Shown here one piece after another: positions 1-64,000 of a DNA stretch of 64,000 nt. Within the stretch, counting starts at the first letter, position 1. Every line of letters begins with the position of its first letter. This DNA is from a virus. The notes under the pieces are model-generated. The model saw only the letters and a program-made list of their open reading frames with translations, was not told the DNA's origin and did not search any database. The stretch lies in the IMG/VR virus record IMGVR_UViG_3300016471_000863; one strand, 5' to 3'. A program made the position numbers and the translations under genes.

Positions 1-517
1 ATCCGCTTTTACCAAAAAAATAAGCTGGAAAGCCATTTGCATATGCTGCTCGATATCGTATTGTACCAGAGAATGGCGCAGATAATCCGACGATTGCATT
101 TGCGTTTGTTACTGCAATACCATATATGTTTAAATTAAATGTATTTTGTACTGCTGCCGCCTCTTGTTCCATAGAAAAAACAAGATAGGGATTGCCGGAA
201 AACGTAACATTAAAATTAAAGGAAACTGTATCAACATTATTGAAATGAATTAATCCTTCGTCATATTCGCCAACAATAATAGGTCCAGAAATTCCAAACG
301 TTTTAAAAAAATCACGATGTCTTACTGTTTTTTGTAAGTCAATTGTAGTATTTGAAGAAACAAGTGGTTTACCGGTAATTGGATCAAAGCTTGTAGGTTC
401 GCTTATTACATCAAATACTTCATATGTAGTTAATTTTGGAGGTCTTGCAGCTTGACCAGTACCATAACTTTTGCGCCAAACATTTCTATTGTTACCATAT
501 TTGCTATTATCTGTCAC
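1..517 (-). CDS. Hypothetical (likely virion) protein, partial; runs off the window start
   Basis: Open frame read by eye from GTG at 517 (VTDNSKYGNNRNVWRKSYG...RYRAAYANGFPAYFFGKSG) with no stop before position 1; TAATTA motif just upstream; not in the ORF track because it is truncated. Confidence 0.7.
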   Translation of the reverse strand, partial: MTDNSKYGNNRNVWRKSYGTGQAARPPKLTTYEVFDVISEPTSFDPITGKPLVSSNTTIDLQKTVRHRDFFKTFGISGPIIVGEYDEGLIHFNNVDTVSFNFNVTFSGNPYLVFSMEQEAAAVQNTFNLNIYGIAVTNANAIVGLSAPFSGTIRYRAAYANGFPAYFFGKSG

Positions 518-617
518 ATTCTGTAATTAGCAATCTAAAAATAAATCATAATTGTCTGTGATGATAGTATTCGTACATTGTTGCTTCTAATAAAAGAACA
601 AACAAATCGCACACTAA

Positions 618-3600
618 TCAGAGACAATTGCTAGCAAGAGTTGCCAACTCTGATCTCTCGCCTTTGACTAGTTTTATATGACCAGCAATCTTATATGGTT
701 TGAACTTCTCAATAGCTATAGTTAAACCATTGCTCTTGGCATCAATATACATATTGTCAATCTGATCTATATCGCCAGTAAGAACAATCTTAGTGTTCTC
801 GCCAACACGAGTAATAATGGTCTTAAGTTCATGAGCAGTTAAGTTCTGACAATTGTGAACAACTATACCAGAATTATTTTTTGAAGCTCTCGTAGAACAA
901 ATTACAAAATTATGCAGATCTTCAACTTCTATATCAAAAACTTCTTTATTAATTCCTGGATTTAGATCAATAGCATCTACGACAGTTACTCCAGATTCTT
1001 CTTCGCAAGAATTCCATTTATAGGTTCCTGCTAAGTTTTGGTTAACAACCTTATGTGAAAAGTCTGGATGAATATAAGGCTCTATTATTGAAGATAATCT
1101 GCAATAATCTTCTTTGTCAAAGATAATATAATAGCAATTTTTATCTTTTGATTTCGAATAATCTTTTTGATATTTTACATTCTGCATTCCTAATGAATGA
1201 AAATAATTTATAAAGTTTTTTTGACTTTCTTCGTCAAAAGAATGCGTCGAGATTCTTGCACCATTTTTATTTGGATAGACTGAGCCCTTGTCCATAAACC
1301 AGACAGCCAATCCTTTTGGATTTAATTTATTTAAAATTTCTAAGTTACAAGTTTTTTTGTTTGAATTAAAATTAATTTTAGAACCAAATATAGGTGTTGT
1401 AAATCTAGTGGCTGGATTCTTGCTATATCCATTTTGTTTACTTTGAGAAGTGAAGCAGTTTAAAATCTCGGACTTAAATTGACAATAATTTTTCTGGCTC
1501 TTGCCATAGGCAGCTTTTAATCTATAACGATTTAATCCATGCTGAGAAATATTTCCATCTCCGAGATATGAACCCAAAATTATTTGTTCTTGATCTTCAT
1601 TCCAAGTTTTAAGAAGTTGACTTCTAGCTTTTGGCTTTGTTGTAACTAGCAAATCTCCCACTGCTAATTCTCTGGCTTTTACATAGCCTTTATCTTTGAC
1701 CAAGAATGGATGATTTTCTGTGCATTCGATATTTCTATTAGAAGATTTAATCTTTATTAAAGATTTATATCCGTTTGACCATGCATTTTTAATGTTTTTG
1801 TATACAAAGTTTTTATTTTTTTCATCGTAAGCCAATACTTTTGGTATTTTTTCGCCTTTATTGAATAAAGAAACTAATTTACCAATTGGCATTTTGCCAT
1901 TTTCTGTATTGATATTTTGATCATATGGAAAACATTCGTCTATTATGATATAAGCATCTGCGATTGAGCGTCCACGTAGATAGCTAATAGCATCAATCTC
2001 AATTAAACCATCTTCAAAAAATCCAGTAAGAGTCATTTCGTTTTGACGAGATTTTCTACCTGCTGTTCCGGAAAATAAAAGGTAACGTAAATTATCTTTT
2101 ATTGGTGCAATCCAAGGCTCCAGCTTCTCTTCCTTGGTATTGTGAGTAACTACAAAGTTATCCATCACATATAAATGTTCTGGGTGTTCTACCGAGATGC
2201 ATTGCATTTCTGTATACTTTCCAGTTCTTTTTACGCTTTCAATTCTTCGTAAGATATGATTTTTTCTCGGTTGCCATCTAATGGCTTTCCGGTCTAAAAG
2301 AAAGGGACACATATCTGAATTGTTAAAGGATATCGATACCGTATATGAATCATGCTTATGTGGATAATGTTTGATGTTAGCCAACCCACCCAAAGAAAGA
2401 ACAAGATTTTTAACTCCATTAGCTAATTCTTTTGAAATTGTTGCAAAAGATACATCTTTGCCATCTTTTGAAACATAACCATCGGTATCCATCAAACCCT
2501 GAAGAAGCAGAAGTCTTTCTTCAACAGAGGCAAAAAGATAATTTTCTGGGATAAACTTTGTTTTAGAATTTGTGCCACGAAGCCCAAGGCGATTAATAGC
2601 TTCGGTTACCACATTGTTTTTTCTTTTCTTTTTTCCTGTATTACTTTTCATTGTAAATGAATACGAGTAACCACTTTTATGTTTTAAAACAATGTTATTT
2701 GGCATAAAGTTGTTAATATTTTCAACAATTTCTTCATCATTAGAAGAAAACTCGTTTGCGTATTGTTGGGATACGCAACCATCACCAAGAATACAGCCCA
2801 AGACATATGGATGAATTGAAAGCTTTTCTTTTAATGGCGAATATTTGACGGGTTCTACTACGTCAATAAACAATCGGTTCCAACTTTTTTTATCCCATCC
2901 AAGTTCATCTTGTCTTTTTTCTATATCCTTTGTTTGCATAACTTTTGGTTTAGGATTACTAACAGAATACACAGACCAAGGATGATCTTCGCAGCATTCA
3001 ATTGTAACGCCGTCTTCAAACGTAATTTCTAATATTTCTTTTTGTCCTTTTGGATATATATCAGAAACCCTTGTTGGTTTGCCATCTTTTGCAATAACAT
3101 GGTCATTCTTTTTAATGTCTCCCATCTTCTTCCAACCATCGGGAGTGAGAACATTAGTATAAAGTGGGACCGGTCCCGGTAAAAATCCAATGTCATTTCC
3201 AACTGGAACTATTGGACGACAGATAAACAATCTCTTATAACGTTTCTTTTCGATAACTTGATTTAAGCCAGCGGCTAACGCAGCTATTGTTTTTCCGGTT
3301 CCTGCTTGACCTAATATCGTTGCTAATTTTATTTCAGGATCTAACAATAAATTCATTGCAAGATTCTGCTCTTTATTTCTTGGTAACAAACCATAAATTG
3401 GAGATTTAAGATCATTAATAATTTTTAGTGGCTCATCTTGACCAAGATAACGTACAGCAAGTTCTTCATCGCTGTTTGGATCTTGAAGAAGTAAAAACTG
3501 ATTTGGAGCTAACTCTTTTTTAAGCTCGGGCTCAAAATCCAAATAAAATTCTCTTTTTGGATCTTCGGAACATTCCCAATATTCTTGCACATCTTCTTCT

Positions 3601-4124
3601 GATATATCAACATGAACAGAACCAGTATATAATTTATCGACGTTTTCGGTTATATGTGCATTCTTATAATCTTCACATGGAATACCAAGGAAATCACATT
3701 TAACACGCAAAAGAATATCACGACTTACAAGGATAGGATCTGGTTTTCCTTGTTCACGATGTTGTTTCGTTAATCCTCTACAGACATCAAGGATATGATT
3801 ATCTTTATTTGATGTATCCCAATCTTTGCTAAATTTTTCATCTTCATCAAAGACGAAATCGCTTATAGCTACAAGCCGTAGGGTGCCACCAGAAGGCAGC
3901 AGAACTCCACGCTTTAGGGCACCCTGCTCATTCTCAGAAATCATTTGCGAAAGGCGTCTAGCTACTTCACGAGCATTGGCACCAACTTCGTTTGTACGGC
4001 TTTTAATTTTATCTAATTCTTCTATTGTTGTGAATGGCAATACAATTTCATTGTCATCAAAAGCGTATAAACTATCGGGATCAGTCAATAAAACGTTTGT
4101 ATCTAGGATAAGTGTCTTTACCAT
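618..4124 (-). CDS. phoH: PIN-domain PhoH-family ATPase interrupted by two inteins (spliced product about 462 aa)
   Basis: N-terminal PIN motif ILDTNVLL...EELD...DN.IL...D..LR; Walker A GQAGTGKT; RPIVPVGNDIGFLPG; YLRGRS; IIDE|CQN; LTGDIDQID; ERSELA. Confidence 0.95.
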   Translation of the reverse strand: MVKTLILDTNVLLTDPDSLYAFDDNEIVLPFTTIEELDKIKSRTNEVGANAREVARRLSQMISENEQGALKRGVLLPSGGTLRLVAISDFVFDEDEKFSKDWDTSNKDNHILDVCRGLTKQHREQGKPDPILVSRDILLRVKCDFLGIPCEDYKNAHITENVDKLYTGSVHVDISEEDVQEYWECSEDPKREFYLDFEPELKKELAPNQFLLLQDPNSDEELAVRYLGQDEPLKIINDLKSPIYGLLPRNKEQNLAMNLLLDPEIKLATILGQAGTGKTIAALAAGLNQVIEKKRYKRLFICRPIVPVGNDIGFLPGPVPLYTNVLTPDGWKKMGDIKKNDHVIAKDGKPTRVSDIYPKGQKEILEITFEDGVTIECCEDHPWSVYSVSNPKPKVMQTKDIEKRQDELGWDKKSWNRLFIDVVEPVKYSPLKEKLSIHPYVLGCILGDGCVSQQYANEFSSNDEEIVENINNFMPNNIVLKHKSGYSYSFTMKSNTGKKKRKNNVVTEAINRLGLRGTNSKTKFIPENYLFASVEERLLLLQGLMDTDGYVSKDGKDVSFATISKELANGVKNLVLSLGGLANIKHYPHKHDSYTVSISFNNSDMCPFLLDRKAIRWQPRKNHILRRIESVKRTGKYTEMQCISVEHPEHLYVMDNFVVTHNTKEEKLEPWIAPIKDNLRYLLFSGTAGRKSRQNEMTLTGFFEDGLIEIDAISYLRGRSIADAYIIIDECFPYDQNINTENGKMPIGKLVSLFNKGEKIPKVLAYDEKNKNFVYKNIKNAWSNGYKSLIKIKSSNRNIECTENHPFLVKDKGYVKARELAVGDLLVTTKPKARSQLLKTWNEDQEQIILGSYLGDGNISQHGLNRYRLKAAYGKSQKNYCQFKSEILNCFTSQSKQNGYSKNPATRFTTPIFGSKINFNSNKKTCNLEILNKLNPKGLAVWFMDKGSVYPNKNGARISTHSFDEESQKNFINYFHSLGMQNVKYQKDYSKSKDKNCYYIIFDKEDYCRLSSIIEPYIHPDFSHKVVNQNLAGTYKWNSCEEESGVTVVDAIDLNPGINKEVFDIEVEDLHNFVICSTRASKNNSGIVVHNCQNLTAHELKTIITRVGENTKIVLTGDIDQIDNMYIDAKSNGLTIAIEKFKPYKIAGHIKLVKGERSELATLASNCL
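852..1934 (-). mobile_element. Intein 2 of PhoH (361 aa), class 1, with LAGLIDADG endonuclease
   Basis: Inserted in Walker B region IIDE|CFPYDQNI...ECTENHPF...VFDIEV...IVVHN|CQNLT; ILGSYLGDG and LAVWFMDKG motifs. Confidence 0.93.
2139..3173 (-). mobile_element. Intein 1 of PhoH (345 aa), class-3-type, Pro1, with LAGLIDADG endonuclease
   Basis: Inserted at GFLPG|PVPLYTNVLTPDGW...FVVTHN|TKEEKL; WCT triplet (DHPW, MQCISV, VTHN); LGCILGDG and LLQGLMDTDG motifs. Confidence 0.9.
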
Positions 4125-4417
4125 TATTCAACTTTTTTCTTTTTATTAGTTTTTTTAACAGATTTCTTTTCTTTAACTACTCGTGTAGGCTGCAATTCCA
4201 CAGATTCTGATTCATTATCTGAATCTTCTTTATGCGACTCTACAGGCGTACAATCAGAAGTACGAACTTCTTCTATTGGAGGCAGCGGTTCTTCTGGTGC
4301 CGCTTGGGTATGTTCGGGAGTTGAAAGCGTATCATCGTAATGATAATCTTCTTGGCGTTTACGTTCCCTGTCTAAAAATGCAATAGCATTTGCCCTTTTA
4401 ATTAATTTCCAGCCCAT
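4124..4417 (-). CDS. Hypothetical protein (acidic middle, basic tail)
   Basis: ORF track 4124..4465; ATG at 4417 preceded by GGAG is the likelier start; stop abuts phoH start. Confidence 0.6.
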   Translation of the reverse strand: MGWKLIKRANAIAFLDRERKRQEDYHYDDTLSTPEHTQAAPEEPLPPIEEVRTSDCTPVESHKEDSDNESESVELQPTRVVKEKKSVKKTNKKKKVE

Positions 4418-4430
4418 TTTATACTCCAAA

Positions 4431-4646
4431 TCAAGAATTGGTTGACTCTTCTTTTTCAAATTCAATCATTTCTTTAATGATTTGAGTAGCTAGCTTCTTT
4501 AATGTTCTAAATTTGGTTCGTGCTCTGCGACCAGCAGCAGCGTTGCCCTTTATTAAAGCTTTGTTCATATCAAAATCAATTTGCTCAACTTCTATACGGA
4601 AGTTGGTCCAAATTTCTATGATTTCTTCAGGTGTTTTCTTTGACAT
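4431..4646 (-). CDS. Histone H1-like (Hc1-family) small nucleoid protein
   Basis: 71 aa with KGNAAAGRRAR...LKKL, matching the bacterial Hc1/'histone H1' family motif KGNKAAGxRAR; GGAG RBS. Confidence 0.8.
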   Translation of the reverse strand: MSKKTPEEIIEIWTNFRIEVEQIDFDMNKALIKGNAAAGRRARTKFRTLKKLATQIIKEMIEFEKEESTNS

Positions 4647-4705
4647 TAATTAACTCCAATTGTATTATAGACCCAATATCAATTTTTGTATTTAATTATA
4701 GATGT

Positions 4706-5287
4706 CTAGAATAATTGCGATATATTGTCCCAAAGAAATTTTCCAACGCCAGCACCAACTGCTAATAAAATTGCCCACCATATTTTATTTATATTTTCTT
4801 TTGTCTGGGTAATGCCCTTTAACTTGTCTAAATCTTCTCCAGCAATTCTTTTTAGCTTTTTTGTTGTCTCTTCTAGTGGATTCATTTTTTCTTCCATAGA
4901 ATCCAGCTTCTTGGCAATTAAAGAAGTTCTAGCACTAACGTCCCTCAGCATATCTTCACTTCGCTTGCTGTCTGCACTAGATTCTTTAATTCTAGAATAA
5001 AGTCCATTGTCCGGATCATAAATGGCATCTTTAATTGTAGCCACTTCCCGTCTAATCTCAGGAATGTCCTCATGTACTCGATTTAAATCTGCCATTAATT
5101 TTAGTTGGCTCCATTTGATCTCTTTTAACTCATCTCTGATCTCATCAAAGCCACCATTTAAGACAGAAGCATTTTCAACTTTGGCAGAAATTTTCTTTAC
5201 CAAAGCCTCTAGCTCATTTACATTCGCTTCTAACTTTTGTTCAGTTTGTTTTTTTGAATCTGAAGAAGACATATTGTTACTCCCCAC
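4706..5287 (-). CDS. Coiled-coil protein with C-terminal membrane anchor
   Basis: Long heptad region; C-terminal IWWAILLAVGAGVGKFLW hydrophobic segment. Confidence 0.7.
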   Translation of the reverse strand: MGSNNMSSSDSKKQTEQKLEANVNELEALVKKISAKVENASVLNGGFDEIRDELKEIKWSQLKLMADLNRVHEDIPEIRREVATIKDAIYDPDNGLYSRIKESSADSKRSEDMLRDVSARTSLIAKKLDSMEEKMNPLEETTKKLKRIAGEDLDKLKGITQTKENINKIWWAILLAVGAGVGKFLWDNISQLF

Positions 5288-5309
5288 CCTATCATATAAA
5301 TATTAATTT

Positions 5310-6728
5310 ATGACTGCAACAACAACCTACCTAGATAAAACAACGGCAAATTTGTTAATAAATCAATCAATTGACAATGTAAATGCAAAGTTTGAAGCAA
5401 TAAAAATTGCGATGTCAAGTAATCTGGTCCCAATCGATAAAAAAAGTTATCACTTTATTGCCGAATTATTGAATAAAGTCGAACCATCTAACAATGTCGA
5501 AATAATGTTAAATTTACTGGCTACAAATATAATTTACCGTTCTGAAGTCATGAGTCAAAGTGCAGGGCTTGCTACCTTTGTTTATTTTTTTAATCTATAT
5601 TCAAATTTGACTAAATCTTTTGGCGATAAAATTCCAAATGAAGTTGCATTGTCGGAATCTTATCAAGTTATTATTGAAGAAATAACAAACTTAATTCTTT
5701 CTGAAAACAGAATTGCCAAAGAAAAAGATTTACAAAATTTAATAAATGAAATTTGTGGTGACAATGAAGCACTATCAGAAGCAGTATTTCAAGCGGTAAT
5801 GTTAGCTGGATTAGAAGGAAAAATATTAATAGAAAATGGAAAAGGATTCAATTTTGTGATTGAACAAAAATCTGGTTATTCTTTTAAATTAAGTCCTTTT
5901 AAATACTTTTTCGGCAGCAACAATGAATTAGCCTGGGAGCGAAGCAATTGTAAAATTCTTCTTGTAGATGGTCTTGTAGAAAAAATATCTGAAATAGACC
6001 AAATATTACAAAAGGCACATGAAACAGGACAAGCTGTGGCAATAATAGCAATGGGCTTTTCAGAAGAAGTTGTAGCTACGTTAAAGACAAATCAAGAACG
6101 AGGATTATTAGATATAATTCCTATACGTGTTAATTCCGATTTGGAAAGTCTCAATCTTGTAAACGATATATCTGTTGTTTGTGGTAAAGAAGCTGTTTCT
6201 TCGCTCAAGGGAGAGTTGTTAACCTATCAATCTTGGGAAAATTTGCCATCTATAGATAAAATAAGAGTTACGCTAAAAGAAACTCTTATAGAAAACAATG
6301 TTACAAGATTTGCTGTTTCTTCTCATATCAAATATCTTTTGGAAAAGCGACAACAACAATCTGCAATTGAAGATTTAGAAAATTTAATTGATGCAAGATT
6401 GAAAGGTCTTGTTTCTGATGCGGCAATAATAAATCTTCCCGATGTCACTACAATTGAAAATGATGCCTGTAGAGTAAAAATAGATAATTGCTTGCGAGCA
6501 GTAAAAGCTGTTTTAAATTATGGTGTAACTGATTTAAGTAAGATTGTTGTTAAGCTTGAAAAGTTAGGTACAAAAGATTTTACATCTGAAGCAATTGTTG
6601 ATTCACTAAAAAAGATTTCATCTTATAAAAAAGAACTGCCAACTTTATCTGTCATTACAACATTAAAATTGGCAGGTCCAGTTGCTTGTATGGTGCTATG
6701 TAGTGATGGTATTGTCGTTAAGCAATAA
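5310..6728 (+). CDS. Divergent GroEL/Cpn60-like chaperonin lacking the canonical ATP-binding motif
   Basis: AVMLAGLEGKILIENGK, ILLVDGLVEKISEIDQILQ...VAIIAMGFSEEVVATLKTN, DISVVCG, ARLKGL, KIDNCLRAVKAVLNYGV parallel GroEL intermediate/apical segments; no GDGTTT. Confidence 0.8.
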   Translation: MTATTTYLDKTTANLLINQSIDNVNAKFEAIKIAMSSNLVPIDKKSYHFIAELLNKVEPSNNVEIMLNLLATNIIYRSEVMSQSAGLATFVYFFNLYSNLTKSFGDKIPNEVALSESYQVIIEEITNLILSENRIAKEKDLQNLINEICGDNEALSEAVFQAVMLAGLEGKILIENGKGFNFVIEQKSGYSFKLSPFKYFFGSNNELAWERSNCKILLVDGLVEKISEIDQILQKAHETGQAVAIIAMGFSEEVVATLKTNQERGLLDIIPIRVNSDLESLNLVNDISVVCGKEAVSSLKGELLTYQSWENLPSIDKIRVTLKETLIENNVTRFAVSSHIKYLLEKRQQQSAIEDLENLIDARLKGLVSDAAIINLPDVTTIENDACRVKIDNCLRAVKAVLNYGVTDLSKIVVKLEKLGTKDFTSEAIVDSLKKISSYKKELPTLSVITTLKLAGPVACMVLCSDGIVVKQ

Positions 6729-8837
6729 TCATTTCTTTACTGGATCCGGCAATTTTGTTGCAAAATCGTTGATTACGGCTACTATATTTGATAGTTTTAT
6801 TATTTGAGGAATCTGCTCACTTAATGATTTTTCTGGGTTTAGGTCATTACCTATTTTATTCATTAAACTTTGCAAATCAGCTAATCTTGCATTATTAGGA
6901 TTTGCTAGAGTGTTTTTTATATTAGGTTCTTTAGCTAAAGAATTAATTGTATTAACTGCAATTTCAACAGTATTTATTGTTTGAATTCCTGCTTCTATAA
7001 TAGAATTTTCTAATTCTTTTAATATACCTCTAGCGTAGTCGTCGTCGGCGGCACTCAGTTGTTGTATTTTTTTAAATGATTTAACCGCCAGCCCAGCATC
7101 TGCTGGACCTATGCTGAAATCAGGTTTTGCTTCTGCTCGATCAATTGCTGCTGCCGGTGAGCCTCCTCCTGGTGCTGGTGCTCCTCCTGGTGCTCCTGCT
7201 GGTGCCCCCTGTGATCCTCCTGCTGGTGCCACAGCCCCGGGTGCTCCTCCTGGTGCTCCCGGTACTGTTCCTGGTGGTGTTCCTCCTCCTGGTGCTCCCG
7301 GTACTGTTCCTGGCGCACTTGCACCGACCGCCGCTTTTGCTTCTACTCCTTTTGCAGCAGTATTAAATGAATTAACAATTGCCTGTAGATTAGCTAAACT
7401 TTCATTTAAAATTTTATTTACTTCACTATCAAATTCAACAAATTTATTTTTTTTATTTGCCCTATATGATTCTCGAAGTGTAGTTGATTCTGCTAATATT
7501 ATTTCAATAATTTCTTGTTTTATTTTTGGAATAGCCGCAGTAAATTCTTGCGGTAATGTATTTTGAGTATTTGGTATTTTGAATTTTGAAAAAATAGACT
7601 TTTTTAATTTAGCCAAATTTCCTTCTGGATTTAAATTTTCCACAGTAGAATCTAGATATGTCATTAAAGTTTTTAAAGCCTGCTTGGCTTCATCAGATGC
7701 GGCGGGTGGTAATTCATCATTGACTATGATTTTATCCTGCGGATTAGTTACACTTGCTGCCCAATCACTTAAAGTTTTAGCATCTGGGTCTTTTACTAAT
7801 TCCTTTAATTTTTCAGCTATATTTTTATAAAATTCAGCAACTACTACTGCTTGACTCAATACCAGGGTATCTGTTTTAGTTGGTGCTTTCTTGACCATCG
7901 CAGCATTTAATCTGTTTCTAAAATCTTTCATTGCCGCTGTCAAAGATGGGATTTGCAATTTATTTGTAGTTGTTTGTAAATCATTTATAGTTTTTTTTAC
8001 TGCTTCTACTTGAGGAGAGCGAAAAAAATCATATAAAGCTTTTGCACCTCCTGCGAGCCCGCCTGTTACGGCTCCAACTCCTGCTCCTGTTACTGTTCCT
8101 ACCCCCGGAAGAACGTTTCCAGCACCGGCACCTGTTACAGCACCTGTCACTACACCCGCAGCGGCTCCTCCTAAAACATTTTTTATGAATCCTGCTTCGT
8201 TTAGCAATTTTTCATCAGGGATTACCGCCATAGGAACTTGTTCTATCCCACACAAGCCTTCTAAATCTTTATAGGATAATCCTAACATTTGACTTGCAAT
8301 ACTATGTCTATCCAACTGAGGAAGCGTAACGCCTTTATAGAGTTTATTCAAAAAGGCTAATTCTTCTTCTGAAGGAGTAAGAGTTAATACAATTGTATCT
8401 GTAATATGCTTTGGACTATAACCAGCATCAGTAATAGAATCTAATCTTACTTCTGGTTTACTTCTTGGAACTTTAAAAGCAGGAGTTTGAAGAAGTAATT
8501 TTAAATCATTGGCAAAGAAATCAGAAAGAAGAGCATAGATAATGCTTAATCGCTGAAAGATCTCTGAAATTTTTGAATCTGTCAATCTGCCAGATAATGC
8601 CATTTGCAAAGCATTTTCTGCATCGCTTACAATTGAAGAGATGCCAGGAATTTTATCTTTGAATGGACCAAATTTTTGATCAAATTTGAGCATAAGATTT
8701 ATTAATCTTTTTACTCTTGCACGATCCATTCGTTCAGTTAAAAATACAACATTTTCACTTAGCCAATTTTGAATTTCAGCTTTTTTAGCTTCTTGTAACG
8801 CAATTTTATTTTTATTATATTCTTGTCTAAGGCTCAT
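6729..8837 (-). CDS. Hypothetical 702-aa protein with glycine zipper and Pro/Gly/Ala linker (candidate internal head/ejection protein)
   Basis: GGAAAGVVTGAVTGAGAG...GAVTGGLAGG zipper; PGTVPGAPGG repeats; several L-x-E sites. Confidence 0.75.
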   Translation of the reverse strand: MSLRQEYNKNKIALQEAKKAEIQNWLSENVVFLTERMDRARVKRLINLMLKFDQKFGPFKDKIPGISSIVSDAENALQMALSGRLTDSKISEIFQRLSIIYALLSDFFANDLKLLLQTPAFKVPRSKPEVRLDSITDAGYSPKHITDTIVLTLTPSEEELAFLNKLYKGVTLPQLDRHSIASQMLGLSYKDLEGLCGIEQVPMAVIPDEKLLNEAGFIKNVLGGAAAGVVTGAVTGAGAGNVLPGVGTVTGAGVGAVTGGLAGGAKALYDFFRSPQVEAVKKTINDLQTTTNKLQIPSLTAAMKDFRNRLNAAMVKKAPTKTDTLVLSQAVVVAEFYKNIAEKLKELVKDPDAKTLSDWAASVTNPQDKIIVNDELPPAASDEAKQALKTLMTYLDSTVENLNPEGNLAKLKKSIFSKFKIPNTQNTLPQEFTAAIPKIKQEIIEIILAESTTLRESYRANKKNKFVEFDSEVNKILNESLANLQAIVNSFNTAAKGVEAKAAVGASAPGTVPGAPGGGTPPGTVPGAPGGAPGAVAPAGGSQGAPAGAPGGAPAPGGGSPAAAIDRAEAKPDFSIGPADAGLAVKSFKKIQQLSAADDDYARGILKELENSIIEAGIQTINTVEIAVNTINSLAKEPNIKNTLANPNNARLADLQSLMNKIGNDLNPEKSLSEQIPQIIKLSNIVAVINDFATKLPDPVKK
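7251..7313. repeat. Coding direct repeat TGGTGCTCCCGGTACTGTTCCTGG x2 within a PGA-rich linker
   Basis: 24-nt unit at about 7251 and 7290; encodes PGTVPGAP on the minus strand. Confidence 0.8.
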
Positions 8838-8898
8838 TTTTTTACCATTATTGATTTACAAAGTTTCACACATTAAGTATATTACAAGTTGAGGATTT

Positions 8899-9606
8899 AT
8901 GACAATTAAAAGAGTTGGAAGTATTTCTATCGACGAATTAATGAAACGAGATGAGGAACAAAATCGTCTTCTCGCTGAGGAGCCGCCTTCTAAAAAAGAA
9001 AAGACCAGGCTTGAAGGCGATGAATTACGTGCAGAAAAACGTAATAACAAATATTATTTGCCTGTATTGCATATTAATGATATAGCAATGTGGCCACCAA
9101 AACCTAAAAGCGAGAGAAAGCATTTTACAACTGAAGTCGCTGTAGACACTTGTACCAATCGTTGTTGTGGGGTAGATGGATTAGCAGCCGCCTGTTGCAA
9201 ATTAGATCCAGACGATATCGAACACGTTCTTGGACCTCTAGACGATGAATACATAGAAAAACTTCTTAAATGGTTTCAGAAAAAAGGCATAAATTATAAA
9301 AGAAAAGACATTGTTATTGATTATGAAGAAGGAGTCCTTATTGGAAGAAAATTTTTTAACGGACATCGTGTATTTGAAGATCCTAAATCATATCCATTCT
9401 TTAGAATGCAAGTAGATGGTCCTAGATTTTCTTGTAAATTTTTAGATCCAAATAGATCGTTTTGCGTTATTTATGAACAACGTCCCGACATGTGCCGAAA
9501 CTACTTATGCAACTATGTTAAGTCAAACTTTTTCACAAAAGGCAAAGAAAAGCCTAATACTTGGATAATGATGAACAAGCCAGAAAATGAAAAAGATGAA
9601 GAATAG
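8899..9606 (+). CDS. YkgJ-family (CxxxCC) Fe-S/Zn cluster protein
   Basis: CTNRCC...ACC; C-terminal SCKFLD...FCVIYEQRPDMCRNYLC. Confidence 0.85.
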   Translation: MTIKRVGSISIDELMKRDEEQNRLLAEEPPSKKEKTRLEGDELRAEKRNNKYYLPVLHINDIAMWPPKPKSERKHFTTEVAVDTCTNRCCGVDGLAAACCKLDPDDIEHVLGPLDDEYIEKLLKWFQKKGINYKRKDIVIDYEEGVLIGRKFFNGHRVFEDPKSYPFFRMQVDGPRFSCKFLDPNRSFCVIYEQRPDMCRNYLCNYVKSNFFTKGKEKPNTWIMMNKPENEKDEE

Positions 9607-9672
9607 AAAAAAAATTCATGCATCCTCCTCTGTTTTTTCATTAGCTTTAGAAAAATATCGAATAATTTCAAC

Positions 9673-10179
9673 ATGAGCACAGAAAAAGAAAATTTGTTTT
9701 GGAAACAACCTTATACAGAGGGGCATTTTTCTATAGAGCAGATTTGTGAAGAGATACGTCAAAAGCGTTCTATTCCTGCTGTAGAGTGGGAGATAGGTGT
9801 TGGTACGGATTCTCAGATTCGTGGTAATAATGTTTATTTTACTACCGTTATTTGTCTTTATCAGAAGACAAAGGGTGGTACATATTATTATATGAATTCT
9901 GTTTTATCGAAGAAGAATTTAGGAATGGGTAACAATCAAGTATTGAGAATGTACGAAGAGGTTCGGCGTGCGTTAGAAGTAGCTATGAAGCTAGAGGAAT
10001 TGATTGGTATAAAGCCTTCTGTGCATGTTGATGCTTCAAAGCCGCACCGGAAGGTATTTACGAGCAGCATTTCTGATCAGCTAAAAGGTTATGTTGTTTC
10101 TTCTGGTTATGAGTGTGTATTAAAACCGGATTCTTACATAGCTTCTTGCATTGCGGATAGACATTCTAAAAAAAGTTGA
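9673..10179 (+). CDS. RNase H-like YkuK-family protein
   Basis: IGVGTDSQ, RMYEEV, VHVDAS, LKPDSYIASCIADRHSK. Confidence 0.88.
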   Translation: MSTEKENLFWKQPYTEGHFSIEQICEEIRQKRSIPAVEWEIGVGTDSQIRGNNVYFTTVICLYQKTKGGTYYYMNSVLSKKNLGMGNNQVLRMYEEVRRALEVAMKLEELIGIKPSVHVDASKPHRKVFTSSISDQLKGYVVSSGYECVLKPDSYIASCIADRHSKKS

Positions 10180-10209
10180 AATTATACTAATAATTCAACG
10201 AGGAAATAT

Positions 10210-10509
10210 ATGGATAGTTTAAAATTAAAGACTCAGATTGAGAAAGAGATGCATGGTTTTGTGAACAACATAAAGGAGCATCTAGTAGATTACACGGTGC
10301 TTTATGTTCGCCGCAATATGTCACACATAGATCGTGATCAACTAACTCAGATATTGGATGTGGTGAGAAATGGGATTGAAGATTCTTATTTTACCCAGAT
10401 AGACTCTTTCATGAACAAGATGAATGTAACAATTGAGGAGAGCGTTGAGCCAGAAGCGCCAGCAAAGGGTCGCAAAACAACAAAAAACTCCGAATCAGCA
10501 AGAACCTGA
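10210..10509 (+). CDS. Hypothetical protein
   Basis: 99-aa ORF with GAGG RBS, co-directional with neighbours. Confidence 0.7.
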   Translation: MDSLKLKTQIEKEMHGFVNNIKEHLVDYTVLYVRRNMSHIDRDQLTQILDVVRNGIEDSYFTQIDSFMNKMNVTIEESVEPEAPAKGRKTTKNSESART

Positions 10510-10683
10510 GTATTTATGGTATTTTATATCAGAAATCTAAAGATTCTTCGCTGACTGCTGTAGAGCAATACAGACTAGAGAGAACAATTGAGGAGAGAAG
10601 AAAAAAGATTAAGAGATATCTCTTGCCTTCAATTGTAGCTATTGTTTGTTTTTTTATATTATTTTTTACTGGTGAGATGATTA

Positions 10684-11301
10684 TTGGTTATGCCACGCAA
10701 GAAAACAGAAACAGGGCAGCAGCCGTTGCCGAAACCCCGTAAATCAAAATCGCAGGGTACAGCAGACCAATCGCTATTGGCATCGAGAAGCATAGCGATT
10801 GTATCTAGCAGTTCTGATTCTAAGCCGCAAAAGGCATATATAAAGCATATCATAGAGTGTAACTGTATACTTCCTCAATACAAGAACATTTCTCCTCCTG
10901 TATTTCATAAATTTATTGTATTTTCTGAATTGAATAAAGATGGCTTAGTAAAGCCTTCGCTTGTTTCGTGTAATAATTGCAATGTTACCCATAAAATTTT
11001 AGAAAGTGGCACTAGTGAGATTATAAAAAAAGAAGGTTCTAATCTTGTACCAACCATTTCTGACATAGAGACAAATCTTCCTGGGTGGCTTGTAGCTCTT
11101 TTGAAGCAGCATGATTGCCCGTTGCCTACATGGCAGGAAGCTCAATTTGTTATTGAGAATGAACAATGGGGTAAAATACTTGTTTTATCAAGGGAGCCAG
11201 ATCAAGGAAATGCCGAGAGATATATTACAAAGTATATAATATTAATTGGGGAAAATTTATATAAAATAAAGATTGATCAAGAGGAGGACATGGATGACTG
11301 A
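10684..11301 (+). CDS. Hypothetical protein with CxC/CxxC (possible Zn site)
   Basis: HIIECNC...SCNNCNVTH; 205-aa ORF. Confidence 0.7.
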   Translation: MVMPRKKTETGQQPLPKPRKSKSQGTADQSLLASRSIAIVSSSSDSKPQKAYIKHIIECNCILPQYKNISPPVFHKFIVFSELNKDGLVKPSLVSCNNCNVTHKILESGTSEIIKKEGSNLVPTISDIETNLPGWLVALLKQHDCPLPTWQEAQFVIENEQWGKILVLSREPDQGNAERYITKYIILIGENLYKIKIDQEEDMDD

Positions 11302-11620
11302 GAAAAATTCTGAATTGGATGGAACTTTTGATAGTTTTCTATCTGACACGGCAGAGGAAAATGTTGATTATATTAAGCCTAATATAGAATTAAAACTATC
11401 AAAAGAAAAGCGCCAGGAGTGTCGTGATATTCTTCTTGAGATAAGAAAATTTGGCGTTAATCAAAGACAGATGCTTTATCTAATCTATCTTCTTTCATTA
11501 GAATTAGAAGATAATGCTACAATGAAAGCATTAGCAAGAGCTATTGGTGAAAATAGAGAAAATATTGCATCTGATGGTGTTGTTGCCCAGCAGCAAAACA
11601 AACTTATATTAGATATCTGA
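11294..11620 (+). CDS. Hypothetical protein
   Basis: ATG 11294 after GAGGAGG RBS, overlapping the upstream stop. Confidence 0.7.
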   Translation: MTEKNSELDGTFDSFLSDTAEENVDYIKPNIELKLSKEKRQECRDILLEIRKFGVNQRQMLYLIYLLSLELEDNATMKALARAIGENRENIASDGVVAQQQNKLILDI

Positions 11621-11659
11621 TATTGATTTATTTTGATTTTGCAATTAGAATTTGTAGTT

Positions 11660-12088
11660 TCAACCAAGTATTTCTGGAGCCCTGCCGACATTTTCAAATT
11701 GAATTTTATAATCTTCAAAAGAATAGGTAAATGTTATGGTTTGATTATCGGTTGAATTAGAATCAAACTGTGAATTCTCAATATCAATTGATCGCAGATT
11801 ATAGAAATAGTATTTTTGATATATTGTTCGAACACCGTCAGTATCGTTATAAACAAATATAGCTAATGAGTCCAAGTTAGCAACTGAAGCAATGTCTCTT
11901 GTAAAATAATCTCCATTTATTACTTGAATAATTGGATTTGAAAATTGCAATATGATTTTATCATCGGTATTGGCTTCTGTTCCAGAAATTTTTGGAAGAG
12001 ATATTTTGCTTATCAAATGACCTGTTTCTCCATTTAATAAGAGAAAGAATTGATTCTTTTTTGCAGGTAGAATTTGAACAGTTGGCAT
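11660..12088 (-). CDS. Divergent tail-tube (T4 gp19-like) paralog
   Basis: PAKKNQFFLLLNGETGHLISKISLP aligns by eye with tube protein PLAKRRFILAIEGIDSFLVKTGNRP; C-terminal FDSNSTDNQTITFTYSFEDYKIQF aligns with VTYEDDSAMSEIQVTVRYDNCVLQF. Confidence 0.6.
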   Translation of the reverse strand: MPTVQILPAKKNQFFLLLNGETGHLISKISLPKISGTEANTDDKIILQFSNPIIQVINGDYFTRDIASVANLDSLAIFVYNDTDGVRTIYQKYYFYNLRSIDIENSQFDSNSTDNQTITFTYSFEDYKIQFENVGRAPEILG

Positions 12089-12091
12089 GTT

Positions 12092-12379
12092 TCACATCAT
12101 TCTTTCATTGACTCCCACCAAACGTCGCTTTACGCCATCGGGAAATGTATATTCACATTCCCCATAAAGTGAGTGTTCACCATCAGATGCAATCTTGTAA
12201 ACGCCGCCAGGAATCTGTCTATCTAATTTTGAACTAACTATATTGCCGGTAGCTGGATCTATGAAATGAATCCAATGTAGAGTTATTTCTCTAAAATATC
12301 CATGTGTATTTGGAATGGCTCTGAATACTCTTTCTAATCCAGCACTCATTTTATTTGTTCTAGGAGCTTGTATTGACAT
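12092..12379 (-). CDS. Hypothetical protein
   Basis: 95-aa ORF with AAGGA RBS. Confidence 0.7.
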   Translation of the reverse strand: MSIQAPRTNKMSAGLERVFRAIPNTHGYFREITLHWIHFIDPATGNIVSSKLDRQIPGGVYKIASDGEHSLYGECEYTFPDGVKRRLVGVNERMM

Positions 12380-12407
12380 GCGTTAATTCCTTTTTTAACT
12401 AGATATA

Positions 12408-13100
12408 TTATTTATCATCTAGTTCTTTGTGTATTTCGGCAATTGTCATAAATGGAACTTTATATCTAAAAGGAGTTGTTGTGACTGCTGTTCTCCATTT
12501 TTTCCATAACAAGGATCCTGGGGTTACGATGGTTAATCCACCAACACCACCTACAGGTGATCCCATGCCATCAAATTTTCTTTTCATTGAATTTTTTGTA
12601 GTATGTCCGCTAACTGAATGAGCGAGTATAGAACATTGTTCTAATCCAACTTGACATAGAGAATCTCTTAGCTTGTCTGCAAATCCATTATCTCCGCCAA
12701 CTCCTGGTCCATCCCCGGTAGAGCAGCAATACAATGCGATAACAATTTTTTTATTATCTTTAGCTACTGCATCTTTTATTAGATAGGCAAAATTTTCTAA
12801 ATCAGGTATACGAATACCTAATTGAATTTTTCTGGTTAACCCATGACAAAAGAAAGCAATACCATCTATGGGTCCAGATTCTTTTACTCTTTTTTTAATA
12901 AAATCATATACACGTTGCCTGCGTGTACTTTCGGTTTTTGACAGGTCTACACGCAAATGATTAGCAGCAGGAATATTATGAAATTTCATGAATGCTAATG
13001 CTTCTGGCAAAAAGGCACCGGTATAGTCAGCAGGCTTATCGTCGCTATTTCTATCTCCTGTAAAAACTAATATATTTTTTGCATTTATTGTTTCACTCAT
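12408..13100 (-). CDS. Putative caspase-like fold cysteine peptidase (DUF4347/CHAT-like)
   Basis: IAFFCHG and IVIALYCCSTG, i.e. His-Gly and Cys each after a hydrophobic strand, as in clan CD peptidases; followed by GFADKL. Confidence 0.55.
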   Translation of the reverse strand: MSETINAKNILVFTGDRNSDDKPADYTGAFLPEALAFMKFHNIPAANHLRVDLSKTESTRRQRVYDFIKKRVKESGPIDGIAFFCHGLTRKIQLGIRIPDLENFAYLIKDAVAKDNKKIVIALYCCSTGDGPGVGGDNGFADKLRDSLCQVGLEQCSILAHSVSGHTTKNSMKRKFDGMGSPVGGVGGLTIVTPGSLLWKKWRTAVTTTPFRYKVPFMTIAEIHKELDDK

Positions 13101-13173
13101 TTTAAACTACTTGGTGATATACAATAAATATTGTTTGTTATCAAAATACTACAAAGTTTAAAAATAGCTTATT

Positions 13174-13413
13174 TTACCTGCTAATTTGTTCATATATCTC
13201 ATCTATTGCTATCTCTAGCGATAAAAAATTTTTTGAAGCAGCGATTATATTTACAAAACCACATTTATTTGCCAGCACATCTTCTTCAAGAATTGCCAAA
13301 GCTAAATATTCCGGGGAATATATCAAGAAGATTTCGCTATCTATCGTTAATCTTGCATAATTTACAAGTGCATTTAGATTTTTTGTTGTAATACTACCTG
13401 CTATATCTTCCAT
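13174..13413 (-). CDS. Hypothetical protein
   Basis: 79-aa ORF filling an intergenic gap. Confidence 0.5.
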   Translation of the reverse strand: MEDIAGSITTKNLNALVNYARLTIDSEIFLIYSPEYLALAILEEDVLANKCGFVNIIAASKNFLSLEIAIDEIYEQISR

Positions 13414-13460
13414 ACAATATGCTATTGTATCAAGAAAAAGAAAACGAATAAATCTATTTA

Positions 13461-14804
13461 ATGAAAATGAAACACATTTTAAAAGAATATATTGAATCTC
13501 AAGTTAAAGCAATCCTGAAAGAAGGATTTTATGAAAATCCAATGACTACCATTCAAGATGTTTTGAATTCTTTTAGTGGTAAAACTTTAATATTTTTTGA
13601 TACCGAGACAACAGGACTTTCTGGTACAATGAAATGGTCGCAGATAACCGAAATTGCTGCGGTAGCATTTGATGACAATGCAAAAGAACTAGGGCAATAT
13701 CATACAAAAATTAATCTAGGCAATGTTGTTAAAAATGAAATAGAAAAGCAAAAGAAAAAACAAAAAAATCAAGAATTTATAAATTTTCTGCAAAAGGAAT
13801 TGCCAAAACCAGAAAATATATTACAGCTAAAAAACTTAGAAGAATTTCTAGAGGAATTGGGAACGTCGATACGTAAACAAGAAAATCTTCCAAACAAGAA
13901 AAATTTGATAAAATTACAAAAAAATTTACTTGATCAGCTTTCAAAAAAAATTGAAGAAATATCTGGCGGACAGAGTGCTGATACAAAAAAATTTCCATCT
14001 TTAAATAACGATAAGAACTCTTTTAATATCCAAAATGAAATTGAAAAAATTATAAAGAATTCAGAAAATACAGCAGGGTTTCATCTTGAAGAAATAAGAA
14101 ATTTTATAGAAAAAATAACGCAAAAGAATTCATGGGAACCAGGACGCCAATCTATTGAAGATGTTCTAAAGCTCACAGGATATTATAGTTCAGATGATCC
14201 CTCTGTTAAATACATAGAGGAAGGCGAAGCATTAAAAGGGTTTGTAGAATTTATAAAATCATTTTCAAATCCATTGTTAATTGCCCACAATGCAACATTT
14301 GATATGATGCAAATCAATAACGGAATGAAACGACGTAATTTAGGGGTTTTACCAAAAGACATTCCCGTTTTAGATACGGTTAAATTAGTAAAAAATTATA
14401 TACATCCACTATTGAGAATATTGAAAGGTGGTTCACCGCCCGAAATAACAAAAAGGCTAATAGTTGCTCTATCTTATCCTGCAAAAGATATAAAAAATAT
14501 GGATATAGAGCAATATAAGCAATTCATTGACGAACAAAATATAGATGAAATTTATCAAAATGTTAAAAACCTATATGGTTCACTAAAACATTTGGCGGCT
14601 GGATTAAATGTTGAATTAAAAAATTGGCATTCCGCTGTTGCAGATGCCACAGCATTGTCTGGGGTTCTACAGAAACTTTCACAAATAATGACTAGATACG
14701 AAAAATTTGAACAAAGATTTGAGATGCAAAGAAAACGAGCCTCTGATATTGGTTATCGACGTTCGCAGGAATCAAAAAAGAAAAGAAAAGTTAATTTAAC
14801 TTAA
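13461..14804 (+). CDS. DEDDh 3'-5' exonuclease (DnaQ-like) with large helical insertion and N-terminal 'LKEYI...ILKE' leader
   Basis: Exo I FFDTETTG, Exo II LIAHNATFD, Exo III WHSAVADA. Confidence 0.9.
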   Translation: MKMKHILKEYIESQVKAILKEGFYENPMTTIQDVLNSFSGKTLIFFDTETTGLSGTMKWSQITEIAAVAFDDNAKELGQYHTKINLGNVVKNEIEKQKKKQKNQEFINFLQKELPKPENILQLKNLEEFLEELGTSIRKQENLPNKKNLIKLQKNLLDQLSKKIEEISGGQSADTKKFPSLNNDKNSFNIQNEIEKIIKNSENTAGFHLEEIRNFIEKITQKNSWEPGRQSIEDVLKLTGYYSSDDPSVKYIEEGEALKGFVEFIKSFSNPLLIAHNATFDMMQINNGMKRRNLGVLPKDIPVLDTVKLVKNYIHPLLRILKGGSPPEITKRLIVALSYPAKDIKNMDIEQYKQFIDEQNIDEIYQNVKNLYGSLKHLAAGLNVELKNWHSAVADATALSGVLQKLSQIMTRYEKFEQRFEMQRKRASDIGYRRSQESKKKRKVNLT

Positions 14805-14981
14805 TTCCCTAATAATTTGCTGTTCTAATAAATCAATTAGTTCTGATGCACGAAATGTAAATGTTTGCTCTAATGCCGGATAAATAAAAGTAATTGAGAA
14901 ATTATCGTTTTTATTACTTGTCATATAATAGTTGTGTAAGAACCGGACATAACGGTATATGTTGGTTTATTGTTAGACATA

Positions 14982-15791
14982 TCAATTTTCCTCATGGTCA
15001 GCGTCTATTAGCGTTCCGATTTCTATTATCCTTGGAGAAGGGTCATATTGTATTCTGGTTCTTTCGGAGAATAATTCTTCTGTATATAGATTTCTTCTAT
15101 GCACCCATTGATCAAGCAACAAGAAGTTAGTTCCTTTTTCAAGAACGTGTCTATACGAAGTTGGAAGGTCTGGACGTTCTCTTATTTCGGTTTTATGTCG
15201 TCGCCGTTCCAGTTCTACCGTTTCAACGGTTATTTCCCATATTCTTTCTTCGCCAAGAAGCTCTACTGCTGCCACTCCTGGCTCTCTTTCCCAAGCGTGT
15301 ATTCTAACAGGGAAATCATATGGATTGCGGATTATGAGATCGGGTTCTGTCCAGTTAACGGTAGCATCAAGACCGGGATCTATATATGTCATATATCTGG
15401 AATGATGTTGAGCGTTAAGGATCTCCATTCCGGAGAATATGGCTGCGGCGTGTAGAGTGCTTGACACTTGACATATACCACCTCCTGGCGCTATAAAGAT
15501 TTCTCCATTAAGGATTGTCTTAGCTTGTCTCCATCCCCGAGAGGCTGTTCTTGGTCCCAGGAGGCGATTATAGGAAAGGGATTGTTCTGGAAGGAGAATG
15601 GTTCCATCCAGTTTTCTCATGGCTCTACGAACGTTATAGGCACGATTACGTATGATATCTTCCCCTGCATAATGGAAGTGAGTTTCATATGCACCAAGAG
15701 TTGTGGTGCCCACGGAGATATCCTGGGCAATAACTGCTGTAGAGAACAGAATACTATTAAGAACTAATGCTATTAGAAGACGAATATTCAT
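14982..15791 (-). CDS. Secreted VanW-family protein
   Basis: Signal peptide MNIRLLIALVLNSILFSTAVIA; RAYNV, SYNRLLGPRT, GGGICQVSSTL, PGLDATV, IRNPY; G5-like C-terminus. Confidence 0.88.
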   Translation of the reverse strand: MNIRLLIALVLNSILFSTAVIAQDISVGTTTLGAYETHFHYAGEDIIRNRAYNVRRAMRKLDGTILLPEQSLSYNRLLGPRTASRGWRQAKTILNGEIFIAPGGGICQVSSTLHAAAIFSGMEILNAQHHSRYMTYIDPGLDATVNWTEPDLIIRNPYDFPVRIHAWEREPGVAAVELLGEERIWEITVETVELERRRHKTEIRERPDLPTSYRHVLEKGTNFLLLDQWVHRRNLYTEELFSERTRIQYDPSPRIIEIGTLIDADHEEN

Positions 15792-15899
15792 GCTTTGATG
15801 ATACCATTACTATGTTATGATTTATAATAGAAAATTGTAACCCATATGAGAATTTTTTGAATTATAATTTTTTATAAGCATTAAGTGAAAATAAAAAAG

Positions 15900-15935
15900 C
15901 AAAAAGCTATCAAATTTATGTCTAATAGCTTTTTG
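15900..15935 (-). terminator. Intrinsic terminator-like hairpin
   Basis: CAAAAAGCTAT...ATAGCTTTTTG 11-bp inverted repeat, T-rich run on the minus strand, downstream of 15981..17144. Confidence 0.6.
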
Positions 15936-15980
15936 AGTTTATGAACTATACTTGTTTAAACAGTATGAATATTAAACAAT

Positions 15981-17144
15981 TCATCTCTTTCTGAGTTCTT
16001 TTTTTATTGATTCACGAATGTAGTCTCTTATCGATGCTAAAACTTCTTGATCCGCTTCTCCACGTCCTCTGGTTTCTGGATTAAAAATAGCTACTATTTC
16101 GGGTCTAACTTTTTCATGAACAGCTTTTGCTATATTTGGAAATGGCATATCAAGTTTTTCAGGATCATACTTAAAGAAGAGATCTTTGAGATGTGTTATT
16201 GCATTTTCTTCTGTAATTTCTCCTCTTAAATAATCTGTTATGAATTGCCTTTCTGCTTCATTCAGATCTTCGACATTCATTGCTAATTTTATATTATTTA
16301 TTTCTTCAAGGCTAAGTTTAGTAAAATCTTCAGGAGAAACATCAGCTAGTTTTATATCTAAATTATTTAATAATTCTGTGATAAATTTTTCAATTTCTTC
16401 ATCAATAATTTTTATTAAAACATTGTGTACTTCTGCAATAGCTTTATTAAAATCTTCTGGATTTTTTAAATTGACTTTGCCTTTTCTAACGGCTTTTAAA
16501 ATAGCAGAAATTTTTTCACGACTTTTGCCTTTGAATATAGGAGCCAATGAAGTCATTTGAGACAATTTTTCCATCGCAGCGGCTTCTATTTTTTCTGCCA
16601 TTTGTTTTGTAACATCTAATACATCTGCAATTTTTTGCAATGTTTCTTCGCCAGTTTGATAAACTGGTTCCGGTCTTTTTTCTGTTTCTTCTGTATCTAC
16701 AACAGAAGATGTTTCTAATCTTTCTGAACCTGGGATCCATTTTCGTAATGAATCTTTCAGTGCTTTAACGGATAAAAATTGAAGTGAGGGAAATTCAGAA
16801 CTAACTTGTTTTATGTCTTCTTTATTTTCTATTGGAGAATAAAGTTTGTCAATTAAATCTTCAAGAGAAAACCCTAATTTTTTTTCATTAAAGAGCTTTA
16901 CAAATGTTGGATATTTTCGATTTATTTCGTCAACAACATTTTTTTTAACTTGTTCTGTGGTTTTTAGTTCTCTTGTTTGTTTAGCTTCTTTAAGAATTGC
17001 TTCTTTTATCATTGAACGAATTTCATTCACAGAAATTTTCTTTGTGCTTTTTGCAACTGGTTTACGTTTTGTAGCGGCTTCTGCAATTTGCATGGCTGCA
17101 ACTTTGCGGATTAAAGTTCTTAATTCATTTAATTTTATTTTCAT
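15981..17144 (-). CDS. Protein with a sigma-70 region-4-like HTH and repeated amphipathic leader modules
   Basis: EETLQKIADVLDVTKQMAEKIEAAAMEKLSQ matches the sigma70 r4 pattern TLxEIxxxxxVTxERxRQIExxAxxKL; no region 2 recognised. Confidence 0.7.
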   Translation of the reverse strand: MKIKLNELRTLIRKVAAMQIAEAATKRKPVAKSTKKISVNEIRSMIKEAILKEAKQTRELKTTEQVKKNVVDEINRKYPTFVKLFNEKKLGFSLEDLIDKLYSPIENKEDIKQVSSEFPSLQFLSVKALKDSLRKWIPGSERLETSSVVDTEETEKRPEPVYQTGEETLQKIADVLDVTKQMAEKIEAAAMEKLSQMTSLAPIFKGKSREKISAILKAVRKGKVNLKNPEDFNKAIAEVHNVLIKIIDEEIEKFITELLNNLDIKLADVSPEDFTKLSLEEINNIKLAMNVEDLNEAERQFITDYLRGEITEENAITHLKDLFFKYDPEKLDMPFPNIAKAVHEKVRPEIVAIFNPETRGRGEADQEVLASIRDYIRESIKKELRKR

Positions 17145-17198
17145 TTTATACCCATAGAAATCTTTTTGTAATTATTTGAAGAAATTATGATTCACATA

Positions 17199-17489
17199 TC
17201 AATCTTCAGATTTTTTTTCTTCAGCAGAGGAATTTGAATTTTTAGAAGAGGATTCTGAGGTAGAATTGGCAGCACTCTTATCAGCCCATCTACGTCCAAA
17301 GTATAAAACTGTAAGTGGTGTTAGATAACTCATTGCCTCTGTGCCGGAAAATTCTCTTATTTTAATACCGAAAGCTTCTTCTACAATAGACACAAGAAGC
17401 CATAGGGTAACTACGGTAAATCCTATTACCATCATGGTAAATGAAGCAGATTTTTTTCCATCACTTTGTTCTAAAAGAGGTACTTTCAT
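17199..17489 (-). CDS. Putative holin (small membrane protein)
   Basis: 96 aa, hydrophobic segments FTMMVIGFTVVTLWLLVSIV and AMSYLTPLTVLYFG, charged tail, next to spanin-like genes. Confidence 0.55.
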   Translation of the reverse strand: MKVPLLEQSDGKKSASFTMMVIGFTVVTLWLLVSIVEEAFGIKIREFSGTEAMSYLTPLTVLYFGRRWADKSAANSTSESSSKNSNSSAEEKKSED

Positions 17490-17510
17490 ATAAATCCTTT
17501 TTATTAAGTA

Positions 17511-18086
17511 TTAATTGGCAGCAACAAATCCCATTAGGAAACCACCAATAACTCCAACGAGTAAACCACCAGCACCAACTAGCACAGCATCCCATGGAAA
17601 TTCTGAACCACGATTAATAACTCGCTCGTTTAATCTCATTAATCTGGCAATCTCAGCATCTCTTGCCTCTATAACAATACGAAAACGAGCACGATCCCCA
17701 TTAATCTGTATTCGTAATTCTTCTACTTCTGTTCGTAATCTTAAATCATAAGCGGTTCTTATGCTTTCCATAGATACCGCCACACGTTCTTGATAAGCTT
17801 CAAGTTCAGCTATAATATAAGCCGCTTGTTCACTTGAAAAGAAAACGCCTGGATATGGTGCTCTAAACTCTTGATTTAGAGTTAAGGCAACCGGTGATGG
17901 AGTAGGAGTTGGATTAGGCTCTACTGCGGGCACCACAACGGCTTCTACAGGGGCTAACTCAATAGGAGGCATATCTGGGAAGCCATGATCATCTACAGCG
18001 GTTGTAGAGCCTCCTGGAAGGTTTCCTGTAGTGCAACCAACCAATAGGGTGATTAATAAGATATGTGAGATTAGTTTTTTAATCAT
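17511..18086 (-). CDS. Lipoprotein, putative o-spanin/u-spanin-like
   Basis: Lipobox LLVG-C at residue 18; Pro-rich linker; coiled coil; C-terminal hydrophobic AVLVGAGGLLVGVIGGFLMGFVAA. Confidence 0.65.
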   Translation of the reverse strand: MIKKLISHILLITLLVGCTTGNLPGGSTTAVDDHGFPDMPPIELAPVEAVVVPAVEPNPTPTPSPVALTLNQEFRAPYPGVFFSSEQAAYIIAELEAYQERVAVSMESIRTAYDLRLRTEVEELRIQINGDRARFRIVIEARDAEIARLMRLNERVINRGSEFPWDAVLVGAGGLLVGVIGGFLMGFVAAN

Positions 18087-18499
18087 GGTGTTGTCCTTCC
18101 AAAGCCAAATGTTCTGTTATAGCTATCAACCAAGTCTGAAGAATTATTTGTTAGCTCATTTGTTCTTATGGAACGATTTCTGCGTATACGATCTATTTGT
18201 TCTTGAAGATCGGATCTTATCTCTTCCACTCTTCTTTCATAATCTCGTCTGAGGGTTTCTCTTGCTTCTCTTTCGGAAGTAACTGTATTATTTAGTTGGG
18301 TAATGGTATTATGATTTTGAGCGATAGCCGCATTTTGTTCTTCAATAAGGGCAGACATATCAGAATTTCTTTGATTTATTTCATTAAATCTCTGATAGGC
18401 AAAATAACCGGCTACCGCCACTCCAACAATAAGGAGCAACGATAGCCAGTTGTTAATAAAAAATGATTTAACTAAGTTATTTGTATTTGGCGTTTCCAT
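18083..18499 (-). CDS. Putative i-spanin (N-terminal TM + coiled coil)
   Basis: WLSLLLIVGVAVAGYFAY TM then long coiled coil; 4-nt ATGA overlap with the lipoprotein gene. Confidence 0.65.
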   Translation of the reverse strand: METPNTNNLVKSFFINNWLSLLLIVGVAVAGYFAYQRFNEINQRNSDMSALIEEQNAAIAQNHNTITQLNNTVTSEREARETLRRDYERRVEEIRSDLQEQIDRIRRNRSIRTNELTNNSSDLVDSYNRTFGFGRTTP

Positions 18500-18500
18500 G

Positions 18501-18899
18501 CTAGTTCATTTCGTGTTTTTTTGGAATTCTTGTTAAAGAATCAAAATCTTTATTATCAGACTGTTTATCTGACGCATTATCGGAAGTTTTTACGCCAACT
18601 AGGTCATTAGTTCCAAAGACATGATATATTTCTTCAACCATGGTTGCCGCATTTAGAAGCAAATCATTTGATGCTTTTTGATTTTCCACAACATCATTTA
18701 ATTTAACAAGTAAGAAATTCATAACTTTCTCTACATTTGATAGGCGTTTTTCTAATTTTTCTAATTGTATAGAATCTAAGTTTGTTATTTTATCTGAGAC
18801 GAGAGCATATAGTTCGGAGTCTTTTTTCACCTCTACTATTTCAACATCCTTACCGTTAAGCACATCAAAAGCTTTTTTAATTCTATTGAAGAATGTCAT
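18501..18899 (-). CDS. Hypothetical coiled-coil protein
   Basis: 132-aa ORF in operon, GAGG RBS. Confidence 0.7.
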   Translation of the reverse strand: MTFFNRIKKAFDVLNGKDVEIVEVKKDSELYALVSDKITNLDSIQLEKLEKRLSNVEKVMNFLLVKLNDVVENQKASNDLLLNAATMVEEIYHVFGTNDLVGVKTSDNASDKQSDNKDFDSLTRIPKKHEMN

Positions 18900-18917
18900 A
18901 GGAACCTCTTTCTTTTA

Positions 18918-19193
18918 TTATGTATTTTTCAATTGCTGTTCTATTAGAGAATAGATTGTATCTGCATCTGCTTTTTCTAATTTTCTATCTAATGCTCTAT
19001 CTAATTTATACTTTTTTGCTCCTTCGTATAATGCCTCTATTTGTGGGTCGCACATAGCGACTTTTGTTGCTATATATGAGAAAAATAATTGTGGATTTAG
19101 ACCTTTTTGAAAAAGAATTCTTCTCAAGTCGAGTAATTGTTGATGCTCAAATTGAAAAGTAATAGTTCTCTTTTCAAGTTTTTCCAAAATCAT
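18918..19193 (-). CDS. Hypothetical protein
   Basis: 91-aa ORF overlapping the upstream stop. Confidence 0.7.
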   Translation of the reverse strand: MILEKLEKRTITFQFEHQQLLDLRRILFQKGLNPQLFFSYIATKVAMCDPQIEALYEGAKKYKLDRALDRKLEKADADTIYSLIEQQLKNT

Positions 19194-19846
19194 CCTCCTG
19201 ATGCTGCGGAATTTGGACCGGTAGTTCCATACAACACAGGATCTGAGTAATCCTCTGGGAAAGCGGTTGATGTTGGATGAATTCCGTAATTTTGTTCCAT
19301 CATTTCTGTAAACTGTTTTGCAGTTTGTGAATCATAATTTGATGCAATATAAGCTTCTGCACGATTTAAAATAATCGTTTTTGGATCTGACAATGCTTCG
19401 AAATTATTGATTAATCTTGCTACGGATCTAGCAAAATCATTTAAGTTAATAATTGGAGTTTTGAAAATTGGATTTTCTTCTGCTGGACCTCCTCCTCCTC
19501 CTCCTCCTCCTCCACCTGTATCTGGTGGAGGTTCGCTTGTATCTCCACCTCCTTCGGCGGCACCAGGATCTTCCTGTTCAAATAAGAATTTTTGCAATAA
19601 TTTTACATTGTTGCTTGCAGCACTTTCCATCATTGGTAGTTTATCTAAACCGATATTATCGGACATAGGAATACTTTCCTTTTCATATCTGATTAGATAA
19701 CGATCTATAACTTGATCTAAAGAGATTGGTCTGCTTTTTTGCTTTGAAAAGTCTGCAATTTTTTTTGGATATGACATTTGCGGCATTTGCTCTTGCAAGA
19801 CTTTTGCATTTGTTGTTAGAGGTGCTTTTTTTATTTTTCTTTTCAT
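19190..19846 (-). CDS. Hypothetical protein with poly-Gly linker (candidate head protein)
   Basis: KLLQKFLFEQED followed by a G10 tract ((CCT)n at about 19488-19515). Confidence 0.75.
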   Translation of the reverse strand: MKRKIKKAPLTTNAKVLQEQMPQMSYPKKIADFSKQKSRPISLDQVIDRYLIRYEKESIPMSDNIGLDKLPMMESAASNNVKLLQKFLFEQEDPGAAEGGGDTSEPPPDTGGGGGGGGGGPAEENPIFKTPIINLNDFARSVARLINNFEALSDPKTIILNRAEAYIASNYDSQTAKQFTEMMEQNYGIHPTSTAFPEDYSDPVLYGTTGPNSAASGG

Positions 19847-19865
19847 ATGGATACCAATCTTTGAT

Positions 19866-20828
19866 TCAAACTATTCGTGAAGTACCAGGCTGTTGAGGAA
19901 CCATTACAGGAGAACCTACCCCAGATGGAATTGCAGGAGAAACCGTGCCTTGAACTGGCTGTACGCTAGCAATTGGCAATTCTTCAGCTTTTTCTGCCGC
20001 TGCTAAGAGTTTTTCTGGTCCATCATTTACCATTGGCATAATTTGATATATTAAATTTAAATTTGCATTTTCGGCAACTTTCATTCGTGCTTCTATAACA
20101 TCCCAATTTAACTCTTTCATCATGCCAATTAGATATGATTTTTTATCATCAAGATAATCTTTAAAATATGCATGTTCCCACATGTCCATAACAATAACAG
20201 GAATTGCACCTACAGGAATATCTTTGTTGTGACTATTGACAATTACATTCATGTACTTGTTTTTATATGGTTCATACACACACATAGCCCAACCATTTCT
20301 CGCTGATAATGCGGTGGAAATAAAATCAAGTTGCCAAGCTTCAAAAGTTCCCCAATCACGAGCCAATCTCATATAAGGAAAAGAATTAACGCTTATTTCT
20401 GAATTTAAATCTGAAATGTTTGCCCAATATAATTCATGTAATTTGATGCCATTTAAATTGTAATTTTCATCTACTTTTAATGAACGAAAGGAGCTGTGAG
20501 TTGAATTTGCATTTTGTCTATTAACCGCATCTAATTCAGAAGAAATTTTGTTGAAAGAATCTACATATTTTTTATATAAATTGAAATGTGCTTCTTTTGC
20601 ACCTTTTGATAATCTTTCTGTTTTTAAGATAAAGTTTTTTGGAATTGCTACAAGAGCTTCTTGTAGGGTTGCAATTTTTTCTTTCATGTTTGTTAAAACT
20701 TTAACTGGAGTTTTTAGAAGTGGTTCTTCTTTTGATTCTTTAATCAAACCATTTGTTTTAAACGTAGTTTGAATTGAATCACGAATTAAAGAACGGAGTT
20801 CTTCGGGTTTAAATTTAATTTTTGACAT
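19866..20828 (-). CDS. sod: Fe/Mn superoxide dismutase with N-terminal leader extension
   Basis: Ligand motifs AHFNLYKKY, LHELYW, MDMWEHAYF; ARDWGTFEAW, RNGWA; about 60-aa N-terminal extension. Confidence 0.92.
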   Translation of the reverse strand: MSKIKFKPEELRSLIRDSIQTTFKTNGLIKESKEEPLLKTPVKVLTNMKEKIATLQEALVAIPKNFILKTERLSKGAKEAHFNLYKKYVDSFNKISSELDAVNRQNANSTHSSFRSLKVDENYNLNGIKLHELYWANISDLNSEISVNSFPYMRLARDWGTFEAWQLDFISTALSARNGWAMCVYEPYKNKYMNVIVNSHNKDIPVGAIPVIVMDMWEHAYFKDYLDDKKSYLIGMMKELNWDVIEARMKVAENANLNLIYQIMPMVNDGPEKLLAAAEKAEELPIASVQPVQGTVSPAIPSGVGSPVMVPQQPGTSRIV

Positions 20829-20911
20829 TTGTTCCTCAGAGATGGTTCATTCTCATAATAAATAGGAATACCCATATAGAATTTCAAATAAATGAAAAAT
20901 CATTATTTATT

Positions 20912-22054
20912 TTACACTTTATTAAATGTTTTATAGTAAGGATGAACAACCGTGTCCATGCCAAATGGTATTAAATTTGCAAATTTAGATAATTTGCAAA
21001 TAATTTTTGTATCTTTTATTGTCTTAAAGAAATTGTTTGTATTTTCTATACGAGATTTTAGATTTTCTAAATCTTCATTTGCACAATTTTTCACAGAAGA
21101 AAATGCTTGTGGGGTAATGTTATAGGCGGGAATTTCATCTATCAGTTCTATGAAAGTATGTCTTTTTAAAATGCTAATATAGGCATAATTTCCAACAGCC
21201 AAACATTTATTAACAAATGAATCTAAAATTGTTCTATCTTTTTTAAATGAATTTCTCATATAAAAACTTGGCAAGATCAACCACATGGTAGCCATCTTTA
21301 CATGAGACTCTTTTAGAGAAATTTCTTTTTTAAGATCTATATTCAATGTCGATACTTTGCCTTGGCAAGCTTCTTTGATTGAACTAGAAAATTCTGGATT
21401 ATACGCAACGGTGCTGACATATCCTACGAAAAGTGCTGAATTACCTTTTTTATTTCTATAAATTTTACCTACCTGCAAATTTTGTTTTGTTACTACAGGT
21501 AATTTTTGCCTTTCGAAACATTTATTGTACCATCTCCAACTAGCCGTATCCGTAGAGACTAACTCTAGTTTATTCTTTCTATTCAAGAAATAGAATTCAT
21601 TTTCAAATTCTTTTTCTATTGTTTTCTTTTGTAGAAGACTCCTGCAAACACTGGCTGTAGATACTGTTTTATTTACTCTTACAATTTGTCCAGTTGTTGT
21701 TTTGATATTGAAAGACAGTAAAGTATTGTTGCCGTATATAGTTTCAATTTTTACTTTTGTTATTGGTTGCGAGTTATCAAATTCATAATGATCAAAATCT
21801 TTTGCTTCAAGCGCACTTGTTATCTCGTTTTTAACATGAGAATAATTGTATCCTGCATGTGGATACAAATGAAAATATTTTAATCCATTGGAAGAAGAAG
21901 CTATACTTGGAATATAAAAATAACAATAAGGAACAGAAATTGTAGAATCATCTCCAAGGTAAGAAGAATCTTTTTCTGCATTGTAAATGTTGTATTGAGT
22001 TTTACTTACGGCAACACTTACAAAGTTTGGCAGGGTTATTTTTTCGTATTCCAT
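20912..22054 (-). CDS. Hypothetical protein
   Basis: 380-aa ORF; LQVGKIYRNKKG motif. Confidence 0.75.
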   Translation of the reverse strand: MEYEKITLPNFVSVAVSKTQYNIYNAEKDSSYLGDDSTISVPYCYFYIPSIASSSNGLKYFHLYPHAGYNYSHVKNEITSALEAKDFDHYEFDNSQPITKVKIETIYGNNTLLSFNIKTTTGQIVRVNKTVSTASVCRSLLQKKTIEKEFENEFYFLNRKNKLELVSTDTASWRWYNKCFERQKLPVVTKQNLQVGKIYRNKKGNSALFVGYVSTVAYNPEFSSSIKEACQGKVSTLNIDLKKEISLKESHVKMATMWLILPSFYMRNSFKKDRTILDSFVNKCLAVGNYAYISILKRHTFIELIDEIPAYNITPQAFSSVKNCANEDLENLKSRIENTNNFFKTIKDTKIICKLSKFANLIPFGMDTVVHPYYKTFNKV

Positions 22055-22098
22055 GTCATTTTACCTATTATCAAGATAAAATGATTATCTATTATATG

Positions 22099-22989
22099 TT
22101 AAAACATGGATAGGTATCTGGGACCACTATCACAAAAAATAGTGATAATAGGTCCATCAGAAGGATATTCTTCTGCCATTCTTCTTGCGGCAATTAAATT
22201 GGCAGCAGAACTAATACCAACAAAATGTCCAAGATCTCTTGATATAGCCTTGGCTTCTTTTATTGCCTCTTCGGAAGATATTCTATAGATTTTATCTACC
22301 ATCTTTAAATCTACCAAATATTTGCTTCCGTCTCCTATGCCTTGAATTTTATGCAATCCAGGTTTGCCACCTGACATAACAGGACTCTCCTCTGGTTCCA
22401 AAACACAACAGCGAATTCCAGGAAATGCCTTTCGAAGCCTCTTTGAAACTCCCATGAAGGTTCCGCCTGTACCTGTGCCACAAATGAATCCTGATGGTTT
22501 TAAATTATTCTGTTTACATTGTTTTTCTATTTCTTTGCCGGTGCCATAATAATGAGCTTCTATATTTTCCCTACTATCAAATTGATTAAAATTATAAAAA
22601 TTCTCATATTCTTCGCATAACTTATTTCTAAGTGCAATAGCATCTAAAAATCCACCGGCACCTACAAAAATTATCTCAGCACCTAATAAAGAAATTATTT
22701 TCTTGCGTTCTTCGCTCATGTCTTCTGGCATGATTATTTTCACAGAATAATTCTTTAATTTTCCAAACGTTGATAAAGAAATACCAGTATTTCCGCTACT
22801 AGCCTCTACTAACGTAGTCCAATCATGCCTAATCTTTTTAGCAATTTCAGCCTTTTTTAGTATGTGCCAAACAGGTCTGTCTTTAATAGAACCGGTATAA
22901 TTTAAATATTCTAATTTAATATAGATTCTATCGCTATATTTTATTAATGGTGTATTGCCTATATAATCTTCTGGATTGAACTCTAGCAT
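22099..22989 (-). CDS. cysK: Cysteine synthase (PLP-dependent, CysK/CysM family)
   Basis: IGNTPL, TGSIKDR (PLP lysine), EASSGNTG, GTGTGGT, HKIQGIG, GISSAAN, DSGPRYLS. Confidence 0.95.
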   Translation of the reverse strand: MLEFNPEDYIGNTPLIKYSDRIYIKLEYLNYTGSIKDRPVWHILKKAEIAKKIRHDWTTLVEASSGNTGISLSTFGKLKNYSVKIIMPEDMSEERKKIISLLGAEIIFVGAGGFLDAIALRNKLCEEYENFYNFNQFDSRENIEAHYYGTGKEIEKQCKQNNLKPSGFICGTGTGGTFMGVSKRLRKAFPGIRCCVLEPEESPVMSGGKPGLHKIQGIGDGSKYLVDLKMVDKIYRISSEEAIKEAKAISRDLGHFVGISSAANLIAARRMAEEYPSDGPIITIFCDSGPRYLSMF

Positions 22990-22990
22990 A

Positions 22991-25900
22991 TCATCTGTTT
23001 TTAATTAATATCTCTATTTGTCCAAAGAAAGAAGAAAAACCAAAATTACTATTTTTAAATTTACCTACAATCAGAGTATTCTCAGGAATTGGCTGATCTT
23101 TGGCAGGATTAAAATTCCAACAAAAACACTGGTAATCTTTCATCTCGTGCCCATACATATTAATCTTTAGATACGTTTTTCCAGTTTTAGTTGTAGCCTT
23201 AAAAGAATTTTTAACAATTGCCCAATACGTATCATCTTCTTCTTGCCAGGAATCAATACTTTCAATATTAGATAATTCTAAAAATTCTTTTATCTCTGGA
23301 GTTACTATCAAACTCATATCAATAGTCCCAGATAATTGTTTACTAAATTCTACTTTCTCTTTCAAAGAGAAATCTTCAAGATCCTGCGCTTCTGCAATTA
23401 ATTTCTGCAATATTTCTCTATGATTCTTATTCTTTTTTCTATTAATTGCACGCTTAACATCATCGCCCTTATCTACCAATACATGGTGAAGCTGACGATA
23501 ATTCTTAAACATCTTGTCCTCTCCAACCAAACCCATGCTTCCAAAGGCTTCAAGCTTGATTAGAGTAGACAACGCACGCTTATTAAACTTGGAATGACGC
23601 CATGTGTCATTGGGGCTAAACAACAAATCTTCAAGATTGTTATAGGGGCGATATTCGTTAATCTCATTAAGAACCGTCATACCAACGTGCTTAAGAGAAG
23701 CGAACGATGGAATAAGCTTTCCATCCCGGATCGTATAATCCTTCTCAGAGAGATTGATATCCGGCTTACCGATAGAGAAACCAAGTGCCTTAGCCTCAGA
23801 TAGAGCAATAGCCTTTGGATCTTCCTTGCCAGCTTGCTTACCTTTCTCGGTGGCACAGTAATCAATGTAGGTGGTAATCCATTCCTCTGGATAGTAGGTT
23901 AGGAGCCATGCACAAGTATAAGAAACAAGGGAATAGCTAACTGCGTGACTCTTATTGAACGAATAAGCTACGAACTTTTCCATTTCATCAAAGATACTAT
24001 AGCTGATTTCCTTAGCGATATTGTTTACAGCAAGGCAGCGATTAGCAAAGTCTTCACGCATTGCCTCACGTTCCTTTGCAGCCTTTTCCTTATTGGATAG
24101 ATCCTTCTTGGTGAATGCCTTACGAACATTGTCGGTTTCTTCAAGAGGAACACCGGCAAGCCGATGGTAGATTAGCTGTAGCTGCTCTTGAAAGATGATT
24201 AAACCCGATGTGCTTTCTAGTACGTCTTTGAGTAGCGGGTGTTTATATGTAATCTTAGATGGGGTTTTACGATTATTTAAATAAAGCTTGTCAGCACCGA
24301 TACTATTATGTACCACTAGCCCGCCCGCAAAAAAATTGTGGTGAGGAGCCGCCATTTCAATATCATATGTTTCCTCTATTCCGTGAGATTCAATGCCAAG
24401 AAATTTGACCATTCGAATATCATCATTTAAAACCAAACGGTTTTCAGCCATTTTTTGTTGAAGAATTTCTTTGCTAATATTTCCTTCAGTATATTCACGG
24501 TGATGATTAGGGCATAGAAAAGATAGATTTTCTGGTGAATTATTGTATTTTCGTCCACCTTCTACGTGATTCGTGTCTAAACTTCCAGATTTCCAGTCAC
24601 AAAAACAGCAACGATGTCGATAATTTAAAAAAGCTATGTTTCTGAAATTTTTCTCGCCATGAATGTTTTTGGTAGCTCTCGATATCGATGGAAGCTGAGT
24701 TTTGTGCATAAAAAGATAATCACCTTCTTTAAGTTTTCTAAGAGGTTTCCAACCGTCTAATGTAAGAAACATGTGATCCAGCGTGGCTTTAAGTGGTTTA
24801 ATGGCACTACGCATATTACATTTTCCGGTATCAATAATTTGACATGGACCTTCTACCCTAAGTTGAACTTTGAGGGACCAAACTTCTTTCTTGCCTGATT
24901 TGATTATACGAATTTTTTTATTTGATACAATGGTATTTGTATTTTCATCCAAAGAACAAAGATTATTCGAATATCTGGCATGTGCTACAGGATATTCTTG
25001 TTCGTTATAAAGTTGCTCAATAGATTTGTATTTGAAATAACGACCATTATATTTGTGACGAGATACTAGAATTTGCGTTCCAGCAGACAAACAAAGTGGT
25101 CCCGGTCTAAAAATTGAAGTAGCTACAGAAAGATCGGTAATGTTGGTAGGTTTCATTTCTGCCATAAACTTCTGAACCTGTGGATTAATAAACTGGAATA
25201 CTCCAGCATATCTACTCTCCCACCAAACGTTTCTATACACTTTTTGATCAGTAAGATCAAGTTTATCCGGATGAAGTTTGTCATCATACCACTTTTTGAT
25301 CATATCAAAAGTAACATACTTCCTATTGGGATTTTCTTTACGGACAATCTTACGGATACACTCCTCAAACATTCGGAGGGTTCCAAGACCGAGGATATCA
25401 AACTTTAGAAGCCCGAAACCTTCAAGGTGGCGTGCATTAAGACCTTCTGGCCATGGAGTTTGCAGAACATCGCCGCTCTTAATGATTGGCATATTATCTC
25501 GTGGATTGCTGGTAATAATTACACCGCCAGCGTGACGAGATACGTTTCGCATCTGCTTGAATAAAACACGAACTGTCTTTTCAAACTCTGGATACTTCTC
25601 CATCAACTCACGGAATGAAGGAGAGTTATTCTCAGCTTCCTCATAGGTAAGAACCCATCCAGCACGATCAAATCCTGGCGTCTTCTTAGCCTCTGCAAGA
25701 GCTTCATTCTCAATCTTGCCGGTATACTTGTTTACTTCATCAAATGATAGACCAGCAAGACGAGCAACGTCCTTAATCAAACTGCGTAGCTGTAGCTGAT
25801 TAAAGTTAGAAACTGAGATAACGTTCTCTGTCCCGAAGTAATCACCAATAAGCTTAACAGCCTTTTCACGATCACCGAAATCGCTGTCTATGTCTGGGTA

Positions 25901-27512
25901 TGAATTTTTCTTAAGCCTTGTTAAGAACCTTTCAAACAATAAACCGTATTTAATTGGATCTACCTGAGTAATTTCTAAACAATAACTTAATAGAGAACCT
26001 GCGGCGCTACCTCTTCCATAGCCAATCAACATATGTTTTGAAGCAATATCCATGATCTTGGCATATGTAAGGAAATACTTGGCAAACTTAAGTTCCTTGA
26101 TTACTCCAAGCTCGTATACAAGACGGTCAATATATTCTGATTCCTCATCTCTATTACGGTTCTTAAGACCAATCTTAGCAAGACGCTTCAACTCTTCAAA
26201 AGCAAGAACGTCCTCGCCTGCACCTTCACCAAGCTTTTCAATGGCATCTTCAAGGTGAGTCTTTGAAACAAGCTTCTCAATAACAGGAAGCTTAACAGAA
26301 CGATCAAAATCAACCGTTCCAATCTGATTGTGAGCGATATCCCAGGTGCGCTCAATAGCATCACGGACTACATCATCATTATAACAATCAAATCCAGCGG
26401 TATAATGCTTGTAGCTGTCCCAAATCTGCTGAACGTTCTTTGGATATAGCTCGCACTTAAGCTCCTCTACCTTCTGAGGAAGCTTGGATGCATCTACACC
26501 ATCCTTGGACTTTGAAGCCCAAGCCATAGCCTTATAGAGCTCTCGTTCACGCCAATGATCCGGATTAGAATAGTGGCTATCGCAAGTCACAACGAGATTT
26601 GTATTTGTGCGCTTTGCAGCTTCCATAATGTGGAAGTTCTTTAGATGCTGGGCACCAAGACGGTTAAACTGCATTTCAAGGTAATAGTTCTCTTCCCCAA
26701 GAGCATCCTTGAAAGCATGGATCATATCCTTTAGTTCACTCTGAATAAGCTCAAAGTTATCCATATTAGGTTTCCATGCATTCCAATCTGGATTTGTTTG
26801 ATGAGAAGCAATGATATGCATATCTGCACCGGCAACGCAAGCAGAAAGAGCAATAAGATTACCCTTTGCTTCACGCTTAAGCATATCCAAATCAATGCGG
26901 GGATATTTGTAGAACCCATCAATATATGAGTTAGATACAAGGCGGAATAGGGTCTTTAGTCCCGCTGTATTCTTTGGAAGCAAGACAAGATGATTACGTC
27001 GCTGAATAGGATCACGATATTTATTGGACTTACTATCGTCCTCGTTTTCTACTACAGTTCCACCTTCTTCATCTTCATCGGTCTTAGCGACTACTCCAGC
27101 CATTTCTTCAAGTTCAGCCTTGGCAGAAGCAAGTTCATCACCGATATTGTTTGGATTAGCTGCAAGCCGCTTTGCTTCTTTCTCAGCAGCCTTAGCTTCA
27201 TCCTGTGCGTTCTTTAGCTTACGCCATTCTGCGAGGGAGGGGATATAATAGGCTTCTACACCTGATAGAGCCTTGAATGGAACGCCCTTATCTTTTAGTT
27301 TCTTTGCATGGAGATATTGATAGGAAAACCCATTCATATTTCCGTGATCGGTTAGAGCGAGGGCATCAGAACCATTCTTGACGGCGTAATCGATATGATC
27401 TTGTGGCATACCGATTCCATCTCCAATCGAGAAAGGTACTGTGACCGTGCAGGTTCACAAACCTCCTTGGAGCCGCTGGCTTCCCGTGCGAGTCATTATT
27501 ATCGTTGCTCAT
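22991..27512 (-). CDS. dnaE: DNA polymerase III alpha subunit (DnaE) with intein; the true N-terminus starts at 27512 and needs a +1 frame correction at about 27431-27434
   Basis: PHP motifs (FVNLHGHS, LTDHGN, DSHY), GRGSAAGS, PDIDSDF, RHAGG, KFDILGL, RPGP, FQEQ, YSFNKSHA; ATG 27512 is 103 nt upstream of the ORF-track ATG at 27409. Confidence 0.93.
24305..25093 (-). mobile_element. DnaE intein (263 aa) carrying an HNH endonuclease
   Basis: RPGPL|CLSAGTQI...ATLDHMF...TYDIEM...GLVVHN|SIGAD; internal CCFC...DTNH...NNSPENLSFLCPNHH. Confidence 0.92.
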
Positions 27513-27639
27513 ATAGAATCATTCTCCCAGTATAAAACGTAATATATAATCATTTATTTATTTATGAATATAGTCTTGTTAAGAGACAAGATTAACACCC
27601 GGCTATTTTGATTTAAACTGGACAATTTTAGTTAGTAAC

Positions 27640-27999
27640 TTACTCGCCATGTAAGTAAACATTGTTTTCTAAAATAAGAAAAACATTATTTTCGATCAAA
27701 ATTTGAAACCATTTTGTTTTATTTATTATAATTTTTTTATCTTTTATGTTGTCTACTGCTATTAATCTTGTTTTTCTGTATTTATATCCTGTAACAATTC
27801 CTAGTGTATTGTTTTCTAAAAAAATTATATCATTTGAAAAACAAGAACCTTTTATTGCATAAACTTTTTTAGGATATTTTTTGGAATGTTTTTTTTCTTT
27901 ATTTTTAATAGAAACTAATTTTCCAATTTTTATATTTTTATATTTTTTATAGGAAGTTAATACTTTATTCTTTTTTTTTAAGGAATTGGACTTCTTCAT
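27640..27999 (-). CDS. Hypothetical Lys-rich small beta-barrel-like protein (paralog family)
   Basis: IGKLVSIK...LGIVTG...WFQILIENNVFLI; GAGGAGG RBS. Confidence 0.65.
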   Translation of the reverse strand: MKKSNSLKKKNKVLTSYKKYKNIKIGKLVSIKNKEKKHSKKYPKKVYAIKGSCFSNDIIFLENNTLGIVTGYKYRKTRLIAVDNIKDKKIIINKTKWFQILIENNVFLILENNVYLHGE

Positions 28000-28084
28000 T
28001 CTTCCTCCTCTTTTAAATAGAGAAAATTTGTAAGAATAAAAAATCTTAAAAATGACAATACACGTTTATGGAATAAATTAATAA

Positions 28085-28462
28085 TTAATTCTTTTCAAGA
28101 AAGATGTCAAAAACCCAATATATTTTATGTTCTATTAATACTCTATGAAGTTCAAAAATAATGTCTTCGTCTTCTTCTGGGTCAATGCTTTTCGTTGAAA
28201 TAATATCGCAGGCAAGATACATGCATGACGTACCAGAGGGTATATATGTTCTTTTGCCAATAATTTGCTGATCTTTAATTTGCTTATTTGCAAAAATATC
28301 ATTAAATTCGTAAACAATAATAAATTCTGGATCTGCTTCATCAAGCAAATTCGATACTTTTCTGTTTACTTTTTTACTCCATTCTGGTTCTGGAGTCATT
28401 ATTTTCAACAATTCTCCAACTTGGAAATTATTGTTATTCTCTGTATTTGTAATAATTTCCAT
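28085..28462 (-). CDS. Hypothetical small beta-barrel-like protein (paralog family)
   Basis: VGELLKI...SCMYL...HRVLIEHKIYWV. Confidence 0.7.
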   Translation of the reverse strand: MEIITNTENNNNFQVGELLKIMTPEPEWSKKVNRKVSNLLDEADPEFIIVYEFNDIFANKQIKDQQIIGKRTYIPSGTSCMYLACDIISTKSIDPEEDEDIIFELHRVLIEHKIYWVFDIFLEKN

Positions 28463-28477
28463 TTACATTTCTTCATT

Positions 28478-28747
28478 TCAGGTATCAAAGTCTAATATTA
28501 GAATATGATTCATATCAGGAGATAGTCGCAAATTTCCATATTCATCAAAATTTATTTCCATTGGAACGCTCCAAACATGATTTCTTTCCATTTGAGTCAT
28601 ATAATGTTGAATTTCTTGTAAATTTTTTTTCAAAATTTCGATCCCAACAATTGAATTTTTCATAACTGGAGTTTTTTCATAAAGTTTTTCAGTCAGAATT
28701 GTCAGAATTCTTGCTAGTTGTCTTTTTGTCAATCTGTGTTTGTTCAT
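28478..28747 (-). CDS. Hypothetical protein
   Basis: 89-aa ORF in operon. Confidence 0.6.
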   Translation of the reverse strand: MNKHRLTKRQLARILTILTEKLYEKTPVMKNSIVGIEILKKNLQEIQHYMTQMERNHVWSVPMEINFDEYGNLRLSPDMNHILILDFDT

Positions 28748-29024
28748 TTTCGTTCTGCGATATTACTTTTTTATGATAAGCATATTTTCCTTTTATGTGT
28801 TTAGAAAAATACGAACCAACACTATTTGAATCAAATATTCCAAAAGCAACATCTTGCGGTAAATCAAAATAAGAATACAGGTCCGGTTTTGTTTTGAATT
28901 TTACAATTAGAGTTTGCATTAAGATGTCATACTTTACAGATTCTATTAAAGAAGAGTCTGCAAAAGATTTTTCTTTAATTCTCGGTCCATCATATTCGTC
29001 AATATTAAAAGTTTTCATATTCAA
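28689..29024 (-). CDS. KTSC-domain protein
   Basis: SSLIESVKYD...LIVKF...YSYFDLP...SVGSYFSKHIKGKY. Confidence 0.88.
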   Translation of the reverse strand: MNMKTFNIDEYDGPRIKEKSFADSSLIESVKYDILMQTLIVKFKTKPDLYSYFDLPQDVAFGIFDSNSVGSYFSKHIKGKYAYHKKVISQNENEQTQIDKKTTSKNSDNSD

Positions 29025-29499
29025 AATACTTCCATGGTCTTTTGCTTTGATCTCTGTTTAAAATCAAAAGACAAATCTTATCTTTTATAAGAACTTGCAA
29101 TACGCAGTCTCCAAAAGAAAAATTTTCTCTTTGTAAAATCATAAAATAATCATTTTTATTCATCAACAATCTTTTACAATAATTTTTTTCTACAAAATCT
29201 TTAATTTTTGATTTATTTTTAATAATTTCAAAATTGGAAACTGGGAACGCCATTATTTGTATATCGTCTGATTCAAACATTCTTTCTAAGAAGTTTAATT
29301 CTAATTCTTTTTTCAATTTATAAAGTTTCCCGCATGTCCAGAAATTTTCAGTTTTTTTGCTATAAAGCATTTTTTGGCTATATTCAACTGAAGAAATCCC
29401 AATGTCAATGCTTTTTCCAAATGCGCTTACAAGTAGCTCCGAAAGAAATCCTATTTTTGATAACATCCTGTCTCTTATTTCCGAGCTTATCGTATTCAT
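29005..29499 (-). CDS. Hypothetical protein (paralog family)
   Basis: GKLYKLK...YFMIL...LQVLIKDKICLL. Confidence 0.65.
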   Translation of the reverse strand: MNTISSEIRDRMLSKIGFLSELLVSAFGKSIDIGISSVEYSQKMLYSKKTENFWTCGKLYKLKKELELNFLERMFESDDIQIMAFPVSNFEIIKNKSKIKDFVEKNYCKRLLMNKNDYFMILQRENFSFGDCVLQVLIKDKICLLILNRDQSKRPWKYFEYENF

Positions 29500-29503
29500 A
29501 ATT

Positions 29504-30160
29504 TTACAATCTTTCCATTCTTATTTCATTTTTTGGTAAAAATTCAAGTATTCCATTGTCTGCTGGACTATAATCCCTGCTTTCTATTATCTCCCCATTG
29601 GTATCTGTAATTGAAACATTAATATTATAAACTTTTGTAAAAATTCCTTCCGCAGTAACATTTCCTACGGGTAATACAATTGGACTTGTTCCATATGAAA
29701 GATACATTCCTGCAAATTCCCCCTCTATAATACGTTTTTCGTCTATTTGCGCTGTAAATTTATTAATTGCAGGAGGAAATAATGTTCTTGTAATCCAATA
29801 AATTTCCGTACCAATTGGCAAATCTTCAAATTCTATATCAGCAGCATTCATAACCATATCTGCGCGGATCCATGGTCTACCGGCATCATTTCCTGCCGAG
29901 CGTACAACAAATAATTGCTCAGGACCAGCTATAATTTTTCTAGTTAACAATACACGATATCCACTTAAAATGGGAGTTCTAACAGTGGTATATGGCATCT
30001 CTTCGGGTTCTGATATACTGCGAAACGTTATTGTCCAAAATGGACTACCATCTACAATATTTGGCATAAGATAAATTTTATTATATTGTATATTTTCTAT
30101 TATGGAAGAATAATATTCATCATATTCTATGGTTGTTATTTCTTTAGGTGGATAAGCCAT
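29504..30160 (-). CDS. Hypothetical protein
   Basis: 218-aa ORF with upstream TAATTA. Confidence 0.7.
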   Translation of the reverse strand: MAYPPKEITTIEYDEYYSSIIENIQYNKIYLMPNIVDGSPFWTITFRSISEPEEMPYTTVRTPILSGYRVLLTRKIIAGPEQLFVVRSAGNDAGRPWIRADMVMNAADIEFEDLPIGTEIYWITRTLFPPAINKFTAQIDEKRIIEGEFAGMYLSYGTSPIVLPVGNVTAEGIFTKVYNINVSITDTNGEIIESRDYSPADNGILEFLPKNEIRMERL

Positions 30161-30283
30161 ATAATTTAATTATTTCAATCATCTGTAATCCAAAAAAACC
30201 ACCAAGCAATTAAAATTGCAAAACAAATAAAATAGAAAATTATAGTTTCGGCTGATAGACCAAACATATAAATAATTACAGCT

Positions 30284-31108
30284 ATGAAAAAAGTAAAGAA
30301 TATCGCCTGGGCAACCGATACTCACTTTGAAATCGCTTCAGATAAACAATTCAAAAAATTTATCGATTCCTGCGAAGATTGTGATGCCCTGATACTAACC
30401 GGCGATATAGCTCAAGCTACTTCTTGGCAACATTATCTCTATAAAGTAGCTAAAAAACTAAACTCCATCCCCGTATTCTTTATCCTCGGTAATCATGACA
30501 TATATTACTCAGACCTACTAACAGAACATGATAAGCTCAAATATATCAATGTAGACAATCTATACCCGCTTACAATATTACCCCCATATATCATAGGAGA
30601 TGATATAGCCCTAATCGGTCATCAAAACTGGTGGGATGGTGGTTATTCCGGCGCACAAACAAACCTTATAGACCGAACCTTTATGTTCCAAGATTATACC
30701 CTCATAGATAACTTAAAACACTTTGTTAATGCAGAACAAAGATTTATTTGTCTCAGGGGTATGAGCGAAGCAGCTACAGATATTATCATGGATAAACTAA
30801 AAGCCGCACATGAAAAAGTAGATAATGTCATTCTTGCCGTTCATGTGCCGCCATATCCAGAAAACTGCACACATTTCGGTCTACCAATGATGGGTAACTT
30901 CTTATCACACTTCTCTTCAAGAACATTAGGAGATGCCCTGTTCTTCTATATGAGAAATAATCCAAATAAAAAACTACTTGTCTTATCCGGACATACTCAC
31001 GAGGAAACTGTCTTCAAACCTCTACCAAATCTCGTAAGCAGAACAACTAAAGCAAATCTCTTTAAACCAAGAACTCATACCATTCTTAAACTTAAAGATT
31101 TGTTTTGA
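30284..31108 (+). CDS. Calcineurin-like metallophosphoesterase
   Basis: WATDTH, LTGDI, ILGNHD, HVPP, SGHTH. Confidence 0.92.
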   Translation: MKKVKNIAWATDTHFEIASDKQFKKFIDSCEDCDALILTGDIAQATSWQHYLYKVAKKLNSIPVFFILGNHDIYYSDLLTEHDKLKYINVDNLYPLTILPPYIIGDDIALIGHQNWWDGGYSGAQTNLIDRTFMFQDYTLIDNLKHFVNAEQRFICLRGMSEAATDIIMDKLKAAHEKVDNVILAVHVPPYPENCTHFGLPMMGNFLSHFSSRTLGDALFFYMRNNPNKKLLVLSGHTHEETVFKPLPNLVSRTTKANLFKPRTHTILKLKDLF

Positions 31109-31453
31109 TTATCCTTTTAATAATTTTTTGTTATGTTTTTTCAAAAATTTATTTTGATTCTGATTTTGGAGAGATATTTCTTCTAGTTTAGTTTTTATTT
31201 CTTCTATTTCTCTTTCGAGAATTTCTATCTTTTTTTCCAATAATTCTTTTTCATTTTCTGAATTAGAATTTAGATATGCTGGTATATTTTGCGTATATTT
31301 AATAGTATCTAAATTATACAATTTTTGTAATTGATAATTTTTACAAACACAAGTAAATGTAGGTGGCGGGGGGGTTATGCCTCCCCAAACGTTAGGAACG
31401 TATATGGGAGCGCCACAAGAAGGACAATTTGATACAACATTCCATCCTGACAT
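31109..31453 (-). CDS. Small Zn-ribbon + coiled-coil protein
   Basis: CPSCGAPIY...CVC, C-terminal heptads. Confidence 0.65.
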   Translation of the reverse strand: MSGWNVVSNCPSCGAPIYVPNVWGGITPPPPTFTCVCKNYQLQKLYNLDTIKYTQNIPAYLNSNSENEKELLEKKIEILEREIEEIKTKLEEISLQNQNQNKFLKKHNKKLLKG

Positions 31454-31504
31454 ATATTTTTATACCTTTCTTATCTAATTATAAAAGAGCAAAAATTCAG
31501 CAAT

Positions 31505-32161
31505 ATGAATAAATATAACAAAATAATTTTAAAAAAATTGATTGAAAATGAAGTTTCTAATTATATTTCTATTCTTTTAGAACAAGAAACTCCCCCTGCT
31601 CCTCCTGCCACAGAAGATCCGCCTGCTCCGGAGCCTGCGGCAGCGCCGCCACCAGTTCCTCCTGCTGCACCAGAAGGTGCTCCTGCTGCGCCAACAGATG
31701 CTGCTACGCCTCCCGTAGATGCTGCGGCGGCAGGAGCACCACCAACAGATACCGGAGCAGCACCAGCAGCCGATCCTGCGGCAGTAACCCCACCCGCAGC
31801 AGGCGGCGAAGGTGGAGATATGGGAGGGGCACCTGGGGCACCGGATGCCGCAACAGGAGAACCCGAAGAAGAAACTTTTGGAATTAAACAAATCGAAGCG
31901 CCTCCTGATGCTGCACCGGAGCAAAGCGAAAAAATACAATTTAATAATAAATTGTTAGATTTGGCAAAAACAAAAAGAGAAGAATATAAAAATCTTACAA
32001 ATCCAGATCAGTTAATATGGAATGAATTAAAAACAGAATTAATAAATTCTAATAAAGATTTAAGCGAAGCAATACCAGCTACTTTAGCTTTATCGGTTTC
32101 TACAGATCAAATTATATCAGCAGTAGGACGTAATTTGGCAGTTTTTATATTACTTAAATAA
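31505..32161 (+). CDS. Pro/Ala-rich protein with leader module (candidate internal head protein)
   Basis: ILKKLIENEV...ILLEQE followed by about 110 aa of low-complexity Pro/Ala sequence. Confidence 0.8.
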   Translation: MNKYNKIILKKLIENEVSNYISILLEQETPPAPPATEDPPAPEPAAAPPPVPPAAPEGAPAAPTDAATPPVDAAAAGAPPTDTGAAPAADPAAVTPPAAGGEGGDMGGAPGAPDAATGEPEEETFGIKQIEAPPDAAPEQSEKIQFNNKLLDLAKTKREEYKNLTNPDQLIWNELKTELINSNKDLSEAIPATLALSVSTDQIISAVGRNLAVFILLK

Positions 32162-32188
32162 TATATAATTTAAGGTACGGAGAATTCA

Positions 32189-32503
32189 ATGAAGATTACC
32201 AAGCAAGAATTAAATGAAATTATTAAAGAAGCAGTCCAAAATAAATTAGCTTCTTTAAATGAGGATGTAAATTTCACAGCAAAAAGAAATGTTGTTATGG
32301 CGGCACAACATGCTGCAAAAGCATTTGAAAGCGAAATTATTAAAACATTTGATCTCCGACATCCAGATAAATTACCAACGGAAATACAAGAAGCATATTT
32401 CGCTATTGTAAAAGAAATGGAAAAAGATTTCGTCGCCGCAGTACAAAAAGCCGTTCGACAATTGGTTCGTTTCCCAAAAAATAAAGCAAGAAATGAACGA
32501 TGA
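32189..32503 (+). CDS. Leader-bearing hypothetical protein
   Basis: MKITKQELNEIIKEAVQNKLASLNE; GGAG RBS. Confidence 0.8.
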   Translation: MKITKQELNEIIKEAVQNKLASLNEDVNFTAKRNVVMAAQHAAKAFESEIIKTFDLRHPDKLPTEIQEAYFAIVKEMEKDFVAAVQKAVRQLVRFPKNKARNER

Positions 32504-32690
32504 TATAAAAAAAACGCTTGTAGAAGCGAGAGTATTCACAGCTTCAAAAGCAATAAATGAAATGCTTGATCTTCTTGAGCAATTGGGAGAAATTGAATTT
32601 TGTACAAAATTTGTTAATAGACTAAATGAAGATAAAAAGTTATTAAACATTCTTCAAGAAATAAAAAGAAAAGAAAAATTAGGTTTTTAA
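32493..32690 (+). CDS. Hypothetical protein
   Basis: 65-aa ORF coupled to both neighbours. Confidence 0.65.
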   Translation: MNDDIKKTLVEARVFTASKAINEMLDLLEQLGEIEFCTKFVNRLNEDKKLLNILQEIKRKEKLGF

Positions 32691-32691
32691 T

Positions 32692-33276
32692 ATGACAACA
32701 TTTAATTCAAAACGTTTTGCAAAATTAGCTGGACTTCTTAAAGAAAATTTAGGAAGTGCAGAAGATGCAGAAAATACAGCAGATTTAGCAGCTCTTGGAA
32801 TAGAAAGGCGTCTCGGCGGTCCTGGCGGAGTAGAAGGATTTGGCAGACGAGGCGGCAAAAGAATGGAAGAATCAAGAAAATCAAATAAGCAAGTTCTTTC
32901 TTCTTCTCCCGTATCAATTTCTTTAAAAGCCGTAATGAAAAGCTGCGATCATTTAAACGAATGCGGTTGTCAAATGCAAGCTCCATTTGACGCACCAGAA
33001 GATGAACCACAAGGCTATATGCTTGTGCAAAATTTAAAGAAATTGGCAGCAAAAGCAGCAGAACTATCAACAATGGCAAATCATGATGACGATGCAGAAC
33101 CATGGGTTGAAAGCAAAATTAACTCAGCGGCTAAAGAAATAGATGCCATTTATGATTATATCAAATATGGTCGTCCATCTGATCCTCATATGATGCATCA
33201 TGAAAAAGACATGCCACATGATGATTTTTCAGATATTGATATGCATGTAGTTAATACTTATGAAGAAAATGAATGA
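32692..33276 (+). CDS. Leader-bearing hypothetical protein
   Basis: RFAKLAGLLKE; HLNECG; EPWVESKI...IYDYIKY. Confidence 0.8.
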   Translation: MTTFNSKRFAKLAGLLKENLGSAEDAENTADLAALGIERRLGGPGGVEGFGRRGGKRMEESRKSNKQVLSSSPVSISLKAVMKSCDHLNECGCQMQAPFDAPEDEPQGYMLVQNLKKLAAKAAELSTMANHDDDAEPWVESKINSAAKEIDAIYDYIKYGRPSDPHMMHHEKDMPHDDFSDIDMHVVNTYEENE

Positions 33277-33279
33277 GAG

Positions 33280-34737
33280 ATGAGTATGGAAAATAAAAAA
33301 TTAAAATTATTAATTGAATCAAATGTTCGTTCTATTATAAAAGAAGAAAAACGTAAAATCCTACTAGAGAAAAAAGTAAATAAACTTCTTACCGAAAGAA
33401 AACAATTATCCGAAAAAGCTGTTTTATTAGAAAATAATTATAAAATTAATCAAAGAAAATTAGCAAAATTAAATGAAGCAATTCAGATGAATGAAAATTT
33501 CCTATCTAAAATAGGAAGAGCCTTCAAAGGTCTTTTTGGTGGATTAAAATCAGATGATCTTGACCAGATGTCAAAAGAAAAAGAACAAAAGACTATTGCT
33601 CAAAAAGAGCAATATACCCAAAAAAAATTAAATATAATTTATGATTTAATTGATAAATTAGAAGATAAAATTAGAAATAAATTTGCCCCCCATATTGATA
33701 GAATTCCTACCGTAAAAGAAATAGAAGATTTTTCAAAAGAAACTAGAAATTTATACACTACATTAATTGATTCTTTCCCTGAATTAAAAGGAAAAACTAT
33801 TACTGATTTATTAAAACCTCTTTCAAATGCAGAAGCTGCGGAATATGATAAGTTTGTTGGTTCCGGCAAAGGAAGTTCTTCTATTCCAGGTAAATTCCTA
33901 ACTGATATGGGAAAACTAAAAAGAAGTGTTCTTTCAATTATTAGAAGCGTTCAAGATGCTCTTGAAGGTCATGCAGCCAAGCTAAAAGCAAAACAAAAAC
34001 AAACGGAAGAAGATTATTCGGATATAATAAGAGAATTAGAATTGAAAAACAAATCTTTAAAAGATTTATTGCAATCTAATGGTGAAGCACTGTTATCAGG
34101 AAAACTTCCTGTAGAGCCTATTGGCTATGGAACTCCAGGTTGGGCGAAAGCTGCCACAGGATTTAGAAAGGCACCCAGAAGAACTGGTGATGGTCCTAAA
34201 ATGCCAGAAACGGAAAGAAAGCCTTTAGCTACAGCAGTTTCAGATCAAGCAGTTAAAGGAACAGAAAAGGCTCTGGATAAATTAAAAAGTGGCATTACCA
34301 ATGTCATTGCACAAGTGACGCAGGCAGCACAAGCAGCACCACCAGAGGATAGGGCAGAAATCGTTAAGGTAATGAGAGTAATTCCAATTAGAGATGTGCC
34401 CAGAGTGCAAACACAGCCCGCGCCGCCCCAAGAAATTGGGTATGAAAACAATTTAGAAGATGCCAGACGAAAGTTAGGAAAACTAACAGGAGCATATGGT
34501 AATGTTATGGGACGAATTAGTAAAGTTGAATCTGATTCAATACAAAAAAGAGGACAATTAGAAGATCCAAATATCAAAAACAGAGAAAAATTACAAGGTT
34601 CTTTATTAATTAAAGGCATGAGTCTAGTTAATTTGCAAGACGAAGCCGAACAAATTGAACGAAGTATAGTTCTACTCAGAAATTTACTTAATGACCTACA
34701 AGAATCAATTAAAAGAAAAAATAAAAAAATTGTTTGA
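33280..34737 (+). CDS. Leader-bearing helical protein (candidate ejection protein)
   Basis: LKLLIESNVRSIIKEE, multiple L-x-E sites, amphipathic NFLSKIGRAFKGLFGG. Confidence 0.8.
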   Translation: MSMENKKLKLLIESNVRSIIKEEKRKILLEKKVNKLLTERKQLSEKAVLLENNYKINQRKLAKLNEAIQMNENFLSKIGRAFKGLFGGLKSDDLDQMSKEKEQKTIAQKEQYTQKKLNIIYDLIDKLEDKIRNKFAPHIDRIPTVKEIEDFSKETRNLYTTLIDSFPELKGKTITDLLKPLSNAEAAEYDKFVGSGKGSSSIPGKFLTDMGKLKRSVLSIIRSVQDALEGHAAKLKAKQKQTEEDYSDIIRELELKNKSLKDLLQSNGEALLSGKLPVEPIGYGTPGWAKAATGFRKAPRRTGDGPKMPETERKPLATAVSDQAVKGTEKALDKLKSGITNVIAQVTQAAQAAPPEDRAEIVKVMRVIPIRDVPRVQTQPAPPQEIGYENNLEDARRKLGKLTGAYGNVMGRISKVESDSIQKRGQLEDPNIKNREKLQGSLLIKGMSLVNLQDEAEQIERSIVLLRNLLNDLQESIKRKNKKIV

Positions 34738-34770
34738 AGTTTTTAGACAATAGTCAACTAGGAAACAACT

Positions 34771-35100
34771 ATGAAAATAACAAAGCAAGAATTAAATAAA
34801 ATTATTAAAGAAGCTGTACAGAAAAAATTAAAAGAAGCAGCTCTAGACTATACAGATTTGCTTCCTGGTGTTGATGGCGGGTTACAGGAATATGTGGAAG
34901 AAGTTGAAGTATTTTTATTAGAAACAGCTAATCGTGCAGAAGAGCTTTATAAAAAAGCCGATGACATGATGAGAGCAGATATTCTCAATCATCCAAAAAT
35001 CGGTGAAAAGAATAGAGTTCTTCTTGCTCATGCTGGTGTTCTGCGAACTTTACACGGCAATATTACAACAATATTCCGTTATCTACGCCAGCAGGGCTGA
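34771..35100 (+). CDS. Leader-bearing hypothetical protein
   Basis: MKITKQELNKIIKEAVQKKLKE. Confidence 0.8.
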   Translation: MKITKQELNKIIKEAVQKKLKEAALDYTDLLPGVDGGLQEYVEEVEVFLLETANRAEELYKKADDMMRADILNHPKIGEKNRVLLAHAGVLRTLHGNITTIFRYLRQQG

Positions 35101-35153
35101 ACTCTTCAGGTTTTTAATATACAACTGTTGTTTTTGTTTTCATTATTTTTAAC

Positions 35154-36035
35154 ATGACTACGAAAACAACAGTTTCTATTTTTGGCGGCGGATTTGTTGG
35201 CGGCACAACATATAAAGTTCTTAAAAAACTAGAAGAAGTCCAATGGGATAAATGGGAAATATTATTATACGATCCCAATTCTAATATAGCAACTCATTCA
35301 AAAGAAGAAGCAATAGCAAAAGCAGATATAGCTTTTATTGCCGTACCCACTCCAACAGATTTGAAAACAAAAACATGTGATACTGCAATAGTAGAATCTG
35401 CTGTAGAAGAAATAAGAAATGGAAATTCTTCTTGCGAAATAATAATTAAATCAACGGTTCCGCCAGGAACCACAGAAAAATTAGCTAAAAAGTTTAGCAA
35501 AATATTCTTCAATCCAGAGTTTTTAACTGAGAAGAATGCTTTGCAAGATTTTTTATCTATTGAATATCAATTGTTAGGTGTATCGAAAAATGAACAAGAT
35601 AAAGATGATCTATTTGAAAAAACCCAAAACCTGTTTAAAACTCTCTCAGAAGAAAAAATCTGGCAAACAAAGCACATAATTCTAGGAGATGCTACAAGCA
35701 CAGAATTGGCAAAATATGGCAGAAATGCTTATCTGGCAGCAAGGTTATCATATTTCCAAGAATTAAGAGCTATAAGCGAAGCATTAAATTGCGATCCAGA
35801 ATATGTAAAAGGCGTAGTTGGTTTAGATCCAAGAATAGGAAACCATTACAATACTTTTAATGGTAAATGGGGCGGGAAATGTTTGGCAAAAGACATAAAT
35901 GCTCTCATGGGAGTAGCTTTAGAGGCTGGAGTAGAACCAGTGTTTCTTGAGGCTGTTTGGGAGCGAAATACGTTAACCCCAGGAGAAGAAGACTGGCTTC
36001 AATTTCCTGATGCTATCCTTTCTAAAAGGGAATGA
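35154..36035 (+). CDS. ugd: UDP-glucose/GDP-mannose dehydrogenase family protein (short form lacking the C-terminal domain)
   Basis: GGGFVG, FIAVPTP, IKSTVPPGT, NPEFLTE, ELAKY, DPRIG, GGKCLAKD. Confidence 0.9.
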   Translation: MTTKTTVSIFGGGFVGGTTYKVLKKLEEVQWDKWEILLYDPNSNIATHSKEEAIAKADIAFIAVPTPTDLKTKTCDTAIVESAVEEIRNGNSSCEIIIKSTVPPGTTEKLAKKFSKIFFNPEFLTEKNALQDFLSIEYQLLGVSKNEQDKDDLFEKTQNLFKTLSEEKIWQTKHIILGDATSTELAKYGRNAYLAARLSYFQELRAISEALNCDPEYVKGVVGLDPRIGNHYNTFNGKWGGKCLAKDINALMGVALEAGVEPVFLEAVWERNTLTPGEEDWLQFPDAILSKRE

Positions 36036-36043
36036 AATTTAAA

Positions 36044-36316
36044 TCAAACTGAATGATGAAGAACTTTTTGTTCTTCATCGCTTTCTGTATTTTCAGCGGA
36101 TTCAACTGGTACTTTTTGCGCCGCTGCTTTTGCAGCTTGAACAGCCTTCTTGAAGACCATTGCTCCTTCACGATCTTCTTTCATTCGTGTTTTGGCTTCT
36201 CGATCATAGCGAACGTTTAGATATTCCTCTAAAGCCTTATAAGCCTCTTTTGCTACCTCTAACGTCACATCATCTGCGAATCTTTCAAAGTGTTTTAAAA
36301 TATTTTTTACGAGCAT
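36044..36316 (-). CDS. Hypothetical protein
   Basis: 90-aa ORF with GGAG RBS. Confidence 0.7.
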   Translation of the reverse strand: MLVKNILKHFERFADDVTLEVAKEAYKALEEYLNVRYDREAKTRMKEDREGAMVFKKAVQAAKAAAQKVPVESAENTESDEEQKVLHHSV

Positions 36317-36403
36317 ATTTTCTCCAAAATTTTAATATGTATTACTTACATATGTTGTAACTACAATTATACAACATAATTAATAATAATTGCAAAGGTA
36401 TTT

Positions 36404-37054
36404 ATGTCAAGCAGAGAAAGATTAGAATTTAAAAGAAAAATGTTTGAATCAAAGCAAGCTAGAATTTATGGAACAGCAGTTCTAAAAGAAGAAAAAGAAT
36501 CTTCTGGCGAAAAAGATCCATTAAGACTTGCATACATGAAAGATTCTAGCGTCATGACTCACCCTGTTCTTGATTTAGGAACCGCCGAACATCCAGAGCC
36601 AGAAAGAGCAGAAGATACAAATGTTTCTTTCGAAAAAGAAAAAGAAGCACCTGTAAAGATGCCAAAATCTAAAGAAGGCGCTCCTCCAAAGCCATTAGAT
36701 CCACACAAGCTTCTAAAAGCAGATGAGAAAAATGTTGCGGAGAAACAAGAAGAAGTTGAAGAAGTTTTAAAATTAAAAGAAACCATCAAGCATCTTGTAA
36801 TGGAAGAATTGCAAGAAGCAGCCAAAACTTACAAAGGCAAATCTATGCGTTTAGGTGGCGGTGGTCGCTTTGCTAAAATGGTTGATGCCATTGTTCGAAA
36901 AGGTTATTCAAAAAAATCTGCAAAAGCTATTGCGGCAAAAATTGGTCGTGATACCTACGGAAAACAAAAAATGGCTCAATGGGCAGCAGCGGGAAAAAAA
37001 AGAAAATCTAAGAATAAAAAAATAGATGAATTGATGTTAAATATTGGGGAATGA
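36404..37054 (+). CDS. Protein with internal leader module and C-terminal basic domain
   Basis: LKETIKHLVMEELQE then GGGGRFAKM...AIAAKIGRDTYGKQKMAQWAAAGKKRK. Confidence 0.8.
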   Translation: MSSRERLEFKRKMFESKQARIYGTAVLKEEKESSGEKDPLRLAYMKDSSVMTHPVLDLGTAEHPEPERAEDTNVSFEKEKEAPVKMPKSKEGAPPKPLDPHKLLKADEKNVAEKQEEVEEVLKLKETIKHLVMEELQEAAKTYKGKSMRLGGGGRFAKMVDAIVRKGYSKKSAKAIAAKIGRDTYGKQKMAQWAAAGKKRKSKNKKIDELMLNIGE

Positions 37055-37438
37055 TAATAGCTCAAAGTACCCCACTAAATCCCCTGCGGTTTCTGATAGT
37101 ATAAAATATAGATTTTTATTTTCGTATAATATTTTATACAATCGATAACGTTTGCCGCCTAAACCTTTTCTCTCTTCTATGTCTAAAAGCAAAACAATTT
37201 GATTCCATTGAATGGAGCTATATTCTTTTGATAAAAAAGAAATAGAATTCATCAAAAAGTCTTTCATAGACTCGATCCACAGCATATGTTTATTAAATTT
37301 CTTAGAACTTGAAACTTGTTCTTCGCTTAAAACAATATGAGGAGTCGTTAGTCTATATTGTAACAGTTTGCCTATCAATTCTCTTTCTGCTTCTAACGTT
37401 GCCACAACTACATTTTTTGGCTTTCTAAAAGCTGCCAA
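37037..37438 (-). CDS. Hypothetical protein (paralog family)
   Basis: IGKLLQYR...IVLLLD...LYKILYENKNLYFI. Confidence 0.7.
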   Translation of the reverse strand: MAAFRKPKNVVVATLEAERELIGKLLQYRLTTPHIVLSEEQVSSSKKFNKHMLWIESMKDFLMNSISFLSKEYSSIQWNQIVLLLDIEERKGLGGKRYRLYKILYENKNLYFILSETAGDLVGYFELLSFPNI

Positions 37439-37914
37439 AAAGCATTTTCATTTATTATTTTTATATTGCGACATTTAGCTTTGTTTATTTTTTGTGTTTT
37501 TTCAGAAGCATTTGAAATCAAATAATCAACATTATCAGAAATATTTTCCTTATAGGAAGCTCCAAAAAAATTAATGAAAGTTTCATAAAATGATCTATGA
37601 TATTTCAATCTTCCAGTTATGCAAAAATTTTTATTGGCTAAAGAATTATTTGGCTTTACAAAGTAAAAATACTTTTTCAAAGTATATGGAATTTCTAAAG
37701 TTTTTTCTTCACATAAGACTTTTATAACTTTATTGCCTGATGGCTGTCTATAAACGTCTGTAACAAATGCTATTTTTCCAAATGAAAATGCTTCTACTGT
37801 TTCGAAAGAATCTTTTTTCCATGTAATTTCTACATTATCGCAACAAACCATGTAATAGCCAATTTGTGGATATAAAAATTTCTTACCACTAAATGTAATA
37901 TTATTTTTTTTCAT
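37408..37914 (-). CDS. BRCT-domain protein
   Basis: LANKNFCITGRL...GASYKENISDNVDYLI...KINKAK...IINENAFWQLL, NAD-ligase-type BRCT. Confidence 0.85.
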   Translation of the reverse strand: MKKNNITFSGKKFLYPQIGYYMVCCDNVEITWKKDSFETVEAFSFGKIAFVTDVYRQPSGNKVIKVLCEEKTLEIPYTLKKYFYFVKPNNSLANKNFCITGRLKYHRSFYETFINFFGASYKENISDNVDYLISNASEKTQKINKAKCRNIKIINENAFWQLLESQKM

Positions 37915-38302
37915 TTTTCATATATTCTTCTAAGATTTTTAACTTAGATAGAATTAATTGTAGTTCTTTGCTATGTGTTTTTAAACACAATTGAGAAGCT
38001 AGTTCTATTATGTCAAACAACATTTCATTTTTGTTATTTTTAATATCTGTTTCCAGTTCTTTGTGAAGATAATATTTTCCTATCCATATTGCTTCACTTC
38101 GTTGATTTATAATTTGAACTCTAGTATTACTTTCATCTAGAATTAAAACTCCATCTCCTAGTAGATCTCTTGAAAGATATCCCTCACAATTACTTTGCGG
38201 ATTTGAATAATAAGGAATTGTTTTATTCTTTCTTAATAAAAATATTTTCCCAATCATCGGTTTAAATTTTATATGTAAACTACGTTTTGCTGGCATTTTC
38301 AC
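37901..38302 (-). CDS. Hypothetical protein (paralog family)
   Basis: IGKIFLLR...GVLILDE...VQII...IWI. Confidence 0.65.
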   Translation of the reverse strand: MKMPAKRSLHIKFKPMIGKIFLLRKNKTIPYYSNPQSNCEGYLSRDLLGDGVLILDESNTRVQIINQRSEAIWIGKYYLHKELETDIKNNKNEMLFDIIELASQLCLKTHSKELQLILSKLKILEEYMKNEKK

Positions 38303-38323
38303 TTAAGTATTATATGAAATAAA

Positions 38324-38352
38324 AATGGGATCCAAATTGTCCGGATCCCATT
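38324..38352 (-). terminator. Intrinsic terminator
   Basis: AATGGGATCC-N9-GGATCCCATT perfect 10-bp stem, T-run on the minus strand, about 25 nt after the stop of 38378..39751. Confidence 0.75.
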
Positions 38353-38377
38353 CTTATAAATTAAAAAATATCTCCAT

Positions 38378-39751
38378 TCAAGATGGAATTAATTTATCTT
38401 TATCGATAACATCTGGTACTAAATCTGTTCTAGGAACACTTCTGATATCTGGAGTTAGATCTCCTTCGGAAACCGTTCTTTCTGCTGGCGGGGGAATAAA
38501 ACGTTTTCCTGATGGTACAGGTGGTGCCGCTGATATTGTTATATCTACTCCTAGAATTTTACTTACTAAACTATTAGTAAAATTAGAACTAATACCGATG
38601 CTGGTAAATTGTCCTGATTCTCCTAATTGATAAGCCCATGTTACAGTCCTTGTTTCACCGGAATAAGTTAATTGTTGTCCTACAGACACAGAATAAATAC
38701 CAGTAAGAACCAATAATTCTTCTGAGTTTTGCGAGACAACTTCATCGCTCATTGGTTCTCTTGTATATGTTATTGTATCTAAATCAATAACTGGTACAGG
38801 CGATAATGGTTCATTTACTGATATTTCTCCTGTTCCTTGTTTGCTGAACCAATATTCATTTCCTTTATATTGGACAAAAGCTCCGTTGCTTGGCCATAAG
38901 TATGGATTTATGTTTTTAAGAATCACCCCAATTCTTCCATCATCTATATAAGAAAATATTTTATAACTTGCACTAATCACAGGGGCAACACCTGGAGTTA
39001 CTACAATGTTTGTTCCTATAAATTTTGTTTTTGGATCTAGTGTAAAAGCTTCATTCAGAGTAAGCTGATAGGTTGAAAACCCTAGTCCGACATCCCCGCC
39101 GCTGCCAAAGAATGCAGTTGTTATCAATCTAGTTTCCCCACCGTATTCCAAGAAATCTCCAGCGCCTGCACTGGCAGTTAAATATACATATAATTTTGCG
39201 GGTGAAATACTTTGAGTTATGACCTGACTGCTTGTAAGATATCCTGCAAATGTTACTGTCGATACATCGACTATAGGCTCTGGATTAAAAGCTGGTCTAG
39301 CAATAAATTGAGAAGCTCCTTCTTGTAAAAAATATAGATTAGAATTATATTCTATGAAACCCTTCGCAGTTGAAGTTGGGCTAGCTTCAAGTAAAGTAAA
39401 GGTAGTGAAGTTTTCTCCAGAAAAACTTGCTATTGTATAACTAGAACCACTAACTAAGGTTCCGCTTACAGGAGTTTCGCCTTCTTCTCCTCCTCCTCCG
39501 CCGCCGCCGCCGCCGATTCCGGAACCCTTCCCGCCGCCGAAAGCAGGTTGAACAGTAACTGTATCTCCAGGCACTAGTGCCGGTGAAAAGGCGCTATCTA
39601 TTATAGCATTGCTGAAAAATACATTTGTTACTGTTTTGTATTGACCGTCCTTAATAATTAAATCGCCTACTGCTGGTGTATAACCAGTTAATACCACCGT
39701 TACTGTTTCGCCGGTATCTGTGTAGTTACTTACCGTATATTGTGTTGTCAT
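38378..39751 (-). CDS. Beta-rich virion-like protein with internal repeats and poly-Gly hinge
   Basis: Repeated G(D/Q)xLxYxGExRxVT and G(F/A)xxY(N/K)xNxY modules; G9 linker; T/S/V-rich. Confidence 0.75.
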   Translation of the reverse strand: MTTQYTVSNYTDTGETVTVVLTGYTPAVGDLIIKDGQYKTVTNVFFSNAIIDSAFSPALVPGDTVTVQPAFGGGKGSGIGGGGGGGGGEEGETPVSGTLVSGSSYTIASFSGENFTTFTLLEASPTSTAKGFIEYNSNLYFLQEGASQFIARPAFNPEPIVDVSTVTFAGYLTSSQVITQSISPAKLYVYLTASAGAGDFLEYGGETRLITTAFFGSGGDVGLGFSTYQLTLNEAFTLDPKTKFIGTNIVVTPGVAPVISASYKIFSYIDDGRIGVILKNINPYLWPSNGAFVQYKGNEYWFSKQGTGEISVNEPLSPVPVIDLDTITYTREPMSDEVVSQNSEELLVLTGIYSVSVGQQLTYSGETRTVTWAYQLGESGQFTSIGISSNFTNSLVSKILGVDITISAAPPVPSGKRFIPPPAERTVSEGDLTPDIRSVPRTDLVPDVIDKDKLIPS

Positions 39752-40053
39752 ATAATGTGAATCTCCTATTTGCTAAGACAAAACAAACAAATATTCTAAG
39801 CGAGAATAAATATTCTTATTATTCTTACAATGAAATTTAATTTTATCAAAATTAATTTATAATTGCATTTATGGATTATTAATATAATAAATTTAATAAC
39901 AGCAATTATTAATTGAATAATGTTTTCAATTTATAAATTAGTAATCATGAAATGAATCAAACAAATTAATTAAACTAATAGTTTAGCAACTAGCAGCACA
40001 GTAAGAATTTATTTTCTTTGAATAAAAATATTTTGTTCATTACTAATATTTTT

Positions 40054-43000
40054 TTAAATTCCCCAATAGCTTTGGGCATATGTTTGTATTTTGGCAATGT
40101 CTTCGTCAGATATCGCATAACCTAACAATATAACTTCATATGCCGTGGTTTGTGCTCGTGTGCCAGCATTAACGTTTGTTCCTAACATAAATCTCTTTGT
40201 TACATTGCTGTATGCAGCCAAAGAAGCTGATGCCTGAGAAACTAATGTTCCATTTTCGTATACGTATATTCCTTCGCTGTTAACACGTTTAACAATACGA
40301 ACTCCTGGTGTTGTTGCTAATCCTGCAACATAGCTTTTTGTTCCAGAAATACTGGATCCATCATTGCTGTTTGCATCACCGCCCCAATTATTGGATGGAC
40401 CGGTTCTTAGTGCAAGGCTTCTGGAATTGCTACCGTCTGATGCAATATCAAATCTTGCCATGCCTCGATTCGCCTCCCACACGTCCATTTTGCCAATATA
40501 AATTATGGTCATATCGCTACTGGTTAAATTAATTCCTTGTAAATTTGTGTTTTGTAACCATGAATTTGCAAATTTTACTGCTGGTTTTCCATTTAGAGCC
40601 CCCGTAACCAGATATGTTGGATAACTGGTTGTTGTTAGTGTATTTCCTAAGCCAGATTGATCACCCCAAGAAACCATTTGTCCTGCGGTATTTATTCTAA
40701 TGCCGCCGTCTGCTTTATAATAACCATATTTTAGATTTAATAGATCGGGTGTCCAGCCCGCGCTAACACTATTGCTTGCAAATCTTATATTGACCAAGCC
40801 ATTACCAGATTTAACTCCAGCCCCCTCAACTAGTGAAGGTCTTGCAACGCCCGCAATATAATCTGGATCTGTGGTCATTGGAACTGTACTTACTGCTGCC
40901 CCGCTGACAGTTGCACCGGTTAAAGCTAACGTTGGGCTTATATATCCGCTGCCTCCACCGCCGCCGCTACCGGCATAATTATCGGCGCCACCGGCACCGC
41001 CGCCGAAATAACCACCACCACCACCACCACCAGAATAAACCGTAGTCAATGTTGAGGCACCATTTCCACCTTGTAGGGCAGCTCCGGACGTGCGTCCAGT
41101 ATTATATGAAGGGTGATTTGCTCCTGCTGCGCCACCAGCAGACTGAGTTCCGCCGCCGCCGCCGGTCGAGGAGCCGCCGTCAACCGTCGCAGAACCGCCT
41201 GCTCTACCTGATATGCCGCCGCCATTACCTCCGCCTGTTACCTCTCCTCTATTGGTGCCGCAGCCACCACCACCACCAGCAACAAGTATAGCATTTGCTT
41301 GTATGGCGGAAGTTCTAAAGAGAGCGGAAGCACCGCCTGCGGAGCTAGGAGTATATATAACATTCGAATTATTTGCTCTACCAACTAAGCCGCCGCCCCC
41401 GAAACCTCCAAGAGCACCAGAAACGTTTGTAAATCCAATCTGTCCGCCACCAGCAACCCAAATAACATAATTTGTTCCAGATACAAATCCAACAGAACCA
41501 GAAGTATAACCTCCGGCGCCGCCAGCAATATAACCACCACCTGCACCGCCCCACATTTTAACGCTACCAGTAAATGCATTTATAACACTCATGGTATAAG
41601 AACCAGTAGACGTTAAGCTAATGCCAGAAACAAGATCCGATCCAGAATATGTTGTAGTGATATTATTCGGGTCGGTTATTGTAATATATTGAATATCAAA
41701 TTCATCTGATGTGTCGTTAACGGTCACTATGTCACTCGTTGCCAATATTGATCCGATGTAACTCTCAGACCGAACTTGTAATATAATAGTTTCTGCACCC
41801 TCAGTTGCGAAATCGTTACTTAGATTTAAAGTAACTGAACCGGTTCCAGAGGTAGTTGCAAATGAACCTTGATTGGCTCCATTAGTAAAATCTGTTCCCG
41901 TAGTCGTTCCACTATTAGTCCAGTAGAATGTTCTATCAGCTCTTGATGTCGTAAATGTAAATGTTACAGAGGATCCTTCATCTACTGTCAAAGAACTTGC
42001 CGATAAAGCATATGAAGCACTAATGACATTTATTGAGAAGCTGGTGGCTACAATGGGTCCACTAAGTGAACCACTTCTGGCTTGCAATATTATAGTTTCA
42101 TTTTCCGCTAACATATCTTCTTGCAACGTTAATGTTATTGAACCAGTTCCAGAAGTTGTTACAAAGCTTCCGGAATTAGAATTATTAGCGAAGTCAGAGG
42201 CTGTTGTTGTGCCGCCATTGGTCCAATAAAAGGTTTCATCTGGACCTGTTGTGGTAAAATCAAAGGTTATACTATCGCCTTCAATTACACTTGCATTATT
42301 ACTAAACAATGCATACTGAGTAACAGAAGTATCGTTAATGTTTACAATATCGCTGGTAGCAACAACGCTTCCCCCAATGCTGCCGCTTCTAACTTGAAGA
42401 ACAATCGTTTCTGTGCCCTCTGTTAGAAGATCGTTTCTAATGGAAAGAGCAACTGAACCAGTTCCGGCAACTGTTGCAAAGCTACCAGTAGTCGTGTTTC
42501 CTACAAAGTCAGAAGCAACTGTTGTCCCAATATTTGACCAATAGAAGGTTTCATCTGGTCCGGAGGTTGTAAATGTAAATGTTACACTTCCTCCTTCATT
42601 AATGGAAGTAGATGATGGAGATATTGTATACTGTGTAAGAGACGTATCGTTAACAATGATGGCAGGTAGAATGGCTTTTGTTTCTCTAAGGGCACCAGAC
42701 ATTATTTGAAGAACAATCGTTTCTGAACCTTCGGTTAACAAATCCTGCTTTAATGCCAAACTAATAGAACCGGTGCCATTTGTCATTGTAAAGCTACCGC
42801 TATTGTGTCCATTGACAAAATCAGATCCAGTAGTGGTTCCGGTATTCTCCCAATAATATGTTCCGTCTGTTATGTTGGAAAAGATTGAGACAGAAAAGGA
42901 AGCATTCTCGCTGGCATTATTTGTTGCAATATTATAAGAACCAGATATTAAATTAATTTGATAGCTATAGTTGTCAATGATTGAGATATTTGAAGTGCGA

Positions 43001-46000
43001 CCTACTCTTGTTCCTACAAAACTTCCGGACGTTACAAGTATTCTAAATTTCTCAATAAAGCCAGTTTTAATAGAATATTCTACGTTCAAATCATCTTTAG
43101 TTGTTAGGGTAAAAGATCCAGTTCCAGCAACGGTCGCAAAGCTGCCGCTACTCAAGCCTTCAATAAAATCATTTGAGTTGGCAGCAGCAGTTCCGATCCC
43201 ACTTGGCGAATTTAATTGCCAATAAAACGTTTGATCAGGTGCATTGGTTGTAAGAGTAAATGTTACTGGAGAACCTTCATATACCGATAGCGTGGACGGC
43301 TCTAACTTAAAAGTAATTGGCGTTGGACCAGAACCGGTAATAACAACTTCATCACCAGAAGTATTGTTAACTGTTACTACAGGGCTGTATACTAATGCCT
43401 CCCCTCCCTCTGTGTCGGAAACTTTTATTGATATCGTTTCTTGAGGCTCTGCGAGATTATCTTCCAATAAGCTTAACTGCAAAGAACCCGTGCCATTTAG
43501 AGTTACAAAACTACCGGATGATATTTCTTCAATGAAATCATCTGCATTAGTTGTTCCTACATTCGCCCAATAGAACGTTTGGTCAGGTGCATTGGTGGTA
43601 AGAGTAAATATTATGGTATCTTCTTCGCCTATTAACAAAGAAGATGGCGTCATTTCGTATTGATAAGCAGAAGTGTCGTTAATGTCAACTGTAGCATATG
43701 CAAGAATATTTCCGCTATAGCTTCCACTTCTGATTTTAATATCAATCGTTTCTGTTCCTTCGGTTGTCAAATCTTCTACCGTAGTCAATACAATAGATCC
43801 AGTTCCAGAAGTTGTTACAAAGCTACCGCTCATTACATTCTCTACAAAATCAGAAGCCGTTGAGGTTCCATTATTTGTCCAATAAAAGGTTCCATCCGGA
43901 TCTTCCGTAACAAATGTAAATGTAACGCTTCCACCTTCATTTACATTAGAAACAGATGCATATAAGCCATAACGGTTAGTAATGAATACTATTGGACTTG
44001 ATGCCGCACCGGCAACTGCAAATCTAAATCGTTCTGGCGGTTCTGTAATCGTGTCATTTGCTACCGTTAGAGTTACTGATCCTGTTCCCGCTACGGTTGC
44101 AAAACTGCCACTATTAACATTTTCTATAAAATCAGAAGCTATAGGATAGGGATGAGTTCCGACGCCACCTCCTGGTATTAGGAATGTTACCGGATCTATA
44201 TACCAATCAAAAGTATCATCTGGACCTGTTGTTGTAAAGGTGAAGGTTATTGGATATCCTTCTCCTACATATAGTGATGATACGGCTACATTATAGGAAT
44301 TTGTTGAAGTATCATTAACAGTTACATTAGAGCTTGTTACAACGATATCACCGTCAAAGGAACCGCTTCTAAGTTGGAATATGATAGTTTCTGATCCCTC
44401 TGTTAGCAAATCTTCTTTTGTTGTTAGGGTTACGGAACCAGAACCATTTGCTACTATGAAACTACCACTATTTTGATTGCTTGTAAAATCAGACGCAATA
44501 GTTGTTCCACCGTTTGTCCAATAATAAGTTCCATCGGTATCTGTTGTTGTTACAGTAAACGTTACTGAACTTCCTTCATTGATATTAACAGCCGATGTGT
44601 TAATAACATATTGAGATACTGAAGTGTCTATTATTGATACTGCGGAACTATCAATGAGAGATTGATTTAGAGCATTTCTTACTCTAATACGTATTGTTTC
44701 TGTGCCCTCTGTTAAGCTATCTTCCTTTATGTTTAATGTAAGACTACCGGTGCCATTCACGGTTACAAAGCTACCGCTGTTAATATTTTCTACAAAGTCA
44801 GCAGCATTAGAAGTTCCTATATTTTCCCAGTTAAACGTTTCATCCACGCCAGAAGTTGTAAATGTAAACGTTATTGGAGAACCTTCACTTACAGGATTTG
44901 ATGAAGCGGTTATTATATACTGATTTGTAGAAGTATCTTCAACATATACATAAGAACTTACAGCTATCAGGGTTCCATTGCTGCTACCCGATCTAACTAA
45001 TATGCGTATATTCTCAGTATTCTCAGACAATATATCATTCTTAAGAGTAAAGACTATTGATCCAGTTCCAGATACAGTTGCAAAGCTGCCACTATTCAAA
45101 CCTTCAATAAAATCATATGAGTTGGTAGATCCATCATTAGACCAATAGAATGTTTCATCTGAACCCTCTGTTGTAAATGTAAACGTTACAGCAGAACCTT
45201 CGTTAATGTTTTCAGAGGAAGGAACAATCTTATAATAGTCGGAAATATATACGATTTCAGAAGAAGCTAAATCTGCCACATCGGAAACTTTAAATCTAAA
45301 TCTTTCTACCGGTTCAGTATATAGATCTTTGCTAACATTTAATGTCACAGAACCGGTGCCGCCAACAGTTATGAAACTGCCAGACGTAATACCCTCTACG
45401 AAATCAGAAGCCACAGGATAGGGATGAACTGCCTCACCGCCAATAATTGGAAATGTTACCGGATCTAAATACCAGTTAAAAGTTCCATCTGCTCCCGTAG
45501 TTGTAAAAGTAAAGATTATAGGCGATCCTTCAATAACGTTTGTAGAAGAGGCACTTACGGAATATTGCGTGGTTGATGTATCATTAATCGTTATAGACGT
45601 TGCAGCTACAACGTTTCCATCATAGTTATTTGTTCTAACCTGCAATATAAATGTCTCAATTCCTTCTGTAAGGATATCATTTTTGACATTAAGAACCAAT
45701 GAACCGGTTCCGGCTGTAGTAAAGAGTGAACCGCTACTGATATTCTGTATAAAATCAGAACTGTTTGTTGTTCCGGCTCCTGTCCAATATAACTCACCAT
45801 CAGGAGCAGTTGTGGTTATGGTAAAGCTTAACTGCGTTCCTTCATTAACTGTATTGGCACTTGAAGATATAAAATATTCGCCAATTGATGTATCGTTTAT
45901 AACAAGTATAGGACTTGAAGCCACTATGCTGCCGCTCGTGCTACCGGTTCGCACATGATATTGTATGGTTTCAGAGCCCTCAGTATATCTATCTGCAACC

Positions 46001-46365
46001 AATGACAATGTTACGGAACCCGATCCACCAACAGTTATGAAACTACCACTAATTGCATTTTGAACAAAATCCGACGCATTGGTAGTTCCGCTATTAGTCC
46101 AGTAGAATGTTGTATCTGGACCCGTTGTGGTAAATACGAAATCTATATTTGCTGGTTCATTTAATGCAATGTAGTTAGTAGTAAGATTATATACAATTAC
46201 CGGAGTACTTCCAAAAAATCTTTTTATTAAATCAAATTTAGTGTCGGCACCAACTAATCCAAATTTTCCATCATCAGAAACTTTTAATTTGCTTTTATTA
46301 TTTCTTTCATTCTCAAATGGAATTGGTTTTTTAATGTTTGGCATAAATTTGAACTTTATTTTCAA
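40054..46365 (-). CDS. Giant virion adhesin/fiber: about 14 Calx-beta/Ig-like repeats, Gly-rich domain and LamG-like C-terminus
   Basis: About 105-aa repeat Y...(V/I)NEGxx(V/I)TFTFTT...FYW...SDF...SGSF...GTGS...D..TEG.E; GGGGGGYFGGGAG Gly-rich block; WGDQSGLGN...LNGKPAVKF...YEVIL C-terminus. Confidence 0.85.
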   Translation of the reverse strand: MKIKFKFMPNIKKPIPFENERNNKSKLKVSDDGKFGLVGADTKFDLIKRFFGSTPVIVYNLTTNYIALNEPANIDFVFTTTGPDTTFYWTNSGTTNASDFVQNAISGSFITVGGSGSVTLSLVADRYTEGSETIQYHVRTGSTSGSIVASSPILVINDTSIGEYFISSSANTVNEGTQLSFTITTTAPDGELYWTGAGTTNSSDFIQNISSGSLFTTAGTGSLVLNVKNDILTEGIETFILQVRTNNYDGNVVAATSITINDTSTTQYSVSASSTNVIEGSPIIFTFTTTGADGTFNWYLDPVTFPIIGGEAVHPYPVASDFVEGITSGSFITVGGTGSVTLNVSKDLYTEPVERFRFKVSDVADLASSEIVYISDYYKIVPSSENINEGSAVTFTFTTEGSDETFYWSNDGSTNSYDFIEGLNSGSFATVSGTGSIVFTLKNDILSENTENIRILVRSGSSNGTLIAVSSYVYVEDTSTNQYIITASSNPVSEGSPITFTFTTSGVDETFNWENIGTSNAADFVENINSGSFVTVNGTGSLTLNIKEDSLTEGTETIRIRVRNALNQSLIDSSAVSIIDTSVSQYVINTSAVNINEGSSVTFTVTTTDTDGTYYWTNGGTTIASDFTSNQNSGSFIVANGSGSVTLTTKEDLLTEGSETIIFQLRSGSFDGDIVVTSSNVTVNDTSTNSYNVAVSSLYVGEGYPITFTFTTTGPDDTFDWYIDPVTFLIPGGGVGTHPYPIASDFIENVNSGSFATVAGTGSVTLTVANDTITEPPERFRFAVAGAASSPIVFITNRYGLYASVSNVNEGGSVTFTFVTEDPDGTFYWTNNGTSTASDFVENVMSGSFVTTSGTGSIVLTTVEDLTTEGTETIDIKIRSGSYSGNILAYATVDINDTSAYQYEMTPSSLLIGEEDTIIFTLTTNAPDQTFYWANVGTTNADDFIEEISSGSFVTLNGTGSLQLSLLEDNLAEPQETISIKVSDTEGGEALVYSPVVTVNNTSGDEVVITGSGPTPITFKLEPSTLSVYEGSPVTFTLTTNAPDQTFYWQLNSPSGIGTAAANSNDFIEGLSSGSFATVAGTGSFTLTTKDDLNVEYSIKTGFIEKFRILVTSGSFVGTRVGRTSNISIIDNYSYQINLISGSYNIATNNASENASFSVSIFSNITDGTYYWENTGTTTGSDFVNGHNSGSFTMTNGTGSISLALKQDLLTEGSETIVLQIMSGALRETKAILPAIIVNDTSLTQYTISPSSTSINEGGSVTFTFTTSGPDETFYWSNIGTTVASDFVGNTTTGSFATVAGTGSVALSIRNDLLTEGTETIVLQVRSGSIGGSVVATSDIVNINDTSVTQYALFSNNASVIEGDSITFDFTTTGPDETFYWTNGGTTTASDFANNSNSGSFVTTSGTGSITLTLQEDMLAENETIILQARSGSLSGPIVATSFSINVISASYALSASSLTVDEGSSVTFTFTTSRADRTFYWTNSGTTTGTDFTNGANQGSFATTSGTGSVTLNLSNDFATEGAETIILQVRSESYIGSILATSDIVTVNDTSDEFDIQYITITDPNNITTTYSGSDLVSGISLTSTGSYTMSVINAFTGSVKMWGGAGGGYIAGGAGGYTSGSVGFVSGTNYVIWVAGGGQIGFTNVSGALGGFGGGGLVGRANNSNVIYTPSSAGGASALFRTSAIQANAILVAGGGGGCGTNRGEVTGGGNGGGISGRAGGSATVDGGSSTGGGGGTQSAGGAAGANHPSYNTGRTSGAALQGGNGASTLTTVYSGGGGGGGYFGGGAGGADNYAGSGGGGGSGYISPTLALTGATVSGAAVSTVPMTTDPDYIAGVARPSLVEGAGVKSGNGLVNIRFASNSVSAGWTPDLLNLKYGYYKADGGIRINTAGQMVSWGDQSGLGNTLTTTSYPTYLVTGALNGKPAVKFANSWLQNTNLQGINLTSSDMTIIYIGKMDVWEANRGMARFDIASDGSNSRSLALRTGPSNNWGGDANSNDGSSISGTKSYVAGLATTPGVRIVKRVNSEGIYVYENGTLVSQASASLAAYSNVTKRFMLGTNVNAGTRAQTTAYEVILLGYAISDEDIAKIQTYAQSYWGI

Positions 46366-46554
46366 ATTTAATTATGATTAAATTATTAACTAATATTCGT
46401 TGATTATAAAATTTATTTTTAATAATAAATTTTCTTTATATTATTGCTTATTTTGTAATAATAATTTTCATAAAATTTAATTTGAAGATTTAACAAAGTG
46501 GAACCCTACCCATATAAGAGAGAAGAATATACTCTCTACTTAAGTTTAAATACA

Positions 46555-47661
46555 ATGAAAAGTTTATTAAAAGAATATATTGAACTCATTATTAAACAGG
46601 TTTTGTCTGAAGACATTGATATGTCTCGTTTGTCTCCATCTGTGGTCGGAGTGTATGCTTTTGCTCAAGCAATCAATAAGTTAATATATGAAGGCGAAGC
46701 CTTGCCGGGTGCCTCACCTATTGATATCATAGATGCACGTCGTGGACTTGGAGGACGAGGTGGTGGTCGTGGAGAAAATTGGGCACCAATGACAACCCCA
46801 ACCGAACAAAAAAAAGGTATGTCATTTCAATATAGCGGGAATAGCTTTAAACTTTATTTAGATCCAACTATTCCAACGCCCGTTATGAGTGCTGGAGATG
46901 AAAGCCATGATATCATGCACGCATTCACCGGTTATATAGCCAAAGCCTTTGGTAGACGCCGTGAAAGTGTTCTGAAAAGCAAAAAATACGATATCACTCC
47001 TTCACGTTTCAATAAAATTGTTCTTGATAAGAAGATGCGAGATAAAGTCAATAATGCATTTAAAAAAGAATTTGGCTTTTTACTTCCAAATGAAGTTTTC
47101 GAAAAGCCTTTTGAGCTCCGAGATGAGACAGAGTTCCGATATTGGTTTTTAGATCAATTTGAAAATAAAATGGGTGATATACGGATAGACGATAAAGAAA
47201 AGATAGCCAACCAGCTATATTATTCTATAATGCCATCTGATAAGTTTGCTCCGGGGCATATTGCAAGAAGATATTGGGCTCGTCGTCCTGAAAACAATCA
47301 AGAGCCGAACTTTAAAGATGCGACTACGTATAGCTATAGACCACTTGGATTTGATACCAGCCAAGTACCAGAGATTGCCTACAAACAATCATCTGAAGAT
47401 GAAGAAGAACTCGGTAATATAATGAGTGACAAGATAGGACAATATATCGCAAGTGGTGAGAAAATAGAAGACGTAAAAACAATTGTAGATGAAATAATGA
47501 ACAAATATAATGCATCAGTAGGATTAACTGGAATGTCACCTGAAGAATTTAAACGTCGCTGGAATACGCCAGAAGTTATTGCTTCAATGACTAGATTGTT
47601 TGAATTGTACAATTCATTGTTGTCCAATTATAAAAAAGCTATTAAAAAATCAACAACATAA
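46555..47661 (+). CDS. Leader-bearing hypothetical protein (HDxxH, possible zincin variant)
   Basis: Likely start MKSLLKEYIELIIKQVLSE at 46555 after TACTTA; ESHDIMHAF. Confidence 0.75.
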   Translation: MKSLLKEYIELIIKQVLSEDIDMSRLSPSVVGVYAFAQAINKLIYEGEALPGASPIDIIDARRGLGGRGGGRGENWAPMTTPTEQKKGMSFQYSGNSFKLYLDPTIPTPVMSAGDESHDIMHAFTGYIAKAFGRRRESVLKSKKYDITPSRFNKIVLDKKMRDKVNNAFKKEFGFLLPNEVFEKPFELRDETEFRYWFLDQFENKMGDIRIDDKEKIANQLYYSIMPSDKFAPGHIARRYWARRPENNQEPNFKDATTYSYRPLGFDTSQVPEIAYKQSSEDEEELGNIMSDKIGQYIASGEKIEDVKTIVDEIMNKYNASVGLTGMSPEEFKRRWNTPEVIASMTRLFELYNSLLSNYKKAIKKSTT

Positions 47662-47664
47662 ACA

Positions 47665-49503
47665 TTATATGATTGTTTTTATCCATAATCTTTGTCCTGC
47701 ATCATAAATTTTTACCAAACGTTTTTCTTGAGCGTATTGTTTTTCTGTTAACTTTCTTGAATCCATATTAGCCCTGCATGAAAGTCGATTGAATGTTTTT
47801 TTATAATTGGTCCATTTCCAACTTAGAACTTCTTTTGATATGAAGAAATTATAATTTTTAAGATGTTTGCCAGTACCATATCGTAGATCAACCCAATTGT
47901 GAATTTCGTTTATTTTAATATTATGAGTTTTGATAAGATTTTCGAGATGAGACAATAATTTTCCAAAACCACCAATAACATTAGTATTGATTTCACTACA
48001 AAATCTTTCTATCTTACATATTTGCTTATGAGGATATATTTTATAAGAAAGGATGCAAACTAGTCTTTCTTTTAAGTTGGTATCAAAAAAATAAAGACCA
48101 ATATGTTTGGCATTTCCTGGACCCATCATGTGATTTTTTTTCAAGAAACCATTAGCTTCGGTTTGAGCTATATCTTTTATTACACATTTTCTTGCATATA
48201 TTTTTTTTTCACTTTTTCCAAGTGCATTTTGAACTATTGATTTAATAATAGCTGGCGATTCTTCTAATTCGCTGGAATAAAATTGAAATAATCTTATATT
48301 TTTTTCTTCAAAATTTTTCCGGAGTTCGAAATGTGTTTCTTTTTTTCGAAACTCTTCTGAGTGCCAGTACAAACCATCTATGTTTAATGCAATGTTATCA
48401 GTTAACATAAAATCTGGTTTATAAGAAAGTTGAGTTTGAGGTATTGTTTTGTTCCAATGCGAAATTCCAAACATTTCTTGAATTTTAATTTCAAGACTGG
48501 TTTTATTTTTTTTAAACTCTTCAATAAAGAGTTCTAGATTATCAACGGTAATTTCTTGTTTATTTATATCCCGAAGCCAATTAATAACAGTAGTATATGA
48601 GGGATTATATTCATTTTCTGTCAAATATGATTTAATAGAAAGTTTTTTATCTGTTATTGCATATTTGACGAAATGGTTATCGAAAACCCTTTTTGGATGT
48701 TTTGAATTATTTCGAGATAGCCTTTCTGGGGTTTGAATAAAAAAATCTCCAATCACTTTATCAAAAAATTTTGCTGGTTTGGTCCAACCAATATAATTTT
48801 CTTTATCTAACGATAGATCTGTTCTATTTGGATCTGAAATACATTTTTTTAATGCTTCTTCATATGAAATAATATTTCCACTATGTTGTCTGGCGGCGAT
48901 AATTTTTTTTAAACTGTCTTTTTTTCCAACACTTTTATTATTGTAAACAAAATTTGCTTGCGCTGCCCATATGTTTCCTGTTTGTTTATTTTTAAACAAA
49001 CATTTTTTTGACCAACCATGAAATTCTAATATTTCTATAAATTCAAGATTAGCTTTATTAAAAAGTTCTTGAGCTTCTTCTTTTGTCTTTGGTCCTAATT
49101 GTTTTTTACGTCTTTCCGGATGCGCCGTATTTCTTTTCAAGACATTGCTAAAAATAGCTTCGAAAGATTTATTAACAACTTTATCAAAAAATAAAGCCTT
49201 TTTAGCTGTACCGTTATATTCTAACAAATCTAAATCTTGTCTTTTTTTTCCATCTGGTCCATGTAATTTATTTTTCGCTTCTTCTAAAGAATCAATTTGC
49301 GAATCAGATTTATTTTTTCTATATCGAATAAAATTACATGGTTTTGACCAGCTTTCTTTGTTTAGTCTTACGTTTAACACTCTGCATAGTTTATTCCAAC
49401 CATAATATTCCAATATAACAATATCTTCTCTTCCATTTGCATTAAGTTTTTCTTGAGCTTTTTGCTTTTCAATATTGTTTTCCATAAGATTGATTTTATC
49501 CAT
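47665..49503 (-). mobile_element. Free-standing Hef-like homing endonuclease
   Basis: YKPDF...IALNIDGLYWHS, IYARKC, FLKKNHMMG, RFCS...VIGGFGKLL, VDLRYG, IYDAGQ; N-terminal repeated (L/I)E(Y/F)xG(W/T) modules; antisense to the flanking genes. Confidence 0.85.
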
Positions 49504-49524
49504 TCAAAGAATATATTTAAATAT

Positions 49525-50208
49525 ATGGCTAGGTTATTTATAACAAACCGAGAAGTTCAATTTATAAACGATATAACAAAAGAGGTGATAAAAGATATTA
49601 TCGGGCAATATATCTATTATTATCCAATATCGACATTAAAGACGCAAGTTCATCCGATATATGATGAAGCCGTTGAAAAAATATTTGAAAATCCAATTAA
49701 GCTTGAAGTTTTAGCTGGTCAACCGGAATGGGAAGCTAAATCTAATCAATTTGGTTTTGAGCAAACTAGAAAAATAGAAATATATGTTCAAGTAAGAGAT
49801 TTGTTGGATAAAGGATTTACTGTATCTGAAGGAGATTATTTTGTTTACGGAGACATGCCCTATGAAATAATGACTGCGTTACAGATAAACAACATATACG
49901 GTCAAGTAGACTATGAAATAGGTTATAAGATATCTGCAAGACTAGCACGTAAAAATGAATTTAATGCTAATTTCTTTAAAAAGAAGATTATTGATAGCAA
50001 TCCAAATTTCGAAGAAACAGAAGTTCAGAAGACGTTTGAACAGCAGCGTGGTTTAGAGGCTAATGAAGCCGAGGGTCTTACGGGAGATGTTAGGCAGTTA
50101 CGAGAGCGTCTTGCCGATGATATGGCACCAATAGCTTTAGATGAAGGTCCAAGAAAAATAGTAATTGATGAATCAAATAAGAGTAATAAATTTTACGAGG
50201 ATGACTGA
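49525..50208 (+). CDS. Neck/head-closure protein (T4 gp14-like)
   Basis: Likely start MARLFIT at 49525; EVIKDIIGQYIYYY...IYDEA...FGFE...EGDYFVYG...YEI; first gene of the tail module. Confidence 0.7.
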   Translation: MARLFITNREVQFINDITKEVIKDIIGQYIYYYPISTLKTQVHPIYDEAVEKIFENPIKLEVLAGQPEWEAKSNQFGFEQTRKIEIYVQVRDLLDKGFTVSEGDYFVYGDMPYEIMTALQINNIYGQVDYEIGYKISARLARKNEFNANFFKKKIIDSNPNFEETEVQKTFEQQRGLEANEAEGLTGDVRQLRERLADDMAPIALDEGPRKIVIDESNKSNKFYEDD

Positions 50209-50224
50209 TTAACTATTTATTAAT

Positions 50225-51436
50225 ATGTCTAAGAATGTTACTCGACAAAACATACCGCAGGATCCGCAAAATCCTAAAGATCATTTAAATAGTGGCTATG
50301 AAGATTCGCCTTCGGATTTTGGAATTCCTGCATGTGGAATAGAAGATTGTGATTTTTCAATATTTAATTTATTTGACAAGACAATACCTTTTACAAAAAA
50401 GGTAATAGCTGCTTCTGCTGGTCCTGTTGAATTAAACAAGCCATTTGTTATATTGGCTACCGGCGAAAGATTTGCGATTGCTAAGAGACTTAAGCCTCCA
50501 AGAGACAAGCGAACGAAGAACTTAGTTCTTCCAGCAATATCAATAAGAAGAACAAGCATTGAGCAAACTTCAGATGACATTACAAGAAGAGGTATTAATC
50601 AATTTACTGGTAATTTAGTAATCAAGAGAAGACTAGATTCGCAGGATACATATTTTCAAAATATAATTAATAAACTTGGTTTACAAAATTTAGGTACAGA
50701 TTTTCCGGAGACAACGAGAAAGACTGGGGAATATAAAAATGAACCAGAGATTCGTCAGGGAGGTTTATTAACTCCGTATAATAATCAAAACATATTTGAA
50801 ATAATCAGTATTCCACAGCCGCAATTTTTTACTGCAACATATGAAGTGGTATTTTGGACAAGTTATACCCAGCACATGAATTATTTGATTGAAACTTTGA
50901 TGAGTTCTTATTTGCCACAAGGAAAAATGTGGAAACTGGAAACTGACAAAGGATATTGGTTTATGGGTCATTTTCAAGATCAATATCAAAACGGAGAAAA
51001 CATTGATGATTTTACCGAAACTGAAAGATTAATAAGATATAATTTTTCTATAAAAGTAAAAGGATATTTGTTGGCTCCGCAGGGAGCTTCTAATTTGGTT
51101 CCTGTTAGAAAATGGATTTCTGCACCCAATATTTCTTTTGAATCGATAGATTTCTCTTCTGAGATTTCTCCAAAGAGGACAATTGATAAACTAAAAGACG
51201 TTCCAAAGGAAAAATTTGTATTATCTGACATTGAAAGAGATCCGCAGACTGCTCAAACGCCTACTTATAATGAAAAATTACTTTATAAAAAAGAAGTAAT
51301 AAATCCAATAACTGGTAAAAAGCAGATTAAATATGCAAGAATTGTTGATTCGAACAGTAAAAAAGGAGAAACTGTATTTACGGCATCGGACATAAAAACA
51401 TTAGAGGAGTTTTTAGCTACTTATAAAACGCCCTAA
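50225..51436 (+). CDS. Tail completion/sheath-stabiliser protein (T4 gp15-like)
   Basis: GERFA...LVLPAISIRR...PQPQFFTATYEVVFWT...MNYLIE...FSIKVKGYL; directly upstream of the sheath genes. Confidence 0.7.
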   Translation: MSKNVTRQNIPQDPQNPKDHLNSGYEDSPSDFGIPACGIEDCDFSIFNLFDKTIPFTKKVIAASAGPVELNKPFVILATGERFAIAKRLKPPRDKRTKNLVLPAISIRRTSIEQTSDDITRRGINQFTGNLVIKRRLDSQDTYFQNIINKLGLQNLGTDFPETTRKTGEYKNEPEIRQGGLLTPYNNQNIFEIISIPQPQFFTATYEVVFWTSYTQHMNYLIETLMSSYLPQGKMWKLETDKGYWFMGHFQDQYQNGENIDDFTETERLIRYNFSIKVKGYLLAPQGASNLVPVRKWISAPNISFESIDFSSEISPKRTIDKLKDVPKEKFVLSDIERDPQTAQTPTYNEKLLYKKEVINPITGKKQIKYARIVDSNSKKGETVFTASDIKTLEEFLATYKTP

Positions 51437-51535
51437 AAAATAAAATAGAATATATATAGATTTCAGAATTTAGAAAAACTAATTACATTCTGAAGTGTTA
51501 AAGGCAGCAGCCAAATGCTCAAGTAAGAGGATAAA

Positions 51536-54500
51536 ATGGCAGAACAAATTTTTAAATTTCCAGGATTTTTTGATAGAGAAATAGATTTAACCGCACAAAC
51601 ATCATCTCCCGTAGGAATTCCAGCAGGAGTTGTTGGTGCATCTGAAAAGGGTCAAGCTTTTATTCCATACACTGTGGGATCTTTTAGTGATTTCATCACT
51701 AAGTTTGGTGATTTAGATCCAAATTTAGCTGCTCCATATGCTGTAGAAAAATTTCTACAAAATAGAAATGCACTTACCTTTATAAGAGTATTAGGCGCAG
51801 GTTCCAATACGACAAGTGTTGATTTTGAAGCAACTCGTACAAAAGGCACGGTAAAAAATGCTGGCTTTAAAGTTGTCGGAACTGCTGTTGGTGGAACTGA
51901 TGGCAGACAAAAGGGAGCAGTACAATTTATAGTTGCAAAACATAAAGTGTCTGGTTCCGAAGCTGTAGGCTTTCCTATTTTTACAGATAATCAAAGCTAT
52001 CCAAAAATGACTTCTGGCACGGCTGATGATGAAGTAAATGTAGTGCGTGCTCAAATATTCTGTGCTTCAGATTCTAGAATAATGTTACTAAGTCACAATG
52101 AAAATTGGGGTAGTTCTGTAGATGATTTTGCTACCGCAACTGGATCTGTAGGTGTAAATTATGTACCTGCTAGATTTAAATTAGTAATTTCCTCCTCTCA
52201 GGGTGCATCATTTGGTAATAGTGACGGCTTTGCGGGATTAAGAATTTATACAGCCAGCCTAGATCCAAGTGATCAGAATTATGTTGGAAAACTTCTCAAT
52301 AAAGATCCGCAAAAATTCGAAGAAGAAAGGCACTACCTCTATTCTGATTTTGCTGTTGATGCTGAAATTGCTTCATTGTCAACTGGATCAGATTGTGTTG
52401 CTATACTTTCTGGTTCAAGCACAACTTCTCTTGCCGGAAATTCTTTCCTAGAAACTTATGGAAGATTTGACACGAGATATACTACTCCTTCAACTCCATG
52501 GTTTATTTCTCAACCATTTGGCGGGATAGAATATGATCTCTTTAGAATTGAATCTCGTGATGATGGAGCATACGCTAACAGCAGATATAAGATTTCAATT
52601 ACAAATATAGTAGCCTCAAGTAATCCAAATAACCTATATGGAACATTTACTGTAGCTGTTCGTGAATTCGATGATAGCGACTTCCAGCCAAGAGTAATTG
52701 AACAATTCGTAAATGTAACTCTTGATCCAAATTCTGATACATATATTGCGAAAGTAATTGGCGATAGAAGTGCATACTTTAATTTTGATGCATTGGAGCC
52801 AAGTGATAGAAGAATTATTACCAGCGGCAAGCATCTCAACAGATCAAATTATATTAGGGTTGTAATGAATCCTGAATTAGAAGCAGGAAATATTCCAGTC
52901 AATGCTTTACCATTTGGTTTCAGAGGTCCACAATTGTTGAATACAAATTCAACATTAACAGATGTTACAGGCTCAGTCTTTAGATTAGCTGGCTCTGGAT
53001 CTGCTGTTGGTTCCAACGGTGATCTACTTGGTTCTATAGTGCCACCTATGCCATATAGATTTAAAGTCACAAGAGGCGAAGTAGATTCGAGCCCATCTTA
53101 TGTCGGAGAACCTGGTATTCTAGAAATAGCAGATTCAAGATATTATTGGGGTGTTAAGTTTGAAAGAACAACTGATGTTCTTAATTCAAATATCGATCCT
53201 CTACAAAATAACTTAATTAAATCTCTAACACAGTTTGGTGGTATTTCAAAATTAGATGCTATAGTAACTGGTTCTTATACTGATCAATTTAATAGTAATA
53301 AATTTACCTTAGCTAAGGTTGCTCTATTTAATTCGTCTATTTCTGATGTGACAGCTTCATCAAATGTTCACATGAGAGAAGCTTCTTATATAAGAGATGG
53401 TGTACCAGATGTTACAAACTACACAATAACAGATGTTTTGTCGGGCACTCCAAGAGTTACGCTCGCAAGCCTACTGCAAAAAGCATCAGCTTCAACTTTT
53501 AATATTTTCTCAAATTATACTAAATTTACCACTATAATGTTTGGTGGTTTTGATGGTACTAATATTCTGGATAAGAACGCAGCATCATTAAATGACAGAG
53601 CTACCTCTACAGAAAACAGAGGAACAATAAGAGGTAATTGCAATTCTTCTTTCGTTTCTCCTGGTCTTGCAACAAACGTAAACGGTGTTGGCATACAGAA
53701 TAATACAGTAGCTTCATACAGGGCTGCTCTTGACATAATCACGAATCCACTATTATCAAATGTTAATCTTCTTGCAATACCAGGGCAAAGAGATCCATTG
53801 GTAGCAGATTACGCCAGAAGCGTAAATCAAGATTACGGTCTTTCTATGTATCTAATGGATATACCAAATTATAATGATCAGCAACAAAGAATTTGGGATG
53901 GCGATCCTGTAAATTCTGGCACCATCATTAGCGTTCCAGATACTGCCTCTATATTTGAATCAAGAAATATAGATGATACTCTGGTTGCAGCATACTTCCC
54001 AGATGTTGTTATTAATGATGCAAGAAACAACAGAAGAGTAACGGTTCCTGCAACCGTAGCTGCTCTGGCAGCTCTTGGATACAATGACAAAGTTGCATTC
54101 CCATGGTTTGCCCCTGCTGGCTTTAATCGTGCAGCACTAGATTTCGTATCTCTTACAAGAACACGATTGAATCAATCTGATCGTGAGCGGTTATATCAGG
54201 TAAGGGTTAATCCGATTGTTAAATTCCCAAGAGAAAATTATGTAATCTTTGCTCAAAAAACGCTTGATAATAATCAAACTTCTCTTGATAGCATCAATGT
54301 TCAAAGAATGGTTCTTGATGTCAAGAAACAAGTAATTGATGTTGGCAATAGATTGATTTTCGAACAATTGACTCCGGCATTAAGACAGCAGTTTGTTAAG
54401 AATGTTACCCCGATCTTAACAAATGTTCAGAGTAGAGGTGGTTTGCAACAGTTCAAAGTTATTTGCGATAACACAAATAATACTAATTTGGATGTTGAAA

Positions 54501-54601
54501 ACAACAGAATGAATGCAAAAATCTTACTTGTGCCAGTTAAAGCAGTAGAATTTATCGCAATCGACTTTATTATCACAAGAGCGGGTGTGGAGTTCGTCTG
54601 A
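51536..54601 (+). CDS. Contractile tail sheath protein (copy 1)
   Basis: FPGFFDREIDLT, GGFDG, LLAIPG, AAYFPDV, PWFAPAGFNRA, VNPIVKFP, INVQRM, PVKAVEFIAIDF. Confidence 0.95.
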   Translation: MAEQIFKFPGFFDREIDLTAQTSSPVGIPAGVVGASEKGQAFIPYTVGSFSDFITKFGDLDPNLAAPYAVEKFLQNRNALTFIRVLGAGSNTTSVDFEATRTKGTVKNAGFKVVGTAVGGTDGRQKGAVQFIVAKHKVSGSEAVGFPIFTDNQSYPKMTSGTADDEVNVVRAQIFCASDSRIMLLSHNENWGSSVDDFATATGSVGVNYVPARFKLVISSSQGASFGNSDGFAGLRIYTASLDPSDQNYVGKLLNKDPQKFEEERHYLYSDFAVDAEIASLSTGSDCVAILSGSSTTSLAGNSFLETYGRFDTRYTTPSTPWFISQPFGGIEYDLFRIESRDDGAYANSRYKISITNIVASSNPNNLYGTFTVAVREFDDSDFQPRVIEQFVNVTLDPNSDTYIAKVIGDRSAYFNFDALEPSDRRIITSGKHLNRSNYIRVVMNPELEAGNIPVNALPFGFRGPQLLNTNSTLTDVTGSVFRLAGSGSAVGSNGDLLGSIVPPMPYRFKVTRGEVDSSPSYVGEPGILEIADSRYYWGVKFERTTDVLNSNIDPLQNNLIKSLTQFGGISKLDAIVTGSYTDQFNSNKFTLAKVALFNSSISDVTASSNVHMREASYIRDGVPDVTNYTITDVLSGTPRVTLASLLQKASASTFNIFSNYTKFTTIMFGGFDGTNILDKNAASLNDRATSTENRGTIRGNCNSSFVSPGLATNVNGVGIQNNTVASYRAALDIITNPLLSNVNLLAIPGQRDPLVADYARSVNQDYGLSMYLMDIPNYNDQQQRIWDGDPVNSGTIISVPDTASIFESRNIDDTLVAAYFPDVVINDARNNRRVTVPATVAALAALGYNDKVAFPWFAPAGFNRAALDFVSLTRTRLNQSDRERLYQVRVNPIVKFPRENYVIFAQKTLDNNQTSLDSINVQRMVLDVKKQVIDVGNRLIFEQLTPALRQQFVKNVTPILTNVQSRGGLQQFKVICDNTNNTNLDVENNRMNAKILLVPVKAVEFIAIDFIITRAGVEFV

Positions 54602-54637
54602 GAATAATAGTTAAATAATAGAATATTGGAGTACTAA

Positions 54638-57604
54638 ATGACACAAATATCGTTTAAATCTGCTGGAGTCTCAGCGAGAACAGTTAATCTAACCGGTCCT
54701 ACGGCAATACAGCCCACAGGAATCCCTGCTGGTGTAATCGGACCTTCTCTAAAGGGTCCAGCATATGTTCCAGTAACGGTCGCTACAAGTCAAGACTTTA
54801 ATGTAATTTTCGGAAATCCTACAGATAATTTCAATTATGGACCATTATCTGTAAGCGAATGGTTAAGAAATCAGGGCTCTGCAACTTATATTAGAGTATT
54901 AGGAATTGGAAATGGTCAAGCCAGAAGCACAGAAGGCTTAAATGCTGGCAGAGTCGTTAATGCAGGTTTCGTAGTTGGAGATTTGCAGCCGCAAGAAGAT
55001 GGTAGACTAGCAGCAAATCCATATGCTAATGCCGGTGGCGACCTTGGTAGAACCTATTTCTTAGGTTGCTTCATGAGTCAAAGTTTAAATTCTTCTGTCT
55101 TTACTGACGCCGGATTATCTGGTGCTGGTGTTCCGATTGTAAGAGCAGTATTATTGGCTCCATCTGGCGTATTACTTAGTCTATCCTCTGCAAGAGACAC
55201 AAACAATGCAATTACTTCAGCAACGGTAGGTGCAGTCGGAAGTGCTCTCGGTGCTTCAACTGGCTCTCTTGTGTTGTCGGCATCGAGACAAGAATTCGTA
55301 ATGCTTCTAAATGGACACAAAGGAAATGATACGCAAAATCCAAATGTTTTAACTGCATCATTTGATATTGAAGCGCCAAATTATTTCGGCAACGTATTCA
55401 ATACAGATCCAGATAATTTCCAGAAAGCTGGTCACTTGCTTTATGCCGAGTATAAGTTGTCTCCAAGTCTAGCGGTTCCAACCGGATCTTCAATCGTTAT
55501 TGCTGCTTCTGGAAGTACCGGAGTTGAAAATATTGCATTCCTAATTACCGGTTCCGTAGCCAGAAATTCTGGAAGCTCAACAGCGCCAAATTATGAAAAC
55601 TTTGAAGATAGATTCAGAACAGCTAAGTCTCCATGGGTAGTTTCTCAGAAATTTGGCGGAGCTGTTCAAAATCTATTTAGAGTTCATTCACTAGATGATG
55701 GCTTGTATCCAAATGCTCAAATTAAATTTTCAATAGAAAATATAACCCCAAGCAATACATCAGATCCATATGGAATATTCGATCTTGTTGTAAGAAGTTT
55801 CTCAGATAATGATAAAGCAAAGGTTGTCCTTGAAGCATTTAGAGGCGTCAGTCTAAATCCAGGTTCAGATAGATATATCGCTAAAGTTGTCGGTGATTAC
55901 AATACGTACTATGATCTAGATCAGACTTTAAGCGCACAAAAACTTATTACGGTTGGAGATTATACAAATAATTCAAAATATATTCGCGTAGAAATGGCTG
56001 ATAAAGTAGCAGCAGCCGAAGTAGATCCATCAGCATTACCATTTGGTGTTCGTGGATTGCCGCACTTAGTTACCTCTGGCTCTGCTCTTGCTTCACAAGT
56101 TGATGCAAATTACTATCAAATATCTACAAATATATTTAACGGAACTGTACAAATGCCAGTTCCATTTAGACAAAATCTAAATCGTGGAACAGGTGCTGCA
56201 CAAAGTGCTGATCCGGGGCTTTACTGGGGTATTCAGTTTGAACAAAAAATCTCTGCAACTGAACTAAACTCCTCAACAGTACCAGATGTAACCTTAGAGA
56301 GTCTTACAAAATATTTCCCAGATTTCCAAAAAGGTTTCATAAATGTAGTTGTATCAGATAACGCTGGTGTTGCAGATGGAGCAAACGGTATCGTAGATGC
56401 AGATAGATTTAACAACAATCTATTCTCTCTAGGAAATATCAGAGTTCCATATATCTCAGGCTCAACATCTGTTGATACCGTTAACGTTGTAAGTTGGTCT
56501 TATGTAAGACAAGGCGGTATAACAACTGATACGGTTAACTTTACTCGTGCGTTAGCTGTAGATGATCTTCTAGATCCAACGGTAAGAAGATTATCTAAGT
56601 TTAACTTCTGCCTACAAGGTGGATTCGATGGCGTAAGAATTTTCGATAAACAAACAAGATTATTTACCGATGTAGCAGTTTATCAAGAAATGCAACATTC
56701 AAATCGTGGAACAATCAATGGCGCTACAGTTTCTGCATACAACAAAGCATTAGATTTAATTTCCGATGCAACAGAAGTTGATATCCAACTACTAACAATT
56801 CCAGGATTACGTCATCCAATTATCACAGATAGAGCACTACAGGTTGTAGAAGATAGATTTGATGCGCTCTACATCATGGATATTCAAGAAAAAGATATCA
56901 ACAATAATCTAGTCTCATCTAGTAATCAAATTGTTTCTGTACCAAATACAGTTCTTGATTTCACAGGAAGAGGTATCAACACCTCATTCGGAGCAGCCTA
57001 TTTCCCAGACGTTATTCTAAGAGATACAGTTAACAATACAGTTCGTCAAGTGCCACCATCAGTTGCTGTCCTTGGAGCATTCGGTAAAAATGACTCCGTA
57101 TCATACCCATGGTTCGCACCAGCAGGCTTTACCAGAGGTGCCCTAGAAACGACTCTAGAAACCTCTGTGCAGCTTTCTAGACTAAACCTAGATGATCTAT
57201 ACTCCGCAAGACTAAACCCCCTTACGTCCTTCCCAGGAAGCGGTGGAGTGGTAGTCTGGGGTCAAAAGACAATGCTTACAAAAGAGTCAGCTCTTGAAAG
57301 AGTAAATGTTCGTAGACTTCTCATAGATCTTCGTCGCCAAGTAAAAAGAATTGCAAATCGTATCGTATTCGAACAAGGTTTGCCAGAAACACTTGCTCGC
57401 TTCTCACAACTTGTAACTCCAATCCTCAAGAGAGTACAAGATCAGAATGGCGTAGATCGTTATCTAGTCAAAATTGACACAAGTACAACAACTCAAGCAG
57501 ATTTCGAAAACAAGACAATCCGTGGTAAGATTTATATCCAGCCAACTCGTACTCTTGAATTCTTGTCAATTGACTTCGTACTTAGTAACCCTGGCACAAT
57601 CTGA
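54638..57604 (+). CDS. Contractile tail sheath protein (copy 2)
   Basis: SAGVSARTVNLT, GGFDG, AAYFPDV, PWFAPAGFTRG, LNPL, WGQKT, RVNVRRLL, PTRTLEFLSIDF. Confidence 0.95.
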   Translation: MTQISFKSAGVSARTVNLTGPTAIQPTGIPAGVIGPSLKGPAYVPVTVATSQDFNVIFGNPTDNFNYGPLSVSEWLRNQGSATYIRVLGIGNGQARSTEGLNAGRVVNAGFVVGDLQPQEDGRLAANPYANAGGDLGRTYFLGCFMSQSLNSSVFTDAGLSGAGVPIVRAVLLAPSGVLLSLSSARDTNNAITSATVGAVGSALGASTGSLVLSASRQEFVMLLNGHKGNDTQNPNVLTASFDIEAPNYFGNVFNTDPDNFQKAGHLLYAEYKLSPSLAVPTGSSIVIAASGSTGVENIAFLITGSVARNSGSSTAPNYENFEDRFRTAKSPWVVSQKFGGAVQNLFRVHSLDDGLYPNAQIKFSIENITPSNTSDPYGIFDLVVRSFSDNDKAKVVLEAFRGVSLNPGSDRYIAKVVGDYNTYYDLDQTLSAQKLITVGDYTNNSKYIRVEMADKVAAAEVDPSALPFGVRGLPHLVTSGSALASQVDANYYQISTNIFNGTVQMPVPFRQNLNRGTGAAQSADPGLYWGIQFEQKISATELNSSTVPDVTLESLTKYFPDFQKGFINVVVSDNAGVADGANGIVDADRFNNNLFSLGNIRVPYISGSTSVDTVNVVSWSYVRQGGITTDTVNFTRALAVDDLLDPTVRRLSKFNFCLQGGFDGVRIFDKQTRLFTDVAVYQEMQHSNRGTINGATVSAYNKALDLISDATEVDIQLLTIPGLRHPIITDRALQVVEDRFDALYIMDIQEKDINNNLVSSSNQIVSVPNTVLDFTGRGINTSFGAAYFPDVILRDTVNNTVRQVPPSVAVLGAFGKNDSVSYPWFAPAGFTRGALETTLETSVQLSRLNLDDLYSARLNPLTSFPGSGGVVVWGQKTMLTKESALERVNVRRLLIDLRRQVKRIANRIVFEQGLPETLARFSQLVTPILKRVQDQNGVDRYLVKIDTSTTTQADFENKTIRGKIYIQPTRTLEFLSIDFVLSNPGTI

Positions 57605-57630
57605 TTAAAAATCAATTCAACAAACATTAG

Positions 57631-57660
57631 CCACTAGATTTATTTCTAGTGGTTTTTGTT
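57631..57660 (+). terminator. Intrinsic terminator after the sheath genes
   Basis: CCACTAGA-N6-TCTAGTGG followed by TTTTTGTTTT. Confidence 0.85.
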
Positions 57661-57760
57661 TTTGTATGCAAAATACATATTTATAACAGTCGATAAGCAA
57701 CTTGTTTCCCTACTGCTTCCGCAGTTAATTTTTACATAAAGTTGCATATAAAGGAAGTGT

Positions 57761-58354
57761 ATGAAAGTTACAATTACAGAATTACGAAAACTAATAGCAG
57801 AAGCAATAAAAGAATGCGGCGATATGTGGGTTGAACCAAGTCCAGAAATGGACACAGCAAAACCTAAAATGAATCTAAATGGCTCAAAATCTGATCCATA
57901 TTCGCAATTAAGTCCATTGGCAGATGAAGCTGCCCTCATGTCTCCTCCAGAAACAGCAGTAGGAGAAGATGAATACATGTCCACCAACCCAGCAAGGGAA
58001 GATATGATTCCAAAAATGACTTTACTTCTTCCATTACAAGAAAAAGAAAGAAAGAAAAAATGGATGCAAGCCGCTGTTAAAAAACCAGGAGCATTGTCAA
58101 AAGCTCTAGGAGTACCAGAAGAAGAAAATATACCAATGAGTCTTCTTCAGAAGAAAAAAACTCAACTTAGCAAAAAAGCAGAAGGCGATAAAAAACTATC
58201 CGCAAATGAAAGAAAACTTCTTCAAAGAATTAATTTTGCAATCACCGCTAAAAAACAAGCCGGAAAGAAAAAAAAGAAACCAGCAAAAAAAATAGATGAA
58301 TCTTTCATCAGAAAAGAAATCGCTAGAATAATAAAAGAAACATTAAGCAAATAA
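57761..58354 (+). CDS. Protein with N- and C-terminal leader modules flanking a basic domain
   Basis: MKVTITELRKLIAEAIKE; KWMQAAVKKPGALSKALGVP; IDESFIRKEIARIIKETLSK. Confidence 0.8.
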   Translation: MKVTITELRKLIAEAIKECGDMWVEPSPEMDTAKPKMNLNGSKSDPYSQLSPLADEAALMSPPETAVGEDEYMSTNPAREDMIPKMTLLLPLQEKERKKKWMQAAVKKPGALSKALGVPEEENIPMSLLQKKKTQLSKKAEGDKKLSANERKLLQRINFAITAKKQAGKKKKKPAKKIDESFIRKEIARIIKETLSK

Positions 58355-58470
58355 CCTTCTAAATAAAAGTAAATTGTAAAATTTATTATAAAATTTTAGT
58401 TGAATACATATTTATTTCCAGCAATCAAAAATTTGCAAAACTTACTTAAGCAACATTAAAGGTATTTAAA

Positions 58471-58962
58471 ATGGCTGAAACACTATCCGTAACAGATATG
58501 CTACCAACAAAGTTTGAACCCCTCGCAAAACGTAGGTTCATTCTCGCAATCGAAGGTATCGACTCCTTCCTAGTCAAAACAGGCAACAGACCAACGATGG
58601 CTACAACCGAAGTTGCAATCAACTGGATCAATAGTACTCGCTATGTTGCTGGTAAAACAAAGTTTGAAACAATGCAGTTTACACTACATGACCCAATCGC
58701 TCCATCAGGTGCTCAACAAGTCATGGAATGGATCCGATCCTGCTTCGAAAGCGTCTCCGGTCGTGGAGGCTACTCAGATTTCTATAAACGTGATATCCAA
58801 CTTAAAATGTTAGATCCAGTCGGAACCGTCGTTCAACTTTGGGATATTAAAGGTGCCTTCGTAACAAATGCTACCTTCGGTGATGTTACCTATGAAGACG
58901 ATTCAGCTATGTCAGAAATCCAGGTCACAGTTAGGTACGATAATTGCGTACTTCAATTTTAG
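58471..58962 (+). CDS. Tail tube protein (T4 gp19-like)
   Basis: FEPLAKRRF, YVAGK, LHDPIAPSGAQQVMEW, YKRDI.LKMLDPVG.VVQLW.IKGAF, IQVTVRYD. Confidence 0.92.
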   Translation: MAETLSVTDMLPTKFEPLAKRRFILAIEGIDSFLVKTGNRPTMATTEVAINWINSTRYVAGKTKFETMQFTLHDPIAPSGAQQVMEWIRSCFESVSGRGGYSDFYKRDIQLKMLDPVGTVVQLWDIKGAFVTNATFGDVTYEDDSAMSEIQVTVRYDNCVLQF

Positions 58963-59043
58963 AATTCGATTCGACAATTGCATCTTACATTAATCGTAAT
59001 AGAATACAATAGTCAATATAATTCTTAATAGTTCCTAACAAAT

Positions 59044-59078
59044 ATATGCTATACTCACCACAAAGGAGTATAGCATAT
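59044..59078 (+). promoter_or_regulatory. RBS/start-codon-sequestering hairpin
   Basis: Perfect 13-bp stem ATATGCTATACTC / GAGTATAGCATAT with 9-nt loop, covering part of AAGGAG and the AT of ATG 59077. Confidence 0.8.
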
Positions 59079-59415
59079 GTCATTTAAGTGTCCCAAATGT
59101 GATCATCAATATGATAACATAACTTCAATATCAAAACATTGGAGCCGAACGCACAATGAAAAAACAAAAACTCTTTACATGCAGCTAAATAATTTAACTG
59201 CTCCACCAACATGTAATTGTGGCTGCGGAGAGGAAGTTGAGTTTTTGAGTGCTGGCAAAGGGTTTTGCAGTTACATACGTGGACACAAAGCAAGAGTTAT
59301 AAAGCATTTTAATGCTTATCCTATACGGATCTCCTGTCTGGATGAAATCTGTATTAAACATGAATATACAGAATACTTTTATATTTTTTTTAAAATATTG
59401 TATGGTAATTCATAG
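59077..59415 (+). pseudogene. Zn-finger protein, probably a truncated homing-endonuclease remnant
   Basis: C2H2 CPKC...HWSRTH plus PTCNCGCG...YIRGH, typical N-terminal modules of phage HEGs; no nuclease domain follows and the tail overlaps a convergent gene. Confidence 0.55.
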
Positions 59416-59624
59416 AACTTATCTTCGATAAGGAATACGCCTATAGAATCGCTATCGGAATCTTCGATATACATGACCACGGTATTTGGCGGTAGCAATC
59501 GTTTAATAAACGGGGCAAACAAACCTTTAAATTCAAGTTTTGGAAACCATGTACCTTCTTCGGTTTTTATTAATTGAAAACCTTCCCAGGTAGAAATTGT
59601 GATAAATAATTCTCCAGGTTTCAT
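59379..59624 (-). CDS. Hypothetical small beta-barrel-like protein (paralog family)
   Basis: MKPGELFIT...TVVMYIE...GVFLIEDKFYEL. Confidence 0.65.
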   Translation of the reverse strand: MKPGELFITISTWEGFQLIKTEEGTWFPKLEFKGLFAPFIKRLLPPNTVVMYIEDSDSDSIGVFLIEDKFYELPYNILKKI

Positions 59625-61375
59625 AAATTTATCAATTGATTTTTGATAAGAGTTTGATAGTAATTGCAGGTTTTGAGAAGGTTATTATGATTATCGGCGG
59701 CTAATAATTTACCATCTTTCATAACAAAGATACGATCACAATCTTTGACTGTAGAAAGTCTATGTGCGATAATAATAGCAGTTTTTCCATTGCAGGAACG
59801 ATCTATGGCTTCCTGCACTTCGCTTTCGCTGATAATGTCAAGAGCAGAGGTAGCTTCATCGAAGATAAGAATTTGAGGTTTTTTTGCCAACGCTCTTGCA
59901 ATACCCACTCTTTGTTTTTCACCGCCTGATAGTTTACAGCCCCCTTCTCCAATCGTCGTATCCCAGCCTTTTTCTAACTTAGAATAAAATTTGTATACGC
60001 CGCTTGATTTGGCAATATCGGCTAACTCTTCATCTGTTAGTAATCTATTCAAACCAAATGATATATTCTCTCTAATCGTTTTATCAAATAAGATTACTTC
60101 TTGTTCTACAGAGCCAACTTGCTTCAATAAACCTTGGATATCAATATCTTTAAGGTTGTTTCCATTAATGAATATATCGCCGCCTTGTGGATCAAAGGCT
60201 CGGCGTATAAGATTAGCTATTGTAGATTTACCAGAACCACTCTCTCCTACGACTCCAATTTTTTCTCCATTCCTTATATGGAAGGATAAACCATTAAGTA
60301 ATGTCTTTGTTTCTGCTCCCTTCTCCCTGTTAGGATAATGGAAACTAACATTACGAAACTCTATGTCTCCTATAAGGTTATCTCGTATTGGATTATTTAA
60401 ATATTCTATATCAGATTTTTGTTGCAATAGATCAAAATATTTTTCAATATTAACCTTATCGGTAATAAACTGCTTTTGAGCATCAACCATTACCCAAACA
60501 CCTTCAATGAACTTGTCTGACCAGAAAAAGATAAGAAAGATTGAGCCGATACTAAGAATACCTGCATCAAGCATGAATATTGATGCAACAATAGAACTCC
60601 ATTTGATGAACTGAGCAATCAATCTGATAACGGTAATTTCATTTATTGCTCTATTCCATGTATTTTTATCGCTTTCAAACAAATTATTTTGAATATTGGA
60701 TAGTTCCCCAACTATTTTAGTTTCGGCAACTTCGTTTTTTATAAGGGCGGCATGACGATATATATCTGATTTAATCTTTGATGCTTTCTCTCTGATATCT
60801 CTGATATTCTTTACTTTTGGTTCTATGTTATTGTGAAACTTTTTAAGGAAGTATGCGAGAACAAATGCGCCACAGAAATAATACAGACCTATATACAGAT
60901 TAACAGTCATTAACATAACCATAGAAGCTAAAAAATTAGCAACAAATGGTGTTAGCCAATAGATTACCATTCCCAACTGACCTCTAATAGAACCAACTCC
61001 GGACATAACGATGTTTTGTTTTATTCCAGAGTGTTGATTAATATGTTGCCCGTTTGAGAATGTGAGGAACTTATTTATAGATTTGCTATCAAGAAAGTTT
61101 TCTAGTTTCGTTTCATATTCTGCTGTTTGAGCTTTATCTCTGACACTAACAATGAATATTCTGGTTATTATCCCAAGGATAGCCATAGCACACCAAAATA
61201 GGGCAGTATCCACATTAAAACCGGTTGTATCCAGATTTAGGATCCGACTAAGGAAATAGGTATTGGCAGCATCTATAGAGGCTATGATACTGGAAACCAT
61301 TAACAGTTTAGCGATAGTTTTATGAAATGGTTTTGTTGTTTCAAGAAATGAAAGTAATAAGATTTTATTTGTCAT
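59621..61375 (-). CDS. ABC exporter, fused TMD + NBD (MsbA/Sav1866-like half transporter)
   Basis: Several TM segments; IEFRNVSFHYP, GESGSGKS, LSGGEKQR, LIFDEATSALD, IAHRLST. Confidence 0.95.
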   Translation of the reverse strand: MTNKILLLSFLETTKPFHKTIAKLLMVSSIIASIDAANTYFLSRILNLDTTGFNVDTALFWCAMAILGIITRIFIVSVRDKAQTAEYETKLENFLDSKSINKFLTFSNGQHINQHSGIKQNIVMSGVGSIRGQLGMVIYWLTPFVANFLASMVMLMTVNLYIGLYYFCGAFVLAYFLKKFHNNIEPKVKNIRDIREKASKIKSDIYRHAALIKNEVAETKIVGELSNIQNNLFESDKNTWNRAINEITVIRLIAQFIKWSSIVASIFMLDAGILSIGSIFLIFFWSDKFIEGVWVMVDAQKQFITDKVNIEKYFDLLQQKSDIEYLNNPIRDNLIGDIEFRNVSFHYPNREKGAETKTLLNGLSFHIRNGEKIGVVGESGSGKSTIANLIRRAFDPQGGDIFINGNNLKDIDIQGLLKQVGSVEQEVILFDKTIRENISFGLNRLLTDEELADIAKSSGVYKFYSKLEKGWDTTIGEGGCKLSGGEKQRVGIARALAKKPQILIFDEATSALDIISESEVQEAIDRSCNGKTAIIIAHRLSTVKDCDRIFVMKDGKLLAADNHNNLLKTCNYYQTLIKNQLINL

Positions 61376-61387
61376 AATATTTTATGA

Positions 61388-62185
61388 TTATTTTATTTTT
61401 TCAAGCCAGTTATAAGTTTCTTCCTTCATTTCTTCGTAGGATTCGGCACAAAAAAGAACCGGTTGCATGTTTTCAGTATCATACGGAGTTTCAATAATGT
61501 CTTTAATGCAAAATTTTGCGTGAGTAACCTTGTTAATGTTTAATAATTCTCCGATTGAAGAAAGTAAACCAGCACCATAAGCTTTAATTGTATTCTTTTC
61601 TTTTATAAGTCCAAATTCTATTGTATACCAATAAAGTCTTTCAATTTTTTTCATATCCGCATCAGATGCTTTTAATGCCGCCCTACCAAAAGCGGCATTT
61701 AACTCACAATACTCTTTGGAAAAGAATGATACTACGTGACCCAATAATTCATGAATAATATCAGGTTCAGGAGTGTAATCTGGAGTGCTGTGATGGCGAA
61801 TATATTGCGTACAAAACATTCTATTATCAGCAAGAGCTGACATAAATTTACGTGAATCTATTAATCCTGAGACTGGACTGAGTTGATAGGCTGTACTGAT
61901 TTTTAGATTTTTGTTTATTTCCGATAATTGCGGGATATGATCGCTGGGCAAGGTGACAGCATTTAAGCAGGATAGATATGTAGAGTGAGCATACAATCGG
62001 TGAATTGGAGCCATGGTGCTTTGTATGTCACTCCACAATTGATGTTCTTGTGGGGTATAAATCACATCAGGAACAGGATTTGGATACACGTAGGAATTGG
62101 CTATATTTGCTATAATGTTTCGTCTTGCAATATATTCTGTGTCTGAAATTTTTCTTTTATTAATTAAATTCATAATTTGCACCAA
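61388..62185 (-). CDS. phhA: Phenylalanine 4-monooxygenase (aromatic amino-acid hydroxylase)
   Basis: CTQYIRHHSTPDYTPEPDIIHELLGHV (His ligands), LYWYTIEFGL (Glu ligand), YGAGLLSSIGEL. Confidence 0.95.
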   Translation of the reverse strand: MVQIMNLINKRKISDTEYIARRNIIANIANSYVYPNPVPDVIYTPQEHQLWSDIQSTMAPIHRLYAHSTYLSCLNAVTLPSDHIPQLSEINKNLKISTAYQLSPVSGLIDSRKFMSALADNRMFCTQYIRHHSTPDYTPEPDIIHELLGHVVSFFSKEYCELNAAFGRAALKASDADMKKIERLYWYTIEFGLIKEKNTIKAYGAGLLSSIGELLNINKVTHAKFCIKDIIETPYDTENMQPVLFCAESYEEMKEETYNWLEKIK

Positions 62186-62319
62186 ATATATATTATTTTA
62201 ATAAATTAATTTTGTTATATTTTATTTTAGAAAAATATAATATACTTATATTTGCCAATTTACGTATAGCACTTCGGTTATAATGAATTGTGTTTTAATA
62301 TCTAAGAGCAAAAGAAATT

Positions 62320-63939
62320 ATGGGTAAACTTATGGGAGCATCTAATAAAAATAAAGTAACCCCGGCAAAGGGATCGCCAAAAAGAACTGGGAGAAAAATA
62401 AGCCAACGTGTTTTATCAAACCAACAGAAAGTTGATTTGGTAAATGAAAAACCAAGCACAACTGTTACCAAAAGCAAACTCAAGCCCAGTCCAGTTGTTC
62501 CTCTTGTATATTCATTAGTAGCTTCTACCGGATCTGTGGATGAAGGTGGAAGCGTTACATTCTCATTTACAACAACAGCGGCTGATGGAACATTCTATTG
62601 GACAACCAGCGGTTCTGTTAACGCTGCTGACTTTAGTGACAACGCTATTAGCGGTTCTTTTGCAGTTACGTCAGGAACCGGTTCTATCGTTAGAACATTA
62701 GCAAGTGATGTTACTACTGAGGGCGCAGAAAACCTAATGATGCAAGTGAGAACCAATAGTTTCTCTGGTTCAATCGTTGCATCCAGCTCTTTTGTAACGG
62801 TTAATGATACATCTATAGCTGGAATATCTCCTGATTGGACGGTAGGAGCGAGCGGCGCAAGCTTTACGTCTCTTTCTGCTGCCCTTGCATCGCCAAGCGT
62901 TCAAAATGGAGACTATATCCGTGTTCTACCTGGAACATACACTCTATCCAGCATGTTAACCGTTAATAAAGAAGTTTACATTGGTGGAACTCCTGGAGTT
63001 AAGGGTGATGTTATCCTTCAAAGTGCAGGAACCAGTTCGGATCCAACAACTTTGATTACGGTTTCTGCAAACAATGTATTGCTTAAAGACCTCACTATCA
63101 AGCACAGAAAAACTTCAAATACGTCGGTAGAAGCTGCGGTTGTATTAACACGTAATCAGAGTGGTGTTAACGTGAGAGTTAATAACTTTATAATGGATAG
63201 TTGCCGTGTTGAACACGTAGAGTTTGGACTTGTCGTTCGTGGCAATGATTTCAAAGTTGCAAACAATCAAATTGCGTATGTTGGACCAAACAACAGCACT
63301 CGTCGCCATATAGGTCTATATGGAACTGGTGGCACATGCTTCTTCACAAATAATGCATTTGAAGATAGCACGGGAGGCGGTATAACTGGAAATACCAATA
63401 TCTTCTATCTCACAAGCACTACCGGACTTGTTGCATCTGAAAGATTTAACGGAACGCTTGTTGTAGATGGCTCTACGTGGGTAAGTTCTACCAGCAAGCT
63501 ACCAAATCAGTTCTTCAATCAGGACAACTGCCAGAGCGACAGCACGTTCAACCTTATGTTCAAGAACAACGTCATGAACGAGAAGAGTGTATTCGTCGTG
63601 CTGTACGGCTCGACGGCAAACTTCGGCAACGGATTTGGAGACATCACCTTCCAGAACAACACGCTTTCCAATCTTCATGGCGGTGCGCCAGCCGGAGGTA
63701 AGGGCATGTTGGCAATTGATGGTGCCGGTTCCAATGTCTCTTGGCGTTCAAGCAATCTAAATGTTCATATTGATGGAAATACTATCAACAATGCAACATA
63801 TAGAACAGACTTCGCTGCTGTAAGTGGTCCAAAGGTTGGTAGAAATGCAACAACAATTGCTTCGTTCTCTGTTAACGAGGATACAAGCATTCCAGCTACC
63901 CCATCTGCTCCATCAACACCAAATCTATTAGCTTCCTGA
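62320..63939 (+). CDS. Virion protein: one Calx-beta-like repeat plus right-handed beta-helix (tailspike/depolymerase-like)
   Basis: YSLVASTGSVDEGGSVTFSFTT...FYW repeat shared with 40054..46365; FTSLSAAL...GDYIRVLPGTY...NVLLKDLTI and parallel beta-helix Asn ladders. Confidence 0.8.
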   Translation: MGKLMGASNKNKVTPAKGSPKRTGRKISQRVLSNQQKVDLVNEKPSTTVTKSKLKPSPVVPLVYSLVASTGSVDEGGSVTFSFTTTAADGTFYWTTSGSVNAADFSDNAISGSFAVTSGTGSIVRTLASDVTTEGAENLMMQVRTNSFSGSIVASSSFVTVNDTSIAGISPDWTVGASGASFTSLSAALASPSVQNGDYIRVLPGTYTLSSMLTVNKEVYIGGTPGVKGDVILQSAGTSSDPTTLITVSANNVLLKDLTIKHRKTSNTSVEAAVVLTRNQSGVNVRVNNFIMDSCRVEHVEFGLVVRGNDFKVANNQIAYVGPNNSTRRHIGLYGTGGTCFFTNNAFEDSTGGGITGNTNIFYLTSTTGLVASERFNGTLVVDGSTWVSSTSKLPNQFFNQDNCQSDSTFNLMFKNNVMNEKSVFVVLYGSTANFGNGFGDITFQNNTLSNLHGGAPAGGKGMLAIDGAGSNVSWRSSNLNVHIDGNTINNATYRTDFAAVSGPKVGRNATTIASFSVNEDTSIPATPSAPSTPNLLAS

Positions 63940-63960
63940 TTCAATAATATCTAAATAACA

Positions 63961-64000
63961 ATAAAGCCTCCTGTTAAATCGGGAGGCTTTATCTTTTTTT
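63961..64000 (+). terminator. Intrinsic terminator
   Basis: ATAAAGCCTCC...GGAGGCTTTAT followed by CTTTTTTT. Confidence 0.9.

Follow-up and report, generated by a model that had tools for sequence, protein, structure and literature searches.

A portable, mainly N-terminal helix on unrelated proteins of an IMG/VR phage: a candidate signal for packaging proteins in the virus head

The viral DNA analysed here, a window of 64,000 nucleotides from the IMG/VR record IMGVR_UViG_3300016471_000863 of a large, uncultured T4-like phage, encodes between positions 13461 and 58354 several proteins with unlike bodies that share a short helical peptide, referred to below as the tag. At the left end lies a DEDDh exonuclease (13461..14804, + strand) with an RNase_T domain starting at residue 44 (Pfam PF00929, 1.1e-11). 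Its leader, residues 1-21 (nt 13461-13523), ends in L-K-E and carries a local variant of the tag, with the variant motif at residue 10 and 4.7 bits on the clade profile described below; a related-locus search of IMG/VR for relatives of this exonuclease found none. On the − strand, a 387-aa protein (15981..17144) without a Pfam or PHROG match bears two tag copies, at residues 1-17 (nt 17094-17144, 24.4 bits) and residues 35-51 (nt 16992-17042, 27.1 bits), and an Fe/Mn superoxide dismutase (SOD; 19866..20828, Pfam PF02777, 1.9e-18, domain from about residue 74) bears one at residues 4-20 (nt 20769-20819, 18.8 bits). In the SOD the tag is followed by a linker and then by a conserved L-Q-E about 10 residues ahead of the SOD fold; in this junction column [LI]xE is kept in 10 of 10 aligned sequences, the window's own and those of nine orthologues.

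A co-oriented island of tagged genes on the + strand begins with a 218-aa Pro/Ala-rich protein (31505..32161) whose residues 2-18 (nt 31508-31558) form a local tag variant, with the motif at residue 12 and 7.6 bits on the clade profile; this leader is conserved in contig IMGVR_UViG_3300013132_000253. There follow a 104-aa protein (32189..32503) with the tag at residues 1-17 (nt 32189-32239, 39.0 bits), which has only four homologous clusters among 5.8 billion proteins, and a 194-aa protein (32692..33276), for which a motif census revealed a different, address-like motif at residues 7-18 (nt 32710-32745) resembling the invariant C-terminus of the relatives' scaffold-like protein. The next gene encodes a 485-aa coiled-coil-like protein (33280..34737) with a local tag variant at residues 6-22 (nt 33295-33345). 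In a relative contig of 80-88% identity, nucleotide similarity ends about 80 nt into this gene, and in its place stands a gene of only 355 aa that has the same leader. Next comes a 109-aa protein (34771..35100) tagged at residues 1-17 (nt 34771-34821, 41.1 bits).

Two further tagged proteins, both on the + strand, belong to conserved families. The ORF at 46498 probably has its real start at the ATG at 46555, giving a 368-aa protein (46555..47661) laid out as tag (nt 46555-46605, 20.5 bits), L-S-E and conserved body. This tagged family, with 13 distinct sequences listed (11 full-length) and 18 members in its body-family cluster, is present in one or two copies per genome and is inserted in the tail module of this sub-lineage. 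In an AlphaFold2 model of the 46555 family (pLDDT 70) the tag is a helix, modelled at low confidence (pLDDT about 50), and a Foldseek search with the fold gave no PDB match at E <= 0.001. Between the sheath and tube genes lies a 197-aa basic protein (57761..58354) in which an N-terminal tag (nt 57761-57811, 34.7 bits) leads through a variable linker and a conserved L-Q-E to a conserved body, and a second tag-like helix stands at the C-terminus (nt 58298-58348, 16.2 bits); the alignment drew on orthologues from phages whose sheath protein is 68% identical. The SOD and the 57761 protein thus represent two independent families with the same arrangement of tag, hypervariable linker, conserved [LM]xE and conserved body.

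The tag has the consensus M-K-(I/L)-T-x-x-(Q/E)-L-(R/K)-x-(I/L)-I-(K/R)-E and forms an amphipathic helix of about 17 residues. A strict core pattern, E[LI]..[LIM]I[KRA][EKD], occurs seven times in five window proteins, whereas shuffles average 0.13 occurrences and never exceed 2. A search with a sequence profile across the window and its relatives, which had been put forward as a check on the module, was carried out with a clade-wide profile of 17 columns built from the tag and gave a clear outcome. The window and about 160 related IMG/VR contigs have 2,429 ORFs between them, and 217 of these hold 225 copies in all, where shuffles hold 0-4. Composition-keeping shuffles gave 0-5 matches against more than 200 real ones, both with the full profile and with its Met column removed. 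The 196 N-tagged proteins fall into 58 unrelated body families, and the tag persists even where identity of the sheath protein between phages has dropped to about 50%. On the same profile the window proteins yield eight matches above 16 bits (34771, 32189, both ends of 57761, residues 1 and 35 of 15981-17144, 46555 and 19866-20828), while shuffled window proteins yield 0.27 matches above 9 bits. A second local form, [LY]IE[SN].V, occurs five times against 0.11 expected, three of these at residues 10-12 of the 13461, 31505 and 33280 proteins. The tag is a genuine, portable, mainly N-terminal module.

The original prediction had placed this module on about 13 proteins. Its sharing lies far beyond chance, but the count is smaller: the items listed comprise six of the main form, three of the local variant, one different motif and three at noise level. 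Since the motif of the 32692 protein (KRFAKLAGLL, like the scaffold C-terminus) is a different one, and since the items at 36404 (3.7 bits on the clade profile) and at the C-terminus of 15981-17144 score as noise, the window holds nine tagged proteins and one with the second motif. The modular use of the tag by otherwise unrelated proteins was described correctly. The 32189 and 34771 tags are identical at 16 of 17 residues, their first 20 codons differ by six synonymous and two non-synonymous changes, and blastp detects no significant similarity between their bodies (best alignment 10 residues, E 5.5), a pattern that supports selection on the tag at the protein level. N-terminal, internal and C-terminal placements all occur as predicted, and in some proteins there are two or three copies of the helix; equal function at any position is nonetheless a weak claim, because 88% of copies lie at N-termini, where 4% would be expected (186 of 212 without the Met column, again with 4% expected). 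L-x-E junctions had also been proposed in two further reading frames, and they are enriched in 6729-8837 (14 vs 6.5, z 3.2) but not in 19190-19846 (2 vs 2.1). Counts of [LI]xE were rejected as evidence by themselves because the tripeptide is mildly enriched overall (280 vs 226).

The head module of this phage lies outside the window, which is part of a contig of roughly 212 kb, and the likely content of the module was read from relatives. A Peptidase_S77 protease of the T4 gp21 type, which the earlier analysis had named as something to look for, was found in all five relatives with 50-213 kb of sequence, where it adjoins a T4-type portal gene and a gp23-type capsid gene. Just after the protease, and before a scaffold-like gene, stand two conserved small genes that carry the tag; they make up the two largest tagged body families (38 and 36 members). 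The relatives' gp23-type capsid protein itself starts with a tag-like extension of weak form. The propeptide of T4 gp23 is 65 residues long (PMC9958956), and the protein is cut within L-T-E|A at residue 65. In relatives G001-G004 exactly the same alignment columns read L-K-E|S or I-K-E|A, and G005 has L-K-E|T at the matching place. In some proteins of the relatives, the N-terminal tag and the invariant C-terminal peptide of the scaffold-like protein occur together. The scaffold C-terminal motif is also retained in a cultured relative that shares the head-module layout, Flavobacterium phage immuto. When the scaffold-like protein and the small tagged proteins of the head module were compared by hhalign with T4 gp22, gp67 and gp68, probabilities were below 1%, searches of Pfam and PHROG with the same proteins gave no matches, profiles of head-module families A1 and A3 found nothing among PDB sequences, and Pfam scans of ten tagged proteins from relatives returned sub-threshold matches only. 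Because homology to T4 gp68, gp67 and gp22 was not detectable, it is gene position that suggests a core-protein role for the small proteins, which resemble T4 core proteins in gene position and size only.

As judged from these sequences, the most likely function of the tag is to mark proteins for uptake into the virus head, because small proteins beside the head protease of the relatives bear the same helix. Cleavage by T4 gp21 follows the rule (L/I)-x-E, which the I-(K/R)-E core of the tag fits (I/V, K/R and E at profile positions 12-14). The presence of the tag in protease-adjacent genes, this fit, the L-K-E of the capsid protein and the layouts of the SOD and 57761 families together argue for a propeptide, and we consider it probable that the tag represents a much expanded capsid-targeting propeptide system like that of T4. 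Through the helix a tagged protein would dock onto the prohead core during assembly; the core of this phage group would itself contain the two small conserved proteins bearing the same helix. The gp21-type head protease would then cut after the Glu of I-(K/R)-E within the tag and a second time at (L/M)-x-E ahead of the body, so that the mature protein would stay in the head, from where it could be ejected into the host. Against this reading stand some internal and C-terminal copies, which a simple cleavable leader does not explain, the position of many tagged genes outside structural operons and the lack of a T4-type late promoter in front of them. More tentatively, these T4-like giant phages, an uncultured and very widespread clade, may use a two-part address code, consisting of the N-terminal helix of their own head-core proteins and a copied scaffold C-terminal peptide, to load dozens of swappable proteins, among them active enzymes such as the SOD and the exonuclease, for delivery with the DNA.

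Of the alternatives, the one that survives best, though we regard it as unlikely, treats the helix as a permanent element of assembly or oligomerisation, whose carriers build or stay on the prohead core and are not released or injected. The best-conserved carriers are indeed the two small head-module proteins, the helix has a heptad-like pattern, and multiple (two or three) or C-terminal copies are what a cross-linker would have. Most carriers, however, are fast-changing singletons and enzymes (SOD, exonuclease), which make improbable scaffold parts, and the conserved [LM]xE at leader-body junctions suggests that the leader is removed.

Recruitment of a chaperonin, by which hard-to-fold phage proteins would be brought to a phage-encoded GroEL, is less probable still. 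According to the account of Snyder and Tarkowski (2005) given in PMC10052503, proteins fused to the N-terminus of T4 gp23 are sent to GroEL, and with the tag-like start of the relatives' capsid protein, a GroEL-like protein encoded in the window (5310-6728) and a full Cpn60 in three of five relatives this reported role speaks for such recruitment; yet many carriers are helical proteins of 80-110 aa with little need of a chaperonin, and the conserved Glu sites and the link to the protease module would be left unexplained. It is equally improbable that the tag addresses proteins to another common partner or place in the infected cell that has nothing to do with the capsid, for example a replication factory, a cytoskeletal filament or a degradation machine. 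Such an address would suit the position of many tagged genes, dispersed among replication and nucleotide-metabolism genes outside structural operons, and the range of carriers, which includes a nuclease, the SOD and a weakly matching HAD-like hydrolase, but no candidate reader protein was found, and in the genomes the tag is associated most strongly with the genes for the head protease and the scaffold. That the peptide has no function, its likeness arising from A-rich codons after the start or by chance among Lys/Glu/Ile-rich helices, might be suspected at 34% G+C and with [LI]xE mildly enriched everywhere, but is largely refuted by the shuffling controls and made very improbable by retention of the peptide through synonymous changes and across distant phages and by the copies within proteins and at C-termini.

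The capsid-targeting propeptide reading invites comparison with T4, where the capsid targeting sequence (CTS) is carried by internal proteins IPI-III and Alt and is removed by the gp21 prohead protease (PMC3012670, PMC9958956, PMC5694885). Like the CTS, the tag is a short N-terminal leader on unrelated, fast-evolving proteins and closes, as far as sequence can tell, with a Glu site of the form (L/I)-x-E, and in relatives from the phage group the protease is of gp21 type, the portal of T4 type and the capsid protein of gp23 type; to this extent the parallel drawn in the original prediction stands. The tag nevertheless has 17 residues where the CTS has 10, and not one of the N-termini of T4 IPI-III, Alt, gp23, gp24, gp67 and gp68 reaches -14 bits when scored with the tag profile, so that the likeness is one of analogy, not homology. 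The CTS is present on about four T4 proteins, whereas the tag is found on 5-9% of ORFs, including conserved head-module proteins and, weakly, the capsid protein, with occasional internal or C-terminal copies and an accompanying second motif copied from the scaffold C-terminus. Cleavage of the CTS by the gp21 prohead protease is said to have been described by Mullaney and Black in 1996.

Head and ejection proteins of phiKZ, 201phi2-1 and SPN3US have long N-terminal propeptides cut by a gp21-related protease (PMC5694885, PMC10052503). These too are giant phages, with many processed inner-head proteins and propeptides with multiple Glu sites, and their paralogues share identical N-termini, likened by their authors to a CTS. 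Their propeptides, in contrast to the tag, mostly exceed 100 residues, have no single portable consensus and are cleaved at (S/A/G)-x-E, and the head genes of the present phage group, unlike those of phiKZ, are T4-like. In the C-terminal coat-binding peptides of phage scaffolding proteins and the cargo-loading peptides of encapsulins, a short terminal helix brings a protein into an HK97-fold shell. The recurrence here of the invariant scaffold C-terminus on non-scaffold proteins is reminiscent of these, a likeness seen in sequences; the main tag differs in being N-terminal and in having putative protease sites.

If the proposed reading is true, abundant environmental phages bring into the host a large, fast-changing set of pre-made proteins, far beyond T4's handful, and the tag would be a simple sequence handle for listing this injected arsenal, with its likely anti-defence factors and enzymes such as SOD, directly from metagenomes. 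The T4 CTS already serves as a tool for packaging foreign proteins into phage heads, and a 17-residue tag with conserved putative cut sites would be a further candidate for this use. The co-occurring scaffold-end motif would likewise hint at a mode of recognition between cargo and shell.

A search for the T4 late promoter (TATAAATA) upstream of the tagged genes found none. No close cultured relative was found in a search for one, and tblastn of the 22-aa tag, too short a query, gave no match in cultured phages. The tagged head-core protein is represented by more than 1,000 clusters in public metagenomes, and contigs of this kind are abundant in lakes. A metagenome scan recovered a single 4.5-kb contig that reaches 4 kb beyond the window end and carries small genes.

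A short helical module shared by otherwise unrelated proteins of the window, as the original prediction held, is real. Copies of the pattern E[LI]..[LIM]I[KRA][EKD] number 7 across 5 window proteins, where shuffles give 0.13. A 17-column profile was built from the window copies and iterated over the window itself, two longer relatives and 161 related loci of IMG/VR, which were gathered with the sheath and capsid proteins as queries. It matched 225 copies in 217 of 2,429 ORFs, compared with 0-4 in composition-preserving shuffles, and yielded the consensus M-K-(I/L)-T-(K/R)-x-(Q/E)-L-(R/K)-(K/R)-(I/L)-I-(K/R)-E-(E)-h. When the search used an 11-column profile omitting the Met column, 186 of 212 matches lay at the N-terminus (4% expected). 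Most seemingly internal copies of the tag proved to be N-termini with mis-called starts. The two flavours distinguished earlier, MKIT..EL..IIKE and M.LLKEYI.LIIKE, were both seen but are joined by intermediates in relatives.

In the window, the clade profile identifies robust copies in 34771, 32189 and 46555 (proteins are named by window coordinate), at both the N- and C-terminus of 57761, at residues 1 and 35 of 15981-17144, and in an Fe/Mn superoxide dismutase (SOD, 19866-20828). The motif [LY]IE[SN].V, a variant specific to this lineage, was found 5 times where 0.11 are expected; 13461, 31505 and 33280 each carry one of these copies at residues 10-12. Nine of the approximately 13 tagged proteins first listed are thereby retained, along with 32692, which carries near its N-terminus a motif like the C-terminal end of the relatives' scaffold-like protein. 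The clade profile did not support 36404 or the C-terminal item of 15981-17144 as tags, nor did [LI]xE counts support the L-x-E junctions of 19190-19846. The 32189 and 34771 tags are indeed identical at 16 of 17 residues, with 6 synonymous and 2 non-synonymous differences in the first 20 codons and unrelated bodies. Within the same tagged island (31.5-35 kb), a 65-aa protein (32493-32690, + strand) contains six [LI]xE sites where 1.8 are expected (z 3.5), and lacks the tag despite this excess.

The tag is portable. Clustering of 196 N-tagged proteins (blastp, 1e-4) gave 58 body families, mostly singletons. The tagged island contains gaps when the window is compared with IMGVR_UViG_3300013132_000253, a contig 80-88% identical in DNA; within gene 33280, nucleotide similarity to this contig ends about 80 nt in, and its place is taken there by a shorter gene that shares the leader. 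The window's 2,103-aa Ig-domain protein with an ALK/LTK glycine-rich domain (40054-46365, − strand) has no counterpart in this contig, where the tagged 46555-type gene is instead present in a second copy. A further copy (L011:2942-4129), from a phage with just 60% sheath identity, is 84% identical to window 46555-47661, a disparity that suggests recent exchange of this gene between lineages. Two observations weaken a capsid reading: some of the tagged genes are located among replication genes, and no T4-type late-promoter signal was found upstream of tagged genes.

Evidence for a link to head assembly is drawn from relatives, not from the window. The predicted gp21-type protease was recovered as a Peptidase_S77 protein in all five relatives represented by 50-213 kb, but none was seen within the window. 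Its gene adjoins those of the portal, which is T4-type (PF07230), and of a gp23-type capsid protein in a kept order: terminase, portal, a 285-aa gene, protease, a tagged protein of ~140 aa, a tagged protein of ~80-100 aa, a 164-aa gene, the scaffold-like protein (~650 aa) and the capsid protein. The two small proteins following the protease form the largest tagged families (38 and 36 members), and public metagenomes hold more than 1,100 clusters of the ~140-aa family, each name listed being "hypothetical protein". Since homology to T4 gp68, gp67 or gp22 was not detected, it is from position and size that we infer these two to be core proteins. In one relative (G004, L102/L103), a single 1,127-aa open frame in region 8912-12295 of the joined stretch runs through both the scaffold-like and the capsid protein without an intervening stop, which could represent a fusion, read-through or an assembly error. 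In another (G001, L096), the end of the 212.8-kb contig (~205-212 kb) differs from the remainder in its Arg/Pro-rich ORFs, suggesting high-G+C foreign DNA and possibly a chimeric assembly.

Candidate processing sites are conserved as well. T4 gp23 loses a 65-residue propeptide (PMC9958956), residue 65 being the Glu of L-T-E↓A. In four relatives this site aligns column for column with L-K-E↓S or I-K-E↓A; the capsid protein of a fifth (G005) shows L-K-E↓T in the corresponding position; the alignment argues that protease specificity is probably common to T4 and these phages. Ahead of the portion aligning with the gp23 N-terminus, the relatives' capsid protein bears a weaker tag-like extension. 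The best-conserved portion of the tag is itself I-(K/R)-E. Leaders of SOD and nine phage orthologues differ greatly in length, and all have [LI]xE in a single alignment column, some 10 residues ahead of the fold. In the 57761 family the tag is followed by a hypervariable linker, a conserved L/M-Q-E and a conserved basic body, and in the 46555 family by L/M-x-E and a conserved body.

A second motif is tied to the head module. The scaffold-like protein terminates in R-W-A-x-L-A-G-I-x-K, invariant in L095:13445-15379 (G001), in more than 60 other loci and in L191:18725-19966. The motif is also present in Flavobacterium phage immuto, a cultured phage in which the gene's annotation as a "DNA polymerase phi-like protein" is probably a mis-annotation. 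In the closest long relative it also terminates three paralogues in tandem, and some non-scaffold proteins begin with the N-tag and close with this ending. That two address-like, head-module-tied peptides co-occur on the same proteins strengthens the case for capsid targeting.

In T4, IPI-III and Alt enter the scaffolding core by means of a capsid-targeting sequence (CTS), which also functions when foreign proteins carry it and which gp21 removes (PMC3012670; PMC9958956; PMC5694885). On paper the tag would work similarly. It is not a sequence relative of the CTS (the tag profile scores T4 leaders at under −14 bits), its length differs, and its scale is greater: of the ORFs, ~5.6% carry it in the 213-kb relative and ~9% in head- and tail-centred loci. 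Unlike the CTS, it is common to conserved head-module proteins and has occasional internal or C-terminal copies. The head-module link and the conserved Glu sites in relatives lend partial support to the cargo-loading and processing originally proposed, and we moderately favor an expanded T4-like capsid-targeting and processing system as the best reading. A tag that recruits chaperonin is a possible alternative: such a role has been reported for the T4 gp23 N-terminus, as cited in PMC10052503, and the clade encodes its own GroEL. The window's GroEL-like protein (472 aa, 5310-6728, + strand) matches a PHROG chaperonin family and nothing else, Pfam Cpn60 included, and full Cpn60 proteins of 542-582 aa are encoded in three relatives. 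The tag might also be a helix with a lasting role in assembly, or might direct proteins to some other partner in the cell. Our literature search found no publication describing this tag family.

The window (34% G+C) further encodes two tandem tail-sheath paralogues of ~1,000 aa each (51536-54601 and 54638-57604, + strand), a pair kept in several relatives, and, by resemblance, a tail-tube-like protein at 58471. A 1,472-aa protein resembles a PolIII-alpha-type polymerase as judged by its N-terminal sequence, and a PIN-PhoH protein (618-4124, − strand) is split by intein sequence with LAGLIDADG endonuclease domains, possibly two inteins. The nearest cultured phages, Microcystis phage Mel-JY01, Flavobacterium phage immuto and Rhodothermus phage RM378, are distant, with 25-47% sheath or capsid protein identity.
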